Shown: piece by piece, positions 1-64,000 of the stretch | How the letters are laid out: each line of letters begins with the position of its first letter | Numbering within the stretch: position 1 is the first letter of the stretch | NCBI GenBank assembly: GCA_964187785.1 | Contig: OZ076409.1 | Coordinates: forward strand, 47,122,001 to 47,186,000 | Reading direction: 5' to 3' | Source: Amphiscolops sp. MND2022 | Taxonomy: Eukaryota | DNA length: 64,000 nucleotides | Notes under the pieces: model-generated | The model's input: only the letters and a program-made list of their open reading frames with translations | What the model was told of the DNA's origin: nothing | The model's database searches: none | Program-made: the position numbers and the translations under genes

Positions 1-3000
1 TCTCGCAAAATCGGATTGCCCTGTACAAATAGCCTTTTCGGCTAGTGAACTCTAAGGAGTACATTCCATTTGTAGTTTCTTGGCCAGCAATGTCCTCAGT
101 GCAACGCAGGAAGACCTGATGGAATTTTGTCTGAAAGTGAAACATATTAAATCAAGAGCCTGCCTAGGTTGGAAGTTTCGTCTAATCGGACAATAAGGAA
201 AATACTCACTGTTGGGTGTCGAATCGCCATCAAAGTCTGAGAAAACCCTTGGTGCCTGGTGAAGGCGCCGAATTGGGTCCACAAATTGCGCAGCAAGAAT
301 ATGTCACCTCCTTGAAGAACAAAAACCCCGATTAAAGAACTTCGTGTTGAGATCCGCATTTCATCCGGACTTAACCCTCCTCCCAAGGTGGCCATGTAAT
401 CGTCGAAGAAGGGGAACGTATCCCCTATATCAACTAAAGAAGCTTTAATGAAGAGAAGTTGCAATGGTGTAAGGTCTTTTGCTCGGACCTGGTGAGTCAC
501 TTTTCCTGTCACGGCGTCTGCTTCCCGGGGTACTCATATCTCCACCCCTGATCGATCTCCTCTAAGATGTCCTTCTGTCTTGTAATGGCGGAAGATTTCA
601 CGAGCTCCTTTCCAGTATATTGATATGTTCGTTTTGCATATCTGGCAATAAAAATCGTACCTGGTATGGACTGGATCAAGGGGCCCGGAAACGAAAGTCC
701 TTGTACACGGAATACTTTTATAATGAGCGTCCTTCATTACGTTGCCGGTCTTGCAAAACTTTCCTTTGCGTTAACGTCGAGGACTGGCTATAAGAGTGAT
801 TGGAGGCTGTTTTTTGGTAAGGGACGAAAGCGACTGGTAGTTGGTTCTGCTCTAACTGCTTCCTGATTAGGCACCAAAATCTGATGGGCCATTACTAATT
901 CCAGATTCCTCGAGGCAGACACGGTAGCGGGATACCCTTCCGATGAAGTATACAGGTTACGAAGATCCTCGTTGGAATTTAGTGCACCACTAGTATAGCC
1001 ATAAATTTCAGACACAGTACTGTCTTCTCCCGAACTAGATTCGTACCCAGGGACAACCGTCCCAGACCTGCGGTTTAAATTCCCGGATGGGCGTTTGTCG
1101 AGGGGATTTCCTTGTGTTACTCGTACCAGTAACGACTTCATCATGTGGTATAAAGAGATCACGGACTCGTCGGCATTTGTCCTCAACTCATGATGTACAT
1201 GGCTTTCACTAAAGGCTATAATGCTATGCCCTAGTGGCAACGAGATCGGAACGTTCTCACTGTAGCATTTCCTTGGCGTCCCGTCCACTTGCAGTGAGCT
1301 GCCTGTCTGAAAAAGCGACCTTGTATCGATTTTGAGCTTGTTCTTCGTCACGTTGGCCAGATAGAAACTCACCATCAAATTCTGGGAAAGAAGTAGGATT
1401 AAGCGTTAAAGTTGTTGGTTTAGGCACATCCCGACCTTTTCCAGAACTCTCAATATGTTGCTCCACAGCACTCGTGTTAGTATTAAAACTTAGTTAGTCG
1501 GCTGGATGATCGGAGTTTCTTCAATTACTGAATCACTTGAGTTAATGCACTTTGTACAACAGTAAGAGACTCTGTGTCTGAAACCTTAGCGGGTGCACTA
1601 AGGACTTGTTTTGCAACTTCGACAGCCTCCTCCAATCTGTGGACTTGGTAGGTTTGTTATTGTCCTTTCATTGTTCCATGTCACACTTTCATCTGTGGAG
1701 CAGCTCAAATTGGAAATTTGGGAAGGTGGCCTGACTTCCTTCTCAGGCCCAATTGGCTCAACTGTTTCTTGTTGTCCTTCATTCGTCTGATCGATATCAG
1801 CGATAGTGGATTCTGGCAAAACATCTTCAGTAGGAAGAAAAAAAACGCTTAGCGGATACCTTCCTGAATAAAAGACAATAAAGACAAACTAAGAAAACCT
1901 GAAGAAGCTTGCTTGAAAAAGGGACAGGAAGTGTATGAAAGTCCTGATCAAACGCATTTCCGTTCAAAATGGACCAAAAGATCAGATCGCTTACCTGTTA
2001 GTGACGGGGAATGAAGACTGCGGAATGATGAATGTAGTTTGCTGATCTGGTGAGATTTGAGACAATCAAGTCTGTTTCTGTCGTACTCATGGCCCAGGGG
2101 TGACTGGATAAGGTGACAAAGCTTGTTACGATCTTTGCTTGGCCGAGAAGGAAGAAAAAAAGAGTTAGACGATGGGGCTACAGTAGCAAATAATACGAAA
2201 AGAAAAGGCTAGAAGACAAAAGGACTAACTAGAAAATCAAACAAAGAATAGTATAAAGATGATTTGAGTAATGTAACAATGGATGAATGAATAAGATGAT
2301 GGAGATTGCAAGAGCAAGAGAATTGGAGTTGGTGGCAAACTGTATTTGATGTCAAACTGTCATTTTATAACATTTTACATTTATTTCAATTTTTCCTCAT
2401 TTGGAATAATATTACCCAGTTCGCCGTCTTGGAAACTAAACTAGGACGAATACGGAATTCTTATTAGATGTTGAGGACGAAAGAACTTGTGTCCTCCAGC
2501 CATAAATGCAGTCACCTGAAATTTTCCAGTGACATACAAGAGTTGATAAACACTTGATGAAGTCCTTGAAGGCTCTCCAACGTGTTAGGTAAAGGATAGT
2601 TGAATGAAGTGAACAAAGCAAGAAGCGGGTTTATCAAAATCTGTTTTTGAGAACTTCTCAGATGAAACACGAACTCGGAAGGCAAAAACCCGTCAAAGGC
2701 GGAACGGAGGCGAGGAAGTCTTCCTCAAACCTGAACTCAAGACATTATCATTCCTTTGCAACTTCTCAAGCTAGTCAGCCGATCTGATCAAAATAAAACT
2801 GAATATTACTCTCCAGCTTTCGTTTAACTTGCGAACAGATAAAAAACAATGCCTTTTTGCCCTGATGACTTTCAAGGTGCTGCTCCTCCAGAGGAGAAAT
2901 CTTCGTTATATCTAGCGATGAAGATGTCCTATTGGAGGATTTTAGCCTCTCAACAGTTTGGATATGCAACTTTCTTCTGACGAAGGTGAAGAAAAAGAAA

Positions 3001-5090
3001 AGATCGGCTTGTTGGCCCAGTGCGTCGTAATGGAGATTCAGCTCCCATATCCATTCCGGGGCTTTCGTTAACTCGTTTACAGCAAGCCCCAAAGAAAAAA
3101 AGCACTCTTGATTCAATGATCAAATGCAAGCCATCAGCGCTGCCACTTACGTCGAGTCCTAAAATAAGCTCCTCATTCTACTCGCCAGGGAGGGGAAACG
3201 GACTTGTTCAGAGGGATGACAGAATTAGAGACGGTCATCCGATTACGTTCTGTAGAAACTTAATCCCGCAAGTGGATACGCCCTTAACGCCGCCACCAGA
3301 AGAGAGAGAGAGTGCTATTTTGCAATCCATACTTTTTGTCTCCCTAAGCCGCCGAATATGACAATCAATACCATGGCCACAACAAACGCTGGACAATTTT
3401 ACAAATCATTTCCAAGAAATGGAACTGAACGAGAACAGACCAGCGGCCGGCTATTCATACTGTATAGTGTGCGGGGAATCGGTTGAACAAATTCAGGAAG
3501 ATGCCGTGCTCGAGTATTTCAACAAGACGGCCACCCCGGCCGAATCGGTTACGCTGTTCAACGCTAGGCGGATGAGGTTTTAGAGGGAATGCAGATCAAG
3601 AAATTTTTATTGCTGCCTGGGGGAGTGTCTCAGGCTGCCGCCTGTGACGGTAATCAATACACCATCGACCATACAATGCCAGTCGCCCTACCAGGAACTT
3701 TGTCATCAAAGTAGATAACTGTTTTGTTTAAAACTTTACGTTAGTTTGAAAGATGTAATGTTTGTTATTGCTTTAGTATTTAATTTTTGAAAGCAAGCTA
3801 TACTGACATGCAGAAGGGAAACGAGTTCAAAAGTCTGCCTGCTCAGTATAGCTAAAATAGCCTTCCACGCCTTATTGCCTAATCACGGCCCATCATTCAC
3901 TCACCGCTTTGTTTGCAGTGTTTTGTAATTAACCAGAATGGACAAAAAAAGCTATGCCGCTTAAACGGTCCTAACTGGCAAATAGTTGATGCTACTAAGT
4001 ACCTTGATAAAAGCTAATGTATTGATGCTATGTTAAATTCCTAACTGTAAAGCCTCACACTTACAAGGTGTCCTAACCAGCGCTTTCATTAATCACAACC
4101 TGTAGCACCATTTTACACACTCCCTGCTGCTATATCCTGAAAAACCCTACAAGGACATTGGAAGTAAGGGTCCAACATGAATTTTAACATACACGTAAAG
4201 TTGCACACGCAAAAAGTGGTCAATATTGTTAAACCAGCTGCATCAACACGCCTCCGTCCTTGTTAAGAGCTTTGAAGCTGCCGCGCCTGTAAAGACTGAG
4301 TGAAGCGATGATGCTGTTTATAGAAATGACGGTTTCTATTTTTTGCTTTCAAGTTTTTATAGAAACGCGACTATCATTTTATGAGTGTCATGTCCATTTG
4401 GGTATATAAACGTGAGTAGGCAACTGAAGAACACAATGTTTTTCGGATCAACTACTGTAAAGTTACTTCGTTAAAACACTGTAAACAGAATTGACACTTC
4501 AATTTGCAGGAACATTTTAAGTATTTCCTCCTGTGTTCTCAATTATGCCTTCCACTAGATGACAGAAAGCTAAGGCTAGAAAAGCTAGAGAAATGTGTTT
4601 TTTGTCCAATTTCAGCAACATGGACGTATTGTTAGGAGATGGAATTTCAATTTCCATAGCTAGAGCACTTGACAAGGTTATAAACTGCCCAGGCGGGCTT
4701 CAGGATTCTGAGTTTTCACCTAACAGAGTAAGCTCATCTCAGGAAAATGAGATCAGAAATATTGATAATCGAAGCGGGCCGAAAAGGCAAGACGGACTTG
4801 AAGTATTGGAATTTTGTCAAGCTAAATGAACGCTAGGTTGTTCCAAGAAACAGATTCGATAATGAATGCTATACAAACGCAGAATAATAGTGCCATTAGT
4901 TCGGCCATAAACGACTGTTTTCTGAGAATTATGGGTAGCCTGCCTTTGCCCCGAAATAGATCCGGGACAGGTACGTCCTCAAACGAACAAGGTCTTGTTA
5001 ATGTTTGGAGAGACGCGAATACAAAACTTGCAACGAAGGACTCAAGATCTGCGTTTGACCTTAGGGAAAACATGGACTTTACTCCCTACT
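1..5090 (+). mobile_element. 3' part (antisense cargo region plus 3' LTR) of an older gypsy-type LTR element; boundaries approximate
   Basis: Same layout as the 3' half of the intact element. An antisense ZnF gene is followed by a TATA (GGTATATAAA, 4401) and a gag-N-terminus-like frame MPSTR*QKAKARKAREM.. from ATG 4545 that ends abruptly near 5090. LTR start not resolved. Confidence 0.45.
52..1830 (-). pseudogene. Degenerate antisense cargo gene of a gypsy element; zinc-finger protein homologous to the 20345-24349 gene
   Basis: Frame 534-737 FVSGP..FYCQICKTNISIYWKGAREIFRHYKTEGH aligns with FVSGS..FHCMICQRDVSRESRGAAEFSRHFFGKRH at 22636-23217. Downstream LIGVFVLQGG..FGAFT resembles LIELLRFGG..FGCFR. 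The gene is broken into several frames. Confidence 0.6.
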
Positions 5091-6647
5091 TTGCTAAATT
5101 TACTCATCAAACAATATTTTATATGAACGAAAGTACTTAGCAAACTATCATCTAAATTGTATCAAAACCTAACAATTTATTGTATCAACCTTACACCCAA
5201 ATAATCTAAATTTCCGTAAACAAATTGCTCCTCGAGAAGCGATGCTATAATGACATAAACAGTCCCAATAAAAACCATTTTTTTGGTCCCTGCAGTTTCA
5301 GCTCATAAAAGAGCTACTCAGACCGAAAACATTTTTTTGCAGATTGGGAAAACTTTTTTCGCAAAACTTGTTAACCACATTCGTCTGGGGATATTAAAGA
5401 GACAAATTCTGTCAGATAAAAAGTTTGTGAAACTGTCGAGACAGAAATTACAAAAAGTCAAGGTTTTTGAAAAGTCATCCAAGCTGAACTATGAATTGTG
5501 TACGATTAAGCTCTGAAATTTTGTTTGTCAGTGTTTCATCAGCTTTTATTGTTTCTATAGTTTCATGCAGACAAAACTACAGAGCTTTCTGAACGTTTAC
5601 CGTGACATTCACATTCAATGTGAAACCACGCTTTTTACCGTGAAATGCGACGTGAAGTTTCTCGAAATACCCCGTGTTTCGCTTTCATGCCTTTCGCCTT
5701 TCTTTCTGTGAGAAGCTCCAGATCCGACATATACGATTCAGTATATCCACTCGCACAATGCGTTAAGGACAAAACGCAGATCGCAGTTACAAAAGATAGT
5801 TGAAAGAGCGAAATCTGCTGGTTTCTCAACCAATCTTGAAACTTTCAGTGTCTACTCGGATTACAACGCGACAGAGAACCAGGTAGACTCAATGGCAATC
5901 AGCAAAAGAAATTCCGCAAGAAAAGCTCCGAATCGAGCAAACGCAAGAAAACAGAGAGTCCACCATCTTCGGTTTGTGAATTATCATTCTAATACTTCGA
6001 ACTTTACCCAAAAAACTAGACAACTGAACGCAAAACTTAAACAAGACGGGAACCAGTCGGCCCCCATTTATAGCTCAAAAGTGCGAAATTTTTGAAATTT
6101 GCACAGGACTTTTTCTAATAACAAACATAAATCTGTCTAAACTCCTAAAGGTTACTTTTTGTGCTCGTAAAACGCCTGAAAGTCCGGATATAGTCCGCTG
6201 GGGCAAATAGGAGCGATTGTTTCTGAACCTCCGTCTCCTCCTTAGTAAAATGCAAAATAATTCGGATAAAGCGCATTTTTTTAACATTCACATCCCCGTT
6301 CATCAAACGCAGTCTTTTAGGATATAACGTCAAAAATTCGGAATTCTTGAAAACTACTAATGGTGGATATACATTGAGAAAACCTAATTGTTAAAGATGA
6401 TGATTAGAAAACTGAATTGAGTGATAACGTTGAATTGTTAATCGACTGTTTTCTACAAGTAGACCTGTGGCAACTGATCTATTCCTTTATCTTTTTGAGC
6501 ACAGTTATTGTTTGTCAACAACCTGTACTTTTCGAAGTGAGAAGTTAGCGCTCAACCACATCCCCCTCAATAAAGGGAAAACTGTCCAATGGTTGTAGAA
6601 AGACCTGATGAAGTATGTAATTTACAGCGGGCTAGTTTACAAAAGGG

Positions 6648-9600
6648 TGTAGTTAAATCTACACGTAGTTATGCAAATTACTTTCTAAGTTCAGGCGTTT
6701 GTTGGATTGATTTAGTGTTTTTGCTGCTAGTTTTCTTGCTGGTCTTCTGGGTTTGACATTTTCTCTCCGTTTTCCTTTTCCCATTTCCGGCAGTTTTCGT
6801 TGGTTGTCAATTTGGTGAAACTTGTGTCACCAAATTGTTGTACCGAAAAAGTCCGGCTTGCTTCTTTGTCTCTCTCTGCGTCGTGTCACTTAATCTCCTG
6901 TTTGTTTGTTTTCTTTTCGTTGTTGTTTGTTTGCTTCAATTTTCTCGTTTTTGGGCTTTTGTTCTTCTTCATGTTGCTCGCATTCTTGTTCGGAGTTTGT
7001 TTTTTCGTCTTCTGATTCTGAGTGGATCGGTTGTTTTTTTTGCGCTGTTTTTTAAGGCGACGAGCGAAGCGAGGGGCAATATTGTTTGCGTTTAGTTTTT
7101 TTTCGCCGAAACGTGACATCCCTCTGCATTTGTAAAAGTTTCGGCTGGCTTTCTCCAAGCCTAATTCTCTGAGACAATTCAAAATTTCAAAAACAGATCC
7201 GCAACTGGATGCCCTTTCTGCCCATGCAAAAAGGTTCCAAGAATTTTCCGCCTGGGCGATTTTACCAGCTTCGAAAACCCGATTTCGTGTAATTTTACCA
7301 CTTGAACCTTTTCGAACAGTCTCAAAATAGGTACCAATTGACGCATGAGGATGTCTTCTTTAAGGTCGTGAAAGTTAAAGTTTTTTTACAATTATTGGGC
7401 GTTCAGAAAATGGCGATAAAGCTTCGGATTTTTTTGGGTTTTTTTTCGAAAAAATTTCTAAATGTAGACTTTGCTTAATTTTACTACTTAAACGAATCGA
7501 ACCGGCTCATAATTAGTACCAACCGACGCGAGAGGATGACTTCTCTAAACTCATAAGAGAAAGTTTCATTATCCTACGATCATTGGTCGTTGAGAAAATG
7601 GCGAAAAAAATCAAATTTATGGGTCTTTTTTGCGAATTTTTTTCGCGATGAAAGTATATTTTGACGTACCCAATTCAATTGGGGGTGCTTGGGCGCACTT
7701 CCGTAGAACCCATTACTCCTGGGCTCTCTCAAAGAGGTCGTCTGCTCGGGGTCGTCGCACAATGGCAGTTTCGCCTATGTTTTCCATTTCTTTGCTTTCC
7801 TTTTGTTTTTTTTTGTTGGTGTTGCAAAATCACCTATTTGAGTGATTTGAGGGCTGGCTTTTGTTTGGCGTGTTCGCTGCTTGCTGATGGTTCTCTATCG
7901 TTGATTGGTCCTCGGTGTTCCAATAAATTTCCGCTGGCTGTCCAATGGTGGATTGTGACAGTCCACTCTCACTTGACACTTCAGTCTCGCTTGAATTGTT
8001 GCTTTTTGTTGGTGTCTGTGTGCGTAGTGGCCATTTTGAGCAGCATGGCTGATTAGCTACGTCTTTTCCGATATCGCGTTGGGATATGATGATGGATTGT
8101 GAGCAGCCCGTTGGTAGGAAAAGGATTGTATGGTTGCTGTTCTCCAGTAACCACCCCTTTCTTTTCCTGTACGCCCCTTCCAGTTTTGTTCCTCGGGATC
8201 GTTCTCTCATTAGAATTGTTGAATCTTATTCGGATTCAAAGTCTTCGTTGCTAAGCTCGATTGCTGGCGTTTTCTGGAATAGGTTAATCAGTATTGGTTA
8301 AAACCCGATTTATGGTATTTGGTTATCGCCCTGTGTATCCTTCGTAGGGCTATTTTTTGTTGGCTGTGGGATTCATTCGTAAGGCGAACAGTATTTCGGA
8401 TAGGCCTGACTTATCTTTCCTTACAAATATGTGCCTTTTAGTTCTTAGACTTTCGTTAATTGTCCTTAATAGTCTTTCTATTTTGCAATTAACTTTATGG
8501 TCTCGTATTTGGCACTCTATGTGGGCTATTAACCTTTCCGTACAAAATTCCTTGAATTTTGTACTTCGAAAGATAGTGGCTGGATTCGTTTATATAGGTT
8601 TTGGAATTCCGTGTCTGGTTTTATATCTTTTCAGGAATTCAATGACCTTTTCCCTTGGGCCCCTTCTCAATGACCTTTCTACTTAGCTTACGTAGACTTT
8701 TTTGCTTCAGGCCACCTTGTGTAATTGTCAATTGAGACTAAAGACAATTTTTGGCTCCTATAGCGTTCTGAAACAGGCCGGCAATGTCAAGTGCGAGTTC
8801 TTGATTCAATTCCGTGCATTTTGGTAATCGTCCTCTTTGATTTTGTCAAAGTAATGGCTTTTTGTTCTTACCAGAAGCTTTACACTGTTGACATGTTTGT
8901 GCTATCCCGACGACTTCTCGGTGTAGACGGGGCCACTACATATTTGCGACCGTCGCAGCCTTTAATGTAGACTGCGTAAAATAGTTGGTCGGAGAGCTTT
9001 TGGTATGACGAGGCGTTCGTCCATGTAGAGGTAATTATGCGGACCTAAGCTGAGACAGCTGACTTTTTCTCGCCATGGGGCTGGCACTCTACTGATTTTT
9101 GTCGAAACTGGGTGTTTCAGCAGATTGATGTCTTCTTGCAAAAAGTCGTTGACTTCGAAATGGACGGCGAATGTATAGATTTTGTTATATCTCGATTTGA
9201 TTTATAAAGGTAAAAGTCGAAGTTTTTAGTGGCAATTCATCCGCAAATTCGATTGTGCAGGTTTCGCACATTTCGCTTTCTGAATTGCTGTCCAATTTTT
9301 CGTTGCTATGGCTATTAGCGTTAATTGTTGCTATCATTCCATTTATTGCTTGCATTTAGAGCACGCTCAGATGGTTCTCAATTGCCACTTTGCCGCTGTC
9401 CGTTCGTTCGCTTTCATTCACTATCTCTTCTGTGATTGGCTGTTGCGTCTTCCTTTGTCTGTTTTGCTCATCTAAAATACAATTCTGATTTTGTACATTC
9501 ATTACAAAATTTACAGTGAACCAGTTGTTCCATAATTCTTCTGCTTTTGCCATGGTATTATTATTACCCAAGTGAAAGGGGACCCTCTGCACTGATTTAG
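6648..9600 (-). mobile_element. Decayed gypsy LTR retrotransposon remnant (integrase plus probable 3' LTR 6648-7118)
   Basis: Minus-strand translation gives *WPRLHREVVGIAQTCQQC (~8880-8940), LDIAGLFQ (~8790) and RHGIPKPI*TNPATIFRS..IERLLRTI (8450-8620), which are integrase motifs. A purine run AGAGGGA precedes TGTCAC at 7118 on the minus strand. Confidence 0.65.
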
Positions 9601-10421
9601 ATGCGTTTCTGAGGTATTCGTTTAGTTGAACAAACTGAACAAAAACACACTTATGACTAACGGGAAACAGTGGAAGAATTCAAAGAAATGTCCTAACAAA
9701 ACCGATATTTCTGCACCCGAATAACAGCATCCGGAAAAAAGCCTTCGATATCCGAACACTCAAAAGTTCGCATGGAAGTACAGTCTCGCTGCTACAAAAA
9801 ACTGAGGAAATGGAAGCATTGAGGGTCATCGATTTTTTCATTTTCCGCCCACATAGATGGGAGAGGAAAATCATGATCTGTGTACCGTTTTTTTTCAAAA
9901 TTCTGCCAAATCGCCTCCCAGTTTCACCTCCCTTAGAGTTACTTGACTATTCTAGTTACTTGACTATTCTTGTTAGCGGAAAATATCCTGGTGCTCAGCG
10001 GGCGTCTTGTTTTCATAACAAACCTTATTTTCACATTGCCAAGACTTTCCCCTGAATTATCGAATTTTTTACTAGAGTACCATCACTTATTTACAATCGG
10101 GGGTTCAATTCGTTAGTTACAGTATATTCGTGTTTGTTCATATGCCTTGGATGATTTAAATCAAGCTGCAGCTCGCCTGAAAGTCAGGAGAAAACAAAAA
10201 TGATGTTTTTTATTATTATAAAACTATTTATTATTCTATTTTTATTCATTATTTACAACTTTCATTTCAAAAATGCTATTGGTAATTTCACTGATTGGTG
10301 AATTCGGTGATATTGGATCACACGAAATTGGATCTGTTAAATGGTCAATTAGTTCGTAATAAGATAACGCATATGATACAATTCCATGTTTTAATGGATC
10401 CATCTTGATGAGTTTTAGGTC

Positions 10422-11063
10422 TTACGCCATTAGAACCCCTTCGCGAGAATGGACCTCGTAGAACATTTGACAAAGATGCAGAGGCGTCCAACAGCAACAA
10501 ACCGATACAAGCAAGTCTTTGTTCTCAGAACCCTCGATTCCATATCGGTTTCGAGTGTCGGTTCTCAATCGGGCGACTTGGAAACAGTACACGATTCTGA
10601 TGATAATAAGCAGCACGTAAGCACTGAGTACTACAACGAGTCCCAAAATCCACAACCCACGAGCAATCGAGCTCAGCAAACACATCACCACCCACATTGC
10701 AGCTCCATACATCATCCACATGAAAACCTTTTTTCCCTGGGGTCCGTTTCTGCTCCGTTCCATGATGCCGTAGATCAGAGCAGCAGGGAAGAAACAGCCA
10801 ATCATACACCAGCTCCAGTCCCTGAAGCAGTCACATAGGCCATGGCGCCATTGGGGGTCCGTGTTTTGTGGGGGCATTTGAAGTGGCACCTGGTTAGGTC
10901 CCACATAGGCGGGAGGAGACATCACCAGATAAGATGTGCCGGGCATCTGGCCTGAAGGTGCACTAGGCGCTGGTGGGGTCATCTGACTCGGGAATCCATT
11001 GGGTGCATAGTAGTCTTGTGAGTTAGCCTCTTGACTCTTGGTACCCGGGTACTCGGCAGCCAT
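10422..11063 (-). CDS. PLAC8/cornifelin-family Cys-rich membrane protein (intronless host gene)
   Basis: 213-aa ORF with a Pro-rich N-terminus, WRHGLCDCF..CMIGCFFP, two hydrophobic segments and R.RYGIEGS..DLLVSVCCC..LCQM. AATAAA signals lie downstream (~10210-10250). Confidence 0.85.
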   Translation of the reverse strand: MAAEYPGTKSQEANSQDYYAPNGFPSQMTPPAPSAPSGQMPGTSYLVMSPPAYVGPNQVPLQMPPQNTDPQWRHGLCDCFRDWSWCMIGCFFPAALIYGIMERSRNGPQGKKVFMWMMYGAAMWVVMCLLSSIARGLWILGLVVVLSAYVLLIIIRIVYCFQVARLRTDTRNRYGIEGSENKDLLVSVCCCWTPLHLCQMFYEVHSREGVLMA

Positions 11064-11761
11064 CTCAAAATCAAACTGTATGACCTTTCACAACCTTGAA
11101 AAAGAGCTGTTGTAAAAACGTAATGTTGTCAAGGTATTAACTGAACGTTCATCCATTTCTAGGTATAAAGGCAAAGCTTTTGATAGAACTTTCTTTTGAA
11201 CTTGAGCTTGGATAGATCGTGAATGAAGAATCAAAAAAGTATAGTATTTTTCATCTTTATCTACTCACAATTCACGTCCTAGAAAATTGGGTCTAAAATA
11301 AGACAAAGTTGCGATGTGACGACCTTTACATGGTTATCATCAAAAGTACTCACTTTTTGAGATTCGATCGTAGTTGAACGTGTAGCTTTTTTTTCAATGT
11401 AACATAAACAAAATTTTGTCTCTTCAAACTTCTTTGTCAGTCACTTTCTCTCGAGAAGTGCTTTTCTGTTGCTATTTTGAGACTCAATTTAATAAAATCA
11501 AATCAAGTGAATTTTAATGTCTGAGTGACCAGTTTGAATTTACTTGTATTTATTTTCATGTAATACTATATAACTCTATATGAAATACATAGTTCAATAT
11601 TGTTGGCTATAGTATCGAAAAATGAAAGCGAGTATTCATGGACCGTCTCCCCTTCGGAGCGTAATAATTATTTAGCAGCCGTTGAGAAAAGCCAGCTTTC
11701 TCTGCCAATTTTTTGTATCAAAGTAAACTATCGAGCTGAATTATCAAGTACTCGCATTTGG

Positions 11762-14132
11762 TGTCACAGTCCGCTCCCGGACTGGGTTGTGGGTGTTTAA
11801 GAATTGGCTTCGGGAGAGGTCACGGCTGCACCGCGAGGTTCGAAAAAACTTACTTTAACTATTAAAACTAACAAATAAACTGTGACTAGGAAAACAAAAA
11901 TACGTCTGATCAACGGAAATTTCAAATGAAACTAGTTACAAAGAATGAGCGCGCTGAAATGATTCTTACATATCCGGTTGAAACGCTTTTGTCACGTCAA
12001 AATAGCAACATTCGCCACCTGAAAACTAAATTAAAATACGTTCTAAAACAAAGAAATCATAGCCTAATCTAAACGAAAACGTAGTCAAAATCATCCCCCA
12101 AAAGAACATCAATCAGATCTAAAATAGAAAATACACCGAGATGACACACCGAATGATTTAAGCCTTTTCTTAGAAAAGCAGCTTAATTACTCTCCGAACA
12201 GCAATTAAATTGGTTTAGGACGTCAATATCACGCTGAGTAAACAAGGCAGCGGAGAAAATAAGAATACATGTATATTTGTCGTCAGTAAGACGCAGACAA
12301 GTTTGAAGATATACCAATTGACGTCACTGCCTCGCATAAGCGTACCAGAAAATCATTCCAATTATCCGCCTATACTAATAGCATTACCAAAAATCATTCC
12401 AATTTACCGCCACTGTGACGTCACTGCTCCGGCAGCTATCGAGAGACTCATTTCTAAAATACTCGTCAGCATTGCCTCGAACTAGTCAAATCTCTATTCT
12501 GCCAAGAAAACTCGTCAACATGACGTTGACAAGTTTATAAAGCTCAAAATTCTGCCAAGAAAACTCGTCAATATGACGCTGCCAAGTTTATGAAATTGAA
12601 CAGAATGGATGAATTTGCAAGATCAGTTAAGGTTTCATCACAATAAAGTTGTTATTATGTTAAAAGGGAATGAATGCAAGCTACTTCAATTCGTAAAATA
12701 AGCATAGAGGAGGTATTCCTATAACTTAAGGTAAAAACTTAAGGTAGATTTTGACACATATAGGTTGATTTAAATCTACGTTAATTAATCGTCTTGCACT
12801 TTTCAACAACAAGGGATTTCCCTTACTTAAGCCATTTTTCCTCTATGGGAGTTCATAGTAAACTAATCAGAAAATCACAGTTTATGCTTTCAACTAAAGT
12901 ATATTTTGTATTGAAAATGTATTTTCATATACTTCGCATTTTGTACTCTATGATATTGAACGCTATACTTATGATCGTAATCATATTTTCCATACTAATT
13001 CATCGTTGCTATCCATTAAATGCGTTGCATTGTCGTTGCTACTTAACAAACGTTGCTGTTAATTTTGTAAAACTTGTCGCACTTGTCGCGACATGATAAA
13101 TTTGCTAATGGAGTATTATTTTAATATCATGATTTTTAATTCTAATTCCAACGAAAGAGTGAGTCCAAATTCATAAAATATCATCTTAGCATCGTTCAAA
13201 TAATCACGCTTTGGGATTAGTCATAGCATTTGATCAAGTTGAATTTCAAAATCAGGTATTTGTTGTTCACGTCAGCGTCATCTTAGCGTCAATTTCCCGC
13301 GAACCAAGGCAGTAAAACAGGGAAGCAGTTCCGGTTTGACAGACTGAAGTAATATCTACTTCCTGCTTGGGAGGAAGCAAAAGGACGCCGGGATGAAATG
13401 ATATGATCATGTTTGATGGCTAACGCTAAATTAAAATTGCCGTGTCTTAAAATTTGACGAAATGTCGACGCAAATTTGGGAACTTCGTGATTTTTTCAAC
13501 AATGAAACAGGAAATGACTAATTGATCGGAGAAAATTAGGGATTATAGTCGTGATCAAATGATGCTGGGAGGGTATAAATATGATAGAATCTGATGATTA
13601 AGGGACTCAGTCTTCTGCAATTGTTGAAATTCAGTTGAATTTTCAATTTCCGCTAAACTCTTAATTCGCTTAACTTTGTTAGAAAATATCTCTGAAAGAA
13701 ATCAATTCTTCAAGATAAAACTTATCTACAACAAAATGTCAACAACAAGAAGCCAGGAAAGAAGGAATGACCAGCAAGGAAGTGATAGAAATGTAAGTGA
13801 AGGTTTTGTTTCACCAATAGGAACGGAAAACCACTGTTCCCCAAACCAGGACGTAGAAGTAGCAGGCCCATCTAGGCCAAAATCGCCCCGAATTGAAAAT
13901 AGCCTCTTAGAGAGCCTAAGAGCCTCTTTGAAAGAGGAAATAACTTCCGAGATTAAGAATCTCCTCATCGAATCTCAAAAGGAGATGTTGGAACTCCTTA
14001 AACCCAAAACAAGGGAGAATATTAGAGATAACTTCGATGAAGAAACGGAGAACGAAACTAGAAACTTCTATACTCCGACAAAATCAGTTAGAATAAATTC
14101 TACGCAAAACGACCCGAACATAAGTCGTAACA
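11762..14132 (+). repeat. 5' LTR (2371 bp)
   Basis: TGTCACAG...GTCGTAACA, colinear with 25449-27819; about 40-45 substitutions counted by eye and no indels seen. Confidence 0.97.
13571..13611 (+). promoter_or_regulatory. Putative LTR promoter (TATA box and Inr-like TCAGT)
   Basis: GGGTATAAAT at 13571 and TCAGT at 13607, about 130-160 bp upstream of the gag ATG at 13736. Confidence 0.5.
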
Positions 14133-15174
14133 TGGTGACAGGAGTTTTAAACGACTCCACCAATCAACCCAAGAGAGCGAAGGTCCGATCCCAAAGCCAA
14201 CCTCCATCAAATGAACGCCCAACAGCAGCGCGAACATTGTTCGCCCCAGACAAAAGTAGCACCACGACACTACCCATGCCAAAAGCTCTAACGGCGTCAC
14301 TCTCAACTTTTGACGGGAAATCCGAAAAATTTGAGCTTTTTGAAGACCTCTTTAGGAACAATATCAAGATGTATCCACACCTTACAGAACTATAGAAGAT
14401 AAACTACTTCCACTCCCTACTCAGGGGAGACGCCTTGCAAGCCTTTTGCAACATCGAAGACCCCAAGAAAGACTCACTAGACGAGATTATGACGATATTC
14501 AAACGACGATTTGGGGACTATCTGTCGATGGCAAAAGCTAGATGCGAATGGGACGCGCTAAAATTTGACCCCTCGACACAAAAACTCCACGAAGTTCTGG
14601 ATGTACTCCAGAAAACTGCAAAAGAAGCCTTTGGATCAGAGGCGCAGCAGTTCATAGACAAGGCTATATACGCCAAAATGCCAGACCACGTAAAAAAATA
14701 CTAAATCGCGCATACCTCGAAGACAAACCTTACAACGACATAGTACTCCACATAGAGTGAGAAATGCGTCTCAATGGACTAGGAGCACCAGACGAGGTAA
14801 CGTTAGTACCCCTGAACAAAATTGAACCCGCTCAAACAAAAACTGAACCCAAACCAGCGGAAACCACCGCTCAGATCACTAAAAAAGGGTACTGCTTTTA
14901 CTGTAATAAATTCGGACATTATAAAGCTGAATGCCGAAAAATGAGAAGGGACAAATGGATGCAAACCCGCAGAAACAACGGGCCGAGCAATCACAGTGCA
15001 GGCAAACCGCCCAAATGCGACACTTGCGGCAAACCACACAAAACAGAAGACTGTTGGAACGGAGCCAATGCCGCCAATGATCCACGACCCAAACGTCACA
15101 ACACACAAGAACGTAAAATGGACACCTCTGCCTCACAGCCAACGAACCACACAGAAGATGAATCAAAAAAATAA
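13736..15174 (+). pseudogene. gag: Gag with two zinc knuckles; starts inside the LTR; disrupted
   Basis: TFDGKSEKFELFE capsid-like start and knuckles CFYCNKFGHYKAEC and CDTCGKPHKTEDC. Lesions: stop at 14393, frameshift near 14700, stop at 14758. Confidence 0.9.
14133..14145 (+). promoter_or_regulatory. Primer-binding site, tRNA-Leu-like
   Basis: TGGTGACAGGAGT directly follows the LTR; one mismatch to the complement of a typical animal tRNA-Leu 3' end (TGGTGTCAGGAGT). Confidence 0.75.
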
Positions 15175-18100
15175 TTACGCCGCGCCTGCGCTTTGGGGAA
15201 ACAGTAGACGCGAGGGCATATTCTCCACAAGAACCCCCAACAACGTATACCAACGACACGACTGTAGAGTGCTCAGGCACCCCATCAGAAGCCTGGCTGA
15301 GACAACAAGCAATCGCATCTATGAAACGACACCCGCCACAAGAGAATCAAAAAGCAACACTTCCAAACGATCAGGATTACAGAAACGATTACCGACATCA
15401 CAAAAAACTACCCCCCCAACCAATCATCACCACCAAAGAACCCGCTGCTCAGACCCAAAGAAACCCAGTTGAAAACGTCCACGACGTCCACACCTCGTCA
15501 AAAATGTCTGAGGAAAATACTCACGACTCCACCAGGTCACCTATCTTCCACGAAAACTTCCCCACCTTCCTCAACTCAATTAAAGAATATGTAACTGAAA
15601 AAGATGGTAACACTTATATACCACTCCACTCAACAATAGTCCTCAAGAACAGAAGACGAATGCTTTACTTGCCACTGGAATTTGGCGAATTAACAATGGA
15701 CGGCCTTGTCGACTCAGGAGCGTTCATCAATGCCATGTCATGGTCCGATTACAACGCCATCAAAATGGACAGAGATAATTGTGTCATAAAGGAGTATCCA
15801 CAACCCCCTTTCAAGATCGAATGTGCGAACGCACAACTAGAGCAACCAATTGCCACTGCAGACATTCAATTCAATATCGGAACATACACGTTCACCGACA
15901 CCTTTGACATACTATCAAAGACGTCATTCCCCATAATCGGACTGAACTTCATGAGAAACCACCAAGCAGTGATAGATACAGCCAATGGAACCATCACCTT
16001 CCCCCATCTCGAATTGACATTAGCCATGACAGATGAAAAGAAAAATTGTAACCCCAAACCGCTCCAAATCATGGCTGAAGGGCACCAGACGTTGCCACCA
16101 CAACAAACAACAACCGTTAATGCAATAGTCATAACCACCAATGCAATCGACATCACAGGGGCAGTACAACCGCTACCACAGTTTGATGAAACAGCCACCA
16201 TCATCGTTGCACCAGCTCTAGCCACAGCTCACAACAAAGGAATCAACCTCCGAATAGCCAACTTGACAGATTTCCCGCACACCATAAAAAACCACAACAA
16301 ATTCGCTGAATTACAAATCCTGAGGCCAGAGGACACCAAACAAATACGACCTGTAGACGTCGCAACGCTGACCACCTTACAAGATCCAGATGACACGCAC
16401 ATGTATGTAAATGAGCTCATGAAATCCACAAACGATGAACAAAATGACGAAAACCTCTGGTTCCCAACACCCGAAAACCCGGGAAATGAAGTTGAACACA
16501 CGCCAATACAAAGGCGAATATTAAAAGAAATCAGAGAACTCATAAAGAAAGAACAACTTGATCCCACCAAAGATCCAGAATCAAGGAAATAGTTCCTTGA
16601 CATGTTCAAATGGGAAGGATCACAGATTGAGGGAAACGACAAGAAACAGCTGGAGCAAACGATAGTTGAATACAACGACATCTTTGAGCGTCACAGACTC
16701 GACATTGGTATCAATAATAGCTTCAAAGTGAAACTGACGCCAAAAGACGAACGACCCATATACACACAGAGCCTGCCAGTGCCAATCAACCTCACGGAAG
16801 ACCTAACAGTCGAACTGGCACTAATGCATAGGTATGGTATAATTACGACATTACCATTTTCAAAATATGCCAGCCCGATTTTCGCACAACGCCAACCAAA
16901 CGGTAAACTACGTTTACTGGTCGACCATCGAAAAATCAACGCACTGATATCGGAGGATTACATCAACAACAACCACCCAGTCAGCACCCTGTCAGACGCA
17001 GCTCAACACCTAGCTGGGAAAAGGTTATTCTGTAAATTAGATTGCTCTCAAGCATATCACTGTCTGCAAATGGCTGACCAGAGATCAATCGAAATGCTGG
17101 CATTCAACTTCGCAAGCAGAACGTTTGCATATAAACGCCTGGCACAAGGACTGAGCAGAGCATTGTCAGCATTCTCTAGTTTCATGAGAGAATATTTGGA
17201 CAAAGTAATTAAGGCTGACCAATGCGCGCAGTATGTGGACGACATTGGAATAGCCGCTAACTCCGTGACGCAACTGATACGAAACATCCGAGCAGTCTTC
17301 GAGTGCATTAGACAAGCAGGACTCAAACTATCCATCGACAAATGCCATTTTGGAGTAACCGAGGTCGAATTCCTTGGAAGAACGATCACCCCACAAGGAA
17401 TCGCCCCCAAGACCACAAAATCCAGAAATTCTTAGCAAATGTACGATTCCCGAAATCAAAGAAACAAGTACAGAGATACATAGGCTTTGTCAACTACTAC
17501 CGCAACTATATCCCGCGGTTGTCAGAAAAGCTACTCGGTTTCTACGAACTACTGAAAGCTGACAAACAAATCAAAGTCACAGAAGAACTGCTAGACCACT
17601 ACAAAGCGATCAACGCAGCACTAGCGGTAGCATGTGGACTAGCCCTCAAACAACCAATCACAGGACGACAATACGTCCTAATGACGGATGCTAGTTTTCG
17701 CGCCTCAGGTTATGCGCTAATGATCGAAGAAGAAAACGACAAAAAACTCAACTCCAAAAAGAAAAATTTTGCGCCTGTTGCATTTGGATCAAAAGTATTT
17801 TCACCTGCGCAACTGAAGATGTCAATTTATTGCAAAGAATTTCTGGCAATCTACCACGCATTTTTAGAATACATCCACATATTGTGGGAAACAACCCTAC
17901 CAACCCTCGTAATGACTGACAATAGATCAGTAACGAGGTTTTTTCAAACAAAAGCAATTCCCCCCTACCTATGGAACGCATGCGACTACGTACTACAGTT
18001 CAATTTTCACATCATGCACGTAGCAGGAACGCAAAACACCGCTGCCGACTTCTTATCGAGAATTGACCTTAACCCCAAGGAAAAAAATGAACTAAAAATC

Positions 18101-19909
18101 CGAAACGATATTACGATCCAACCAATACAGGTAAACCTTCAATCGACAGACGTCGCAGATGAAGAACAACTCTTTTTTCTCCCAGAGGAAACGATTGAAA
18201 CAGAAGAGGAAATTCTTCTACAAAAGGAACAAGCAAGACAAAATGCACGAGATGAGGAGACGACGAAAATAAAGCTGTCAATAAAAGAAACAACTCCAAT
18301 CCCAATAAACAAGGCATCATACACCTTTGGGGCAATCAAGGAAGACGGACGCATTAGAGTTGAACAAGACGCAGATTTAGTTTTCAAAGCAATCAAGAGA
18401 AAACTGATCTGCAAAGAACACGACAAACACCTACTACAAACAGATCCGAGAGCCAAACGCCTCCTAGTCCACGAAAACAGACTCATAGTCAAAGATGGGG
18501 TACTAATGCGCAAATACTACGGAGAATGCGGTCAAGTCACACACAACCAAATACTAATCCCTGAGCATTTGATTACAGAACTCCCGAAAGCAATCCATGG
18601 ACAAATGGGAAAACACCCAGGGATCACAAAAATGATCCAAGAATGTCGATCAAAGTATTACTACCCTGGCTTAGCAAAAACAATCAGACAGTGGGTAATG
18701 CAATGTGAAGACTGCATCAAATACAAACGAATCAGCAACAGCCAAATCAGACCAAAGATGATCAAAAACACAGAACATGTCCTGGGCCCGGAAGACATTC
18801 TCGAGATTGACATATTGCCGAATCTACCCAACTCTGCAGGATACCAAAACATCGTTACGATGATTGATGTATTTTCACGCTACCTATTCTCATACCCAAC
18901 ACAGAACGTCACAGCAAAGACAATTGGACGATGCATTGTCGACGTCATGACCAGACATGCATATCTGCCAACTTTAATTTTGTCAGATAAAGGCTCTCAA
19001 TTCAGATCAGAAGTCGTCGCAGAAATAATGCAAATACTCGAAATCCAAATTAGCCATGCGTCCACGAAACATGCACAAACGATTGGCATCCTAGAAAAGA
19101 CACACGCCTCAATCAAAACTGCATTAAAAATATCGACGGGTGAAAGACGTTCAATGTGGCACAAATACGTTCAGATCGCAGTCATGAACTATAATACAAC
19201 GTATCATGAAACCCTAGGCTGCGAACCATCTACAGTATTCCACGGACGTATACCCTACAACGTCCTGGATTTAAAACTAGGCATCAAGCCAAAGTGGAAA
19301 ACTACGCTAAATTCAGATATAGCAGAGCAGCTACAACAACAAATCGATGAAGTGCGAGCGACAGCGAAAGACAACATCATGCTGTCTTACCTCAAATACA
19401 AAAAATATCATGACCGTAAAGCGTCGGCAGCTCCGCTCAAACTAAATGATTATTGCTACATCCTCAATCCGAAAGCCGACAATCAATCGACAAAGTTTGC
19501 ATTTCAAGATTGTATCTAGACGGGACCGTACATAGTAATCAACAAAGTGCTCTCAAATAAAAATTACACGATACGAAAAATTGGCACACGATATACACAA
19601 ACATTACACAGAATTCGCATACGACCTTACGTGCCAGAGCAACGCGTGCCTGACGTCACAGTACGAGCAAACGAATATCTTCCCGATCCAGACGTCAAAG
19701 TGTCACACAACGAGTGGTACGCGATATCGTGGGAAATGGATTTCGGAAAACAGATTGATGAACACGAAACATCAAAAAGTACAGAAAACAACCAACACGC
19801 AAAGATACAAGAAGTGACAAATACGAATGACGAAGCCACGACGTCTCAAATGCCAAGAAACCAAACCGATGACATAAATGACGAGGCGCCGCCGTCTCCG
19901 GATTTTTGA
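15162..19909 (+). pseudogene. pol: Pol polyprotein: aspartic protease, reverse transcriptase, RNase H, integrase; disrupted
   Basis: LVDSGA (protease); LAQGL and YVDD at 17232 (RT); TDAS..KEFLAI..TDN..ADFLSR (RNase H); H..H..CEDC plus IDIL/SDKGSQF/E (integrase). Stops at 16590 and 19517; frameshifts near 17405 and 19540. Confidence 0.95.
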
Positions 19910-20344
19910 AATCTTACTACAGACATGGGGGATAACCCATACATACGCCGCCCCCCACCCTTGAAAGTCCACCTATTTCCCCAAGATCACCGCCTACAGT
20001 TGTCGGATATAACCCGAGAAAAACAGCAAAGTACAATTTGGGACCTAATCCTAAACCTAATGCTAATTCTGACTTCAGACGAGTCGACGCTATAACTACG
20101 ACTCTCTAAGAAGGAAAAGATAATATCTGGAGTCCAAATCGAACCGATTTGACGATTTTCAATTATAGACATACTACAGCCTGGATAATTTTCTCTCTTT
20201 CCTTTTTTCAACCTGAATGACTCCAGCCGAACTCTATACGTCCGGTTTTCTTCTAATAAAATATACAGTCCAATATACAATTACAGAAACAAATAAATAA
20301 TATAAACTACGCTACGAAAGTTTGGAAATCCAAGACGACAAAGC

Positions 20345-23300
20345 TCACTTCTTCTTCGAACGGGACACATCATCTTTAACAGCTGATTGTCTAGACTTTT
20401 TCTCATCCTTCTTTGACGACGACTCACCAACCTCTTCAGCATCTTTCTTTCGACCAAGTAAAGAAGCTATGCTCCGATGTACTTGCACCTTACTCAAACC
20501 AAACGGACTACAAGTACTAGTGGCAGAATCAGCTGGGGCAGAAACGGTGGAAGCAGTCAGTCTCTCACACTGAGAAGAAGACTCTTCGCCATCAACAGCC
20601 GCAGCATCACGACTAGATGTTCCCACACCAAGGGACTGCCCAATGACACCACCTCTCTTGCGACTGACCTGTTTATTGAACAGATCTCTATAACGGTCAA
20701 CAAAAGCAGATTGATTCTCACCACATATACCTTCCCACGGATTGAAATCAGCAGCAGTCATGAAGGAACTAGCAGCAGCGATTGATTTTCGAACCTCGCC
20801 CATAGTGAACTTTGTAAAAAATGATCCCAGCTTAAACCCGGGAGACATAACGCAGCTCTGCACTCCTCGAATACACGTTGCAACCACACGTTCAGGCACT
20901 CTACAATCACTGAGGGCCAATGTCAACTGCAGGGAAGTCAACCCGTGGCTTCAGGACGACAAGGCAGCACAACTTGAACACCCGACATAACGACCTGCGA
21001 GCTAAGAATCCGTAATCGTCCAGCAAATACTGACGAACGTCGTCGATAGCCTCGGCACAGCTGTTGGAACCAGCGTGTCGTGCCCGAGCATCCACAACAA
21101 ACGAAGCGTACTCTTCCACAGCAGACTTTGATTCCAACGACGACACAACACCACACCGCTCCAATACTCGGATAAGCTTACGAAACAAGTCCGTCATGTG
21201 ATGGTCGTCTCCCTCCAACAAAAGCTCAGGGCAAAATGCATAAACACCTTGAGAGAAATCTCCTGTCACAGGCTGCTGTCCCAGTATGACACAAACAAAG
21301 CGATCGACGAATCTGAGGCACTGATCCCGAAGCGCACGGCCCTCACCACTCTTGTGACGTCGCAGAACAGCACCAAAGTCATGGCTTCTGAAGAAATCGG
21401 CGGAATCAATACACTCAAAATCATCAAGCTTCTGCGGGTCCATGTACTCTTCCCACGAATTCAAACTTGGAAGAGAACCAATCTTGTGACTACGCGATAA
21501 CAGGCAGTGCACGAACTGACAAATTTCCATATAGGCATGAAAGGCGTAGTCAGCTCGACACGACAACTGTTTCTTAAAGGTGCAATGATCTAAAACACAA
21601 TACCTAAATCATACCTGACACAATACTGACGGATTCCCTTAACACTACCACCCAATAAACAACATACAACTACACTCTGCCGGTAAAGTCCAAATATCAA
21701 GAAACTGTACTCACAAAGATCGAGGACGTGCAGGAGAAGTCCAAGACGCAACTCACTCGTAGACTCCGAATAGATATGCCAGTCAGTGCCACGCATCTGC
21801 AAATAAGAATGCAACTCATAATATATCAACTTAGCAACACAAACGATGACAACACAAAAGAGAGAGAGAGAGAAGAAAAACAACAAAACAACAAAAGAAA
21901 ATCAAACAAACATGAATTACCCTGCCAGCTCCGGTTTTGAAATGACGAGGGACAGTATGTTTGACGAAATCCTGCACAGATGTCCAAACGGCAATCAAAT
22001 CAGCGACGACATCACGCAAGTCTGCAAACGCAACACGTCCAGCGACAATGCATCAGCGAAGACAAGGTACACCTTCGCACCACGGCTCTTGCACAGCCCC
22101 ACGTAATCGGAGCATGAGGAAGTCAATCATGGCAGTAGTCTCCAAACCACCAAACACTTCCTGATGGGCCAGCTGATAACAGTGCAAGAACACGTCCACA
22201 CTGAACTCACGGTACACGACGAACTCACGTACGTCCACTCGATTGTCACTCAGCACACGCAACAGCGTCGGACTACACCCCTGACAGCACAAAGGCATCT
22301 GACAAGAGGAAGTACCGTCAATGACACGCGACAATCCGGCCAACTCAGCCTCAGGAACACGCTGCCCCACTGATTCGACTCGCACACAGACACTCATTAA
22401 CGTATGATCATCCCAGGTTTGGACGATGCAATTATGATCTTCACCACTCTCGATGAAGAACATGCTGTATTCCCGAAAAGCAGCGATCCGGGACATCAGG
22501 GAACGTAACACACGCGGAAACAGAGCTTGGCAAATCAACGACTAAATTACAACACCCGACGTTCACTACCCGCACAACACCAATACCCAAAGACGACAAT
22601 AAAACTTACAAACTTCCCATTCATAACCTGAATGTTCAACACACTAAAAGACAAAGAAATGCAGTACTCACGAGAGACTCAGGACGACTCCAATATAGGT
22701 TGTATAAGGGACTGCCAGGACCAAGTGTCGCTCGAAAGCACCCGAAAGCACTTCCTCCAAATCGCAACAACTCAATGAGGCAGTTAATCATCGACATCAA
22801 GGGCACACTTGAGTTTATTTGGGCACAGGCAGGAAGCAGGTCTTCAAGAAAACTGAAAACCTCGTTTTTCCCTTTGCTGGGTCGACTACGATATTCCTCC
22901 AATTGTATCTCACTCAAAGTCATCGGGTCCATCAGGCGATTATACACTGGCAAACCGTTCTGAACTCGATACGTAACATCAAGCAGCCAATGTCGTTTCC
23001 CGAAGAAATGCCTGCTGAACTCGGCTGCACCCCGCGATTCCCTTGAAACGTCTCGTTGACATATCATGCAATGGAACAGCTTGTCGGAACCAGTACTGGA
23101 ACCACTGACGAAGAGCTCGTATATAGGAATCCCAGTAACCATATCCCGACGAAGACGATTGCGAGGGCTATAAACGCGCTTGCGACCCCGCTCAGCTCCC
23201 TCGAGAGTCGACTCCATACGACTGAGCAGCTCTTCAAAACCTACAACAAATTCACCAACATAACATGCCTATCCCTAACTATTTTAAAGAATGACAAGGC

Positions 23301-24349
23301 AAAAAGGAGAACAACCGAAAAACAAGCAACTGATTCTCAAAACGAAAAGAAAGACCTATCAATCTCATATGCAAATCCCAAGACAAACACCAAACACAAT
23401 GGATTTCACTTACGGGCAACAAAGGGGTCCACTGACACGTTTTCAACATCCATCGATGGACGCTGAATGCTCACTCGTTGCGATGAGCCAGGCTCTGCAT
23501 CCTCCTCCCCACTGTCAGCGAAGGAGAAACGAACGACTGGAGTGGCAACACCAGGTACCAGCGACACACATTGCCCTGACGTCGACTGAACTCCGGAACC
23601 ACCCTTGTCAGGAACCACCAACCGCACTAAAACGGCAAATAAAACTCTAACACCCAACAGAGAAAAAAAACCCCAACCACAAAAGACCCATACAGACAAG
23701 AGATACATTATCGAATCAACTCACCATGCTTAGACCCCGTGAGGCGATCATCATCATCGTCCGTTGTCTGCACTTTGTGCAAGAAGGATGAAAACCGAGG
23801 CGAAACAGTTTTCTGACTCTCGACAACATTCTTTTGGGTAGGGGGAGACCCCTCACCTCCGCGAGTGGCAACTGTCCCAGAAGGATTAACACTTCTAGCA
23901 ACAGCAGCCAGAGGAACATCTGAATCAGAACAAGTTGGAGATGGATTGGGAGCAATTGCGGCGCCAACAGTGACAGAAGAATCGCCAACGCGATGAGTAG
24001 ACTCAGCAATGGGTTCAATTGAAATTCCAGAAAGATCAGCGGGAAGGGAGGTTTCGAGATGGGAGACAGAAGCCCTAGCCAAAGGAGAAGAGAACGTTGG
24101 ATCTAACAACAAATAAACATCCCATAACGACGCGTCAGAAAATCTAAGCTGTGAAAATATAAAACAGAAAAAGCCTATCTGTAGAGAATATTATTCACAA
24201 AAGCTTAATGGATGGAGGGATGAAAACTCACCAGCAGCAGGCTGCAAAGCAGGGGCATCGGCTTCACTATCTCGAACGTCTCCTTCCGAGAAGAGGAATT
24301 GGGTATCGTGACCGCTCTGGAAGCCAGAAACACGGCGCGAGGAAGACAT
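20345..24349 (-). CDS. Spliced antisense cargo gene (7 exons): zinc finger plus degenerate hAT-transposase-like body; one stop and one frameshift
   Basis: Phase-compatible GT-AG exons: 24349-~24232, ~24102-23725, 23626-23414, 23240-22672, 22541-21921, ~21796-21715, ~21589-20345. Contains CMIC..RHFFGKRH. Confidence 0.7.
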
Positions 24350-24398
24350 CGTTCAACAGCAATCTGGAAAAGAGCAATGATGAAAACAACAACCAAAC

Positions 24399-24655
24399 TG
24401 ACGTCACCATAACGGTGACAAAAATGAAAGTTGGCTAATTACCAACGAAATTGACGTCGGCATAACGTCGACAAAAAAGATTATCAGGGTTAAGAAAATA
24501 ATCCTATATCCTAAAATGACGTCATCAAAACGGTGACAAAATCAAAAAGTTAGCTAAGCTAACAAAATGACGTCAGCATAACGTTGACAAGTTTGGCTAA
24601 GTAAATTATTTCAACTTACAGCCAATAAAAACGCAATGTCGACATAACGTCAACA
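24399..24655. promoter_or_regulatory. Cluster of five palindromic TGACGTCA/GTCANC-ATAAC-GNTGAC sites in a divergent promoter region
   Basis: Copies near 24399, 24452, 24517, 24567 and 24637, between the antisense ATG (24349) and the sense ORF (24753). Confidence 0.5.
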
Positions 24656-24752
24656 TCTGAAGATTAAAAAGATTGAAATGATTGAACAGCCAATCAGAAT
24701 GGAGGGAATTTTCCAATATTCTCCTTAATCCAAATTAAAGCTGAAATTCAAT

Positions 24753-25545
24753 GTGGAACAATTAAAATACGATCAACAGTCGAAGAAGAAAAGCCAAATA
24801 AAGAAGATGATCAATTTAATGGACATATATGAACTAATTGACATTTCATCGTCGAGTGAAGAAGAAGGAGAAATCACAAGATCCTCTACCCCACTGCCAG
24901 AAAATAACGAGAAATACCCAAAAATAATAGTGGAGATATTAAACTAGTCAGCGGAAGCCACAGCAGATGAAGAAGAATTTCTAGACCTCTCCTTAAATTC
25001 GCTGGAAACCGAGTGTAAGAGGATGAATCTCAGTGAATCTTACACGAGTTTTGAAACAGTTGAATCGGGGCAATACCCTCAGTCAGAAAGCGAAGAAGAA
25101 ATTGCGGACTCGCCAGAAAGCCCTGATCCCTTGCTGAACTCAGACGTGTTTGTAGTAGAGAAACCTTGCGAAGAAGAAATGTCCTCCATGACTAGCAGTA
25201 AAGTCGCTGAATTCATAAGACAGGCAACGGAGGATGATGCATGCTCCTATTTTGAATCCCCCCGCGGACCTCTGAGAGTTTGGGGAGAACAGAAGAAAGA
25301 ATCGCTAAACGATCTAGATGAAGAAAGAGGCCCGGCGATACTGCTCCCATCCAGGGACCAAGCAATTGACCCTAATGTCTACGAGCTACAATACCCCTCT
25401 ACCAGCTGAGGTTCCCTGGGAGGACGATAAGACCTATGACAGTGGCCCTGTCACAGTCCGCTCCCGGACTGGGTTGTGGGTGTTTAAGAATTGGCTTCGG
25501 GAGAGGCCACGGCTGCACCGCGAGGTTCAAAAAAACTTACTTTAA
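24753..25545 (+). pseudogene. Acidic accessory ORF running into the 3' LTR
   Basis: Frames 24753-24947 and 25023-25409 are in phase and separated by one TAG. A shifted frame then crosses the LTR boundary at 25449 and stops at 25545. Confidence 0.45.
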
Positions 25546-27819
25546 CTATTAAAACTAACAAATAAACTGTGACTAGGAAAACAAAAATACGTCTGATCAA
25601 CGGAAATTTCGAATGAAAATAGTTACAAAGAATGAGCGCGCTGAAATGATTCTTACATTTCCGGTTGAAACGCTTTTGTCACGTCAAAATAGCAACATTC
25701 GCCACCTGAAAACTAAATTAAAATACGTTCTAAAACAAAGAAATCATAGCCTAATCCAAACGAAAACGTAGTCAAAATCATCGCCCAAAAGAACATCAAT
25801 CAGATCTAAAATAGAAAATACACCGAGATGACACACCGAATGATTTAAGCCTTTTCTTAGAAAAGCAGCTTAATTACTCTCCGAACAGCAATTAAATTGG
25901 TTTAGGACGTCAATATCACGCTGAGTAAACAAGGCAGCGGAGAAAATAAGAATACATGTATATTTGTCGTCAGTAAGACGCAGACAAGTTTGAAGATATA
26001 CCAATTGACGTCACTGCCTCGCATAAGCGTACCAGAAAATCATTCCAATTATCCGCCTATACTAATAGCATTACCAAAAATCATTCCAATTTAGCGCCAC
26101 TGTGACGTCACTGCTCCGGCAGCTAGCGAGAGACTCATTTCTAAAATACTCGTCAGCATTGCGGCGAACTAGTCAAATCTCTATTCTGCCAAGAAAACTC
26201 GTCAACATGACGTTGACAAGTTTATAAAGCTCAAAATTCTGCCAAGAAAACTCGTCAACATGACGCTGCCAAGTTTATGACATTGAACAGAATGGATGAA
26301 TTTGCAAGATCAGTTAAGGTTTCATCACAATAAAGTCGTTATTATGTTAAAACGGAATGAATGCAAGCTACTTCAATTCAAAAAATAAGCATAGAGGAGG
26401 TATTCCTATAACTTAAGGTATTAACTTAAGGTAGATTTTGACACATATAGGTTGATTTAAATCTACGTTAATTAATCGTCTTGCACTTTTCAACAACAAG
26501 GGATTTCCCTTACTTAAGCCATTTTTCCTCTATGGGAGTTCATAGTAAATCAATCAGAAAGTCACAGTTTATGCTTTCAACTAAAGTATATTTTGTATTG
26601 AAAATGTATTTTCATATACTTCGTTTTTTGTACTCTATGATTTTGAACGCTATACTTATGATCGTAATCATATTTTCCATACTAATTCATCGTTGCTATC
26701 CATTAAATGCGTTGCATTGTCGTTGCTACTTAACAAACGTTGCTGTTAATTTTGTAAAACTTGTCGCACTGGTCGCGACATGATAAATTTGCTAATGGAG
26801 TAATATTTTAATACCATGATTTTTAATTCTAATTCCAACGAAAGAGTGAGTCCAAATTCATAAAATATCATCTTAGCATCGTTCAAATAATCACGCTTTG
26901 GGATTAGTCATAGCATTTGATCAAGTTGAATTTCAAAATCTGGTATTTGTTGTTCACGTCAGCGTCATCTTAGCGTCAATTTCCCGCGAACCAAAGCAGT
27001 AAAACAGGGAAGCATTTCCGGTTTGACAGACTGAAGTAATATCTACTTCCTGCTTGGGAGGAAGCAAAAGGACGCCGGGATGAAATGATATGATCATGTT
27101 TGATGGCTAACGCTAAATTAAAATTGCCGTGTCTTAAAAATTGACGAAATGTCGACGCAAATTTGGGAACTTCGTGATTTTTTCAACAATGAAACAGGAA
27201 ATGACTAATTGATCGGAGAAAATTAGGGATTATAGTCGTGATCAAATGATGCTGGGAGGGTATAAATATGATAGAATCTGATGATTAAGGGACTCAGTCT
27301 TTTGCAATTGTTGAAATTCAGTTGAATTCTCAATTTCCGCTAAACTCTTAATTTGCTTAACTTTGTTAGAAAATATCTCTGAAAGAAATCAATTCTTCAA
27401 GATAAAACATATCTACAACAAAATGTCAACAACAAGAAGCCAGAAAAGAAGGAATGACCAGCAAGGAAGTGATAGAAATGTAAGTGAAGGTTTTGTTTCA
27501 CCAATAGGAACGGAAAACCACTGTTCCCCAAACCAGGACGTAGAAGTAGCAGGCCCATCTAGGCCAAAATCGCCCCGAATTGAAAATAGCCTCTTAGAGA
27601 GCCTAAGAGCCTCTTTGAAAGAGGAGATAACTTCCGAGATTAAGAATCTCCTCATCGAATCTCAAAAGGAGCTGTTGGAACTCCTTAAACCTTAAACAAG
27701 GGAGAATATTAGAGAAAACTTCGATGAAGAAACGGAGAACGAAACTAGAAACTACTATACTCCGACAAATTCAGTTAGAATAAATTCTACGCAAAACGAC
27801 CCGAACATAAGTCGTAACA
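25449..27819 (+). repeat. 3' LTR (2371 bp)
   Basis: Direct repeat of 11762-14132, followed by the TSD TTTGG. Confidence 0.97.
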
Positions 27820-28565
27820 TTTGGTATTGACGTAATTTTAGAATTACGTCAATACCAAATACGAGCACTTGATAATTCAGCTCGATAGTTTACTTTCGCA
27901 ATTCCTCTTGTACAATTACATTTCATTTGAAAGCTGAGACCATCTGTACAAACGTGTATACTGCAAAGAAATGCACTTCTGAGATTTTTTGTTCTCTAGG
28001 TGAAAGAGATCCAATATAAGCAAAATGGCTTCCAGTTTTGAAGTAATTATTTCACAACTTCGAATTCATACAAGATTTTAACTCTTGTATGAATTAGAGA
28101 GCTCTTCTGACATTTCAAAACTGTTTTAAGGAACAAATTTACAAGAAAACATCTCTAAAACAGTGTAGCAACCCAGCTTTAGACATCTTGGAATTTTGGC
28201 AAGATTATTGAATTTTCCCGTTCACCTGGGTAATTCCACCACAATCTTTAGAAATCCTGGAAATCTCGCCAAGCTTACCAGGTGTCTCGGATTTCGTGGC
28301 AAGATCTCGAGATTGCTTGAATCTCGAGTTTCTCATTTCAGTTCTCCAATTGACAACATAACGTACACAGGGAATATGCTAGGAGAATACGACATAAGAA
28401 GGTAGAATTCGACGAAATAAGGCCATTATCAGTTGAATGCTAAGCCAATGAAAAAAGGGTTACACGCTAGCAGATATGGATTGGCATATCAACAGTTAGC
28501 CTTGAGAGAACTAGGGAGAACTCCATGAAAATATTAGTACAAATTTGGAAAACTTACATATAAGA

Positions 28566-28765
28566 NNNNNNNNNNNNNNNNNNNNNNNNNNNNNNNNNNN
28601 NNNNNNNNNNNNNNNNNNNNNNNNNNNNNNNNNNNNNNNNNNNNNNNNNNNNNNNNNNNNNNNNNNNNNNNNNNNNNNNNNNNNNNNNNNNNNNNNNNNN
28701 NNNNNNNNNNNNNNNNNNNNNNNNNNNNNNNNNNNNNNNNNNNNNNNNNNNNNNNNNNNNNNNNN
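28566..28765. other. Assembly gap (200 N)
   Basis: Run of N. Confidence 1.
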
Positions 28766-28829
28766 CCTTCCGAAGATATTGCCAAGAATTGCAAGATGTC
28801 ATGGTAAGATCTTCTCAAGACAGGCATTA

Positions 28830-29130
28830 TTACGACTGACTAACGCTTATTGGAAACAGTCGCTTCAGTTTTGATGGGGTTGATGTAGGTGCTGCTAAGA
28901 TTTTCTCAGTTTTAGAATCTGAGTTTCCTAGATTTTGTAGGTTGGACGATTTTTCAACAGACGGAGATATTTGTTTCAGCATTTCACTCTGGTTGTCAGC
29001 TAAGATTGTAGAGAGATCTGACATGATCTCTTTCCTCAGAGACGTTTTTATCGCGTCAAGATGTCAAGATTTTCAGGATGTTCTCTAAGAGATTTACTCG
29101 GGCCTGCCACTGGGTTCTCAGCTTGGTTGC
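28830..29130 (-). pseudogene. Fragment of an LTR-encoded gag N-terminus from a related gypsy family, truncated at ~29131
   Basis: PVAGPSKS..IKTSLRKEIMSDLSTILADNQSEMLK..TSTP aligns with EVAGPSRPKS..LRASLKEEITSEIKNLLIESQKEML..YTPT of the 13736 gag. Confidence 0.7.
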
Positions 29131-29293
29131 TTTATGTAAAATTGACTGAGCATTCTACAATTACATAAATATACACACACACATGTTTACGAAGTAGCAC
29201 TTGGTGGGTCCGTACACGAAACGGGCATAAGGTGGGACGTACACACTTTTCCCTTTGTGGGACATACACAAAAACTTTAACTTGGCTATTAAA

Positions 29294-29729
29294 AATACTT
29301 ATTGACATGCATTGGTGGGACCTTAACACAAAATCTTTTCGGCGATTTTCAGCTATCAAGAATACTTACTGACATGCATTGGTGGGACCTTAACACAAAA
29401 TCTTTTCTACAATTTTCAGCTATCAAGAATACTTATTGACATGCATTGGTGGGACCTTACCACAAAATCTTTTCGGCGATTTTCAGCTACCAATAATACT
29501 TATTGACATGCATTGGTGGGACCTTAACACAAAATCTTTTCGGCGATTTTCAGCTATCAAGAATTTTTATTGACATGCATTGGTGGGACCTTAACACAAT
29601 TTTTTTCGGCGATTTTCAGCTATCAGTAAAACTTATTGACATGCATTGGTGGGACCTTAACACAAAATCTTTTCGGCGATTTTCAGCTATCAAGAATACT
29701 TATTGACATGCATTGGTGGGACCTTAACA
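29294..29729 (+). repeat. 67-bp tandem repeat, ~6.5 copies, core GCATTGGTGGGACC
   Basis: Units start at 29294, 29361, 29428, 29495 and onward. Confidence 0.95.
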
Positions 29730-30301
29730 AAACATTGTTTTTCCAATGTTATTCTTTACGAATGAAACTCGGTCATTGGAGAGAGCAAAGTATTGTAGCT
29801 ACTGAATCAATTATTAATATTGAAAAAGAGGAGACAATCATTTATTGCATTTATTGTAAATGAATTTTTCTATAATGACTGAATGGTATTTACATTCCAC
29901 TAACTTTGGAATTTACATTACTTGATTTACACCCCAGTAACTCCATATTTGTTGTACACCTACTGAATAGTTTACAACCCGCGTTGGTGGGACTTACACA
30001 CAGCATTCTCGCCAACGAATCAGAGGCCGAGACGCATGGGGCCATTTCACGCATTGTTGGTGGGACATACACACAATCCGTTTAACCAATCAAAAACGCC
30101 AATTCCATCGATGACAACTTTTGGCCGCTTGTCGGCGCTGTAAAAATGTGTAGGTGTGGAGTGTGAGGCACTTGGTGTCTTTGTCAATTTTAGGCATTTT
30201 GTACTATGTGTAAAATGGCGTCCCACTTATTATGTCCCACCTTGTGCCCGTCCCACCAAGGCCTAGTAAAAAGTGGGGTCTATGTCCCACCAACTCTGGT
30301 T

Positions 30302-30305
<4 letters not shown>

Positions 30306-30338
<33 letters not shown>
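30306..30338 (+). repeat. (AC)n microsatellite, ~16 units
   Basis: Seen directly; a shorter (AC)n-CATGT occurs at ~29173. Confidence 0.95.
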
Positions 30339-30341
<3 letters not shown>

Positions 30342-31311
30342 GTGAGAATCCGCACTTGGTCGGTCTGCCAGCACAATCCGCATAAGGTCGAACATTTACA
30401 CTCACATTTGACCGGTCGAACGAAACAGTCGAACTTTCACATAAAAGCGGTCGAACATGCACATTCTATCTTAGACTGTCTGAGACTACAAAAGATAGAA
30501 AAAGCCACATGCCTTGGTAGGACATTAACACAAACTTGAAAGTGTTGTGCAAAAGCTGATTTCATGCTTTTTTGCTCCTTTCCTAATCAGTCTATGACGA
30601 ATTATAGTTTTTTGTTCTACCTGTTGCTGTAAAAATTAGGCAATTTGCACGCATTCTTTTAATAAACCTTTCCCCCCATTGCTAATTAAAAAATCTTGAT
30701 TTTAAACATAGATATAAAAATTTCAGAATTGTACTCTAAAAGTAACAAAATTTGAAAGTTTTTGGGCAAAATCTAGTTCGTCTTGCGTTCTTTACACTGA
30801 ATAACCGTTCGAAAGAAACTAAAAGCCAAGCCAAAGCCAATAAGATGAGTGAGTCAAGTGAGGATGAGTGAGTCAAGTTATTCGCAATAAAATATTGCAT
30901 TCGTTAATTTTCAATTCTTTAAGCGAATAAAAGTGTCCGCTAACGCTTTATATTGTCGCTAACTATCGATATCGCTAGTTTATGCAGAATTTTCGCTACC
31001 GCTATCGCTGCCACACCTCTGATAACACATTAGGAACAAAATAAAACTATTTCTAACTTAAACAAAATAAGGAAATATTTGGACGCAAAAGTGAATTCAG
31101 AAAACACAAAACTGAATAAGCAGAAGCAATAACTTTATCAACAAAGTCCGATAAACATTTCAAATTTATTGAACAAGCTGTCAGAAAATTCAAAATTCAA
31201 AACAGTTAAGTCAATTCAGCGTTCACAAAATATAAAAATTGTCGATATAAATACCATTTCCTAAAAATAAAAAAGTTTTGAACTGAAAGTCTTTGAAATT
31301 TCCAACAGTTT

Positions 31312-34300
31312 TCATTTTCTGGCATCGCTGACCTGCATATTCCTCACTTTGTCCTTGATATCTTGCCACTTTTGTGCATGAGGATACCTCTTCATTGCTT
31401 CCAAACAGACATCTTGACCGGGCAGACGCCCTTCCATCATTTCTTTTCGAAATTCCTTTCTCAACGCCTTTTCTTGATCTTTCGGCCATTGTCGTCTGGT
31501 GGCACCTTTTGGCCTTCCAGCAGTTGTTCTCTTCTTTTTCTTGGGCCTTCTTTGTTCGGGTTCTTCCTCAGAACCATGGGAAACTTCATCTGCTTGGAAT
31601 GAAGCGTCATCGTCTGACTTTTCTTCCTTGTCGTTGTCGTCGTCATCGTCATCGTCATCTTCATCAGACTCATCCTTCTTCCCTTTCTCTTTGGTTCGTT
31701 GTGATGTGCTGCGGCTTGAAGTCGCCTTCGAGGAACTCGGAAGATTTGAATCAGCAGGAGTTTCTACTTCTTCACCTACATCCTGGAAAGTTCAAAATTT
31801 GGGGAAATTATGACACGAAGACGTGATTTTGCTTTGCAGCTTTTCGAAGAGCAAACTTCTCAAACACCGTATGCTACTATTTCAACAAAGAACTCAAGAA
31901 ACTAAATTTCGACACTTGTTCAATTGGTAATCCAATTCGAAGAGAAATCAGTATTCTCAAACACCGGGCGTTGCTATTTCAACAACAAATTCAAGAAACT
32001 AAACTCCGACACTTTTTTAACTGTTAGTTCAATTCGAAGTGAAATCAGTATTCTCAAACACCGGGCGTTGCTAATTCAACAAAGAATTAAAAAAACTGAA
32101 CTCCGACACTTTTTTAATTGTTAATTCAATTCGAAGTTAAAAGTATTCTCAAACACCGGGCGTTGCTATTTCAACTGAAGCTTTTAAAATTATTGAAAAA
32201 AAATTAAAATTGGAATTCAAACTTATCAACCTATTCGCAATAGTGTTTGAAGTCAAATTAGTAGAAATTCTCACCGAATCGTCAAGATTCAAAGTCGGCT
32301 GGAGTGTGTCAAGGTTCTCTAGATAGGCGTCTTTGACCTTGCCTTTGTCCGCAATGTATAATAGTTTGGTCATTTTTGCCAGGTTTACAGCATCAGTGTG
32401 CTTCCTGTAGTACTTGTCGTGAACATTCAGGTCGTGTCCCAGGAAGTCGGCCACCCAAACTCTTTGGTTTTGTGGTAAATCCAAGAACTGGGCTGCAGTG
32501 GCAAGATACTTGCGGAGCTTTGTAGATCGGAACACTTTTTTGTCTTGCAGCTTAAACTCTTCAGCGTATTTCCTCAAAACATCGATGCTTCTGTAGAATT
32601 GTTCGCCTCCCTCTGTTTGGAAGAAGTAGTTGTCACTTTTCAGCTTATCGTCATTAATCATGATGTCTATCACTTCTAGTGTTTTAGGTGGAATCAAAAC
32701 GGGAACAAATTTTCCACCTTTCCCAGGCAGTCGCAGCAACGTGTAGTACTTTGCGAACATCATTTCAACTTCTGTGAGCTTAAAAAGTTCGTAATCCGTT
32801 GTTTGTGCCCTCTGTAAAGCCAGACTTCTTTGGAGAATCATGTCTTTTCGTGTTACACCCGAAACTTCGCGATCTCGCTTCTTATTAAAACTGACAAGAT
32901 CAGCAATCACGATTTGTTTCATTTCGGCGTAGTTGTGAGTCGTTTTGGCCAGCAAACCCGAAATTTTTGCCCCAATCTTTTCTCTGAAGCGCATCATATC
33001 CGAAGTTGGAATGACAAGGTGTGTCGACTCGTTCTGTTTCTTCAGCATCCTGTTAAAACAATCAAAACATACAAGGCCAATATGAAAAAAAAACTCATTT
33101 TGGAAATACGGAATTAAAGCTGAAAACATTGAAAAAAGGTTGATGCTATCCGGATATGCACCCACGTGGGATTGTCATATTTCACGACAGCTTCCCTCCT
33201 GCACTGTTGCCGCAATGGAAGACTCAACATTGTCAATTTGACGCTTAAGGGCGCGACATCCGCTCAGGCATAGTACCGAGAACGGAATTAAATGAAAGAT
33301 ACTACAAAAATTAAAAAGTTGTCAAACGACGTACATCTGCATTTTTCTGAAGTGCAAAATCATTTTTGTTTGTTTTTGTTGAATTTGAAAGTCAGTATGA
33401 GACGTTTTTCGTGGTGACATGAAGTGTTAAAAAATAAAAAACTAACTCATATTTTGCTGGTGCCGAAATTGCTGCCCACTCACTATCTAGAATTTTCAAG
33501 AACTCTCTTGCTGTTTCCGATATTGACTTCTTTTTCCACATCCAAGCCTGGTTGCGTAAGAACTGAGCAGCTGTTTTCAGAATTGATCCCATTTTAATCC
33601 TGTAGGACTTTTCGAATGTCATAACAGCTTCTTTCACTCTTGGCCACATTTCGGGATTAATGACTTCAATCAAGTATGAGCAATTGAGTTTGTGTACAAG
33701 CTTGGCCATTGTTCTCATTCTGTCGTTGATTTGAAGGTAACCCTCGTCAGCTTTTCTCTTATCGAAGTACCACTGGCCAAGGTATCGTATCAGAGGATCA
33801 CGCCTTGCAATATTCCCATATTCATCATGTCTCATTCGTGTGAAAACATATTGTTCAAATGGGGTGTCTTTGGTAGCTTTCACTTCGAGCATCAATGCAA
33901 ATGTAGCAGCCTTGATATTTTTTCCTGTATTGCTCAAAGCTATCTTTCCACTTGCTGGACAATCTGTTTTATGTCGATACATTGTTTTTTTCTGGAAGAA
34001 ACCGAGACAACTTGGACAAGGGGCAAAGTCATAAGCAGATGGATTTTCAGCTACAGTTGGATCCCTGGCAACAATCAATTTGCTCTCGAAGTTTTGGGTC
34101 TCGCTGCACTTCTTGAAAACAGCGATGTTGTATTTATAGAGACCTTCATAGACAATCAAGTGAGTGAGATTGTCCTTCTCTCTCCTCAGTTTTTTAAGTT
34201 CGGTCTCAGTTTGAACAGTTTCCCTGCCTTCTTCAAGATCCTCAATTTCCTTGTTAATCCTTTGAAGGTTTAAAACTCGGAGTTCTTTGCGATGAAATTT

Positions 34301-37300
34301 ATCCACATGACGTGTCAGTTTTTGCACCATAGTGGCATTTTCTGGTTCAGTGAAGGGACAGTAAGGACAACATTTTGTTTTTCTGTGTTTATTCAGGGCG
34401 ACTTGAATTTTGATCTTCCGAAGAAATTTAGCATTGAATTGGCATTGTCCTGTTTGTTGGACGTACTTCTCCATTACAAGTTCCATTTCCTGATCGTCCA
34501 TTTCTTGGGTATCCGTTGAAGTTGTAGCTGACTTGTAAGAACTTTCACTAATCTGACTGATACCTTCTGCATTCAAAACAACTTCTTTGGTTATTCCAAC
34601 CAGAGGACCGCATTTCTTCGTTTTTGATCTTGTTCGTTCCAATGGCTCATCTTCCGATGGGTATTCGCTGCTCACATCCTCATCGTCCGTGTCATCATCA
34701 CTTCCGGGAGTGAATCGATCGCTCGACGAGGTGGACGAATCTTTACTAGAATCTTCAGTTGTTCCACTGGAACATGGGGGCTGCGATTCTTCGTCGCTTG
34801 AGCATTGTTCGGAGACGGATTCTTCGCTTTCTTCAGCTTCCGGTTTCGGCTGTAGGTATTGACGGCCCTTGGCGAGCAGTTTTACAGCTCTGGTTGTTCC
34901 CTTCCTGGGTGTCAACTGCAAAACAACACACTAAGTTGAACATCACTATCAACCAATTGAAATGTTTTCGGTAAAACTTCAACAGAAAAACAGCAATTTT
35001 CATTAGCAAAACCTTAGAAACTCCGCCTTCAATTACTTTTCGCTTTATTCCAAAACATCTTTTTTCTACAATTGTTTTTTGACCAGTAGATGTCTCACGA
35101 AAGAAACCAAGGGGCTCCGGCATTCTGAATTTTGGAGAGCTAGGTCGAACATGCGACGTATGTTCGACCAAATGTGATGAACTTTTATGCGAGACGAAAA
35201 ACGACTACTGAAAAACTTTTGTGGTTTTTATCAAGGAAAGTGAACCAAAAGAAAACTAGGTTTACTTTGTGAGGTAGAGAAGTATCCGGAGTTGAAGAAC
35301 TTTCTTCCTTTTTCTGGTATTTGTTCGTCGTCAACCTTTGAACAGATTCCTCGATAGCTGAGTCTATGTTCTTCGGCTTCTTGGCTTGCGGCTGTTTCGT
35401 TGATGTCAGGGTCGGCTTTTTGACAGCCTTTTTTTTTATCTCCACTTGCTGTTGGTTGTTGAAGCGGTTCAGCTGGTCTTGATGCTCCGCAAATGGTTGA
35501 TGATCTCACTGGTCCACTTTTAGAAGACAACGCTGCGACGGACGGCTCATTCGCGTCAATGACAGATGCCAGTTCCGAAGCATGTTCATCAGCAACATCT
35601 GGCTTGGCTTCTCCACTTTTAGCTGGTGGTTTCGGATCAACTATCTCGCCGACAGCTGGCTTGGCTTCTCCACTTTTAGCTGCTCCTTTCTGAGCAAGTT
35701 TCTCTCCGACAACTGGCTTGGCTTCTCCAGTTTTAGCTGGTGGTTTCTGAGCAACTTTCTCTCCGGCAGCTGGCTTGTCTTCTCCAGGTTTGGCTGGTGG
35801 TTTCTGAGCAAGTTTCTCTCCGACAACTGGCTTGGCTTGTCCAGGTTTGGCTGGTGGTTCCGGAACAACTATCTTGCCGACAGCTGGCTTGGCTTCTCCA
35901 CTTTTAGCTGTTGGTTTCTGAGCAACTTTCTCTCCGACAGCTGGCTTGGCTTCTCCACTTTTAGCTGGTGGTTTCTGAGCAAGTTTCTCTCCGACAACTG
36001 GCTTGGCTTGTCCAGGTTTGGCTGGTGGTTCCGGAACAACTATCTCGCCGACAGCTGGCCTGGCTTCTCCACTTTTAGCAGGTGGTTTCTGAGCAACTTT
36101 CTCTCCGGCAGCTGGCTTGGCTTCTCCAGTTTTAGCTGGTAGTTTCGGAACAACTATCTCGCCGACAGCTGGCCTGGCTTCTCCACTTTTAGCTGGTGGT
36201 TTCTGAGCAAGTTTCTCTCCGACAGCTGGCTTGGTTCCTCCAGTTTTAGCAGGTGGTTTCTGAGCACCTTTCTCTCCGACAGCTGGCTTGGCTTCTCCAC
36301 TTTTAGCTTGAGGTTTTGAAGTAAGTTTCTCTACGGCAGCTGGCTTGGCTTCTCCAGGTTTAGCTGATGGTTCCGAAACAACTATCTCTCCGACAGCTGT
36401 TATGTCTTCTCCACTTTTAGCTGGTGGTTTTGAAGCAAGTTTCTCTCCGACAGCTGGCTTGGCTTCTCCACTTTTAGCAGGTGGTTTTGAAGTAAGTTTC
36501 TCTCCGGCAGCTGGCTTGGCTTCTCCACTTTTAGCTGATGGTTCCGAAACAACTATCTCTCCGACAGCTGTTATGTCTTCTCCACTTTTAGCTGGTGGTT
36601 TTGAAGCAAGTTTCTCTCCGACAGCTGGCTTGGCTTCTCCACTTTTAGCAGGTTGTTTTGAAGTAAGTTTCTCTCCGGCAGCTGGCTTGGCTTCTCCACT
36701 TTTAGCAGGTGGTTTTGAAGTAGGTTTCTCTCCGGCAGCTTGCTTGGCTTCTCCCCTTTTAGCTGGTGACTTCGGAGCAACTTTCTCTCCGGCAGCTTGC
36801 TTGGCTTCTCCACTTTTAGTTGGTGACTTAGGAGCAACTTTCTCTCCGACAGCTGGCTTGGCTTCTCCACTTTTAGTTGGTGACATAGGAGCAACTCTCT
36901 TTGCGACAGCTGGCTTGGCTTCTCCAAGTTTTTTTACGACAGCTGCCTCGGCTACTCCAAATGTAGTTGGTTGTTTTGAATCATCCTTTCCTGAGGCAGT
37001 TGCTCTGAGTGCCACCACGCATTTCGAGAAACCTTTTACTACACCGGCTGTCTGTTCCGACTTCTCATCTTCGGTTTTTGATTCGGAATCAATATTCTGT
37101 GTAATGTTGGCTTTCGATTCTGGTTTTGACGTTTCTATTTTCTGGACCTGGTGTTTTAAAACAACTCTACTTCTGGTCTTCGGCTTCTCTTCCTTTGTAA
37201 CAGCTGATTTGTTTGTAACGTAGAATTCTTTTGTAGAATTTGGGTTTTCCAAATTAACTGGTGTCTCACTTTCGGGAACCGCGGTGTTTTTTCGCCACTC

Positions 37301-40300
37301 GGCATTTGGGAAGCCATAATCATATCGCAGCTCTTCTCCTTAAACAAGGTTGCACGTGAATTTTTCAAATAAAACTCATTTCTTTATCTGCGAAGAAAAA
37401 CACTTGTGTTCCTTTTAAGCTTCCCCTTATTCCATTTTCTAAAACTAGATATCAATTTTCCTGTGCCCACGTAAATAGTTTCTTGCTACCCGCTGGTGAC
37501 AATATTATATTGTTGTTTTCTCCAGTTTCATTTTTTGGCGATTCGAAATCTATCAAAATTTTTCTTTCAAAATTGAAACTATGAAAATTTTCAAATCAGT
37601 CAAAAATATTTCTGAATTATATCAAAACTTATTCTATTTTTGGACAATGTAATTCGATTCATGTAAAACGGACTCAGTATGATGCTGTTTCTTACTAGCA
37701 GAAGTTCGGACTGGCAGTTAGTAAAATTTGTCGTCGTGTTTTTACAGTCACAAGGTCGTACTCGCACTTGGTAGGACATGACTGATTTTACAAGCACATG
37801 GTCGGACTTGCACTTGATTGATCATGATGTTCAAGCACCACGCGTTGCTACTGTTGTCGCTGTGACCCACCAATGTATATCTTGTAATTAAAAAAATGTC
37901 AATTTTTCGAAACCAATTTTTTGTTCAATCTAATGGCACTGGCATCCTCAGACTTGGGGGCAAATGGTTAACGAAACAATTTTCACGGATGTTTTTTCCA
38001 CAATGTGATGGTTGGAAAAAATGCTAACTTGATAAACTTTTTTTCGAAGTTACAATTGTTCTAATTTTGGAACTCTTGTTGCAGAAATTCCATTGAAACA
38101 TTTTCAGAGATACCAAAAGTTCTAAAACTTCCCTTGATGTTTCGTATTTCTGGCACTTTCTTAACTTATTTGTTGTTGAACTTTGTAATTTTAGGCAAAA
38201 GAGCTGCGGTATTTTGAAACGCGTTCGCACAAAGGTATATTTTTGGTAAAGTAATTGGTTGTTTTAACTTCAAAGGTTCTATCTTATGTTAGTGTTGTTA
38301 GTATTGTGGACAATCCCGCTATCGCGCGATTGTCGAGCTCATCTTTTGGGGACAGCTCGTTACAGTATATGCAAATAGATGGATATGATGGTCCAATGCC
38401 AATAACGACTGCGTTACACTATTTCAGTTTTTCTGCATTGCGCCAAAAATTTGAATTTAGCAAATATTTTCAATTGTTTGCTGGAGTCGACCGTCATTCC
38501 GCGGCAGCCCTTCGCGCCACTTCATGTCGGTTTTTGTCAAAACGGGCTGCTTGCCAAGTAATGTATTGTCTCTCCGCTTTGCTGCCTTGCTGCACATAAG
38601 TGCATACTAGGTGCATAAGAACATAGCTGATTACATTATCATAATTAGTTCATTGGTGTTTAGCACACAAACTCAATCACTTTGCTTTTTCCCTAATTCA
38701 ATTTTCAACCAATCAGAAGCGTTTAATAAACGTTTTTGGCGCAATGAAAAGCTTACTAAATTTCAACGTTTAGGGAAACGGCCAAAATTCTGGCGGTTAC
38801 CAGAAAAAGTCCATTTCGAGGGATTGTTTAAAAAGATTACGTACCAAATAACAAGAGCAAATAACAAAAACAAATTTAGTTTCAAATAACATTCAATTGA
38901 AAGTAATTTCTTATAAAATAAAAATCAAACTGAATACTTGGTTGAAAAATTGAACTCACGTAATTTTATCTGTAATTTTTAATACTTTTTTCAGTGAATC
39001 CTTTGAATTTTCTATAATGTTGAACACTAAAACTTTCTCGTGTTTTTATTTGCTCTAATGCTATTTGGGAATTCACCGTTTGAAAACAATTTTGCTCAAT
39101 GTCATGCAATTTAGAAATTATGGATAAGATTTGGGATTTATGCTAAGCCCCATCCTGGTTTAAAGACGTCACCTGGAATCGAGAAACTTGAACACCTCTC
39201 AAATAGGGAACTTGATTTGAGCCTATCAAATTATGTACTTACTTATCCCTGGAACTTTTGCCAAAAGTGATTGGAATATCAACGCCCTGTGTTAGTGAGT
39301 TATCCCAACTTAGATGATTATATACATTCCGTATAATGAAACAATCTGGAAAGCAGTGATGTCCATTTATAATAAAATAAATGATTTTTCATGTGCCAGT
39401 GGAAAGGACAGAAAAAACTTATACAGCTCGTGGACTCTATTCCAAGCAACGCTCGGTGTTCGTGAATTTTTTCACGACTTGGTCGAACATGAACACTACT
39501 TTTCACTATCGGGTTAAAATAGCAACGCCCGGTGCTTGAATTCTATAACGACTTAGTCGAACATAAACACTACTACTTTTTACTACCTGGTTAAAATAGC
39601 AACGCCCGGTGTTTGAATTCTATAACGACTTAGTCGAACATAAACACTACTACTTTTTACTACCTGGTTAAAATAGCAACGCCCGGTGTTTGAATTCTAT
39701 AACGACTTAGTCGAACATAAACACTACTACTTATCACTACCTGGTTAAAATAGCAACGCCCGGTGTTTGAATTTTATGGTGACTTGGTCGAACATAAACA
39801 CTACTAGTTTGTGTTTTAAAATAGCAACGCCCGGTGTTTGAGCTTCATTACCACTTGGTCGAACTTGAACATTATTTTTCATTCCCTGTACACGAAAGTT
39901 ATTTTTCAACGTTATATATGGCTCTTTGCTGCAAAACATCCGCTCTAATGCTCAATGTTGACCCATGATAATCCTATTTCCCAAAGAAAAAACCGAAAAA
40001 CGTTCAAAAGGGCCTAATGAGAAGTTAACTTGGGCTCCGCGACAGTACCAAAAACGAACAGAAAACGCGATTTTATATGCAAGAACAATATGTTTGAAAT
40101 ATAAATAGAACGTTTTTCAAATTGCACTTGGTGTGGCCTTACCCTGTACTTTACTAAGCATCGATGGGACTTTTTAACGCAGTCGTGTTTGTTTTCAATC
40201 ACCAAGTAATTTACTGATTGCTCTCTCCTAATTGCCAGCTTGTATGCAAAGCTCTCAACTTGGTTCATTCACCACCCAACACCCCATGGGGATGGCAGGG

Positions 40301-41400
40301 TTTATTGACGCTTCGCTTATTATTGTTTAAAAAATAAATAGGACGTTTTCGAAAATGCACTCGGTGGGACCTGAAACTAGTTTACTAAGCATTGATGGGA
40401 CTTTAACCGCAATCTTGTTTGTTCCTATTCGCCAAGTAAATAAGTGGTTGTCCCCTTCCTGATTAAACTCAAATCAACAGCTTGTATGGCAAGTTCTCAA
40501 CTTGGTTCATTCACCACCCAACACCTGACAGGCGGATAACTATACTCTATCTTAATTTTTAGCACTTTTTTCAATCGATAAACTATTCGGAATCAATTAG
40601 TGGGACATACTTTGTGGGAATTGAAAAATTACTAGAGCGTGGTCATGTGTCAAAAATATGGAAGTAAGGGACCATGTGTTCAATCCTCCTCAAGGGGCCG
40701 CTACTTGTCAGTTGAAAGTTATTCTTTTAAATTTTAAGGCGAAGAAAATTTGCGTTTGAAGAACATAGTTTGAACAAAATTTGTATTTGAATCTCAAACT
40801 GTCAAAATGAAATTAGTTTCCAATATGAACGTTTAAGGTGCTAAGTTTAAGTCTTTTACATTCGAACACTGTCACTGATTTCTCAAAACATTTCTGACTG
40901 TCATTTTGACTGTTTTTTGGTAGCAACTAAATCTGGGTTTCAATTACTTGAGAATTCTGGGAAACATTACAGAAGATTGTTCCACAATTTGAAAAATTAA
41001 ACTGACCTGGAAGAATAACACGAGTTGCCAGGAAGATGCAATGTGGTCTGCCGTCGTCGTCATGAACCTTTTTCATTCGACAGTTGGCGGCAACTGATTT
41101 GTCCTTGTCGTTGATAAACCTCGCCAAGCCAGAGTTCGTCTCATCGGAAGTGTCAATGAACACTGTGTCTTTTCCCTCCTGAACTTCCATCACGTAGTCA
41201 AAGTTGGCGACTTGAGTTGCTCTCCTCGGCCCCCAATAACTCAGGAGAAACTCTTGCGCTTCAAATTGCTTTTTCACGAAAAGCCCTCTTCCAGTCGTTC
41301 CATTGGCGAATTTGACGGTCTGGACAATGAAACCCTCCGGATCAGAATAGAGGAAGTCTTTCCACGATTCAGTTTTTCGCGCAGCACTACGAGTAGACAT
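31312..41400 (-). CDS. SET-domain / tyrosine recombinase fusion protein, ~1726 aa, 5 exons (one +1 homopolymer frameshift at ~35430)
   Basis: Exons 41400-41007, 37338-35266, 34915-33447, 33049-32275, 31782-31312, all GT-AG and phase-compatible. The splice rebuilds SET motif ILPG|EELRYDYG. YR motifs: FNKKR, PGKGGK, STKLRK, FLGH, HDKYY. C-terminal W..W..VRN Myb/SANT-like region. Confidence 0.85.
31855..32175 (-). repeat. ~96-bp tandem repeat with the AGCAACGCCCGGTG core in reverse orientation, in the last YR intron
   Basis: CACCGGGCGTTGCT at 31962, 32059 and 32154. Confidence 0.85.
35600..36950 (-). repeat. 57-bp coding minisatellite (19-aa PAKSGEAKPAVGEKLASKP), about 23-24 copies, in exon 2
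   Basis: Visible in the DNA and in ORF 35231..37252. Confidence 0.95.
39445..39870 (+). repeat. 77-bp tandem repeat with the AGCAACGCCCGGTG core and a GACTT(A/G)GTCGAAC motif
   Basis: Core at 39521, 39598, 39675, 39752 and 39823. Confidence 0.9.
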
Positions 41401-41840
41401 GGTTTTCTGAAGAGCAAGAAAGGTAGGGTTTTGTCACACAGAGCAGTTCAACCAAAAATTAACATCAATAAAGCCAATGAAATATGAACTCTACATTATA
41501 ATAAATAAGTAAACCTTTTAGTGTTCAACTGAAACCGTTCGATTATGTTTTAGAATTTAGGAAGAATGAAAAAATGTGCTCAATGACAGTGTTGCTACTA
41601 GGAGAAAATTCAATCGAGAAAATCTAATACTTTGCGGATTTATGGTGTCTACTTTTGATCCGGAAAAAACATTAGTGAGTCAAAATACTGTGATTCATTG
41701 TTTTAGCGAGAAAAAAAGAACAAAATTTTGAACCAATGTTGTCAGTTTTGAAAGCAAAGAGTTCTCAAGAAATCAATGTCAGCTTCGAATTGAAGAAAAG
41801 CCAAAGTTTTCATTGGTCTGGTCACGCTCCCATTTTCTGT

Positions 41841-43938
41841 TCAATTTTGTTGGTCCCAAGATTCTATTTCGTCCCAGTGGAAGTCCCAAGTGGATTCGCA
41901 GTACATGTAGAGGAAAACCTCCCAGGGGCTCTCGAAGGGCTCTTTTCCTTTGGGGTGTCTACGTTGGTCAGCCTTGATGATAGCCAGCATCTTCCTCAGC
42001 TCAACTTTACTGACAGTGCTCTCTGAACGATGACGATATGACCACTCTCTGTAGAGGAATATGACAACCAAGGCTTCAAAGTGAGGAAATGCAAAGGAGG
42101 GTTGGAAACCTTGTTCGAGTTCCTTCTCGAAGGCCAGGGCGCTCCGATACATGTGCTTCTCCATAATGAAGATACAGCCAAACGCCACGCTCTCTTCCGG
42201 GGTGAACACAAAATGAATCCATTGACTGGGTAAGAACAGACAATCGCCTTTTTCTAGCACTATCTGATGCGTTGTCACGTCCCGGTGAAAGCCGAAGAAG
42301 AATGAACTGAAACAGAGAGCATGTTGAAGAAGCAACTATTAACCCATGAATTGGTCATAGGGATCTAAAATTCACTACCGTTCGTTCATCGCGCACATAG
42401 TTGTCATATATAAAAATCGGTGGTAGATTAATACCATCGATCAATAGCAACGCTCGGTGCTGGAAAAAAGTAACAATTGTTGCGACCTAAATTTGAGATA
42501 AAAAAGGAACGCCCGGTGCTGGAAAAAAATTAATTATTGCGGCTTCATATTTAAGATGAAGAAGCAACGCCGTGATGGAAAACGAGAGTGTTTTTAGGAT
42601 TCGAACGAAAAAGCAATCGATCATTGATGCTTCTCCAACGTTCTAAAAATTGAAGAAAAAACCTAAAAAATACTTTTGAATTTGTACCTATTTTTCAGAA
42701 CATTTATGACGCAAGCAAAGCTCCTGATCATGTGCCTTGAATAAAGTCTCACTTACTTTCTGTTACCGCTCGCAAGCCATTCCTCAAAAAGCTTTTGATT
42801 TTCCTCGGTTGGCTCCACAACAAAGAAGTGTTTCTGGCCCTTTGCCAAAATGTAGAAAATGGATGTGCCCGTGAAGTCCTGATGCCAGTTAGTTTGCGCT
42901 CCAGCTTCTGACATCAGCAGGTAGTCACTAATTCCTGATGTGAAATCAAATGCCAACTGGTTTTTGGGGCTCATAGAATTCTTCGTGCAATGGCCAAAGG
43001 AAATGTCCGTCACTATATTGGGCAAACAAAACCGGTGAACCATCCCGCTCTTTGAATCCGCGTTGAAGTCAATCACATTCATCGGATGATATTCATGCTC
43101 AAGGCTGCGGTCTTCATTGTGCTCAAGAAACTCCTCCAGAGTGAATTCATCTTCATTTTCTTGAATCGGAGAGAAACAGACATTAATTTTGACCTCCCCT
43201 GGAATTCCCTCTGTTACACAACGAAAAGACGTCAAGCTTTCAGCAGGAGGAGTTGCGATACCAGGAAGTTTGTTGGTACACTGGCGTATAACAACAGGTT
43301 TTGAAGGGCTCCCGTTGCAAAACTTGGATCTAATATCGTCCACATTCAGCACATCAAAATCATTTGTGGCAGGCGGTGCTTTTGCAAACACATGCTGCTG
43401 GAATTCCACAGAACCAACTTTGACTCCAATTGGGGGAAGCGAACTGAAGTTTGTTGAGTAAGAAGCGACGCCCTCCACGGCAGTCTCCAGCTGTTCCTCG
43501 ACCGCGACTTCGGTTGTCCTCGGAGGTGTTTTTTTTGAATCTTCAGCTCTCTCTTGAACGTCAACCGCTTCAGCACCCGTAAGAGTTTCTTCGGATGAGA
43601 CTTCACTTCTCTCTCCAAGAGAAGCAAGGGTTTCCAGTTTAAATTGAAGCGACTCGTCACTTGAGAAAGGAGGGCTCTCATCCGCGAGAGATCGTCGTTC
43701 TGGGGTCTCTGGAACAAACGGTTCCAAAACTGCGCTTTGGTCGACAAGATTTGCACTTTCCTCAACTGCACCAGAGGATGTAGTGGGCTTTTGTTCCAAA
43801 AACGTGAAAGTTGTCGCCGTTTGGGAAGTACTGGTTGTGGCTGGAGCAAGATGGTACTTTTTTTGTGCCGCGTTAGATCAAAACTTCGAGTCGTTGTCGT
43901 GCCACAAAATTCACACTCGAAGATACCTTTTTGGCGTT
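41841..43938 (-). CDS. C2H2 zinc finger plus JmjC 2-oxoglutarate/Fe(II) oxygenase, KDM2/KDM7(PHF8)-like histone demethylase; 5' end incomplete; one homopolymer frameshift at ~43860
   Basis: Exons 43938-42757 and 42306-41841 join in phase 2. YLLMS..TNWHQDFTGTSIFY..GQK..PT and LFLPSQWIHFVFTPEESVAFG give an intact HxD..H triad. CEFC..LTRHKK(K)YH finger. Confidence 0.85.
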
Positions 43939-44329
43939 CTGAAACATAAGACTCGTTATGCGAAGGAATCAAACGGAAGCCAAAAAGAATGCTACAATAT
44001 TCGACTTGGTGCCAGTAAAAAAGTTGGTTATAATCGAAGTTTATCGATCAATCTTAGATGTAATCTAGTCACTGTTCATGCGGTGCAACACCCGGTGCTG
44101 GAGAATGAGACTGTTCCTTAAAACTCGAAGAAAAAGCAACGCCCAGTGCTACAAAAATGAGGTTAAAACAAGCGCGACACAATTCAACTAGCCACTGTCA
44201 TGAATACTATATTGGTATTTATTTATATATTATTCAGGACAGGGCTTGTCAAACTATGCCAGAGACAGGTTATTCTAACATATCTCCCTGAATTTCGTTT
44301 TTTGTATTCAATTAAAAAAGAAGTATCGA

Positions 44330-47310
44330 AACACTTTTTGACGAAAATCACTTTCTGAGTTTTTCATTGAAATCTTTTTCAGAAACACAGGATCTTTTTC
44401 TCAAAATATTGAAGAATAGTCTGTATTTCCAACCGCCACTTGCAGGAAAATACAGTCCAGGTTGAAATTTAAAAACACAGCATAACAATTTCTGACAAAG
44501 ACTGCATCAGACTTCATTCATTGAACTTCGTTGAATGAAGCGAGAAGGTCTTGGTCCCAAAAATGTTGAACGAAGAATCGAGAAACGATATCAACTTTAC
44601 TACCAGTAACAATGTTTTTCGAGTGGAGCAGAAATTAAAAAAAACCATCAAACACTCAATTAAACTACCAGAATTCCTTCACCTGGATTCATTCAACCAA
44701 AACAAATCATTGTAACAAACTTTCAAAATGTTAAAATTTAACATGTCGAGCAGATTAGAACTGCACCATGTGTCTTTCAAGGAAACCATGTTGAACAAAA
44801 CAAGGAAGTGCCGGCTTCGAAAAGGATCCATCCCTTACTTCCTTCAACACAATTTTCCGCGCAGGAACGAAAAAAAATGTTTAACGCGACGTATTTGATC
44901 TGAGAAGCAACTCTCCTGCTATAGTGTAGTGTTCATATAGTCCGAGCATTGCACCCAACTAAAAGAGCGTCTGAGGTTCGATGTTCATTTGAAATTCTTT
45001 ATACGTACAAATGGAAAGAGTTCTACGAAGTTGTAACAATTTTATCGAAAAATTTTCTCTCCAGAACCCACTTGGTTTATTTCTTGGGAAAATCAAGAAA
45101 AAATGAAGGAAAAGAGGAAAAAATCTGACTTTTTTAGCAGAAACGATTACGCACTTGCCGTGGCGTTCATGTTCGACCTATGCTGCTGAGTTTTCAGTTG
45201 CTGAAAGGGTGAAAATCATAGTGAAAGGTCGAACATTCTACAGGAGTTCGACCTTTGCCCCTAATTGTGATTACCACAGCACACAATGAATCTCGTGATC
45301 GCTTATCTCATTTCGTGATTTTATGTCGACAAAAATTGGGCTCGGAACCAATTGACGAGGTTCAACTTGATTGCATCGCATTTTTTTGAGAATTCTAGCG
45401 TCAATTTGAAACTTGACACCTTAATCATTTCAAACTAGCAACGCAAGGTGCTGGTGATTACTACATCTTTACTGTACTTTAATCTGAAAAAGAGCTAGTG
45501 AAAAAGCAGCACCCGAAACTTGAAATATGTTTGAAAAGAAAATTTTGATTAGATTTTATTGCTGAGAAAATTTCTTTTGAAATAGGCGCCTTTAACACAA
45601 AAAGACATTTGGTCTTTTGGGACAAAAAGGTTTGAAAATTAGGGGAAAATAAAATCACAGCAATTTTCGTAACGAGTGTTCGTAAAACTTCCGGACCGCG
45701 CGTCAGCGTTTTGCCCTTCTTTCATTTTCACATGTTACCAAGGTTTAATTTCAAACAAATTGATGTTTTTATGTAACCGAACAACCGTTCAGGAAAAGCA
45801 ACGCCCGGTGCTGAAAAAAACACAATGTCAATGTGATTCCGCCTTAAAATTTGGACAAAAATAGCAACGCCCGGTGCTGGAAAAGATTGGGTTTTTGCGC
45901 AGTATTGTTTTCATTTAGAAAAGCGTGGCCCTGTGCTGGAAAACTGGACTGTTATCGAGCCTTATAGTTTGAACGGAAATTGTAACGCCCGGTGCTAGAA
46001 AAACGAGTTTGTTATTGTGCCTGAAGAGTTGAACAAACATAGCAACTCCCGGTGCTGAAATAGAAAATTTTCGCGCCTTGTTGTCACGACTCTTCAGACG
46101 GACGACTGTCTGGTGATAAGAGTCTGAGTCTACTTAAAAGAAACTTAGTTTATTCAAAGTATCAACTACGATGTAATTTGCTCTCAGAACCTATTTGTTT
46201 TCAATATTGATTTTTCAAGTTTCTATCAGGGAGGTACTAAAGGAAACATGCTCGACGTTGATCACCTGGACATTGACCCAAGGGATATAATGGTTTTCAT
46301 ATATCAATCGGGACGACGTCTAGTTGAATCAGGTCAAAAAATTGCATTCGAAAGAGTAACAACTTTATCCGAACCCTTCGTGACACTTTCGTTTTGTGAT
46401 TAGAAAAATGAAAAGTCCCGCGTGAAAGAAAGAAAAATGAACTGTTTACACTTGAAAACGGAAGACAAGAAAACAGATATTGCGATTCTTCTCGAGTATG
46501 ATACATAGGTTCTACGAAAGACTTCTGTAAACACATAACGTAACACTTTCTGACGAAGACTGAATCAGACTTCTTTCATTGAACTTTTTTGAATAAAGCG
46601 AGAAGGTCTTGGTCTCAAAAATGTTGAACGAGGAGTCGACAAAGGACTTCAACCATTACTACAGGTAACAACCTATTTCGAGTAGAACAGACTCAAAAAA
46701 TAAACGTAAACGCTTGTTCAAACCACCAGAATTTCTTCATGTGGTTTCATTCATCTAATGAAAAGTATTGTGACAATTTGATAAAAAGGTCGTTACAATT
46801 TCAGACTAAGACTGCACCATGTTCATTTCAGTGGAACTATATTGAAGCACACAAGTGGGTCTTGGGCTCGAAATGTTGAAAGCGATGAATCGAGGAATCG
46901 TTCCCTCCCTTGCTCTTCCGGTAACAAAACATTCCGACCAGAACGAAACAAACATCATTTTACGTGACACATTTGGTCTGGTCGCCAATACTCCTGCTAT
47001 AAGGTAGTGTTCATATAGTAAGAGCATTGCGCCCAACCGTAAGAGCGTCAAAGTTTTTGTTATGTATATGATGTTCTTCACACATACAGAAGGAATGAGT
47101 TCTACCGAGTTTAAAACTATCGAAATGTTTTCTATCCAGGACTCAGTTAGGATTTTCTCTCGAAAAATTTTGAATAAAAGAAAATAGAGTAAAAACAAAA
47201 TTTTTTTAAAGCAGAAACGATCATGCAGCTGCAATGTCGTTCATGTTCGACCTGTGCTGCTGGGTTTTCAATTGCTAAGAGGGTGAAAATCATAGTCGAA
47301 GGTCGAACAT
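44330..47310 (+). repeat. Diverged ~0.9-kb direct duplication (~44330-45260 and ~46380-47310)
   Basis: Shared blocks such as AAGCGAGAAGGTCTTGGTC, ACTGCACCATG and GGGTGAAAATCATAG..GGTCGAACATTCTAC. Confidence 0.8.
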
Positions 47311-49579
47311 TCTACATTTCATTTTATACAAGTTAATTTAATTAATTTAATTTTACAAGCTTTAATTTTAAACAAACTGATGTTTATTATACACTTGGAC
47401 AGCCAAGCAGAAATGCAACTCCTGGTGCTGGAAAAAAAATTGGGAAAGGTTTTCGGCCCCAAAATTTGAACAAAAAGCAACGCCCGGTGCTGGGAAACTA
47501 GACTGTTATTGGGCGTTAAACTTTGAACGGAAAGAGCAACTGTTGATTTTTGAAGTTTCTACAGGAAACACGCTAAACATAGATCACCTGGATATTGACC
47601 CAAGGGATATAATGGTTTTCATATATCACTCGGGACAACGCTTGGTTGAATCAGGTCAAAAGATTGTATTTGAAAGGGAAGCAACAATTTTTATCCCAAC
47701 CTTTTGTGACACTTTCGTTTTTTGCTTGGAAAATTGGCTAGCAAAAATATATTAAATATATTGTCCATCTTGATACATGTATTTGAAAAAAATCAATTTA
47801 ATCAAAAATTCATTTTCTTTTGACTTGTTCAAAACACTAAAGATTTTTGTTTTATTCCAGCAAGGGGGGTTCGTGTTTGAAATTAAAATACGCGTGAGAA
47901 TTTCCTAACGCGTATATATATATATTTGTGTTTTAAAAAAACAATAAGTTTGATTGAGTATTTCAAACAAAAATTTGAAAATAGGTTTTTCGAAAAATCA
48001 ACTGACAACACATCAATTTCATTTTTTTTTCATTGTTTAGTAAAATCAAGCATTTAATGTTATTTCAGTTTGCGGGGTCAATTTGAATATTTCAAGTTTT
48101 AAGGGGACGAGAACTTCCTAAAGCTTCCTAAAACTTCCTATACCGAACAATAATTTGAAATTAACTGTATTTCAAAAAATGAACTGAGTTATCTAATCAT
48201 GAAGTAAAGTTCAACGTTCAAAAAAATCGAAGTTTTAATTTTTCAATGTTCCTGTTGGGGGGGTTTGATTATAATAATTTGTGAATGTGCATGAATTTCC
48301 AAATGCGCATAACGTTTTGATTTCTGAAAGTTTAAGTCCGACTTACAGTATTCCAAGCAATAAACTAATTTCATGAATTTAATTCAAAAGAATTAGTTGT
48401 TTCAAACGTAGTTCCAGTTGGGGAGATTTGATCAAACCAATTGATAATATTATTTTCTGCATTATATAATTCCCAACCACCTTATAATTCTCAACCACTG
48501 AGCGTTGCTATTTTAATGAACAACCAATATGAAAACATTAGCCGAAAGGATTTTGTCAGGACTACAAAAAACCGAGTTAGTGTCAAGCAGCTCTCAACAC
48601 TCATTTGCAACTCAATTATCGGTTCACCTTCAGACACATACAATTGCGTATACTGTAACGAGCTTCCCCTAACGAATGATGAACTTGACAGCGTGATTAA
48701 CCACTACACTAACTCGGTTTGAAGAGAAGCAGTTTTAACTTAATCATGCAAGATTACGTACCAAATAGCATATAAGAGAAAATAACGAAACGAAATTAGT
48801 CCCATTCAACGAAAAAGCAAAATTAGTTTCATAAAAACATTTAAAAAAACCGAATACAGTTAAACAATTAGCTCACGAATTTTGTCTCTAATGTTGATAC
48901 ATTTTTAGTGAGTGTTTTGAATTGTGAATGCTTTTGACCACAAAAACTTTCTCGTAAACAATTTTATTGTTTCCTGAAAAGCATTTCATTTTTTTAATTT
49001 GAAACCTTTAGTTTATTTGCTATTATGTTAGTTCGACCTTGTGCTGGTAAAAAAGTCTCATGTCCTACCAAGTGCGGGTCCGACCTTGTGCAATTAAAAT
49101 TACGACCGCATATAGGAGATTAACACAAAATGTGTTGTGCAAAAGCTGATTTCATGCTTTTTTGCTCCTTTCCTAAAAACTATACACAAGTGTCCAGCGT
49201 CACCAGTGATGACTTTACACGAGGGGGTGCCCTCGTTCAGAGTTTAACCCTGAAAAACAGCAAAGGAAGAAACCCCCTCCTGTTTTAGGTTTTTAGCCAT
49301 GTTTGGGATCAAAATTTTCAAACTTGCTGTTAGGAATAGTGGGTTGAAATTCCATTGATTGCCTTGCAAACGTTTTAAGCAGCACTAACATGCCCCCCGT
49401 TGAGAAATTTCAAACACCGCCCCTGTGCGTAACGGAAAGAAAAATAAACTACAATTGGAAACTGAAGACAAGAAATGAGATTACTCTTATTTCAAGAACG
49501 ATACATAGGTTCTACGAAAGCTTCTGTAATTGAAGACCTTTTAAAAAAGGTTAATTCCCAAATAGCAAACAACATAAGT

Positions 49580-50250
49580 CTTGAAAACTAGACTGTTACT
49601 GCAACTTAAGATTAGAATAAAAGAACAACGCTCGGTCCTGGAAATTGAGACTATGACTGTGCCTTAAAATTCGAACAAAAAAGCAACGCCCGGTGCTAAC
49701 AAACTAGACTGTTATTGCGCCTTAAAATTCGAAGAAAAAAGCAACGCCCGGTACTGGAAATTGAGACTATGACTGTGCCTTAAAATTCGAACAAAAAAGC
49801 AACGCCCGGTGCTAACAAACTAGACTGTTACTGCGCCTTAAGATTCGAAGAAAAAAGCAACACCTGGTACTGGAAATTGAGACTATGACTGTGCCTTGAA
49901 ATTCGAACAAAAAAGCAACGCCCGGTGCTAACAAACTAGACTGTTACTGCGCCTTAAGATTCGAATAAAAAAGCAACGCCCGGTATTGGAAATTGAGACT
50001 ATGATTGCGCCTTAAGATTCGAAAAAGAAAGCAACGCCCGGTACTGGAAATTGAGACTATGACTGTGCCTTAAAATTCGAACAAAAAAGCAACGCCCGGT
50101 GCTAATAAACTAGACTGTTACTGCGCCTTAAGATTCGAAGAAAAAAGCAACGCCCGTTTCTGGATATTGAGGCTGACTGCACCTTGAGTTTCGGGAAAAA
50201 GCAACGCCCGGTGCTGGGAATTGAGACTGACTGCGCCTTGAGATTTGAAA
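49580..50250 (+). repeat. 58-bp tandem repeat with alternating A/B monomers (116-bp higher-order unit), AGCAACGCCCGGT core
   Basis: Core at 49682, 49740, 49798, 49856, 49914, 49972, 50030, 50088, 50146 and 50200. Confidence 0.9.
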
Positions 50251-50327
50251 AATACCTGAGCCTAGTAAAACAAGATTAAAATAAAAAATATTTAACAAAA
50301 TAAAAATTGAAAAAGCAAACAACTTAC

Positions 50328-50517
50328 TTGGAGGTGGTGAAGGAAACTCACTGGGTTCCACAGCTTCTTTTTGTCGCTTCTGACAAGTCTTTTTAGCAAC
50401 ATGCTGCTGCAATTTGGTCGTGCTTGCGCAAATTAACCCACATAGTTGGCAAGTGCAGCGGAAAATGCTTTGAGCTTTTCGTGTTCTTTGGCCTTAAAAA
50501 CAGAATCGTGTGAAAAC
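50328..50517 (-). CDS. Probable upstream zinc-finger exon of the JmjC gene (6.4-kb intron); 5' part out of frame
   Basis: Encodes CQLCGLICASTTKLQQHVAKKTC. The phase-1 GTAAGT donor at 50327 fits the acceptor at 43939, giving PPP-K-RQKGIFEC. Confidence 0.5.
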
Positions 50518-53500
50518 CTGAGAACTGATTTGGAAAACACAATCTCATGAGTTTATCAATAAATTGATGATTGATTTTTACGATCGATAAATTTTGATTG
50601 ATTTTTTATCGAAAAATTGATGATTGATGAAATAATTTTTGGACAGCCCTGCAAATGAATGATCAAGCAAATGAAATGAATTTTCAACAGAGGCTTGGAC
50701 GCAAACCAAGAACCTTCAATTTTATTTAAATCCAGGTACAATTTTTTTTCACAAGCTGTTTTTGACTGTTTTTGGTGGTGGCGGTGAGGGGGATGGTTTG
50801 TTCAATAATTTTTGTTCACGGTGAATTCCCAGATAACACAAGAGCAAATAACATAAAAATTGAATTAGTTTCAAATAACATGAAAATAAAATTGTTTACG
50901 AGAAAGTTTGGATCTTTTGTTAATCCCCCCTACCGTTTTAATTCCCCCCAGTTTTTATTACTCTATATTACTCTACCTTTTTTTAACTCTAACAGCAACT
51001 GAAACTCATCTCTGTTACGAGGGGGGGTGGTGTTTCATAATTTTCTCTGTGGGGGAATTAACAGCAAAGATCCGAAAGTTTTAGTGTTCGAAGCATTCAC
51101 AATGCAAAAGACATTCACTGAAAAAGTATGAGAATTACAGATAAAATTTAGTGAGTTCGATTGTTTAACCGGGTATTTGGATTTTTTTTTGAAACTAATT
51201 TCATTTTTACGTTTAATGGAAAGAAATTCGCTTTTATGTTATTTGCTCTTATGTTATTTGGTACAAAATCTTTGTTTACTAACCCAGGCATCTTGATTGA
51301 TGGCGACTGAACAACCACTTCTGATTGGCTTGGAATTCCTTCGCGCAGTGAGTGCAGTGTAAAGGCATATCTTGTTCCAAGAATGATTGATTATCATTTT
51401 TTTAGTTTTCAATTTTGAATTTGAAAAAGTTTTAAATACAATGTTGTACGTCCTTGAGTGCAACCATTATATCGTCGAAAAGAAAATTCAAAACTTTACT
51501 TCACTTTTCGAAACAAATGAGAAAACTGAAACATAGAAACCAAAAGAAAAATGATCATCACTGATATCGGTGGAAATATTGTGATTTGAATAGGCGAGTA
51601 GACGATAGGTATTCAAATTTTGATTGAGAGAGCGAACGCAACTGAATGATAAAGAGAGTGGATATTGAATGGCGACTGCGCTGGAAGAAGCGATGAGTCA
51701 CATGAGTCACCGCTTTGAACTCCGCAGCTCGCTTTGTTAGAATCATAAACAAACATTGCTTGCACGACGCTGCATCGTTCAACTAGTGGAATTTCCACCG
51801 CACTCCTTTTTTCGTCGACAAAACCAAGAAAGTTGACTCCCAATAAAAGAGCGGCAGCTCGGAATACAAACTCAGCCTCCTTTCATTTCAAACAAAACTT
51901 GGTTTCAAAACCCGAACATCGAGTTGAATAAAGAATGTAAACAGAAAGTAGTTACCGAACTGCGCTGCTCGTGATTTTTTTCTTTTCTTTCGATTATATC
52001 AAAGGAACAGAGATCAAACAGCTTTAGTGTTTTTTTTTGGGGGGGGGAGGGAGAATTTCCCAACAAGGTGTACCTTGGAAATAGATGACATGGTCCGATT
52101 TAAGAAATAACTGGTTGGATTTTATGCCTTTTGGTTTCTATAAGAACAGTTTTCAAAAAGTAAACTGAATAAATGAATCCTAAATTAAATTTTATGAATA
52201 ATGTAAATCAAAGATATTTTTATTGAGGGGGTGGGGGGCGGTGGTTTGTTTGGTACATGTATTTAAAAAAATCAATTTGATCAATAGTTCATTTTCCTTT
52301 TACTTGTTCAAAACAATTTTCTTTTCATTTAAAATATTCTCCAGAACTGCAATCCTTTTCAATACAAAAACAAGATATAGAGACCGAATTCTATATTCTT
52401 CTCACGTATACCGAACAATAATTTGATATTAACTGTACTTCAAAAAAACGAACTGAATTAACTAATAAAGTTCAACGTTCGGTAAAATCGAGGTTTTGAA
52501 TTTTCATTGTTGTTCCAGTTGGGGGGGGTTTGATTATAATTATTAAATAATTAATAAATTTGTGAATGTGCATGATTTTCCAAATGCGCATAACGTTTTG
52601 GTTTTTGAAAGTTAAGTCCGACTTACAGTATTCCAAGCAATAAACTAATTTGATGAATTTAATTCAAAGGAACTAGTTGATTGTTTCAAACGTTGTTCCA
52701 GTTGGGGAGTATTTGATTAAACCAATTGATTTTTTTCCATTATATAATTCCCAACCACCTTATAATTCTGAACCACCGAGCGTTGCTATTTTAAGCCGAG
52801 TCAAACAACCAAAATGAAAACATTGGTGAATTTCCAAATAACATTGGGAATAAGAATGCCGAAAACATTATCTGTAAGGATTTTGTCGGGGCTATAAAAA
52901 ACCGAATTAGATAGTGTCAAGCATCGTACAACACGCAAATGCAATTACCGGTTCACCTTCAGACACATATAATTGCGTATACTGTAACGAGCTGCCGCTA
53001 ACAAATGATGAGCTTGACAGCGTGATTAACCACTACACTAACTCGGTTGAAAGAGCAGCAATTTTAAGTTAATCAAATAACGCCAAACTCACGTAGCGAA
53101 TACTATATAAGAGCAAATTACAAAAACGGAATTAGTTCCATTCAACATAGCGAAATTATTTTCATATATTACGAAAAGCCGAATACCCGGTTAAACAATT
53201 AAACTCACGTTTTTGTCAGTAATTTTAACACATTTTCAGTTAGTCTTTTAGATTTTGAATGCTTTTGACAACTTTCCCAAACAATTTTAATTTCATGTTT
53301 GGTGAAGCTCTTTTCATTTTTATTTTTTTAAAACTAATTTGGTTTTTCATTTGCCATTTTGTTAGTTCGACCTTGTGCTAGTAAAAACAGGTCTCATGTC
53401 CTACCAAGTGCGGGTCCGACCTTGTGCGAGTAAAATTACAACCGCATGTATTAAGTGCAAGTCTTGTGCTATTGAAAAACGGCCTCATGTCCTACCAAGT

Positions 53501-53983
53501 GCGGATTCACGAAAACTGAGTTTACATTTCGCTCGATCAACTGACTTGCTTTGTGATTTTCAAAATCGTTGTAGATAACTAGAAATGACAGATGCTATAT
53601 AGCAAACGAAAATTCCTGAAAATTCAGGTGGTCAAGATAATTATGAGAATAAATTTCGTTATATAACTGAGAATTCTAGTTTATTACTGCCAGTCAATTT
53701 CTATGTTTGTAGCTACAAACAGCAGTAGTTGACTGGTTGATAACTTGCTTGAGTTATCTCGGTTCCCGAATTTCAAAGCTCTTCGAGACAAAATAACGTG
53801 TTTTTGTTACGGTTCTAGTAACCTATTCACAATAACCCTTGTAGCCTATATTAACACTCAACTTATCTCGTGCCAAAACCAAGTATGTGTTCTATAAATT
53901 CAATTCAACCAACAGAGAAAAACAAATAGTTGAAGCGAGAAAACAAATTCAGAAATAAGACTGTTTTTGAAAATTGAAAGTTT

Positions 53984-54316
53984 TTAAGCTGCTCTTGATA
54001 GTGGGTAAATCAGCTGCATGTAGGTCACGGCGTCTTCCAGCGCAGGGTCAGTGTTTTCCAAGGCATGGTAGCAAAGAACTTCATAGAGTCTTATAAAACT
54101 GTGTGACTCTGGATCAATTCGCACTTTGCATTTTCGGGATTTTGGCTGGGAGGGTGACACTAGACCCGAGTACTTGGAACGGTAACAAATTTTCACCGAT
54201 TGGTCTGCGTAGGTCCAACGGAGTCTTGTAATGATTACGTCAACTAATCCGTTGATCTGCATCTCTTTGGGCAGAGTCCATTCGAGGTGTAAATACACTT
54301 TTTGGTACCAAAACAT
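53984..54316 (-). CDS. Hypothetical 110-aa protein, paralog of 58296-58676
   Basis: From ATG 54316 (MFWYQKVYLHLEW..); aligns end to end with the 58296 ORF. Confidence 0.7.
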   Translation of the reverse strand: MFWYQKVYLHLEWTLPKEMQINGLVDVIITRLRWTYADQSVKICYRSKYSGLVSPSQPKSRKCKVRIDPESHSFIRLYEVLCYHALENTDPALEDAVTYMQLIYPLSRAA

Positions 54317-55399
54317 TTGGATGGAAAGAGTGAATACTTGACAGAGAAAAAGAGCGTGGTTGAGATAGGCACACACACACAGGGAGAAAGAGAGAGAGAG
54401 TCGAAAACGAAACTGAACTGACTGATTTGAAACAGCTCTGAACGAAAGAATGAGCCAGTGGAGAAACCAATTACGAGATATATAAGTGAAAAGAGAAAAT
54501 GTACCGAAAAACAAAAGCCTGATGAAGGATGTATTATTCGATAGGAAACCCTGGCAAATAACAAATAATTGCGTTTTCCTCCCTTCGAGAATGAAAGACA
54601 TAAATAACAGCTTTGTTCAATAGTAGAGTATTATCAATTAGCGAATTAAGTTGCTTCATGTTAATCGAATGTAGTCGATGAAAGCACAACACCGCGTTAC
54701 TAAATGATACATAAGGCTAGTCTGTTCAATTGTTCAGCCTGAATCATTTGGTAATTAGGTAAACGGTAGTTGAATTTGTTGCTGGTTGGGCGACTAAAGA
54801 AAAGCATCAAACTGAATTGATGTGATAGTGCCGATACCTCTGCACTCTTGTGACGGTTTGAGGTTGAATTGGTTATTTAAATTTTTTGAGGTGGTCTAAA
54901 ATCACGGATGGTGTACGAGTCTTTGTATTACAAGTCTGATCCTCATACACTAGTAACGAAAGGAATATATTTCCGGTAAAACTGTCTCAGTATTTTGTGA
55001 CCGTTTATGCCAAAAGAAACTTTTAATTTTAATTAGATGGACATTAAAGTTTGTAGATGTTTCGGATCTTGTAGGCTGGGGAAGGGGTGGCATTAGCAAG
55101 CAAGATATGATTTTTTGTCTTTTTTTAGTCATGTAAACTGTAAACAATGTGTATCGGGGGAAAACGACATGATTCGGAATTTTACAAGCATTCGATAGAT
55201 TACATGTCTAAGTTTCACGCATCCAATTTGAAAAAAAAAAGCAATGCAACGCCCGGTGTTAAGTAGATTCGAACCGACATTCTACAGCAGTAAAGTATTC
55301 TATTTTACCTCTCGGCCATAGCGCCTTGATATTGGACGGTTCTATTTTAGTCTTATTCCTATTTGCTCTGTTTAAAGCACTGGTGTTAAACGAAAGACG

Positions 55400-55640
55400 T
55401 AAAAAACCAACGCCTGATGTTTGATCGCACAGCCTATCCAGAACAAAGTGAAAAAGCAACGCCTGGTTTTTGATCGCACAGCTTATCCAGAACAAAGTGA
55501 AAAAGCAACGCCTGGTGTTTGATCGCACAGCTTATTCAGAACGAAGCAAATTAGCAACGCCTGGTTTTAATCGCACAGCTTGTTCAAAAGGAAGTAAAAT
55601 AGCAACGCCAGGTGTTAATCGCACAACTTGTTAAAAAATG
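55400..55640 (+). repeat. 49-bp tandem repeat with the AGCAACGCCTGGT core
   Basis: Core at 55455, 55504, 55553 and 55601. Confidence 0.85.
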
Positions 55641-55644
55641 AACG

Positions 55645-56099
55645 GGACCATGTCATCTATCCCCCCCAGGTACACCTTGTTAGGAATCCCCCCAGCACGA
55701 AAGCACATTTTGTTCTTGAATAAAAATATTTCACTACTTAGAGAATATTATACGAATGTAAATACTTAGCGGATTGTCTCTACAACTGTTGGACACTTCA
55801 GGTAAAAAAACCCTAATTTTTTGATATCATTGTCCAAAATGGCAAAAATTCACGCTTGGAACAAGATGAATTAGTATAAAAAGGCCCCTATTTCAACGCA
55901 AATTTTCTCCGTGATGATATCTAATGAGCAACTTTTAACTGACAGTCAATGTAATGGATAGGATTATGTCGACATCAATTGTTTTATTGGATTAATATTC
56001 TAACGCAAACGATGTCGACATAATGGTATTTGAACCTTGTGACTTATTCCCCCCCCCCCCCGCCGCAGTTGGGGGGGGGGGAAACAGATGACATGGTCC
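55645..56099. mobile_element. 455-bp MITE with GGACCATGTCATCT TIRs and 8-bp TSD (Merlin- or hAT-like)
   Basis: TIRs at 55645 and ending at 56099; AATGAACG at 55637-55644 and 56100-56107. A lone matching end lies at ~52060-52096. Confidence 0.85.
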
Positions 56100-56494
56100 A
56101 ATGAACGATACGAACAAAAATTGCAATTAAATCCTTCAAGAAAATACTAGGGGTTTATAATGTTCTTAACGTCATCAATATTCCAGAAAGAATGGTTCAC
56201 TTTCGAAAAAGTCGCTTTTCAAGGTTATTGGGCGACAAGTTTTTTATTTTATACCTAAATACTTGAAATTTGTCAGTTTCTCACATTTGATTTTGCTTTA
56301 AAAATAGTTGCAATTAATTGCAGCTAAATGCATTCAAATCAATAAACTTTTTAATTGCCTGAATTCAAACAATTAAAACTTAAACCACTTTGATTGCAAC
56401 GCCCAGTGCAATCAGCGTTGTGCAATAAATAATTTATTTGAAAATAATTCAAAGAAATAAAAATACCAATCTTTATTCTAGTTTCGTCTTCTAG

Positions 56495-56825
56495 TTTTAG
56501 AATGAACGTATTAAAATAGCAACGCCTGGTGCATCGCTCAGAGTTTGATTTAGAATGAACGAATTGGAATGAACGAATAAAACTAGCAACGCCCGGTGCT
56601 CGCGCAGTGTATAATTTAGAATGAACGATTAAAAATAGCAACGCCCGGTGCTCGCGCAGTGTATAATTTAGAATGAACGATTAAAAATAGCAACGCCCGG
56701 TGCTCACGCAGTGTATAATTTAGAATGAACGATTAAAAATAGCAACGCCCGGTGCTCACGCAGTGTATAATTTAGAATGAACGGATAAAAATAGCAACGC
56801 CCGTTGACTCGCGCAGTGTTTGATT
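56495..56825 (+). repeat. 52-bp tandem repeat with the AGCAACGCCCGGTG core
   Basis: Core at 56585, 56637, 56689, 56741 and 56793, plus 56518. Confidence 0.9.
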
Positions 56826-57203
56826 TACAGTAGTTGACTTAGACGTCAATCAAAACTAATATAATGATAATCCTCAATGTATTTTTGTGAAATACTCTAC
56901 AGTAGTGATAATCAGGAAGAATAAATTCGGGCACTCATTTTCTCAAAACGGCGGGACTTCCTTATGCGAATTCGGTACTCCTATTTCCTAAATCGACACT
57001 CGAAAATAAACGAAGAAGCAATGAAATTTTTCATTGATATTTAACGAAAACAAAAGGTATTGAAAGTGATCACAAATGTTTCAACACATATTCCAGAAAT
57101 ACGCGTTCGAGTTCGGGTTCTTGGTTGTTTTACAGATAAATTCAACCAGCGGCATCGTCGGCAATCGTCTTGGTTTTGAGACTATTTGTTTCTCAGCATC
57201 ATC

Positions 57204-57765
57204 TCATCGAAGTCGTGCTTGGAATGGCTTGACATGAATATTGTTATTGGGCCGCCACAGATCCTCTTGTTCTTCCATGAAATCCGTCACATTCTTGAGC
57301 ATCTTTTCGTGTCTAAACAGGATGAACGGTATACAAAAATTTGCCGGCTACAAAAAGTTCTTAGAATTTTATCTAGTTTACAAAAATGTTTATTTGAAAG
57401 TCTCCTGACAAAAATTACAAAGTTAAGATTGTAAATTTTGACAAAATCAAATTTGCATTTTTTTCTTGATTTTCACAAAGTTGAGATAGTATTTTTGAAA
57501 ATTTTTTAGTCAATCATATGCCCCAAGATCTGAGGGTTATCCTGTGTACCAAACACATCATGATATAGATTCTTTCGTAATACAAAAACCAGATTCCAAC
57601 ATAGAAACTCTAAACGATTTAGAACAATAATTACCTTATCTTTCCGTCAGGGTAAACCACACTATTGTAATAGCAGTATCCAACTTTCTTGGGGGTTTGT
57701 GACTTGATCTCAATGGCGGCGAAGTTTCCATTTTGTAGGATTATTGTCCCTGTCGCTTTCAGCAT
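57204..57765 (-). CDS. Possible small two-exon hypothetical protein (~79 aa)
   Basis: ATG 57765 MLKATGTIILQNG..; exons 57765-57635 and 57312-57204 are phase-compatible; minus-strand TATAAA near 57979. No homology support. Confidence 0.3.
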
Positions 57766-58295
57766 TGTTGAATACAGTTCAGTGAAGAATGAAACTGGTT
57801 CAGTAAAACTGGTTCAGTGGAGAAAGATGGTTGTTTCAACTGATTTTGATTGTGAATTGGCGCTGACTGGTTAGTAGGTGAGTCTGAAGTGAGTTAATTA
57901 GAAGTGGAATCCAATTGGTTACTGGAGTATCAAAGGATTCCTTTAGTGTAAGGGACTTTCTTTTGCTGAATACTTTATAGCGAGGCAACACAAATAAACG
58001 TCACGCTTGTTACTACAATTTTAATAATTAAGCAGCCTTTAAAATACTTAATTAAGTAACCAACAATCGTTTCGACTTTGCTGTTCCTAATTACTTGATT
58101 ATCTATACCCGGTTATTTCACCAAAGTATTTTACTTTGAACTATATCACAACTGAACACCGACTCATTACTCGTGAGTAAGGTTTAAGGTTGAGACGATT
58201 GTGCTAGCACGCTTTTGGAAGGGTACTGTAGAATTCCAGTTGTTTCTCAGTCTCTTTGAACGCAGTCTGTTTAGTCTAACCTACCAAATCTACTG

Positions 58296-58676
58296 ATGCC
58301 TTGCCACAAACTTTATTTGAACTTACTGTGGGTAGTTCCACAAGAGCTTGAAAACCTCGATATTGAGGTAGTTACCATCACAAAAATATATTGGACCTTC
58401 AGAGAAAGTGTCATCAGAGTTTGTTTCTATGGAATCCAATTTAACCGCTCTCATCCGCTACCCGTGAAAAAGACCCCAACGAAATTCAACATACACCTTC
58501 ACCCACAGTCACAAAGTTTCAAGGACTTGAACGAAGTGCTGGGCTACCATGCTCTGGACAACAAGGATCCACTACTGGAAGAACTGCTGAGCTTTATGTC
58601 CAGCATCAAGAAGATTTCTTTGGAAAAACTCTTTGACTCGTCTTCGGACGAATCATTCTTTGGCATGGAATTCTAA
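58296..58676 (+). CDS. Hypothetical 126-aa protein, paralog of 53984-54316
   Basis: Intact ORF sharing K.YL.L.W..P.E, IT...WT....V and P.S.SF..L.EVL.YHAL.N.DP.LE. Confidence 0.7.
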   Translation: MPCHKLYLNLLWVVPQELENLDIEVVTITKIYWTFRESVIRVCFYGIQFNRSHPLPVKKTPTKFNIHLHPQSQSFKDLNEVLGYHALDNKDPLLEELLSFMSSIKKISLEKLFDSSSDESFFGMEF

Positions 58677-60951
58677 TTGCACGCACACATTGTATTTTTT
58701 CAATTCAAGTCGTTTCATTTATATTTTATTTTCATTTATAAAAAATATTTTATTACTGTAACAGCGATAAGTTTCAGTTGCAGTTAGAGTTATAACATAA
58801 GTAGAGTAATATCGAGTAATAAAAACGGGGGAATTAAATGGGGGGATCAACAAAAGATCCAAACTTTCTCGTTGTGTGTGTATGTCCTACCAATGCTCGT
58901 ATCTAACTGGTATCCTTGTATACAAACTGTCCAAGTATTAATTGTTCAAAACAAGGATGACTTTTAAAAAAGTTTTGAAACATGGATATTAGAAACATTG
59001 TAATTAGTGATTTGAATATTTAGATTTTCAACATTTTAAAAAACGTCTTAATTAACACTTGAATGAATAAAAATACTTATTTTTGAGATAACTAAAACTA
59101 AGAGCGTTTAATTCAACGAATCGTCAGCCAAATAAATTCGAAAAACAAACAAAATTGAGCTAATTTCTCAAAATACCTTTGTCAAGAACCTTAAGCTACT
59201 GAGTCAAAAGGTCTAAGAGTCCATTAAAAAAGCCCTGTCGCCGCGTTTTGGCCTGATTATGGATGGCTACTTTAAATTTTTGTTGATATCCGTTTTTCGT
59301 TGAGAATAAAAATAATAATTATAAAGCAATAGTAATATTCGGATAAAATATTGAACACCCCTGATTGTATGTATTTGGCTAAAACTGTAGCGCAGTATAC
59401 GAACAAATACTCTCAAAAAAGCCTGGTTGGAGTAATCATACTGCGCGAGGAAGTGGAGAAGGGCATTGCTCTCAACACTACTGCATTATTTCCACCGTGG
59501 ATGCGATTGAAACATCAACAATCACAGTAAAATCTATTCCATGAACCATGAAGGTGGCTCCTACCGTGATTCGAACCACAATTTAACTATGCAGCTAGTG
59601 TGAGATCAATCTTTCGCGCAACCGACTACTCCAACAAGAGCTTGAAGCATTCAGTAGTGTTGCAGTTCATATACCATATTTACTGCGAACCAACGAATAT
59701 ATGACAACGCGGGAGCCAACAGCATTTTGAAATAATTCTTGGTACGCCAGCTCCACGTACCTGCTCGTTGTCAGGTTTGACAAGAGCTTAAAATTGTTTG
59801 AAGTGCAGTCGAATTTCACTTTCATATTCAATACCCTCATTGAGAGGTAAAACTCATTATCGTTGGTCATTTTGAATCTCCGTCCTCCCAAGTTATGAAA
59901 ATAACCATCCTCCTATTGAAATGCAATTTTCGATGAGGTCTCTTCCCGTTAAATGTTAAAAGTCGGGTGTTAAGTGTTAAGTTAAAATGGAGCAAAACCG
60001 GTCTGAGCCAATCAAATTTCAGAAAAATGGATGGACCGGAACGAAGTCCTCACGCAAAATTGAGTTGTGAATTAAAAAGTTCATTTTTCTCTGAAGTTTC
60101 CCGTGCTTTCGTTCCGGTCCGCATGCTTTCAGCCAATCAGATTGCAGAGAAATCGCAGTACGCTCTTTTTGAAGAGGATAAACAAAAAGATGAACAAGTA
60201 AGGCAGCATAAGGACGGAAAGATGCAAAAGGCTCAAAACAGATCGGTACCACCTAGGTTGTAAAATATTGTATTTCAATACATTTTGCATGAAATTAAAC
60301 TATTTATATTTATTTTTCAAGAAAATAAATGATTTAAACTATTGTCGCTTTATTGTGCTGGAGTGCTTGAGAAAACGAATTCAGTTTCACAAAACTTCAT
60401 TCACTGTATTTACTTACATCCCGGATGCTCGAATTTTTGTTCAAAGTCACATAGATAGTCATTATGGAAGTATCTCGCAGTACTGAAAATTCGTTCAGCT
60501 GAGTTTGACGTGTTTGATGTAAAATTTGAAACAATAAATTATTGTAATTGGAAAGGCCGAAAAATAAATTATTTGAATATATTTATTGCAATTATTTTCA
60601 ATTATTTACTTGACACTCTTGGGTACCACTACATACCTACAATTTTTCAAGCAGTCGTGTAAACCACTGCACCAACAGAACATTCATTTGATTTTAAAGT
60701 TTGCTCTTTATTGCCTGAAGTTTTATGCTTTTTAATAAGAGCAAATTAAGAGCAAATAACATAAAAACAAAATTATTCCCATTTAACATAAAAATGAAAT
60801 TAGTTTCATATAACATAAAAAATAAATCCAAATACCCGGGTAAACAATCGAATTCACGAAAATTTATCTGTAATGCTCATACTTCTTTCAGTGAATCTCT
60901 TTTGCATTGTGATTGCTTTAGAACACTAAAACTTTCGGATCTTTTCTGTTA

Positions 60952-61512
60952 AATGCTAATAAATGAACTAAATGAAATAGCAATGCCCGGTGCTTAGAAC
61001 ACTGCTATTAAATAAACTAAATGAAATAGCAATGCCCGGTGCTTAGAACACTGCTTTTAAATAAACTAAATGAAATAGCAACGCCTGGTGCTTAGAACAC
61101 TGCTTTTAAATGAACTAAATGAAATAGCAACGCCCGGTGCTTAGAACACTGCTATTAAATAATCTAAATGAAATAGCAACGCCCGGTGCTTAGAACACTG
61201 CTATTAAATAAACTAAATGAAATAGCAACGCCCGGTGCTTAGAACACTGCTATCGAATAAACTAAATGAAATAGCAACGCCCGGTGCTTAGAACACTGCT
61301 ATTAAATAATCTAAATGAAATAGCAACGCCCGGTGCTTAGAACACTGCTATCGAATAAACTAAATGAAATAGCAACGCCCGGTGCTGAGAACACTGCTGT
61401 TAAATAATCTAAATGAAATAGCAACGCCCGGTGCTTAGAACACTGCTATCGAATAAACTAAATGAAATAGCAACGCCCGGTGCTGAGAACACTACTATTA
61501 AATAAACTAAAT
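60952..61512 (+). repeat. 49-bp tandem repeat, 11 copies, AGCAACGCCCGGTG core
   Basis: Core at 60979 and every 49 bp to 61469. Confidence 0.95.
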
Positions 61513-62714
61513 AAAAAAATGTCGGGCTAAAGTGAAAGTTGTGATAAAAAATCACAACCTTGAAACACTGACACCCATTATCATGTATTTTTAGAGAGGC
61601 TCTCAGTTAGGGGATCACATAGTGTCGCCCATAACAAGACCCACGCCGGGAACGTGGCCTCTGGAGGGTCTCAAAATCTAATTTACAAAGTCTACTACGA
61701 AAATATGCTAACTACCAGAGCTTCCGGAATTTTATTTGGGATCAAACATTTCAATTAATTTAAACCAAAATCAATTAATGGACAAATGGAAACTTGCAAT
61801 ATAACTATCAATTATCTCGCAATTGTTGAAGCAATAATTTCGGTATTAAGGCTTTCATCCCAAGATAGTCTATTCATCTTCAAAGATTTCGAGTTTCATT
61901 GGAAATAAACTTATCTAAAACCGTCCATCTAAAGAACTTTTCCATTTAATTAGAGGTCAGAATCATTTTTTCCGTTTTTTCATCAAATTTTCAGTCAATA
62001 AACTACCTTTTGACCTCCCTAAAATCAATTAATTGCACCCTAATAATTGCAAATAAATAGTTGCCAGTTAATAAAACGATGAGATAATCAAAGAAGAATT
62101 GAAATGTTTTATGATGAAGGAAATTATATTCTTGAAAAGTTGATTCTGCTGTACAGTGTATTGGCGATCGAATGAATTAGATGTACGATGAGAGAAATGA
62201 AATGCTAATTATGAAGGAAATGATGCTGCTGAAAAGATGATTCTGCTGTACAGTGCATTGGCGATCGAATGAATTAGAATGTAAGAATGAAGTACATATA
62301 AGAATGTGATTAGAATTTCGTAATTCTGTTTGCGAACCATGCCGGGACTGAACGAAATTTTGTGACGTCATCGTTAAAACGGTTAATTCTTTTTCGATTC
62401 AAAATGGTGATAAATGCAAGAAACTTTGCTAAAGCTATATAATAGAGTGTGTGCATGCATAAATCTATTGGAAGATCAATAAATTATTGCAAAAAATAAT
62501 TCCATAGAAAGCTTTTGACTTTGAATATTTTATTGGCAGAAAGCAATAAAATAATTTATCATACCATGTAAATACTTTCTCCATTTTGAGACGTTCTGTT
62601 TACTGCTATTAAATAAACTGAAGGAAAGAGCAACGACCGGTGCTGAGAACACTGCTAATAAACAGCGTCCGGTTGATATATATGATGCAAAACTCAAAAA
62701 TTATATTCATATTA

Positions 62715-63520
62715 TTTGTGCGGGGGGATCCACATACTTTTTCCATTCTCAAGCCCTTGAAAAAATGATTGGACTAATTCCAAAAAAATAAACTGAATAA
62801 AATTAGTTAGACTTTCAGTTTATTTTTTAGGTTATTATTTTTTCGTTTCATTTTACGTTTTGGCTTGGGGGGGGGGCTTGGTGTAAGAATAATACTTTAT
62901 GAATGCATTAAACTGCTAAAGCATACATATTTCCTCCATTCTCAAGCCTTTCTAAAATTGATTGGACTTATTCCAAAAAGAATAAACTGAATAAAATTAG
63001 TTAGACTTCCAGTTTATTGTGTTAGGTATTTTTTTTCGTTTCATTTTCTTTTTTGGCATGGGGGGGGGGTTCGTGTAAATATAATACTTCAAGAATGCAG
63101 TAAACTGCTAAAGCCTACATTTTTCCTCCATTCTCAAGCCTTTGTAAAATTGATTGGACATATTCCAAAAAGTAAATTAAATAAATTATTGAGAGTTTCA
63201 TGAGTTTAATTTTATTGTGTTAGGTAATTTCTTTTTCGTTTCATTTTATTTTTTTTTGGCCTCGCGGGGGGGGGGGGGTGGGGTGGTTGTTGTGTTGAAT
63301 AAATTACTTTATAACTGCATAAAAATTCGCCAATGCATATACAATTTTTCCATTCTAAAATTTTCTTGAAATTGGTTGAATTTATTCCAAAAAACTATGT
63401 GAAATATCAAGACTTCAAGTTAATCATGTTCACTAATTTCCATTTTTTTCGTTTTATCCATGTTGCGTGTGGGGGGGGGGATTCGTTGATAAAATAATGC
63501 GTGAAAATTACTTAAAAAAC
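62715..63520 (+). repeat. ~195-220-bp subterminal tandem repeat with poly-G tracts, ~4 copies
   Basis: CCATTCTCAAGCC-like anchor at ~62743, 62936, 63128 and 63350. Confidence 0.85.
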
Positions 63521-64000
63521 TTTTACTACAAAAGGTAGAACATTGTGTGAAAATTCTTCATTAATACTCGTGGATGGTTCACAGTGATATCTGATACGCG
63601 TCGTACGTTCAATTTATCTAGTGACGTCATTTTGAACTATTTGGAATGCTTTCCAACGGTATTCGCTTCGCGAGTTAATACATTGTTCCTTTGTCGAAAG
63701 AAGCACTGATGACACACTCGCTCACCGCGACAAGGTCGGACATAGAATTGACCTCGGAATTGACCAATCAGAGAGCAGCATCACTTTTCGCTCACTTGGT
63801 CGAACTTACACTGGAATTCGTTCAACCAATCAAAAACGCCGGATTCGTGACACTCTTTCGCCGCTGGTCGGCGCTATGAAAATGTATAAAATCTAACATT
63901 TTGTCACTTGGTAGGACAAAGTCTTAAAATAATCCTGAGGCCATTTGAAGCATTTTCCACTATTCAGAATAGCGTGTTCGACCAATTATGACCGACGAAG

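Follow-up and report, generated by a model that had tools for sequence, protein, structure and literature searches.

An intron-bearing antisense gene of probable hAT ancestry in Gypsy retrotransposons of Amphiscolops, and branch-specific palindromes as its possible targets

A large family of Gypsy LTR retrotransposons in Amphiscolops sp. MND2022 carries, on the strand opposite to gag-pol, a seven-exon gene that is under purifying selection and behaves as a cassette that can be swapped between elements. Its protein is probably derived from a hAT transposase, and each of the two branches of the family is enriched in a spaced palindrome of its own, which is the pattern that a branch-specific dimeric DNA-binding protein would leave. 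The best reading, which falls slightly short of an even chance, is that the protein is a hAT-derived factor that has lost catalysis and may recognise the palindrome of its own branch as an activator that keeps the element transcribed. The window, i.e., the whole stretch of DNA analysed, comprises 64,000 nt (assembly GCA_964187785.1, contig OZ076409.1, positions 47,122,001-47,186,000, forward strand), and coordinates below refer to it unless another locus is named.

The carrier occupies 11762-27819 as a single 16-kb element and is a Ty3/Gypsy LTR retrotransposon by its domain order (PR-RT-RH-IN), LTR ends, primer-binding site and short target duplication. Its LTRs on the plus strand (11762-14132 and 25449-27819) are 2371 bp each, have TG..CA ends and are 98.1% identical to each other; the target duplication TTTGG is present on both sides of the element, and 13 of 16 family elements have a 5-bp duplication. 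The primer-binding-site position (14133-14150, plus strand, length approximate) lies within the gag frame and starts with TGG, which directly follows the LTR in relatives too. Gag-pol, encoding protease, RT, RNase H and integrase, spans 13737-19519 on the plus strand, where the integrase frame ends at 19519, and is split into several frames in the window copy. An acidic sense-strand ORF lies ahead of the 3' LTR (24948-25409, plus strand) and has a match in all 20 integrase-selected copies (see below).

Several other features of the carrier and its surroundings were also observed. Gag (13737-14395) begins within the LTR, some 400 bp in, and reads across the primer-binding site, as it does in branch B, where the acidic ORF continues into the LTR. 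The acidic ORF moves between backbones together with the initial 450 bp of the LTR (11762-12210); in one pair of elements the two are 97% and 99% identical, and identity elsewhere, beyond the next segment, is 53-83%. The element was inserted into a small palindromic sequence (11720-11761 and 27820-27896; 43-bp arms, 95%). A further, partial copy of the gene family, belonging to branch B, is present at 190-1405 (minus strand), and its finger exon is 50% identical to the nearest fetched copy. A Cys-rich ORF of 221 aa at 10422-11087 (minus strand) presumably resembles PLAC8/cornifelin. The region 31000-63400 is rich in repeats, including numerous copies of a 16-bp motif and an ORF with a 57-bp repeat (35231-37339), and contains a SET ORF (40927-41433, E 1.4e-6), JmjC/cupin ORFs (41841-43877) and an ORF at 32149-33174 that had no Pfam match and that we take, from its motif, to resemble a tyrosine recombinase. 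This region probably represents a further large transposon that carries chromatin-related cargo.

The antisense gene lies on the minus strand between the integrase frame and the 3' LTR. Seven minus-strand exons and six phase-compatible GT-AG introns had been proposed from the first reading of the DNA, and this structure was confirmed. Exon 1 contains the ATG (24232-24349), exons 2 and 3 encode the low-complexity N-terminus (23725-24102 and 23414-23626), and exon 4 encodes an invariant C-x2-C...H-x5-H zinc finger followed by a helical part (22672-23240). Exon 5 would correspond to an RNase H-like core, here without conserved acids (21921-22541), exon 6 (21715-21796) is 82 nt long in 20 of 20 copies examined, and exon 7 encodes a helical body, presumed to be the hAT insertion and C-terminal domains, with a basic tail (20345-21589). 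The introns of the window gene are 98-173 nt long with phases 1,1,1,0,0,1. When splice sites were scored in 20 further copies, they proved to be largely kept: GT was found at donors 1, 3 and 4 in 20/20 and at donors 2 and 5 in 19/20, AG at acceptors 3, 4 and 5 in 20/20, and both sites of intron 6 in all 17 copies that have this intron. AG was present at the aligned column of acceptors 1 and 2 in 14/20 and 17/20 copies, respectively, the remainder being shifted or lost. Intron interiors are only 44% identical between subfamilies, compared with 68% for exons 4-7, and open spliced frames of 1082-1114 aa exist in six of the 20 relatives, spanning four subfamilies.

The placement of the gene in the slot after pol stands as described, but the window copy of the gene is broken: 18 nt are missing from exon 4, a stop codon interrupts exon 5 in frame at spliced residue 589, and the frame changes in exon 7 near 20910-20950. 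Contrary to the preliminary description, the protein extends past SLCRVFKLCCLVV: the apparent end marks the frame break of exon 7, and open copies continue for about 190 more residues. An env-like ORF was ruled out, as a sense-strand frame would be expected for env and the gene here is antisense and spliced. It is established that introns outlast reverse transcription only when they are antisense to the genomic RNA, and the gene thus needs an antisense transcript of its own. One subfamily (3/20 copies: L050, L052 and L053) has lost intron 6 exactly; since an antisense intron is not removable via the genomic RNA, it was likely lost by recombination with the spliced antisense transcript or a cDNA of it.

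A search of the same genome with exon 7 gave 150 scored matches among 6703 first-look candidates, down to 59% identity, and a search with the second branch (25% identical) gave 135 among 7554. Together with LTR pairs that are mostly 98-100% identical, these numbers indicate a large and young family. The gene was antisense to Gypsy pol at 20/20 gene-selected loci, 3/3 further loci and 10/10 branch-B loci, and at 17 of 20 further loci from searches for distant relatives. To guard against selection bias, 20 of 150 integrase matches were also taken at approximately even steps; 19 of these copies have exons 4, 5 and 7 in antisense orientation, and one has exon 7 only. Slot and strand are unchanged across branches whose RTs are 73-96% identical, and neither an inverted repeat longer than 11 bp nor a TIR or TSD of its own was found around the gene. 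The gene is thus a part of the element, as first proposed, and the alternative raised at the time, a nested insertion with its own TIR and TSD that other copies lack, was not borne out. Outside this genome, a profile of the last exon retrieved 903 representatives with E no higher than 0.001, the ten checked being unnamed ENA proteins. For two of three tested representatives the best matches in the present genome are only 29% and ~40% identical, so other genomes have this gene family too.

The comparison of dN/dS across element copies suggested in the preliminary description gave values of 0.03-0.17, far below 1, and the antisense gene is under purifying selection. Seven subfamily representatives (21 pairs) were used, and as synonymous sites were mostly saturated the values are from unsaturated pairs only: 0.028-0.045 for exon 4 (4 pairs), 0.027-0.17 for exon 5 (12 pairs) and 0.073-0.135 for exon 7 (4 pairs), versus 0.97-1.42 for the opposite-strand reading of the same DNA as control. 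The gene evolves faster than pol (dN 0.14-0.28 vs 0.02-0.04). In addition, trees of RT, integrase and exon 4 from 14 copies mutually reject each other (AU p <=0.003). In one pair of elements, identity is 92-100% in the LTR, gag, pol, promoter and acidic ORF and only 65-71% in the antisense exons, and the odd allele of this pair is 91-98% identical to that of a third element; similarly, elements with an integrase 95-98% identical to that of the window copy have antisense genes that are 51-87% identical. The gene hence behaves as a cassette that elements exchange. All exchanges observed took place within a motif branch, although sequence distance alone could restrict them in this way.

The protein consists of approximately 250 low-complexity residues, the C-x2-C...H-x5-H finger, a body some 600 residues long and a basic tail, in agreement with the initial description of a low-complexity N-terminus followed by a CxxC..H..H finger. 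The C2H2 ligands are invariant in 26/26 copies from all branches, and one copy beyond these has lost the first Cys; the fingers of branches A and B differ systematically. Pfam searches of the finger region gave weak C2H2 matches in 14/27 copies and none to zf-BED. The weak matches include fingers of the KIN17, matrin and jaz types, some of which bind RNA. The absence of a clear catalytic motif, also noted at the outset, held across the copies: with DDE triad positions assigned by eye, no acidic column of exon 5, the presumed catalytic core, is invariant in 26 copies, and the best D/E column reaches 23/26. This makes it unlikely that the protein cuts DNA, whatever its origin. An active hAT transposase or hAT element was rejected, as there is no conserved DDE triad and there are no TIRs with an 8-bp TSD (longest inverted match 11 bp).

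The evidence on a hAT-type layout, which the preliminary description had proposed, is divided. On the positive side, ESM Atlas features assigned Dimer_Tnp_hAT to exons 6-7 in 21/30 matches (score 0.93), and the finger plus the next exon of a branch-B copy (25% identical) matched clusters of DUF4371, DUF659, ZBED1_RNase-like and zf-BED (0.92-0.87). These two parts of the protein do not overlap and come from two branches, and they present hAT domains in the right order; against this, a score of 0.9 is also attained by 4-10 of 100 shuffled proteins, and the counts of shared features, 160 and 156, fall short of the 170 typical of true members. By-eye threading aligns F-C-P-E-L-L, E-E-Y and the helix before K-P-R with the hAT motifs D-P-R, E-x-E-x-Y and L-S-I-P, and the helix order of the exons 6-7 model agrees by eye with a Hermes alignment. 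The profile and structure searches that had been proposed as a check, on the other hand, revealed no hAT similarity. Pfam gave no hAT match among window ORFs, exon products and relatives, and PDB profile searches of the antisense protein gave no match. HHalign against nine host hATs found nothing above shuffles, against 120 Tip100-like hATs it found 126 collinear columns at a probability of 0.63%, and with 60 rows its score (19.3) was exceeded by the top one of 125 shuffles (23.5); Foldseek with the exons 6-7 model (pLDDT 88.9) gave no match. On balance, hAT ancestry of the protein appears probable.

A likely antisense promoter lies at 24390-24700, a region 76-98% identical between subfamilies, a higher identity than that of the exons. 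It contains GTCR-N-CAT-N-ACG-KYGAC five times (at 24403, 24456, 24521, 24572 and 24638), and the same sequence is found in the 5' LTR (12514-12530, plus strand) and the 3' LTR (26201-26217), so that this 17-bp spaced palindrome has seven matches in the window versus 0.01 expected. Its relaxed form, GTCR-N9-YGAC, occurs 4-9 times per element in 16 family-A elements (0.4-1.2 expected), nearly always in the LTR and promoter, whereas ten branch-B elements have 0-2 each. Conversely, GGAC-N5-GTCY occurs 12-23 times in branch B (0.2-0.8 expected) and 0-1 times in family A. An unbiased scan of spaced palindromes yielded the more general forms. CG-N9-CG is enriched in 16/16 branch-A elements (52-125 vs 23-33 expected; pooled 1625 vs 325-567 at other spacings) and GAC-N5-GTC in 9/9 branch-B elements (16-39 vs 2-3 expected; pooled 243 vs 12-83). 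Neither motif stands out in the opposite branch, nor does it in the flanking sequence (267 kb; 421 vs 288-398 for CG-N9-CG; 49 vs 22-52 for GAC-N5-GTC). Elements are not independent in these statistics, as two branches amount to two events.

The enrichment extends into coding sequence. In the longest gag-pol frame, the motif count exceeds all 200 synonymous-codon shuffles in six of seven branch-A copies, the seventh having 22 versus a shuffle maximum of 23, and GAC-N5-GTC does so in 2/5 branch-B copies; the CG-N9-CG spacing of 11 bases is not a codon period. The bases inside CG-N9-CG do not pair, and the motif is thus not an RNA hairpin. Its pattern is what a branch-specific dimeric DNA-binding protein would be expected to leave, but the motif does not name its binder, because the deep split of RT runs along the same line. 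CpG hypermutability was absent from LTR pairs (transitions per 1000: 11.3 vs 9.3 in branch A, 8.1 vs 11.2 in branch B), which argues against a target of VANC-like demethylation. Taken with a flank CpG o/e of 0.92, this absence makes histone-based silencing or plain activation likelier than 5mC.

At three of the 20 distant loci no pol lies near the gene; these loci belong to a 35.3-kb DNA transposon with 37-bp TIRs starting with CCCCAG and a 2-bp TSD in 3/4 copies with both ends read. Its copies (C2:29.30-29.33 Mb of G000, with L201, L202, L184 and L185; also C2:56.4, C1:35.4, C3:8.3 and C6:60.05 Mb) are 98-99.8% identical and encode a 654-aa EnSpm/CMC-type transposase (DUF1258, E 3.9e-9; Transposase_21 and DUF4218 below the cut-off) and two weak SET-like ORFs. 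The gene carried by this transposon has a branch-B finger and the identical intron position after the finger exon, and nests within Gypsy branch B (SH-aLRT 96). With AU p 0.043 against Gypsy-B monophyly, under an assumed midpoint root, a move of the gene from Gypsy into CMC is favoured, but only just. GAC-N5-GTC occurs nine times in the 35 kb of this carrier, the same level as other spacings, which counts against a strict link between protein and motif, unless the target has changed or the protein acts on Gypsies in trans. One CMC copy was also seen inside a branch-B Gypsy (L206, G000:C6:60.03 Mb; RT 72%, 20 GAC-N5-GTC in 6.7 kb), and such nesting could move the gene between classes.

According to the tentatively favoured model, a spliced antisense mRNA would be transcribed from the conserved 24390-24700 region. 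hAT transposases dimerise, and the protein may do likewise, its two fingers reading the two half-sites. It would then bind the branch motif in the LTRs, in its own promoter and along the element, and act in trans on all copies of its own branch; the effect would be activation or protection from chromatin silencing rather than removal of 5mC. It is possible, though somewhat doubtful, that the history was as follows: an enzyme of a DNA transposon was tamed as a sequence-specific anti-silencing factor, the element was recoded with its site, pol codons included, and co-divergence, cassette swaps and a jump of class to EnSpm/CMC with SET-like genes ensued.

A protein that binds the same motif to repress, as a self-limiting factor capping expression or copy number, would leave identical motif evidence, and the clustering of sites in the gene's own promoter is reminiscent of an autoregulator; inhibitory roles of antisense transcription are also listed in the accessible part of PMC7264820. 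Repression nevertheless seems unlikely, given that the family is large and young and that sites in its own pol codons would be more readily selected if binding benefits the element. A fairly improbable alternative, though the least so of those considered, is that the motif is read by a host transcription factor, Gag, integrase or the acidic ORF product, and that the antisense protein does another job, for example binding RNA to suppress small-RNA silencing or tethering integration. The shared split of motif and RT, the CMC carrier without the branch-B motif and the weak finger resemblance to KIN17, matrin and jaz types would all accord with this, as would swaps between alleles only 65-71% identical, which suggest a host arms race; moreover, the branch-A promoter motif overlaps TGACGTCA, presumably a host CRE-type site. 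Against another reader, the antisense protein is the sole element product seen with a conserved finger outside gag and integrase, and swaps stay within a motif branch, with the reservation on sequence distance made above.

The origin of the gene is a separate matter. A selected accessory gene of non-hAT origin, either a host gene that was captured or a protein with its own fold, would explain why the HMM, HHalign and Foldseek tests were all negative; it is considered quite unlikely because hAT domains came up independently, and in the right order, for two non-overlapping parts from two branches 25% identical, and the model helices fit the Hermes alignment by eye. That a hAT element inserted by chance in the window copy as passive cargo, to which the broken state of this copy might point, is extremely improbable and was rejected on the basis of the 19/20 integrase-selected copies, the constant place and strand across RTs 73-96% identical, the missing TIR and TSD, and dN/dS.

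A finger joined to a hAT-like body is known from host-domesticated hAT genes (ZBED, DAYSLEEPER and ZNF862/FAM200), which are fixed host genes, whereas the gene described here is mobile cargo in hundreds of copies. Antisense extra ORFs (aORF-3R accessory genes) between pol and the 3' LTR have been reported in Gypsy elements such as Retand (TRP28, PF04195), maize Grande (gene23), rice RIRE2 and fungal Boty (PMC11963269; PMC7264820, both as far as their accessible text goes). They share with the present gene the slot, the strand and the occurrence in nearly all copies (here 19/20 integrase-selected); Grande's has its own promoter, and their products are nuclear or predicted to bind DNA, as TRP28 is (PMC11963269, accessible sections). 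In these same partial sources, the functions of such genes are an open question (both papers) and a TE origin of the ORFs is without support (PMC7264820). The gene here differs in its six conserved introns, length of ~1100 aa, likely hAT origin and branch motif; the word "intron" is absent from the portion of PMC11963269 consulted, and PF04195 had no match among window ORFs, 12 exon products and 142 relatives. VANC proteins of VANDAL elements bind motifs enriched in their own family (PMC5735166, in the part available), and resemble the present case in being an element-encoded family with a variable low-complexity part and a short enriched motif for each family. VANDAL, as portrayed there, is a plant DNA transposon whose motifs are tandem-repeated, non-coding and act on DNA methylation, whereas here the carrier is a retrotransposon, palindromes lie also inside codons and no CpG-decay signal is seen; the likeness is one of the way of working. 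Enrichment of a family-specific motif in the encoding element holds for the Gypsy branches, not for the CMC carrier. Spm TnpA, as outlined in the available part of bioRxiv 10.64898/2026.08.24.746577, is a regulator that arose from a transposase and became sequence-specific by loss of catalysis; it serves the DNA transposon family of its origin, whereas here the likely hAT donor belongs to a different superfamily from the Gypsy and CMC carriers. Within the openly accessible literature that was searched, no LTR element was found to have either a transposase-derived gene with introns or a self-motif of this kind.

The protein family described here comes with a precise candidate site for each branch, CG-N9-CG or GAC-N5-GTC. 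If the proposed reading is true, sequence-specific self-activation would extend from plant DNA transposons to animal retrotransposons, regulators would have been traded among three transposon superfamilies, and the two branches would offer natural pairs of DNA-binding proteins with differing specificities.

Follow-up and report, generated by a model that had tools for sequence, protein, structure and literature searches.

The window analysed here, a 64,000-nucleotide stretch of the genome of Amphiscolops sp. MND2022, contains five open reading frames (ORFs) on the minus strand that are predicted to be spliced into a single gene, SET-YR, joining a SET domain to a tyrosine recombinase (YR). Exon 1 (41400-41007, 394 nt; 394 nt in 23/23 copies) encodes the SET domain without its last strand (Pfam PF00856, E 1.4e-6; SETD8 matches). 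Exon 2 (37338-35266, 2073 nt) supplies (G)EELRYDYG and the post-SET Trp, followed by a low-complexity linker that contains a 57-bp (19-aa) tandem repeat of 23.4 copies (35595..36926), the length of which differs between copies. Exon 3 (34915-33447, 1469 nt), conserved with the related family B and with fish homologs, encodes an acidic linker, Cys/His finger-like motifs and the predicted YR core-binding region, exon 4 (33049-32275, 775 nt) the YR catalytic domain, and exon 5 (31782-31312, 471 nt) an acidic stretch, a C-terminal homeodomain/Myb-like HTH and the stop. The spliced total is 5182 nt, i.e., the 5181 nt that the sequence-only reading had obtained by removing one base, plus that base, and all four introns (3668, 350, 397 and 492 nt; phases 1, 0, 2 and 0) are of the GT-AG type. 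Family B, whose YR is 70% identical, matches the four junctions in both position and phase, including the exon 2 acceptor, and its gene is open for 1609 aa with an intron 1 of only 436 nt; comparison with it revealed no conserved coding segment, hence no sign of extra exons, in the 3.7-kb intron 1 of the window copy. The GT-AG junctions, the independent copies and the agreement with family B thus bear out the proposal that the five ORFs are exons of one gene with phase-perfect junctions, and that the motif EELRYDYG lies right behind an AG acceptor at 37338; the repeat ORF, reported there as 673 aa, measures 702 aa from stop to stop. A single spliced SET-repeat-ZnF-YR-HTH gene is accordingly a prediction well supported by independent copies and homologs. 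Predominantly separate SET and YR products, for instance a SET-repeat protein made by read-through at donor 2, are highly improbable: the weak AAG acceptor, the length of intron 1 and a read-through that stays open for a short stretch would allow it, yet exon 1 alone lacks the catalytic strand, exon 3 has no start of its own in phase with the model, family B keeps the junctions, and there are homologs in which both domains belong to one protein. In the small share of sequencing run X1 that was inspected, the introns are covered and no joint occurs at the predicted junctions; the run behaves as DNA and is uninformative for splicing.

The window copy of SET-YR carries a 1-nt frameshift in a T9 run (35429-35437, minus strand), because of which its spliced frame stops at codon 850. 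The run is 8 nt long in 12, 7 nt in 7 and 9 nt in 3 of the 22 copies measured. In the closest copy, L096 on C9 (99.4% identical over 29 kb), it is 8 nt long, and the gene is open across all five exons (1668 aa). Bypass of the frameshift via another phase at donor 2 was considered and set aside, as no matching acceptor was seen, and the existence of open copies makes it unnecessary. Of the 23 copies examined, 19 carry a disruption somewhere in those exons that were seen; the window copy is disrupted in SET-YR and also in the JmjC gene described below. Homopolymer errors do not explain all such breaks: just 4 of 12 frameshifting indels (exons 1, 3 and 4, A1 copies) are of that type, so real decay is likely too.

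Far from being the lone oddity it had been taken for, SET-YR is the recombinase gene of a multi-copy, 33.7-kb DNA transposon bounded by terminal inverted repeats (TIRs), which also carries the JmjC gene, and the five ORFs are exons of that recombinase gene. This family-A element occupies 30338..64000, its right end lying ~66 bases beyond the window (G000:C1:47186042-47186066), and is 97-99% shared with copies on C1, C2 and C9. Sharp ends are observed at 30 left and 30 right loci, the paired copies (n = 22) have a median length of 33,580 bp, and YR matches number at least 147. A 20-bp left TIR (30344..30363, plus strand) is mirrored at the right end, and SET-YR sits at one end of the element, transcribed outward toward that end. 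At the left end lies an (AC)n target site (30306..30338); the flanks of paired copies are AC-rich, and insertion sites read AC/(AC)n, with AAAG-AC at 20/22 right ends and AC-ATGTGT at 15/22 left ends. At 9 of 11 paralogous repeat loci without the element, the sequences that flank one insertion run on uninterrupted, and an empty-site search for a second insertion returned a partial repeat only. Stacked against the left end is a 1.1-kb, non-autonomous derivative of family B that has both its ends (29187..30306). Family B itself, whose copies share 99.5% identity over 49 kb, starts immediately beyond the window. A joint 83-kb element comprising A and B was considered and rejected, because the two have separate TIRs and are also encountered without each other; no right end was found for family B or for subfamily A2.

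The predicted structure of exon 4 (pLDDT 89.9) is a tyrosine recombinase catalytic-domain fold, with XerA (Z 12.6, rmsd 3.6, 173 aligned) and XerH (Z 12.5, rmsd 3.8, 194 aligned) as the best matching folds and topoisomerase IB next (Z 12.1). Structure prediction and HMM search, both suggested by the sequence-only reading, hence returned a XerA/XerH-like YR, and SET by way of Pfam. The catalytic residues noticed earlier, with TKLR in place of HxxR, are all present (R59, K111, T177-x-L-R180, H206 and Y215, numbered in 33051-32275); R/K/R/H/Y are near-invariant among 138 distant homologs, and the first His of HxxR is Thr in 131/137, making TKLR the family norm. At the sequence level, exon 4 has no Pfam match at E<=1, PHROGs gave no significant match, and the single YR sequence has 0 matches in the PDB, its profile retrieving XerH only (E 0.64). 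The C-terminal domain, previously labelled Myb, is indeed modelled as a three-helix HTH, but homeodomains (Z 8.2) are closer than Myb repeats (Z 5.2-5.3), values that indicate a common fold only. Likewise, the proposed zinc finger is visible as a Cys/His pattern but reaches only E 0.36 in Pfam.

By description, i.e., a YR combined with microsatellite targets, the element is best read as a CryptonV-like giant DNA transposon. CryptonV is a YR-encoding animal DNA transposon without reverse transcriptase that inserts specifically in microsatellites (Kapitonov and Jurka 2012, Repbase Reports; described in passages of PMC8869645), and these features recur here, where no reverse transcriptase was found among the element ORFs. 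What sets our elements apart is their size of 33-58 kb, the SET fusion, the JmjC cargo and the motif arrays, which those passages do not mention and some of which Repbase CryptonV entries may already record. Cryptons F, S, A and I are characterised, in sections of PMC3212892, as YR-only DNA transposons that are thought to move as circles, some with an extra DNA-binding or peptidase domain, and that lack TIRs and end in direct repeats of 4-6 bp; in contrast, here we see ~20-bp TIRs, a ~2-bp AC repeat and TxLR replacing HxxR, and the DUF3504 of CryptonA was detected neither in exon 4 (Pfam E<=1) nor in 50 homologs (1e-3). The giant size with cargo genes (33.6 kb median) is reminiscent of the fungal Starships, giant, YR-mobilised, cargo-carrying elements with a demonstrated circular intermediate (10.64898/2026.09.21.753150, in part), from whose partial description the present elements differ in their small chromatin-directed cargo, outward-pointing YR gene and non-fungal host; no match to the Starship captain domain DUF3435 was found in element ORFs or in 50 homologs. 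Polymerase, capsid and packaging ATPase genes, as in Polinton/Maverick elements or endogenous viruses, are absent from the long ORFs and the Pfam-scanned ORFs, a scope outside which finely spliced genes fall, and among viral contigs 19 pattern matches yielded 0 confirmed relatives.

The element very probably moves by YR excision as a circle followed by AC-homology integration. The YR would bind both TIR arms and excise a circle with an arm-ACATGT-arm junction, which in family B is predicted to be a perfect 20-bp palindrome. For integration, some 2 bp of AC homology would suffice, and every insertion would create a new ACAC/ACATGT site, so that elements would stack. Being frameshifted in both genes, the window copy would be mobilised in trans, unless both of its homopolymer shifts arose in the assembly. 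As a large-cargo integrase, a YR able to carry 34-58 kb into AC repeats on about 2 bp of homology deserves attention in its own right.

The resemblance of SET to SETD8/PR-Set7 that had been remarked on stands: 14/14 of its matches among PDB sequences are SETD8/KMT5A, and families A and B as well as fish homologs all retain GRG, the Asn, ELxYDY and the post-SET Trp. The NH of the SAM-binding motif reads ND, and RFIND, likewise reported earlier, proves to be the family norm rather than copy-specific (ND in 10/11 scorable homologs). Relative to SETD8, the i-SET region is short by about 9-12 residues, and because part of the i-SET helix is absent, H4K20 specificity may be lost. SET is under strong purifying selection, more so than any other part of the protein (dN/dS 0.033, from 15 synonymous and 2 non-synonymous changes; 0.11-0.12 for exons 3 and 4), which renders plausible the earlier idea of a recombinase depositing a lysine-methyl mark where it is bound. 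SET is more likely than not an active methyltransferase, and H4K20me1 is a tentative assignment for its product. A catalytically dead SET that binds histone tails or SAM and tethers the recombinase to nucleosomes would account for the ND and the i-SET deletion, yet it is distinctly unlikely given the retained catalytic motifs and the existence of active SET enzymes without NH, such as PRDM9.

Comparison with homologous proteins indicates that the SET fusion, ND and TxLR are traits of the family and not peculiar to the window copy. SET occurs in the same protein in 13 of 50 long homologs and is not seen in the other 37, many of which may be partial models. Unnamed SET-YR proteins, about 30% identical to the window protein, are found in numerous animals (2154 clusters at E<=0.001), so a result obtained on this element would re-annotate a large "uncharacterized" gene family; one of them, the uncharacterised Gymnodraco acuticeps fish protein LOC117559977 (P0002), has the same SET-repeat-ZnF-YR-HTH order as well as ND and TKLR. 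The Amphiscolops genome itself holds a second lineage, an unspliced 1153-aa ORF with a Suv4-20-like SET and a YR-like domain, the latter called by motif pattern, with an hhalign probability of 2.5% to the family-A profile and no integrase match in Pfam. By closest match, both SET types are H4K20 enzymes.

Adjoining SET-YR is a C2H2-JmjC gene (41841..43945, minus strand; mapped without an upstream exon) with an intron at about 42756-42307 and, in the window copy, a 1-nt frameshift near 43529. Its JmjC domain is closest to KDM2A (E 1.5e-10) and PHF8 (E 1.7e-7) and keeps the iron ligands HxD..H (WHQDF..WIHF). A small two-piece zinc-finger gene (50365..51368, minus strand; tblastx 55-67% to family B) and a small ORF of no assigned function (58284..58604, plus strand; 91% identical in family B, no Pfam match), with a paralog at 54017-54316 on the minus strand, complete the gene set, and the JmjC and small genes are common to both families. 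The motifs are family-specific. Family-A motifs are carried in non-coding tandem arrays at 39445..39871 and at 31857, 49585, 55399, 56500 and 60954; GCAACGCC occurs 43 times in A and 0 times in B, GTCGAAC 22 and 3 times, and GGTGGGAC once and 39 times, against means of 0.3-3.8 in resampled controls. The arrays form 8-13 clusters far from the element ends, and they could be merely TIR-derived repeats. Among plant VANDALs, too, each of the related elements has built up short motifs peculiar to it within non-coding tandem repeats, and their VANC, a separate protein, acts on DNA methylation (passages of PMC5735166); by comparison, the candidates here are histone-lysine enzymes, one of them fused to the recombinase, and motif binding is putative.

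We estimate at roughly 60% the probability that the predicted protein moves the element and also acts as a lysine methyltransferase, probably on a histone, wherever it is bound to element DNA. YR/HTH would also bind the family-specific motif copies in arrays across the element, bringing the SETD8-like domain there, and the adjoining KDM2/PHF8-like JmjC would take off methyl marks; with a methyltransferase-like SET on the recombinase and a demethylase-like neighbour, the element would likely rewrite chromatin on its own DNA. Alternatively, SET could serve recombination, H4K20 methylation on target or donor nucleosomes aiding integration or repair, so that only the termini matter. Such a role would suit the occurrence of SET as part of the recombinase and not as a free protein, the closeness of both SET types to H4K20 enzymes and the part that SETD8 plays in DNA damage repair; it is nonetheless unlikely, as YR chemistry is established to seal its own breaks, the motif clusters lie far from the ends, and JmjC is a separate gene.

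Sequence-specific anti-silencing is documented mainly for plant VANDALs, and the elements described here bear on how animal transposons counter silencing by histones. By analogy with VANC, SET and JmjC may keep the element's chromatin permissive against host silencing, to which we give somewhat less than even odds. PHF8 removes H4K20me1, so the two enzymes could work against one another, and H4K20me1 is tied to repression as well as activation. Suv4-20 SET domains are usually repressive writers, and the Suv4-20-like SET of the second lineage does not fit anti-silencing neatly. Together with the association of PR-Set7 with silent chromatin, it would rather suit a self-restraining writer that silences the element in the soma or at high copy number, with JmjC releasing it in the germ line; this is improbable, since hundreds of candidate copies in very young families suggest little restraint. 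That the elements represent an unrecognised class of giant animal YR transposons, in which H4K20 writers, one SETD8-like and one Suv4-20-like, were captured twice independently, joined to the recombinase and, with a shared JmjC eraser and private motif arrays, make up a complete histone-methylation toolkit and a sequence-specific, self-targeted epigenome editor defeating host silencing, we regard as possible and rather doubtful. Anti-silencing is directly testable here, the families being young and high in copy number, with open genes, defined ends and motifs specific to each family. A SET domain is also fused to a DDE mariner transposase in SETMAR/Metnase, a single domesticated host gene, whereas here the fusion partner is the mobile element's own multicopy YR.

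The five open reading frames that a sequence-only reading had placed between 31312 and 41400 lie there on the minus strand, and their exact exon limits, 41400-41007, 37338-35266, 34915-33447, 33049-32275 and 31782-31312, are separated by GT-AG introns of phases 1, 0, 2 and 0. The proposed phase-perfect junctions recur in family B and in an open copy, L096, in keeping with one spliced gene. The exons total 5182 nt, one base more than the proposed 5181 nt, from which one base of a T9 run had been removed, and the window copy is frameshifted: as assembled, its spliced frame ends at codon 850 because of this T9 run, which measures 8 nt in 12/22 copies. Among 23 inspected copies (the window copy, two others and 20 picked, a biased choice, for SET and tyrosine recombinase (YR) matches lying close together), splice sites are canonical but for three, each in a different copy; L096 is open through all five exons, three further copies are open through the four exons captured, and 19 are broken somewhere. 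Family B begins 74 bases beyond the window end (G000:C1:47186086 onward, L011-L016), with SET-YR and JmjC genes open. Identity to family A is 70% in the YR and 76% in the SET, with synonymous sites saturated, yet none of the four junctions differs in position or phase, and joining the exons gives an open frame of 1609 aa. Such conservation despite saturation is not explained by chance, and the predicted five-exon gene model is, on this comparative evidence, real, though broken in the window copy.

Exon 4 has no Pfam match, but its structure model (pLDDT 89.9), a check suggested at the outset, matches the YR fold, with XerA (Z 12.6) and XerH (Z 12.5) as best folds, ahead of topoisomerase IB (Z 12.1). 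The YR family spans 2154 clusters at E<=0.001, has chordate and arthropod neighbours in the Atlas, and is presumably covered by a PANTHER family of SET-related proteins. In a set of 138 homologs, none above 55% identity, the catalytic residues already recognized are near-invariant (R59, 130/132; K111, 137/138; R180, 134/137; H206, 137/137; Y215, 135/137), and TKLR in place of HxxR is equally borne out, the first His position being Thr in 131/137. SET is present in 13 of 50 homologs scanned (selected by length out of 155 proteins), and the SAM-binding motif, usually NH, reads ND in 10/11, NA in 1/11 and NH in 0/11 (11 scorable of 14 SET-bearing homologs). By these counts, ND, TxLR and the joining of SET to YR are characteristic of the family, as judged from sequence. 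Two homologs, P0047 and P0145, carry zf-CXXC or OTU domains in place of SET, hinting at further chromatin modules on the same recombinase, or may be gene-model fusions. The C-terminal domain, first called Myb, is modelled as a three-helix HTH, but homeodomains are closer than Myb repeats, with modest Z.

Exon 1 has a Pfam SET match, and all 14 of its matches among PDB sequences are SETD8/KMT5A, upholding the suggested likeness to SETD8/PR-Set7; 9-12 residues are missing in the i-SET region. The domain could be dead and serve as a tether; in the one A1/A2 subfamily pair compared (L096 vs L106), it is constrained: synonymous changes number 15 and non-synonymous ones 2, a dN/dS of 0.033, where exons 3 and 4 give 0.11 and 0.12. 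Alternatively, fused to YR, SET could act at the recombination step.

The gene lies in a repeated element. YR exon matches in the source genome (147 scored among 643 candidates) comprise 85 at >=88% identity, 60 at 69-71% and two in between. The block common to other copies runs from ~30338 to 66 bases beyond the window, limited by 20-bp inverted repeats (TIRs), and 22 left/right end pairs have a median length of 33,580 bp (range 12,291-49,014). Targets are biased: AAAG-AC occurs at 20/22 right ends, AC-ATGTGT at 15/22 left ends, and flanks of paired copies are mostly AC-rich. For one insertion, which lies in a dispersed repeat, 9/11 paralogous loci run uninterrupted from one flank to the other around an AC (three of these loci overlap a single tandem site). 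In a single case (L053/L084, contig C1920), the left side of the filled site holds AC units that empty paralogs lack, as if bases from the donor flank had come along, resembling the coupling sequences that Tn916-type elements have. Family-B ends adjoin 9/30 left and 11/30 right ends of family A, indicating that the families stack at shared targets. The family-B copy after the window is 99.5% identical over 49 kb to one on contig C3 and has a ~10-kb insertion holding a long trinucleotide run; spacing to adjacent A copies suggests a family-B length of 50-58 kb. An imperfect internal copy of the right TIR (53491-53510), conserved in all compared copies, could define shorter derivatives, and a repeat within intron 1 (40090-40530), ~87% identical in family B with orientation inverted, suggests that the families have exchanged DNA or that a small element is nested here.

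Both families share SET-YR, a C2H2-JmjC gene and two small coding segments, one a zinc-finger gene and the other an unknown ORF. No gene for a polymerase or a capsid turned up among long ORFs, in a Pfam scan or against viral contigs. JmjC has matches to KDM2A and PHF8, with HxD..H retained; the window copy has a frameshift near 43529. Divergent JmjC matches led to elements in which, in at least one subfamily, the same C2H2-JmjC gene adjoins another kind of SET, whose nearest match is SUV4-20H1/KMT5B (E 1.5e-12; 150 scored among 503 candidates, many subfamilies). Downstream lies a region with an R..K..N/SxRK..H..Y pattern (SET and YR-like segments at L138:7661-9718 and 5162-6316, minus strand, and L156:5221-8679, plus strand), joined to SET in a single 1153-aa ORF in one copy. 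This region, with a match probability of 2.5% against the family-A profile, may be a YR by its residue pattern only; if so, fusion of an H4K20-type SET to a recombinase happened twice.

As read from sequence, the gene encodes the recombinase of a CryptonV-like transposon that is giant, was recently active and carries putative histone-methylation cargo. CryptonV, an entry in a table of PMC5753468 and, according to PMC8869645, a YR lineage with microsatellite-targeting families, is its likely home, by comparison with description. The element departs in part from the classical Crypton criteria (PMC3212892) and the Starship criteria (PMC13465315). The arrangement was not found described in the literature searched (Crypton/CryptonV, SET, tyrosine recombinase); most subscription journals, Repbase Reports and supplements lie outside that scope and could hold an earlier description. 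Gene structure, the element and its ends, target bias, YR fold and constraint on SET are what the analysis shows directly. Beyond these, from YR chemistry and the circle model outlined for Cryptons (PMC3212892) and Starships (10.64898/2026.09.21.753150), the element would be excised as a circle with junction arm-ACATGT-arm and integrate through AC homology of ~2 bp.

Non-coding arrays in each family hold motifs private to it, in 8-13 clusters, some of them related to the TIR core of that family. GCAACGCC occurs 43 times in family A vs 0 in family B, GTCGAAC 22 vs 3, and GGTGGGAC 1 vs 39; since motifs were chosen by eye from the same sequences, the stretch of family B is not complete and 30 first-order Markov resamples served as controls, the between-family contrast outweighs enrichment. 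By analogy with VANC (PMC5735166), the SET-YR protein may bind these internal motifs and, together with JmjC, set the chromatin of its own element; SET could instead serve the element's self-restraint.

Elsewhere in the window, a Gypsy-type LTR retrotransposon (11762-27820) has 2.4-kb LTRs 98% identical (11762-14133 and 25449-27820), a frameshifted plus-strand gag-pol and several minus-strand ORFs at 20345-23268 with no Pfam match. A 200-base assembly gap (28566-28765) lies 1.6 kb left of the element, and a PLAC8-family ORF (Pfam E 6.8e-14) occupies 10422-11087 on the minus strand.

Follow-up and report, generated by a model that had tools for sequence, protein, structure and literature searches.

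Why does a single 14-bp core recur in six tandem arrays whose repeat units otherwise have so little in common? The question is raised by a 64,000-nucleotide stretch of contig OZ076409.1 from Amphiscolops sp. MND2022, which we call the window. A first-pass annotation had proposed that selection keeps the core as a protein-binding site with two CpGs, amplified independently several times; it compared the arrays with baculovirus hr regions and plasmid iterons, and suggested the zinc fingers of a mobile element as the reader. The features on which our analysis rests are collected in Table 1.

Distribution and anatomy of the core

The core has 46 matches with at most one mismatch in the window, compared with none in 100 dinucleotide shuffles. 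The six arrays of the first-pass annotation are confirmed, and they show amplification several times in different spacers (97, 77, 58/116, 49, 52 and 49 bp). Allowing three mismatches raises the total to 61: one of these, with three mismatches, lies to the left of the N gap at position 16083, and the other 60 lie to its right. The earlier statement that none lies left of the gap thus holds at up to two mismatches, for which both the small neighbouring element E1 and the 28.5 kb left of the gap (a small control, 16 kb of which is one Gypsy element) have no copies. All 60 copies right of the gap fall in the non-coding DNA of the large element E2, and none falls in an exon, though exons cover 7.8 of the element's 33.7 kb. 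The copies mostly face one way (54 plus, 6 minus) and the array in the last intron of the recombinase gene is reversed, both as first described; relative to the transcript of that gene, intronic cores are found on both strands.

Scattered single copies are also present, most of them at the positions first listed, with four corrected by 1-3 bases to 42505, 44084, 44135 and 45981. Between 42 and 47 kb, most of the singles belong to the 58-bp family as decayed units, giving BLAST matches of 68-85% to the 58-bp array, and are therefore not independent; those at 42446 and 42505 sit in the JmjC intron. Some singles with two mismatches may be chance matches. A search of positions 28766-64000 against Rfam gave no match at the gathering score, and the tandem-core pattern had no match in viral contigs. 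Its one metagenome match was a CRISPR repeat of bacterial origin in which the 14-mer occurs by chance. Peptides derived from the motif were not found in 190 JmjC and ORF B relatives, as expected for non-coding sites.

Table 1. Features of the window, with positions counted from its first base
Feature	Position	Strand	Remarks
N gap	28566-28765		
E1, related small element	29183..30306		1.1 kb, without long ORF, CA runs on either side
(AC)16 microsatellite between E1 and E2	30306..30338		
E2, large SET-YR DNA element	30338..64000	-	~33.7 kb
SET-YR gene	31312..41400	-	Exons 41400-41007, 37338-35510, 34915-33447, 33049-32275, 31782-31312
97-bp array	31857..32175	-	3 cores and a degenerate fourth; last SET-YR intron
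Lone cores	37836..56408		37836 (-), 39278, 45437, 48496 (-), 52774 (-), 55245, 56395
77-bp array	39445..39871	+	6 cores; SET-YR intron 1
JmjC gene	41841..43920	-	Exons about 43799-42757, 42306-41841
Decayed 58-bp-family units	42446..47489	+	42446, 42505, 44084, 44135, 45797, 45863, 45981, 46041, 47414, 47476
1,440-bp segment	47735..49174		Missing from the run X1 copy; mostly duplicated at 52250-53450
58/116-bp array	49585..50249	+	11 cores
Short ORF or exon with one C2H2-like finger	50330..50493	-	Pfam E 0.08, weak
Small ORF A	53987..54304	-	Paralogue of ORF B
First 49-bp array	55399..55629	+	5 cores, centre mostly CTG
67/52-bp array	56500..56827	+	6 cores; first unit 67 bp, 52-bp period from 56567
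Small ORF B	58296..58676	+	126 aa, multi-copy
Second 49-bp array	60954..61516	+	11 cores
Extra unit of second 49-bp array	62602-62662		
E2 right subterminal region	63730..64000		Copies of TTGGT[ACG]G[AG]AC

Across about 12 independent contexts, or lineages (our own grouping after merging the decayed 58-bp units), the consensus is bipartite, AAAWAGCAACGC-nnn-GTGYT. Core positions 3-8 and 12-14 are identical in 12 of 12 contexts, and positions 9-11 take nine of the 12 lineage-level mismatches (p 5e-4, for any 3-nt window). The shared site extends beyond these 14 bp: AAA before the core and a T two bases after it are invariant across the six arrays. Only about 20 bp is common to the arrays. In all six, the difference is lower in the core than in the spacer (core/spacer 0/0.11, 0.03/0.12, 0.12/0.19, 0.12/0.18, 0/0.04 and 0.04/0.07), a contrast biased in its own favour because the units were chosen by their cores. 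The 16-mer is an imperfect palindrome at 12 of 16 positions, with short inverted arms of 4 bp around an asymmetric centre.

Two fixed blocks around a tolerant centre have the look of a site read by a protein, and from this pattern we infer that a protein binds the core. The proposal of a conserved site of the protein-binding kind, tied to the recombinase element, thus appears sound, with 60 of 60 copies inside E2 and none in E1. The stress laid on two CpGs finds little support: only the first is near-invariant, the second falling in the tolerant centre, and the observed/expected CpG ratio is 0.95 in E2 overall and 1.02 in its right part (0.76 in the YR coding region). Because CpG is not depleted in the element, silencing by DNA methylation is not evident. 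A CTCF-like site was considered and set aside, since the invariant bases differ at the GGC of the CTCF consensus, from which the fixed GTTG of the core departs.

The description of the spacers as unrelated stands under one alignment method and needs qualifying under another. With the core flanks trimmed, none of 20 between-array spacer pairs is alike by local alignment, while global alignment leaves 18 of 20 unrelated and finds two alike, namely the 97-bp array with the second 49-bp array (p 0.003) and the first with the second 49-bp array (p 0.018).

The element, its genes and its other copies

E2 begins directly after an (AC)n run, and its left end resembles that of E1. Over its last 270 bases the window is similar to the right subterminal region of E1 (63796-63888 against E1 30057-30152, 76% alike over 97 bp, E 6e-10), which places the right end of E2 just past the window, probably 60-70 bp beyond. 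Both ends of E1 and the left end of E2 touch CA runs, at this one locus and with the right junction of E2 outside the window, and the (AC)16 is likely to be the target site. A different motif, TTGGT[ACG]G[AG]AC, marks the ends of both elements, where it is subterminal, inverted and imperfect. It also makes up a 67-bp array in E1 and occurs in some internal modules, with 11 copies in E1, 13 in E2 and none left of the gap. A variant of it is borne by the units of the 77-bp array, and the 1,440-bp segment carries motifs of this terminal type together with one reversed core.

The SET-YR gene encodes 1,645 aa without an internal stop, in five exons separated by four GT-AG introns, and its coding sequence holds a 57-bp repeat; the middle of the protein is rich in cysteine. 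The SET domain is identified by Pfam match. The recombinase emerged from fold comparison: the predicted YR model (pLDDT 84) matches XerH (prob 1.00, TM 0.55, E 3e-3) and all ten top rows of the fold search are XerH or XerA, whereas a search of the YR alignment by sequence against PDB found no recombinase. Residues R46, K98, R167, H193 and Y202 are kept in 28-30 of 30 aligned sequences. The protein has 2,151 representative relatives at E ≤0.001. Among 26 long ones chosen from the best 150, 13 have SET and one has a Pfam Phage_integrase match; DUF3435 was matched neither in these 26 nor in the element ORFs scanned. The three named relatives are fish proteins (30-36% identity). No relative of the YR was confirmed in viral contigs. 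For the C-terminal domain, all fold leads fall below 0.9 (Myb_Rap1 0.76), with no meaningful Pfam match.

The JmjC gene has an intact HxD...H triad, and a single C2H2 finger lies just upstream of it, in another frame in this copy. ORFs A and B are 35% identical over 86 aa (E 4e-17). ORF B had no match in the Atlas search and none among viral folds at E ≤0.001; its best fold match is PH-like (Z 5.5, rmsd 4.2, 86 aligned), and given these results we do not count it among the candidate binders of the core. RT was matched only in the Gypsy element, to the left of the gap, and in none of the 11 E2 ORFs scanned; nor do the element ORFs scanned have a Pfam match to the VANC-type domains DUF1985 and DUF287. 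A clear domain for reading about 16 bp was sought in the element's proteins and none was found, the C-terminal leads being weak. The suggestion that the element's zinc fingers are the binder gains little from these results, as the fingers are single and isolated.

The genes recur elsewhere. The JmjC family has 157 members in 38 clusters and the ORF B family 88 members in 28 clusters, all on ENA contigs. When equal contig size is taken as a proxy for the same contig, and with the members listed being part of each cluster, 23 of 64 ORF B contigs equal in size one of 99 JmjC contigs. Among 11 YR contigs, where copies were sampled as representatives only, there was one size match with ORF B and one with JmjC. 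Since JmjC and ORF B co-occur on many other contigs, the element represents a family with multiple copies; its arrays sit between genes that travel together. In a second subfamily the JmjC proteins are 45-56% identical.

A colinear copy in run X1 extends over about 32.6-47.7 kb and skips 47735-49174; 73 of 117 aligned records are 90-95% alike, and a single contig spans the SET exon, JmjC and the motif sites at 45-46 kb. The alignment leaves 30300-30966 and 35636-36302 without cover. Its depth is 1-3 in most bins and 813 in the bin 31634-32300, a contig depth that we do not take as copy number; this bin contains the 97-bp array and a trinucleotide run, and the loose ends listed fall in the trinucleotide run. 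P0001, a 95% copy of YR, retains the peptide obtained by translating across the first intronic core.

Readings of the arrays

The reading that we favour, with confidence a little under even, is that the core is a selected docking site that loads the element's own chromatin enzymes along the element. A large YR DNA transposon would maintain dense docking sites in its introns and intergenic DNA, and a sequence-specific protein, most likely made by the element, would read the fixed blocks AGCAACGC and GTG. Once bound, this reader would recruit SET and JmjC, both encoded by the element, to the element's own copies, and these enzymes would keep a unit of 34 kb open in the face of silencing by the host. 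Through slippage or unequal exchange, any 50-100-bp stretch containing a site could be duplicated; duplications that raised site density would be retained, and unrelated spacers would in this way end in arrays. A candidate for the reader is the C-terminal domain of the SET-YR protein, which is helical; the anti-silencing outcome is likewise a proposal.

The same conservation would be accounted for if the core bound a host transcription factor and the arrays served as enhancers for germline or stem-cell expression, which we regard as unlikely. The element encodes no convincing reader, and the 5' block TAGCAAC resembles an RFX half-site; such a half-site would leave the fixed GTG block unexplained, and the T is A in two arrays. 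A precedent exists in Helitrons with tandem heat-shock elements (PMC6927752). Nor would a host factor account for the intact SET and JmjC cargo, although recruitment of the element's own enzymes and reading by a host factor are compatible. Selection might instead have played no part, old scattered cores having acted as microhomology or break sites with the DNA between them duplicated, in the manner of minisatellite cores. The edges of two arrays would suit such a neutral by-product: in the 97-bp array 8 bp precede the first core and the degenerate fourth lies close to the end, and the first base of the 77-bp array is also that of a core; so would the likeness of some arrays beyond the core, in the two spacer pairs noted above. 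However, three arrays run 18-36 bp past their outer cores, and the intact cores in unrelated contexts, the lone copies and the tolerant centre would be left unexplained, making neutral duplication quite improbable in our judgement.

The comparison with baculovirus hrs and plasmid iterons implies that the arrays are replication origins or enhancers of an excised circle. E2 and the hrs do have in common an imperfect palindrome and the distribution of several repeat clusters over a mobile genome (PMC4535591), and Cryptons have been proposed to form circles (PMC3212892). However, hr units resemble one another from end to end and contain 24-bp palindromes (PMC4535591), whereas E2 units share only their short common site; among the 11 E2 ORFs scanned there is no polymerase, helicase or capsid match, nor any viral replication gene, and the array periods have no common helical phase (4.6-9.2 turns). 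The comparison therefore fares poorly, and a role as origins is, we think, improbable to a slightly greater degree than neutral duplication. That the core is a host repeat spread through the genome, dense here by chance, would fit the great depth of the X1 bin with the 97-bp array; but the core is missing, at up to two mismatches, from E1 and the DNA left of the gap, the arrays lie inside the element's own introns, and only 0.03 of the aligned X1 sequence runs into unlike sequence (a measure that cores in new spacers would escape), so that we rate this very improbable. Least credible of all, and in our view highly improbable, is that the core is the binding or recombination site of the recombinase, with the arrays recording repeated site-specific events. 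The bipartite form, short inverted arms and asymmetric centre of a site within a YR element would agree with this, but its arms are short beside the 11-13 bp described for YR sites (PMC3212892), and it is missing from both termini, which bear the other motif in inverted arrangement. Because E1 shares the ends of E2 yet has no core, the core is probably not the recombination site; the terminal motif is probably the better candidate, assuming that E1 moves with a related enzyme.

Relation to known systems

For docking sites of the kind proposed here, the target arrays of Arabidopsis VANC appear to be a closer analogue than hrs or iterons. VANC binds a short motif, crowded in one orientation and amplified in tandem within introns and intergenic DNA of the VANDAL family to which it belongs, and removes silencing; the protein contains tandem peptide repeats (PMC5735166). 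The E2 motif is likewise short, dense, non-coding, co-oriented and tandem, and the 57-bp coding repeat gives the SET-YR gene a tandem repeat too. Unlike VANDAL, a MuDR element, E2 has an animal host, a YR in place of the MuDR transposase, a longer, bipartite motif and a cargo of SET and JmjC genes; it shows no match to a VANC-type domain and no CpG depletion. The relation is one of analogy, not of membership.

By its YR, the absence of RT and the CA-run junctions, the family appears CryptonV-like. CryptonV elements, YR DNA transposons that target microsatellites and that we compared by description only, share with E2 a YR without RT, an animal host, ends at CA runs (in E2, the left end) and a small derivative adjoining (PMC8869645, PMC5753468); E2 differs in its size of ~34 kb, its cargo genes, its imperfect inverted subterminal motifs and its internal arrays. 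Cryptons are described as having 4-6-bp terminal direct repeats and no TIRs, in contrast to those inverted motifs (PMC3212892). The fungal Starships are also large, YR-mobilised and cargo-bearing, with the recombinase gene at one end (PMC13465315); E2 differs in its animal host, its chromatin-enzyme cargo and its lack of a DUF3435 match. In the tandem repeats of the DXZ4 and ICCE macrosatellites a short binding motif persists between diverging spacers, as in the E2 arrays, but these macrosatellites are loci of the host, built of large units that carry CTCF sites (PMC6125249).

A literature search, covering few subscription papers and Repbase reports, found no description of a SET/JmjC element of this kind, of SET-YR cargo or of such internal arrays. 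A wider proposal, which we consider doubtful, is that E2 represents an animal counterpart of plant VANC: a widespread, little-described family of giant SET-YR elements with private motif arrays, whose self-targeted methyltransferase and demethylase defeat silencing. Sequence-specific anti-silencing by transposons has been worked out in Arabidopsis, and that work raises the question of its occurrence in other kingdoms (PMC5735166). E2, in an animal, has the same DNA layout together with SET and JmjC genes. With a defined motif, in which fixed bases are told apart from mutable ones, and with few candidate binders to consider, the question of anti-silencing would become directly testable in an animal element.

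Coding sequence of E2

Within the SET-YR gene, which encodes the SET and tyrosine-recombinase protein of E2, a 57-bp coding repeat (window 35595-36926) specifies 23 copies of a 19-aa unit; the colinear E2 copy in sequencing run X1 skips 1,005 bp of this repeat. A C2H2 finger is encoded at 43860-43920 on the minus strand, in a frame that differs from that of JmjC in the window copy. In three protein relatives (P0288, P0328 and P0331), by contrast, finger and JmjC share a single frame. We also found a diverged second JmjC subfamily at 45-56% and a diverged second YR subfamily at 60-65% (P0249-P0257 and P0005-P0012).

Sequences outside the element

Left of the gap lies a Gypsy-type element whose 2.37-kb LTRs (11762-14133 and 25449-27820) are 98% identical; additional minus-strand ORFs are present within it. 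The PLAC8-family ORF is probably a host gene. The 14-mer core motif is also included in a bacterial CRISPR repeat of approximately 37 bases in metagenome locus L001 (1327-1591), which we regard as a chance occurrence; this repeat sits downstream of putative cas1/cas2-like reading frames.

Features in the window
Feature	Position	Strand	Remark
AT-rich module, ~200 bp	38832-39041, 48750-48955, 50829-50897, 51074-51273, 53108-53268, 60747-60936
Gypsy-type LTR retrotransposon	11762-27820		gag-pol frames interrupted
PLAC8-family ORF	10422-11087	-

Modules and duplications within E2

E2 carries six copies of the AT-rich module that are 72-86% identical, two of them directly upstream of an array. Near the right end, a 192-bp-period array (62742-63254) contains G runs and lacks the core motif. 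E2 is also internally duplicated, 44470-45242 matching 46528-47316 at 72% identity. Another pair, a diverged duplicate (77%), comprises 47770-49114 and 52250-53450, each with one reversed core and terminal-type motifs, the kind that mark the ends of both E1 and E2, and 49113-49176 matches the left subterminal stretch 30518-30586. This pair may represent a small derivative nested in E2.

Follow-up and report, generated by a model that had tools for sequence, protein, structure and literature searches.

The question raised by this locus is whether a JmjC gene that carries zinc fingers belongs to the host or to a mobile element, and what such a gene would do for its carrier. The window, meaning the whole stretch of 64,000 nucleotides analysed, was taken from contig OZ076409.1 of Amphiscolops sp. 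MND2022. The gene comprises four exons, encoding three zinc fingers followed by the JmjC domain, and is laid out as follows:

51284 to 51368, minus strand: exon 1, with the ATG and finger 1 (Cx2Cx14Hx3C), 55% identity to family 3
50328 to 50492, minus strand: exon 2, with finger 2 (Cx2Cx12Hx5C), 165 nt here and 177 nt in most copies
42757 to 43938, minus strand: exon 3, with finger 3, an acidic linker and the N-terminal JmjC half including HQD
41841 to 42306, minus strand: exon 4, with the C-terminal JmjC half including the third His, a helical tail and the stop

An earlier sequence-only reading had proposed a two-finger model, which was incomplete as it missed the ATG exon with a further finger at 51368-51284. 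Its CQLC exon is confirmed, at a distance of 6,389 nt on the upstream side and with a phase 1 join, but starts at 50492 rather than at 50517, because the acceptor at 50517 leaves an in-frame stop. Both the 85-nt length of exon 1 and its phase-1 donor are the same in families 1 and 3, the exon 2 finger returned weak zf-C2H2-type Pfam matches, and the stop codon lies approximately 100 residues past the JmjC domain. The fingers occupy the place of PHD/CXXC readers, as had been suggested, but the label "C2H2" was mostly wrong, since two of the three are Cys3-His in this copy and the third is also Cys3-His in most relatives; all are separated by long non-canonical linkers. Finger 3, with the helix R-x-x-D-L-x-R-H, resembles DNA-binding C2H2 fingers and is found in closer relatives (P0025, P0029, P0034 and P0036). 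No fingers were found in the called ORFs of distant JmjC relatives sharing the HPMN..HxDFTG signature, and fingers 2 and 3 were joined in none of 92 database proteins inspected, these being ORF-type calls, which cannot show splicing.

Alignment to KDM2A and PHF8 bore out the proposed catalytic residues, with the Fe ligands present (HQD at 42884-42876, third His at 42215-42213) and the 2-oxoglutarate positions occupied by T, Y and K. The closest solved structures to the domain are PHF8/KDM7A, with KDM2A also among the closest, and relative P0034 matched the KDM7 family with an E-value of 7e-24; a Foldseek comparison gave an E-value of 3e-23. Judged by such comparisons, the JmjC domain is KDM7/PHF8-like. 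A Pfam search of the gene returned neither a JHD nor a PHD match, and KDM2-type CXXC, PHD, F-box and LRR domains were absent after the JmjC domain by the same search. The equivalents of pocket residues Tyr234, Phe250 and Asn333, the last with a described substrate-pocket role in PHF8 (PMC13632499), are conserved in sister copies and families. The same source describes KDM7 enzymes as acting on mono- and dimethyl marks, not trimethyl marks, and PHF8 as acting on H4K20me1. Intact copies are predicted to be active demethylases, with a substrate that we infer to fall within the KDM7 set (H3K9me1/2, H3K27me2 or H4K20me1).

The copy in the window is itself broken, by a frameshift and by a pocket Asn to Ile change:

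43858 to 43864, minus strand: A7 run, frameshift of this copy, common to its closest sister, L002
42171 to 42173, minus strand: Ile codon at the PHF8 Asn333 position, Asn in other copies and families

The Ile was seen at one of the 12 family 1 loci readable at that position. As the sequence-only reading had noted, the seven-base A run (43864-43858) puts the CEFC..H finger and the JmjC domain in different frames; the two share a frame at 5 of the 30 loci examined. The run is 6, 7 or 8 bases long in different copies, exon 3 is indel-free in only 3 of 25 aligned family 1 copies, and 21 of 35 indels fall in runs of four or more. The alignments favour real decay at A7 over sequencing error, because L002 shares the A7 and two subfamily 2 copies are indel-free. 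The frameshifts are not in all copies, as frames are open in three of five family 1 sister copies (636 aa), both subfamily 2 copies (637 aa) and one of the two family 3 copies modelled (669 aa), with identical splice phases across these open copies; the gene models leave out a family 3 copy on C5 and a family 1 copy on C9, and the copy on C813 ends early. Between families 1 and 3 identity is 57% in the fingers, 52% in the JmjC domain and 28% in the linker, with synonymous sites saturated, and the few changes separating the fingers of family 1 from those of subfamily 2 give a dN close to dS. A functionless captured passenger, kept only through recent amplification, with arrays that are ordinary slippage repeats, would suit the many decayed copies and their star-like tree, approximately 1% deep. 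We consider it very improbable and largely refuted, as the frame, splice phases, zinc ligands and catalytic residues outlive synonymous saturation, HxD is kept in 10 families, and the same motif recurs in arrays of unlike units while being absent from exons (see below).

The gene lies inside a large mobile element, of which the following parts were recognised:

30338 to 64000, minus strand: family 1 DNA transposon carrying the JmjC gene, 33.7 kb, right end approximately 64 nt outside the window
30306 to 30338, no strand assigned: (AC)n microsatellite at the insertion site
30344 to 30363, plus strand: 20-bp subterminal inverted repeat, left arm, with its partner at the right end
32275 to 33060, minus strand: tyrosine-recombinase-like core with R..K..R..H..Y motifs visible
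33443 to 34915, minus strand: exon with Cys/His motifs, preceding the recombinase core
41007 to 41400, minus strand: SET-domain exon, closest solved relative SETD8/KMT5A

Five other copies of the family 1 element align from approximately 30330 to approximately 64064-64082 at 95-99% identity with differing flanks, and CA repeats were present at seven of the eight left junctions examined. A search of the genome (G000) with the JmjC gene gave 150 scored matches among 1,237 candidates, including 52 that were full-length at 88-100% identity, and across copies the JmjC gene is accompanied by the recombinase core and the finger exon. The JmjC gene is thus carried as cargo by a multi-copy DNA transposon of the tyrosine-recombinase type, inserted in (CA)n. 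Atlas neighbours of the recombinase core were animal hypothetical proteins (0.97-0.98) and phage integrase PF00589 (0.91), a Pfam search of the core had no match, and homologue searches recovered close relatives only. A viral origin was rejected, as the viral contigs scanned contained no relative and no viral hallmark gene was seen among the ORFs; the metagenome contigs searched likewise contained no relative.

That the gene might be the host's own KDM2/KDM7 orthologue, a reading to which the closest solved structures (KDM2A and PHF8) lend themselves, is refuted by its multiple copies inside element ends and by a separate, single host gene at G000:C4:53.02-53.03 Mb, which includes an exon resembling a PHD and gives a JHD match. 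A phylogeny against host KDM2/KDM7, proposed earlier as a check, placed the host gene with canonical KDM2/7 and the element clade apart, outside the canonical clade (SH-aLRT 98, from a quick tree whose branches are long), a separation that was less well supported when a shorter alignment was used.

A SET gene adjoins the JmjC gene in nine families (1 and 3 to 10). Trial splicing joined the SET exon in phase to an EELRYDY exon (37338-35266) and reached no further, and a SET-recombinase fusion is not claimed. The recurrent pairing, together with reported PHF8 activity on H4K20me1 (PMC13632499), could point to a writer-eraser pair, in which the JmjC and SETD8-like SET enzymes share a single mark (H4K20me1, for example) or a non-histone substrate, and time or assist transposition rather than lift silencing. 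We think this improbable, since the pocket is common to KDM7 members with different substrates and the substrate is not readable from it, the JmjC gene of family 8 is paired with a different SET type, and the element-wide motif arrays are left unexplained.

These arrays, seven in number, share a short motif, AGCAACGC..GTG:

31857 to 32175, minus strand: 97-bp motif array
39445 to 39871, plus strand: 77-bp motif array
45780 to 46060, plus strand: loose motif array, intron 2
49585 to 50249, plus strand: 58/116-bp array carrying AGCAACGCCCGGTG, intron 2
55399 to 55629, plus strand: 49-bp motif array
56500 to 56827, plus strand: 52/67-bp motif array
60954 to 61516, plus strand: 49-bp motif array, its unit unlike the other 49-mer

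The motif has 2,361 exact matches in the genome versus 2 for a control, and among the 100 matches listed these were clustered in or near element copies. The earlier claim that the element's repeats fill the gene's long intron stood in part, with 20 of the element's 56 sites located in the introns of the gene, but the motif spans the whole element. None of the 56 sites is in a coding exon, 41 of 47 cores lie on one strand, and for most spacer pairs the score is no higher than for shuffled sequence (4 of 21 pairs were above nearly all shuffles). Family 3 keeps the core in the same intron within a different repeat unit, and the AGCAACGC..GTG core is kept between families 1 and 3 while the terminal-type motif differs. 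The pattern supports the motif as a candidate selected binding site.

Seven further families have the same finger-JmjC layout alongside a RAG1-like or different recombinase-like gene, with three fingers before the JmjC domain, HxD intact and only 0-1 cores of the AGCAACGC..GTG motif. Five of the seven have their own short motif, and the top "motifs" of families 9 and 10 are parts of longer repeated units. Across families 1 to 5, an R..D..R finger helix accompanies GCG/GTG motifs and an R..N..R helix accompanies GAG motifs, a pairing that agrees with the modular zinc-finger table as given in PMC5260015. A match to this code is expected by chance at 0.21-0.28 per motif, and the families are related. 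In a test set beforehand, two of four families passed (6 and 8 passed, 7 and 10 failed, 9 was not covered), family 6 not being independent of family 5. Covariation of fingers and motif is possible without binding, because motif and gene are inherited together. The fingers are likely to bind the motif, although the code match is weak.

A less probable but serious reading is that the active enzyme serves the element while another factor, either a host factor such as an RFX-type protein or another element protein, binds the motif, the fingers then binding protein or RNA and recruiting the JmjC domain indirectly. Cys3-His fingers with long non-canonical linkers are often protein or RNA binders, the prospective code test passed in only half of its families, Cys/His motifs occur in the recombinase-side exon too, and the RFX half-site resembles TAGCAAC. 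Conversely, the difference in motif between families is easier to reconcile with a binder encoded by the element than with a single host factor, finger 3 is DNA-binding C2H2-like with Arg/Asp/Arg at base-contact positions kept in relatives 40-60% apart, and this motif is kept where the terminal-type motif differs.

Direct binding by the element's own fingers is the reading that we prefer, and as a whole we hold it to be about evenly balanced between true and false. Intact sister copies would encode three zinc fingers and a KDM7/PHF8-like JmjC domain, the fingers likely binding the element's own repeated motif, the JmjC domain being predicted to strip repressive mono- and dimethyl histone marks at the motif arrays, and the element thereby escaping silencing, with a presumed benefit to the element. 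Somewhat more tentatively, animal DNA transposons with at least three unrelated types of mobilising enzyme may share a swappable module, consisting of three fingers co-evolving with a family-private motif that is arrayed through the element, a KDM7-like JmjC domain and a SET methyltransferase. The genome contains ten related families, several of which have intact genes and different fingers and motifs, so that cross-family binding is directly testable. If true, these proposals would show by what means large transposons remain active in animal chromatin, and would supply a natural library of compact, sequence-targeted demethylases.

Intact copies share with the KDM7 family (PHF8/KDM7B, KIAA1718/KDM7A and PHF2) the JmjC fold, Fe ligands, cofactor and pocket residues, as well as a reader module N-terminal to the JmjC domain, which here is three zinc fingers and not a PHD; the element gene also differs in being multi-copy and element-borne, in lacking a JHD Pfam match and in falling outside the canonical clade in the quick, long-branched tree. 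CryptonV (PMC8869645), compared by description, likewise has a tyrosine-recombinase-like gene and microsatellite insertion, whereas Cryptons are described in PMC3212892 as without TIRs and with short terminal direct repeats, in contrast to the 20-bp subterminal inverted repeat, 33.7-kb length and chromatin-enzyme cargo found here. Viral JmjC genes (bioRxiv 10.1101/2024.01.08.574619, PMC11013392) are also captured, without host readers, and proposed to counter silencing, but are KDM4-like or unassigned and are described in those accounts without DNA-binding fingers or a target motif. Oomycete and fungal DNA transposons encoding SET and TET/JBP proteins (PMC12730594) also carry chromatin-modifying enzymes, though the main text of that report names no histone demethylase and has no occurrence of JmjC. 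In the literature searched, which did not extend to Repbase Reports, zinc-finger histone demethylases were not described on any DNA transposon of an animal.

In enzymes of the REF6/ELF6 type the four C2H2-type fingers are C-terminal and the catalytic domain is of KDM4 type. REF6/JMJ12, as described in PMC7105484, is a JmjC demethylase that zinc fingers direct to DNA sequence, as is proposed for the element gene, but is a host gene with four fingers acting on H3K27me3/2, whereas the element gene is KDM7-type with three N-terminal, mostly Cys3-His fingers. By analogy, VANC is the closer functional parallel, and REF6 only an architectural one. VANC of Arabidopsis VANDAL elements, for which sequence-specific anti-silencing by transposons has been proven in plants (PMC5735166), is, like the element gene, transposon-encoded and has short family-specific motifs in dense, tandem, non-coding and co-oriented arrays, introns included, features that the motif arrays found here share. 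According to the same source it belongs to a plant MuDR element, acts through DNA hypomethylation and has proven binding, whereas the element gene has a recognisable enzyme domain and putative binding. If the more tentative reading of a shared module is true, that module would amount to an animal equivalent of VANC that brings its own eraser.

A comparison with a distant family added an exon (51368-51284) holding an ATG and a third finger; the finger-JmjC gene, which is real, therefore consists of four exons, listed here in window coordinates:

51368-51284, minus strand: exon 1, with the ATG and finger 1
50492-50328, minus strand: exon 2, with finger 2
43938-42757, minus strand: exon 3, with finger 3, an acidic linker and half of the JmjC domain
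42306-41841, minus strand: exon 4, with the remainder of the JmjC domain

The JmjC domain matches Pfam Cupin_8 and JmjC_2, its nearest solved proteins are KDM2A and PHF8, and the intact iron ligands and 2-oxoglutarate residues claimed by the sequence-only reading were all found (HQD and the third His, with the cofactor-site Thr, Tyr and Lys). That reading had also noted a break of frame, in a run of seven A, between the CEFC..H finger that opens the first JmjC exon and the JmjC domain, and this is confirmed; the length of the run across 30 loci is 6, 7 or 8 bases in most cases, and at five of the 30 loci the finger shares the JmjC frame. The in-phase join to the exon of the CQLC finger, which lies 6,389 nt upstream, was borne out with a corrected acceptor, as the original choice leaves an in-frame stop and the conserved acceptor gives exon 50492-50328. 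The description of the fingers as C2H2 holds only for finger 3 of this subfamily, which ends in His where most relatives have Cys; fingers 1 and 2 are Cys3-His. In a structure model of a natural relative (P0034), the finger takes a beta-beta-alpha form (pLDDT 65-79), the linker is disordered and the JmjC domain has the KDM7 fold. An internal duplication (48139-49111 and 52407-53447, about 80-84% identity) flanks exons 1 and 2.

A JHD search of the assembly returned a single gene (C4:53.02-53.03 Mb) with a canonical DFHIDFGG and a PHD-like exon, and no second canonical paralogue appeared among 150 candidates scored with its exon. In a phylogeny of 46 proteins made by a quick method, the element enzymes cluster with unnamed divergent proteins (SH-aLRT 98, branches long), away from the canonical KDM2/7 proteins and from the host gene that groups with them, with weaker support in a 92-column tree. 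Given the separate C4 gene with its PHD-like exon, the chance that the element gene is the host's own KDM orthologue is close to negligible. Also outside canonical KDM2/7 is a wide group of JmjC proteins without names (P0100-P0177) that bear HPMN and HxDF(T/S)GT signatures; they are possibly mobile-element genes of other organisms.

The window aligns with five other copies from about 30330 to 64064-64082, with differing flanks outside, and the element so delimited from sequence is 33.7 kb. Its ends bear a 20-bp subterminal inverted repeat, and CA repeats occur at 7/8 left junctions examined; microsatellites are reported as targets of some CryptonV families (PMC8869645). Of 1,237 candidate matches to the JmjC exon, the best 150 were scored; at least 52 of these are full-length at 88-100% identity, below which come one set at 83% and a large one near 49%, and across copies the recombinase-like ORF and finger exon keep fixed distances to the JmjC exon. 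The recombinase core has no Pfam match; in the atlas its neighbours are hypothetical proteins of animals (0.97-0.98) together with phage integrases (0.91). These neighbours, along with the style of the introns, point to an animal host. The element showed no viral hallmark gene, and a scan of viral contigs was empty. The element also bears a SET gene, nearest to SETD8, in which the exon completing the SET domain contains a Lys/Pro/Ala-rich 57-bp coding repeat (35595-36926, 23 copies) that varies in copy number among elements and is replaced by an unrelated repeat in family 3, a more distant family. Two further ORFs (53987-54616 and 58275-58676) have a common LY/LNEVL.YHAL.N.DP.LE segment, and a small terminal exon (31315-31488, WP..E..LR..F...YP...WQDIKDK, 78% identity to family 3) appears by eye to be helix-turn-helix or SANT-like, a further candidate motif binder.

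Adjoining the window on its right is a family-3 element of ~21 kb (G000:C1:47186084-47207000) that starts within the same tract of CA repeats and has its own SET, recombinase and finger-JmjC genes; this tandem pair recurs at C9:3.70 Mb. A short family-3 relic or non-autonomous piece (29190-30314; left end and 67-bp array) abuts the element's left in the same CA tract. A non-coding block of ~230-bp units (40090-40600), including the terminal-type motif, is 65-80% conserved with family 3, where its counterpart sits near the right end. Two features lie outside the element: a decayed Ty3/gypsy-type retrotransposon with protease, RT, RNase H and integrase (13628-19909), and a PLAC8-family ORF without introns (10422-11087).

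The window copy is broken twice, by the frameshift, which its closest sister also has, and by an Ile at the position equivalent to Asn333 of the substrate pocket (role reported in PMC13632499). The frameshifts are not in all copies: 636-aa frames are open in 3/5 sisters (one through a compensating indel pair), 637-aa frames in 2/2 copies of subfamily 2, and a 669-aa frame in the adjoining family-3 element, with exons 1 and 2 keeping both length and phase. Families 1 (the window's) and 3 are 57% identical in the fingers, 52% in the JmjC domain and 28% in the linker, with synonymous sites saturated; against subfamily 2, dN/dS is about 0.4 for the JmjC domain and about 0.7-0.9 for the fingers, on few changes. 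Exon 3 is free of indels in only 3/25 aligned family-1 copies. That the gene is a passenger, conferring nothing on the element, we consider very unlikely.

The family-1 motif AGCAACGCCCGGTG has 2,361 exact matches in the assembly versus 2 for the control. All 56 sites in the window (≤2 mismatches) fall within the element and none within its 7.2 kb of coding exons; the element's repeats had been said to fill this gene's long intron, and 20 of the 56 do lie in its introns, the rest being elsewhere in the element. The sites form seven arrays, whose periods range from 49 to 116, 41/47 cores lie on one strand, and the spacers mostly align no better than shuffles (exceptions, 4/21 pairs); the same features are reported for VANC targets (PMC5735166). 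Subfamily 2 keeps the core and a downstream GTG, and so does family 3, which has a 38-bp motif array within the corresponding intron, whereas the terminal-type motif is unlike between families 1 and 3.

Weaker matches led to seven further families (4-10), with three fingers ahead of a JmjC domain keeping T-x-W-H-x-D. A RAG1/Transib-like transposase occurs in families 4 (atlas, 0.91), 6, 7 and 9 (tblastn) and 5 (similarity by eye); family 8 has, by eye, another recombinase-like ORF in (TAA)n and a different SET type, and no mobilising gene was seen within the stretch fetched for family 10. Loci L120-L123 (G000:C2:9598061-9617017) and L112-L115 are elements of 19-20 kb whose terminal inverted repeats read CATTACG..CGTAATG, and they carry genes for a RAG1/Transib-like transposase and SET, an Agenet/Tudor-like ORF, and a finger-JmjC gene; L136-L139 (G000:C1:50.31 Mb, C6:26.65 Mb) represent an 11.8-kb element in (TAA)n with the other recombinase-like ORF, the different SET type and the finger-JmjC gene. 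All of families 4-10 have a SET gene, and a SET-JmjC cycle in the service of transposition is an unlikely though not trivial explanation. The core AGCAACGC has just 0 or 1 site in each of these families; families 4 to 8 carry other short motifs, which end in GAG(C), that of family 4 with 153 matches versus 0 for the control.

The finger helix reads R-x-x-D-x-x-R in families 1-3 and R-x-x-N-x-x-R in families 4-5, which a modular zinc-finger table assigns to GCG/GTG and GAG, respectively (PMC5260015), and the motifs of these families contain the table triplets reciprocally (chance 0.21-0.28 per motif). This triplet rule was set down as a prediction for families 6-10 before their sequences were fetched. 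Three of the five families yielded a clear short motif, the candidates in families 9 and 10 being pieces of longer repeats, and the rule held in 2/4: families 6 and 8 pass, the former not independently as its motif is common to family 5, and families 7 and 10 fail, the former on its top-ranked word, its second motif having GAG. The finger-motif correspondence is suggestive and short of proof of the predicted binding, and shared descent alone can produce such covariation. Recruitment may instead be indirect, the motif being bound by another factor, which we rate as a lesser possibility. As the leading explanation, we put at about even the prospect that the fingers would bind the element's own arrays, where the JmjC enzyme would remove repressive mono- or dimethyl marks; this local removal would keep intact copies transcribed, and broken copies such as that in the window would be served in trans.

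Literature searches, mostly at listing level and with Repbase Reports outside their scope, found no account of a zinc-finger JmjC gene on an animal DNA transposon. KDM4-like genes described as lacking reader domains are reported from endogenous giant viruses (bioRxiv 10.1101/2024.01.08.574619), JmjC genes from filamentous viruses (PMC11013392), and SET and TET/JBP genes from oomycete and fungal transposons (PMC12730594). The element gene does not fall within KDM2, and resembles KDM7 in its enzyme domain but is without a PHD finger and not orthologous. With REF6, to which it likewise does not belong, it has its architecture in common (PMC7105484), and with VANC the element shares the cis layout of its motif arrays (PMC5735166).
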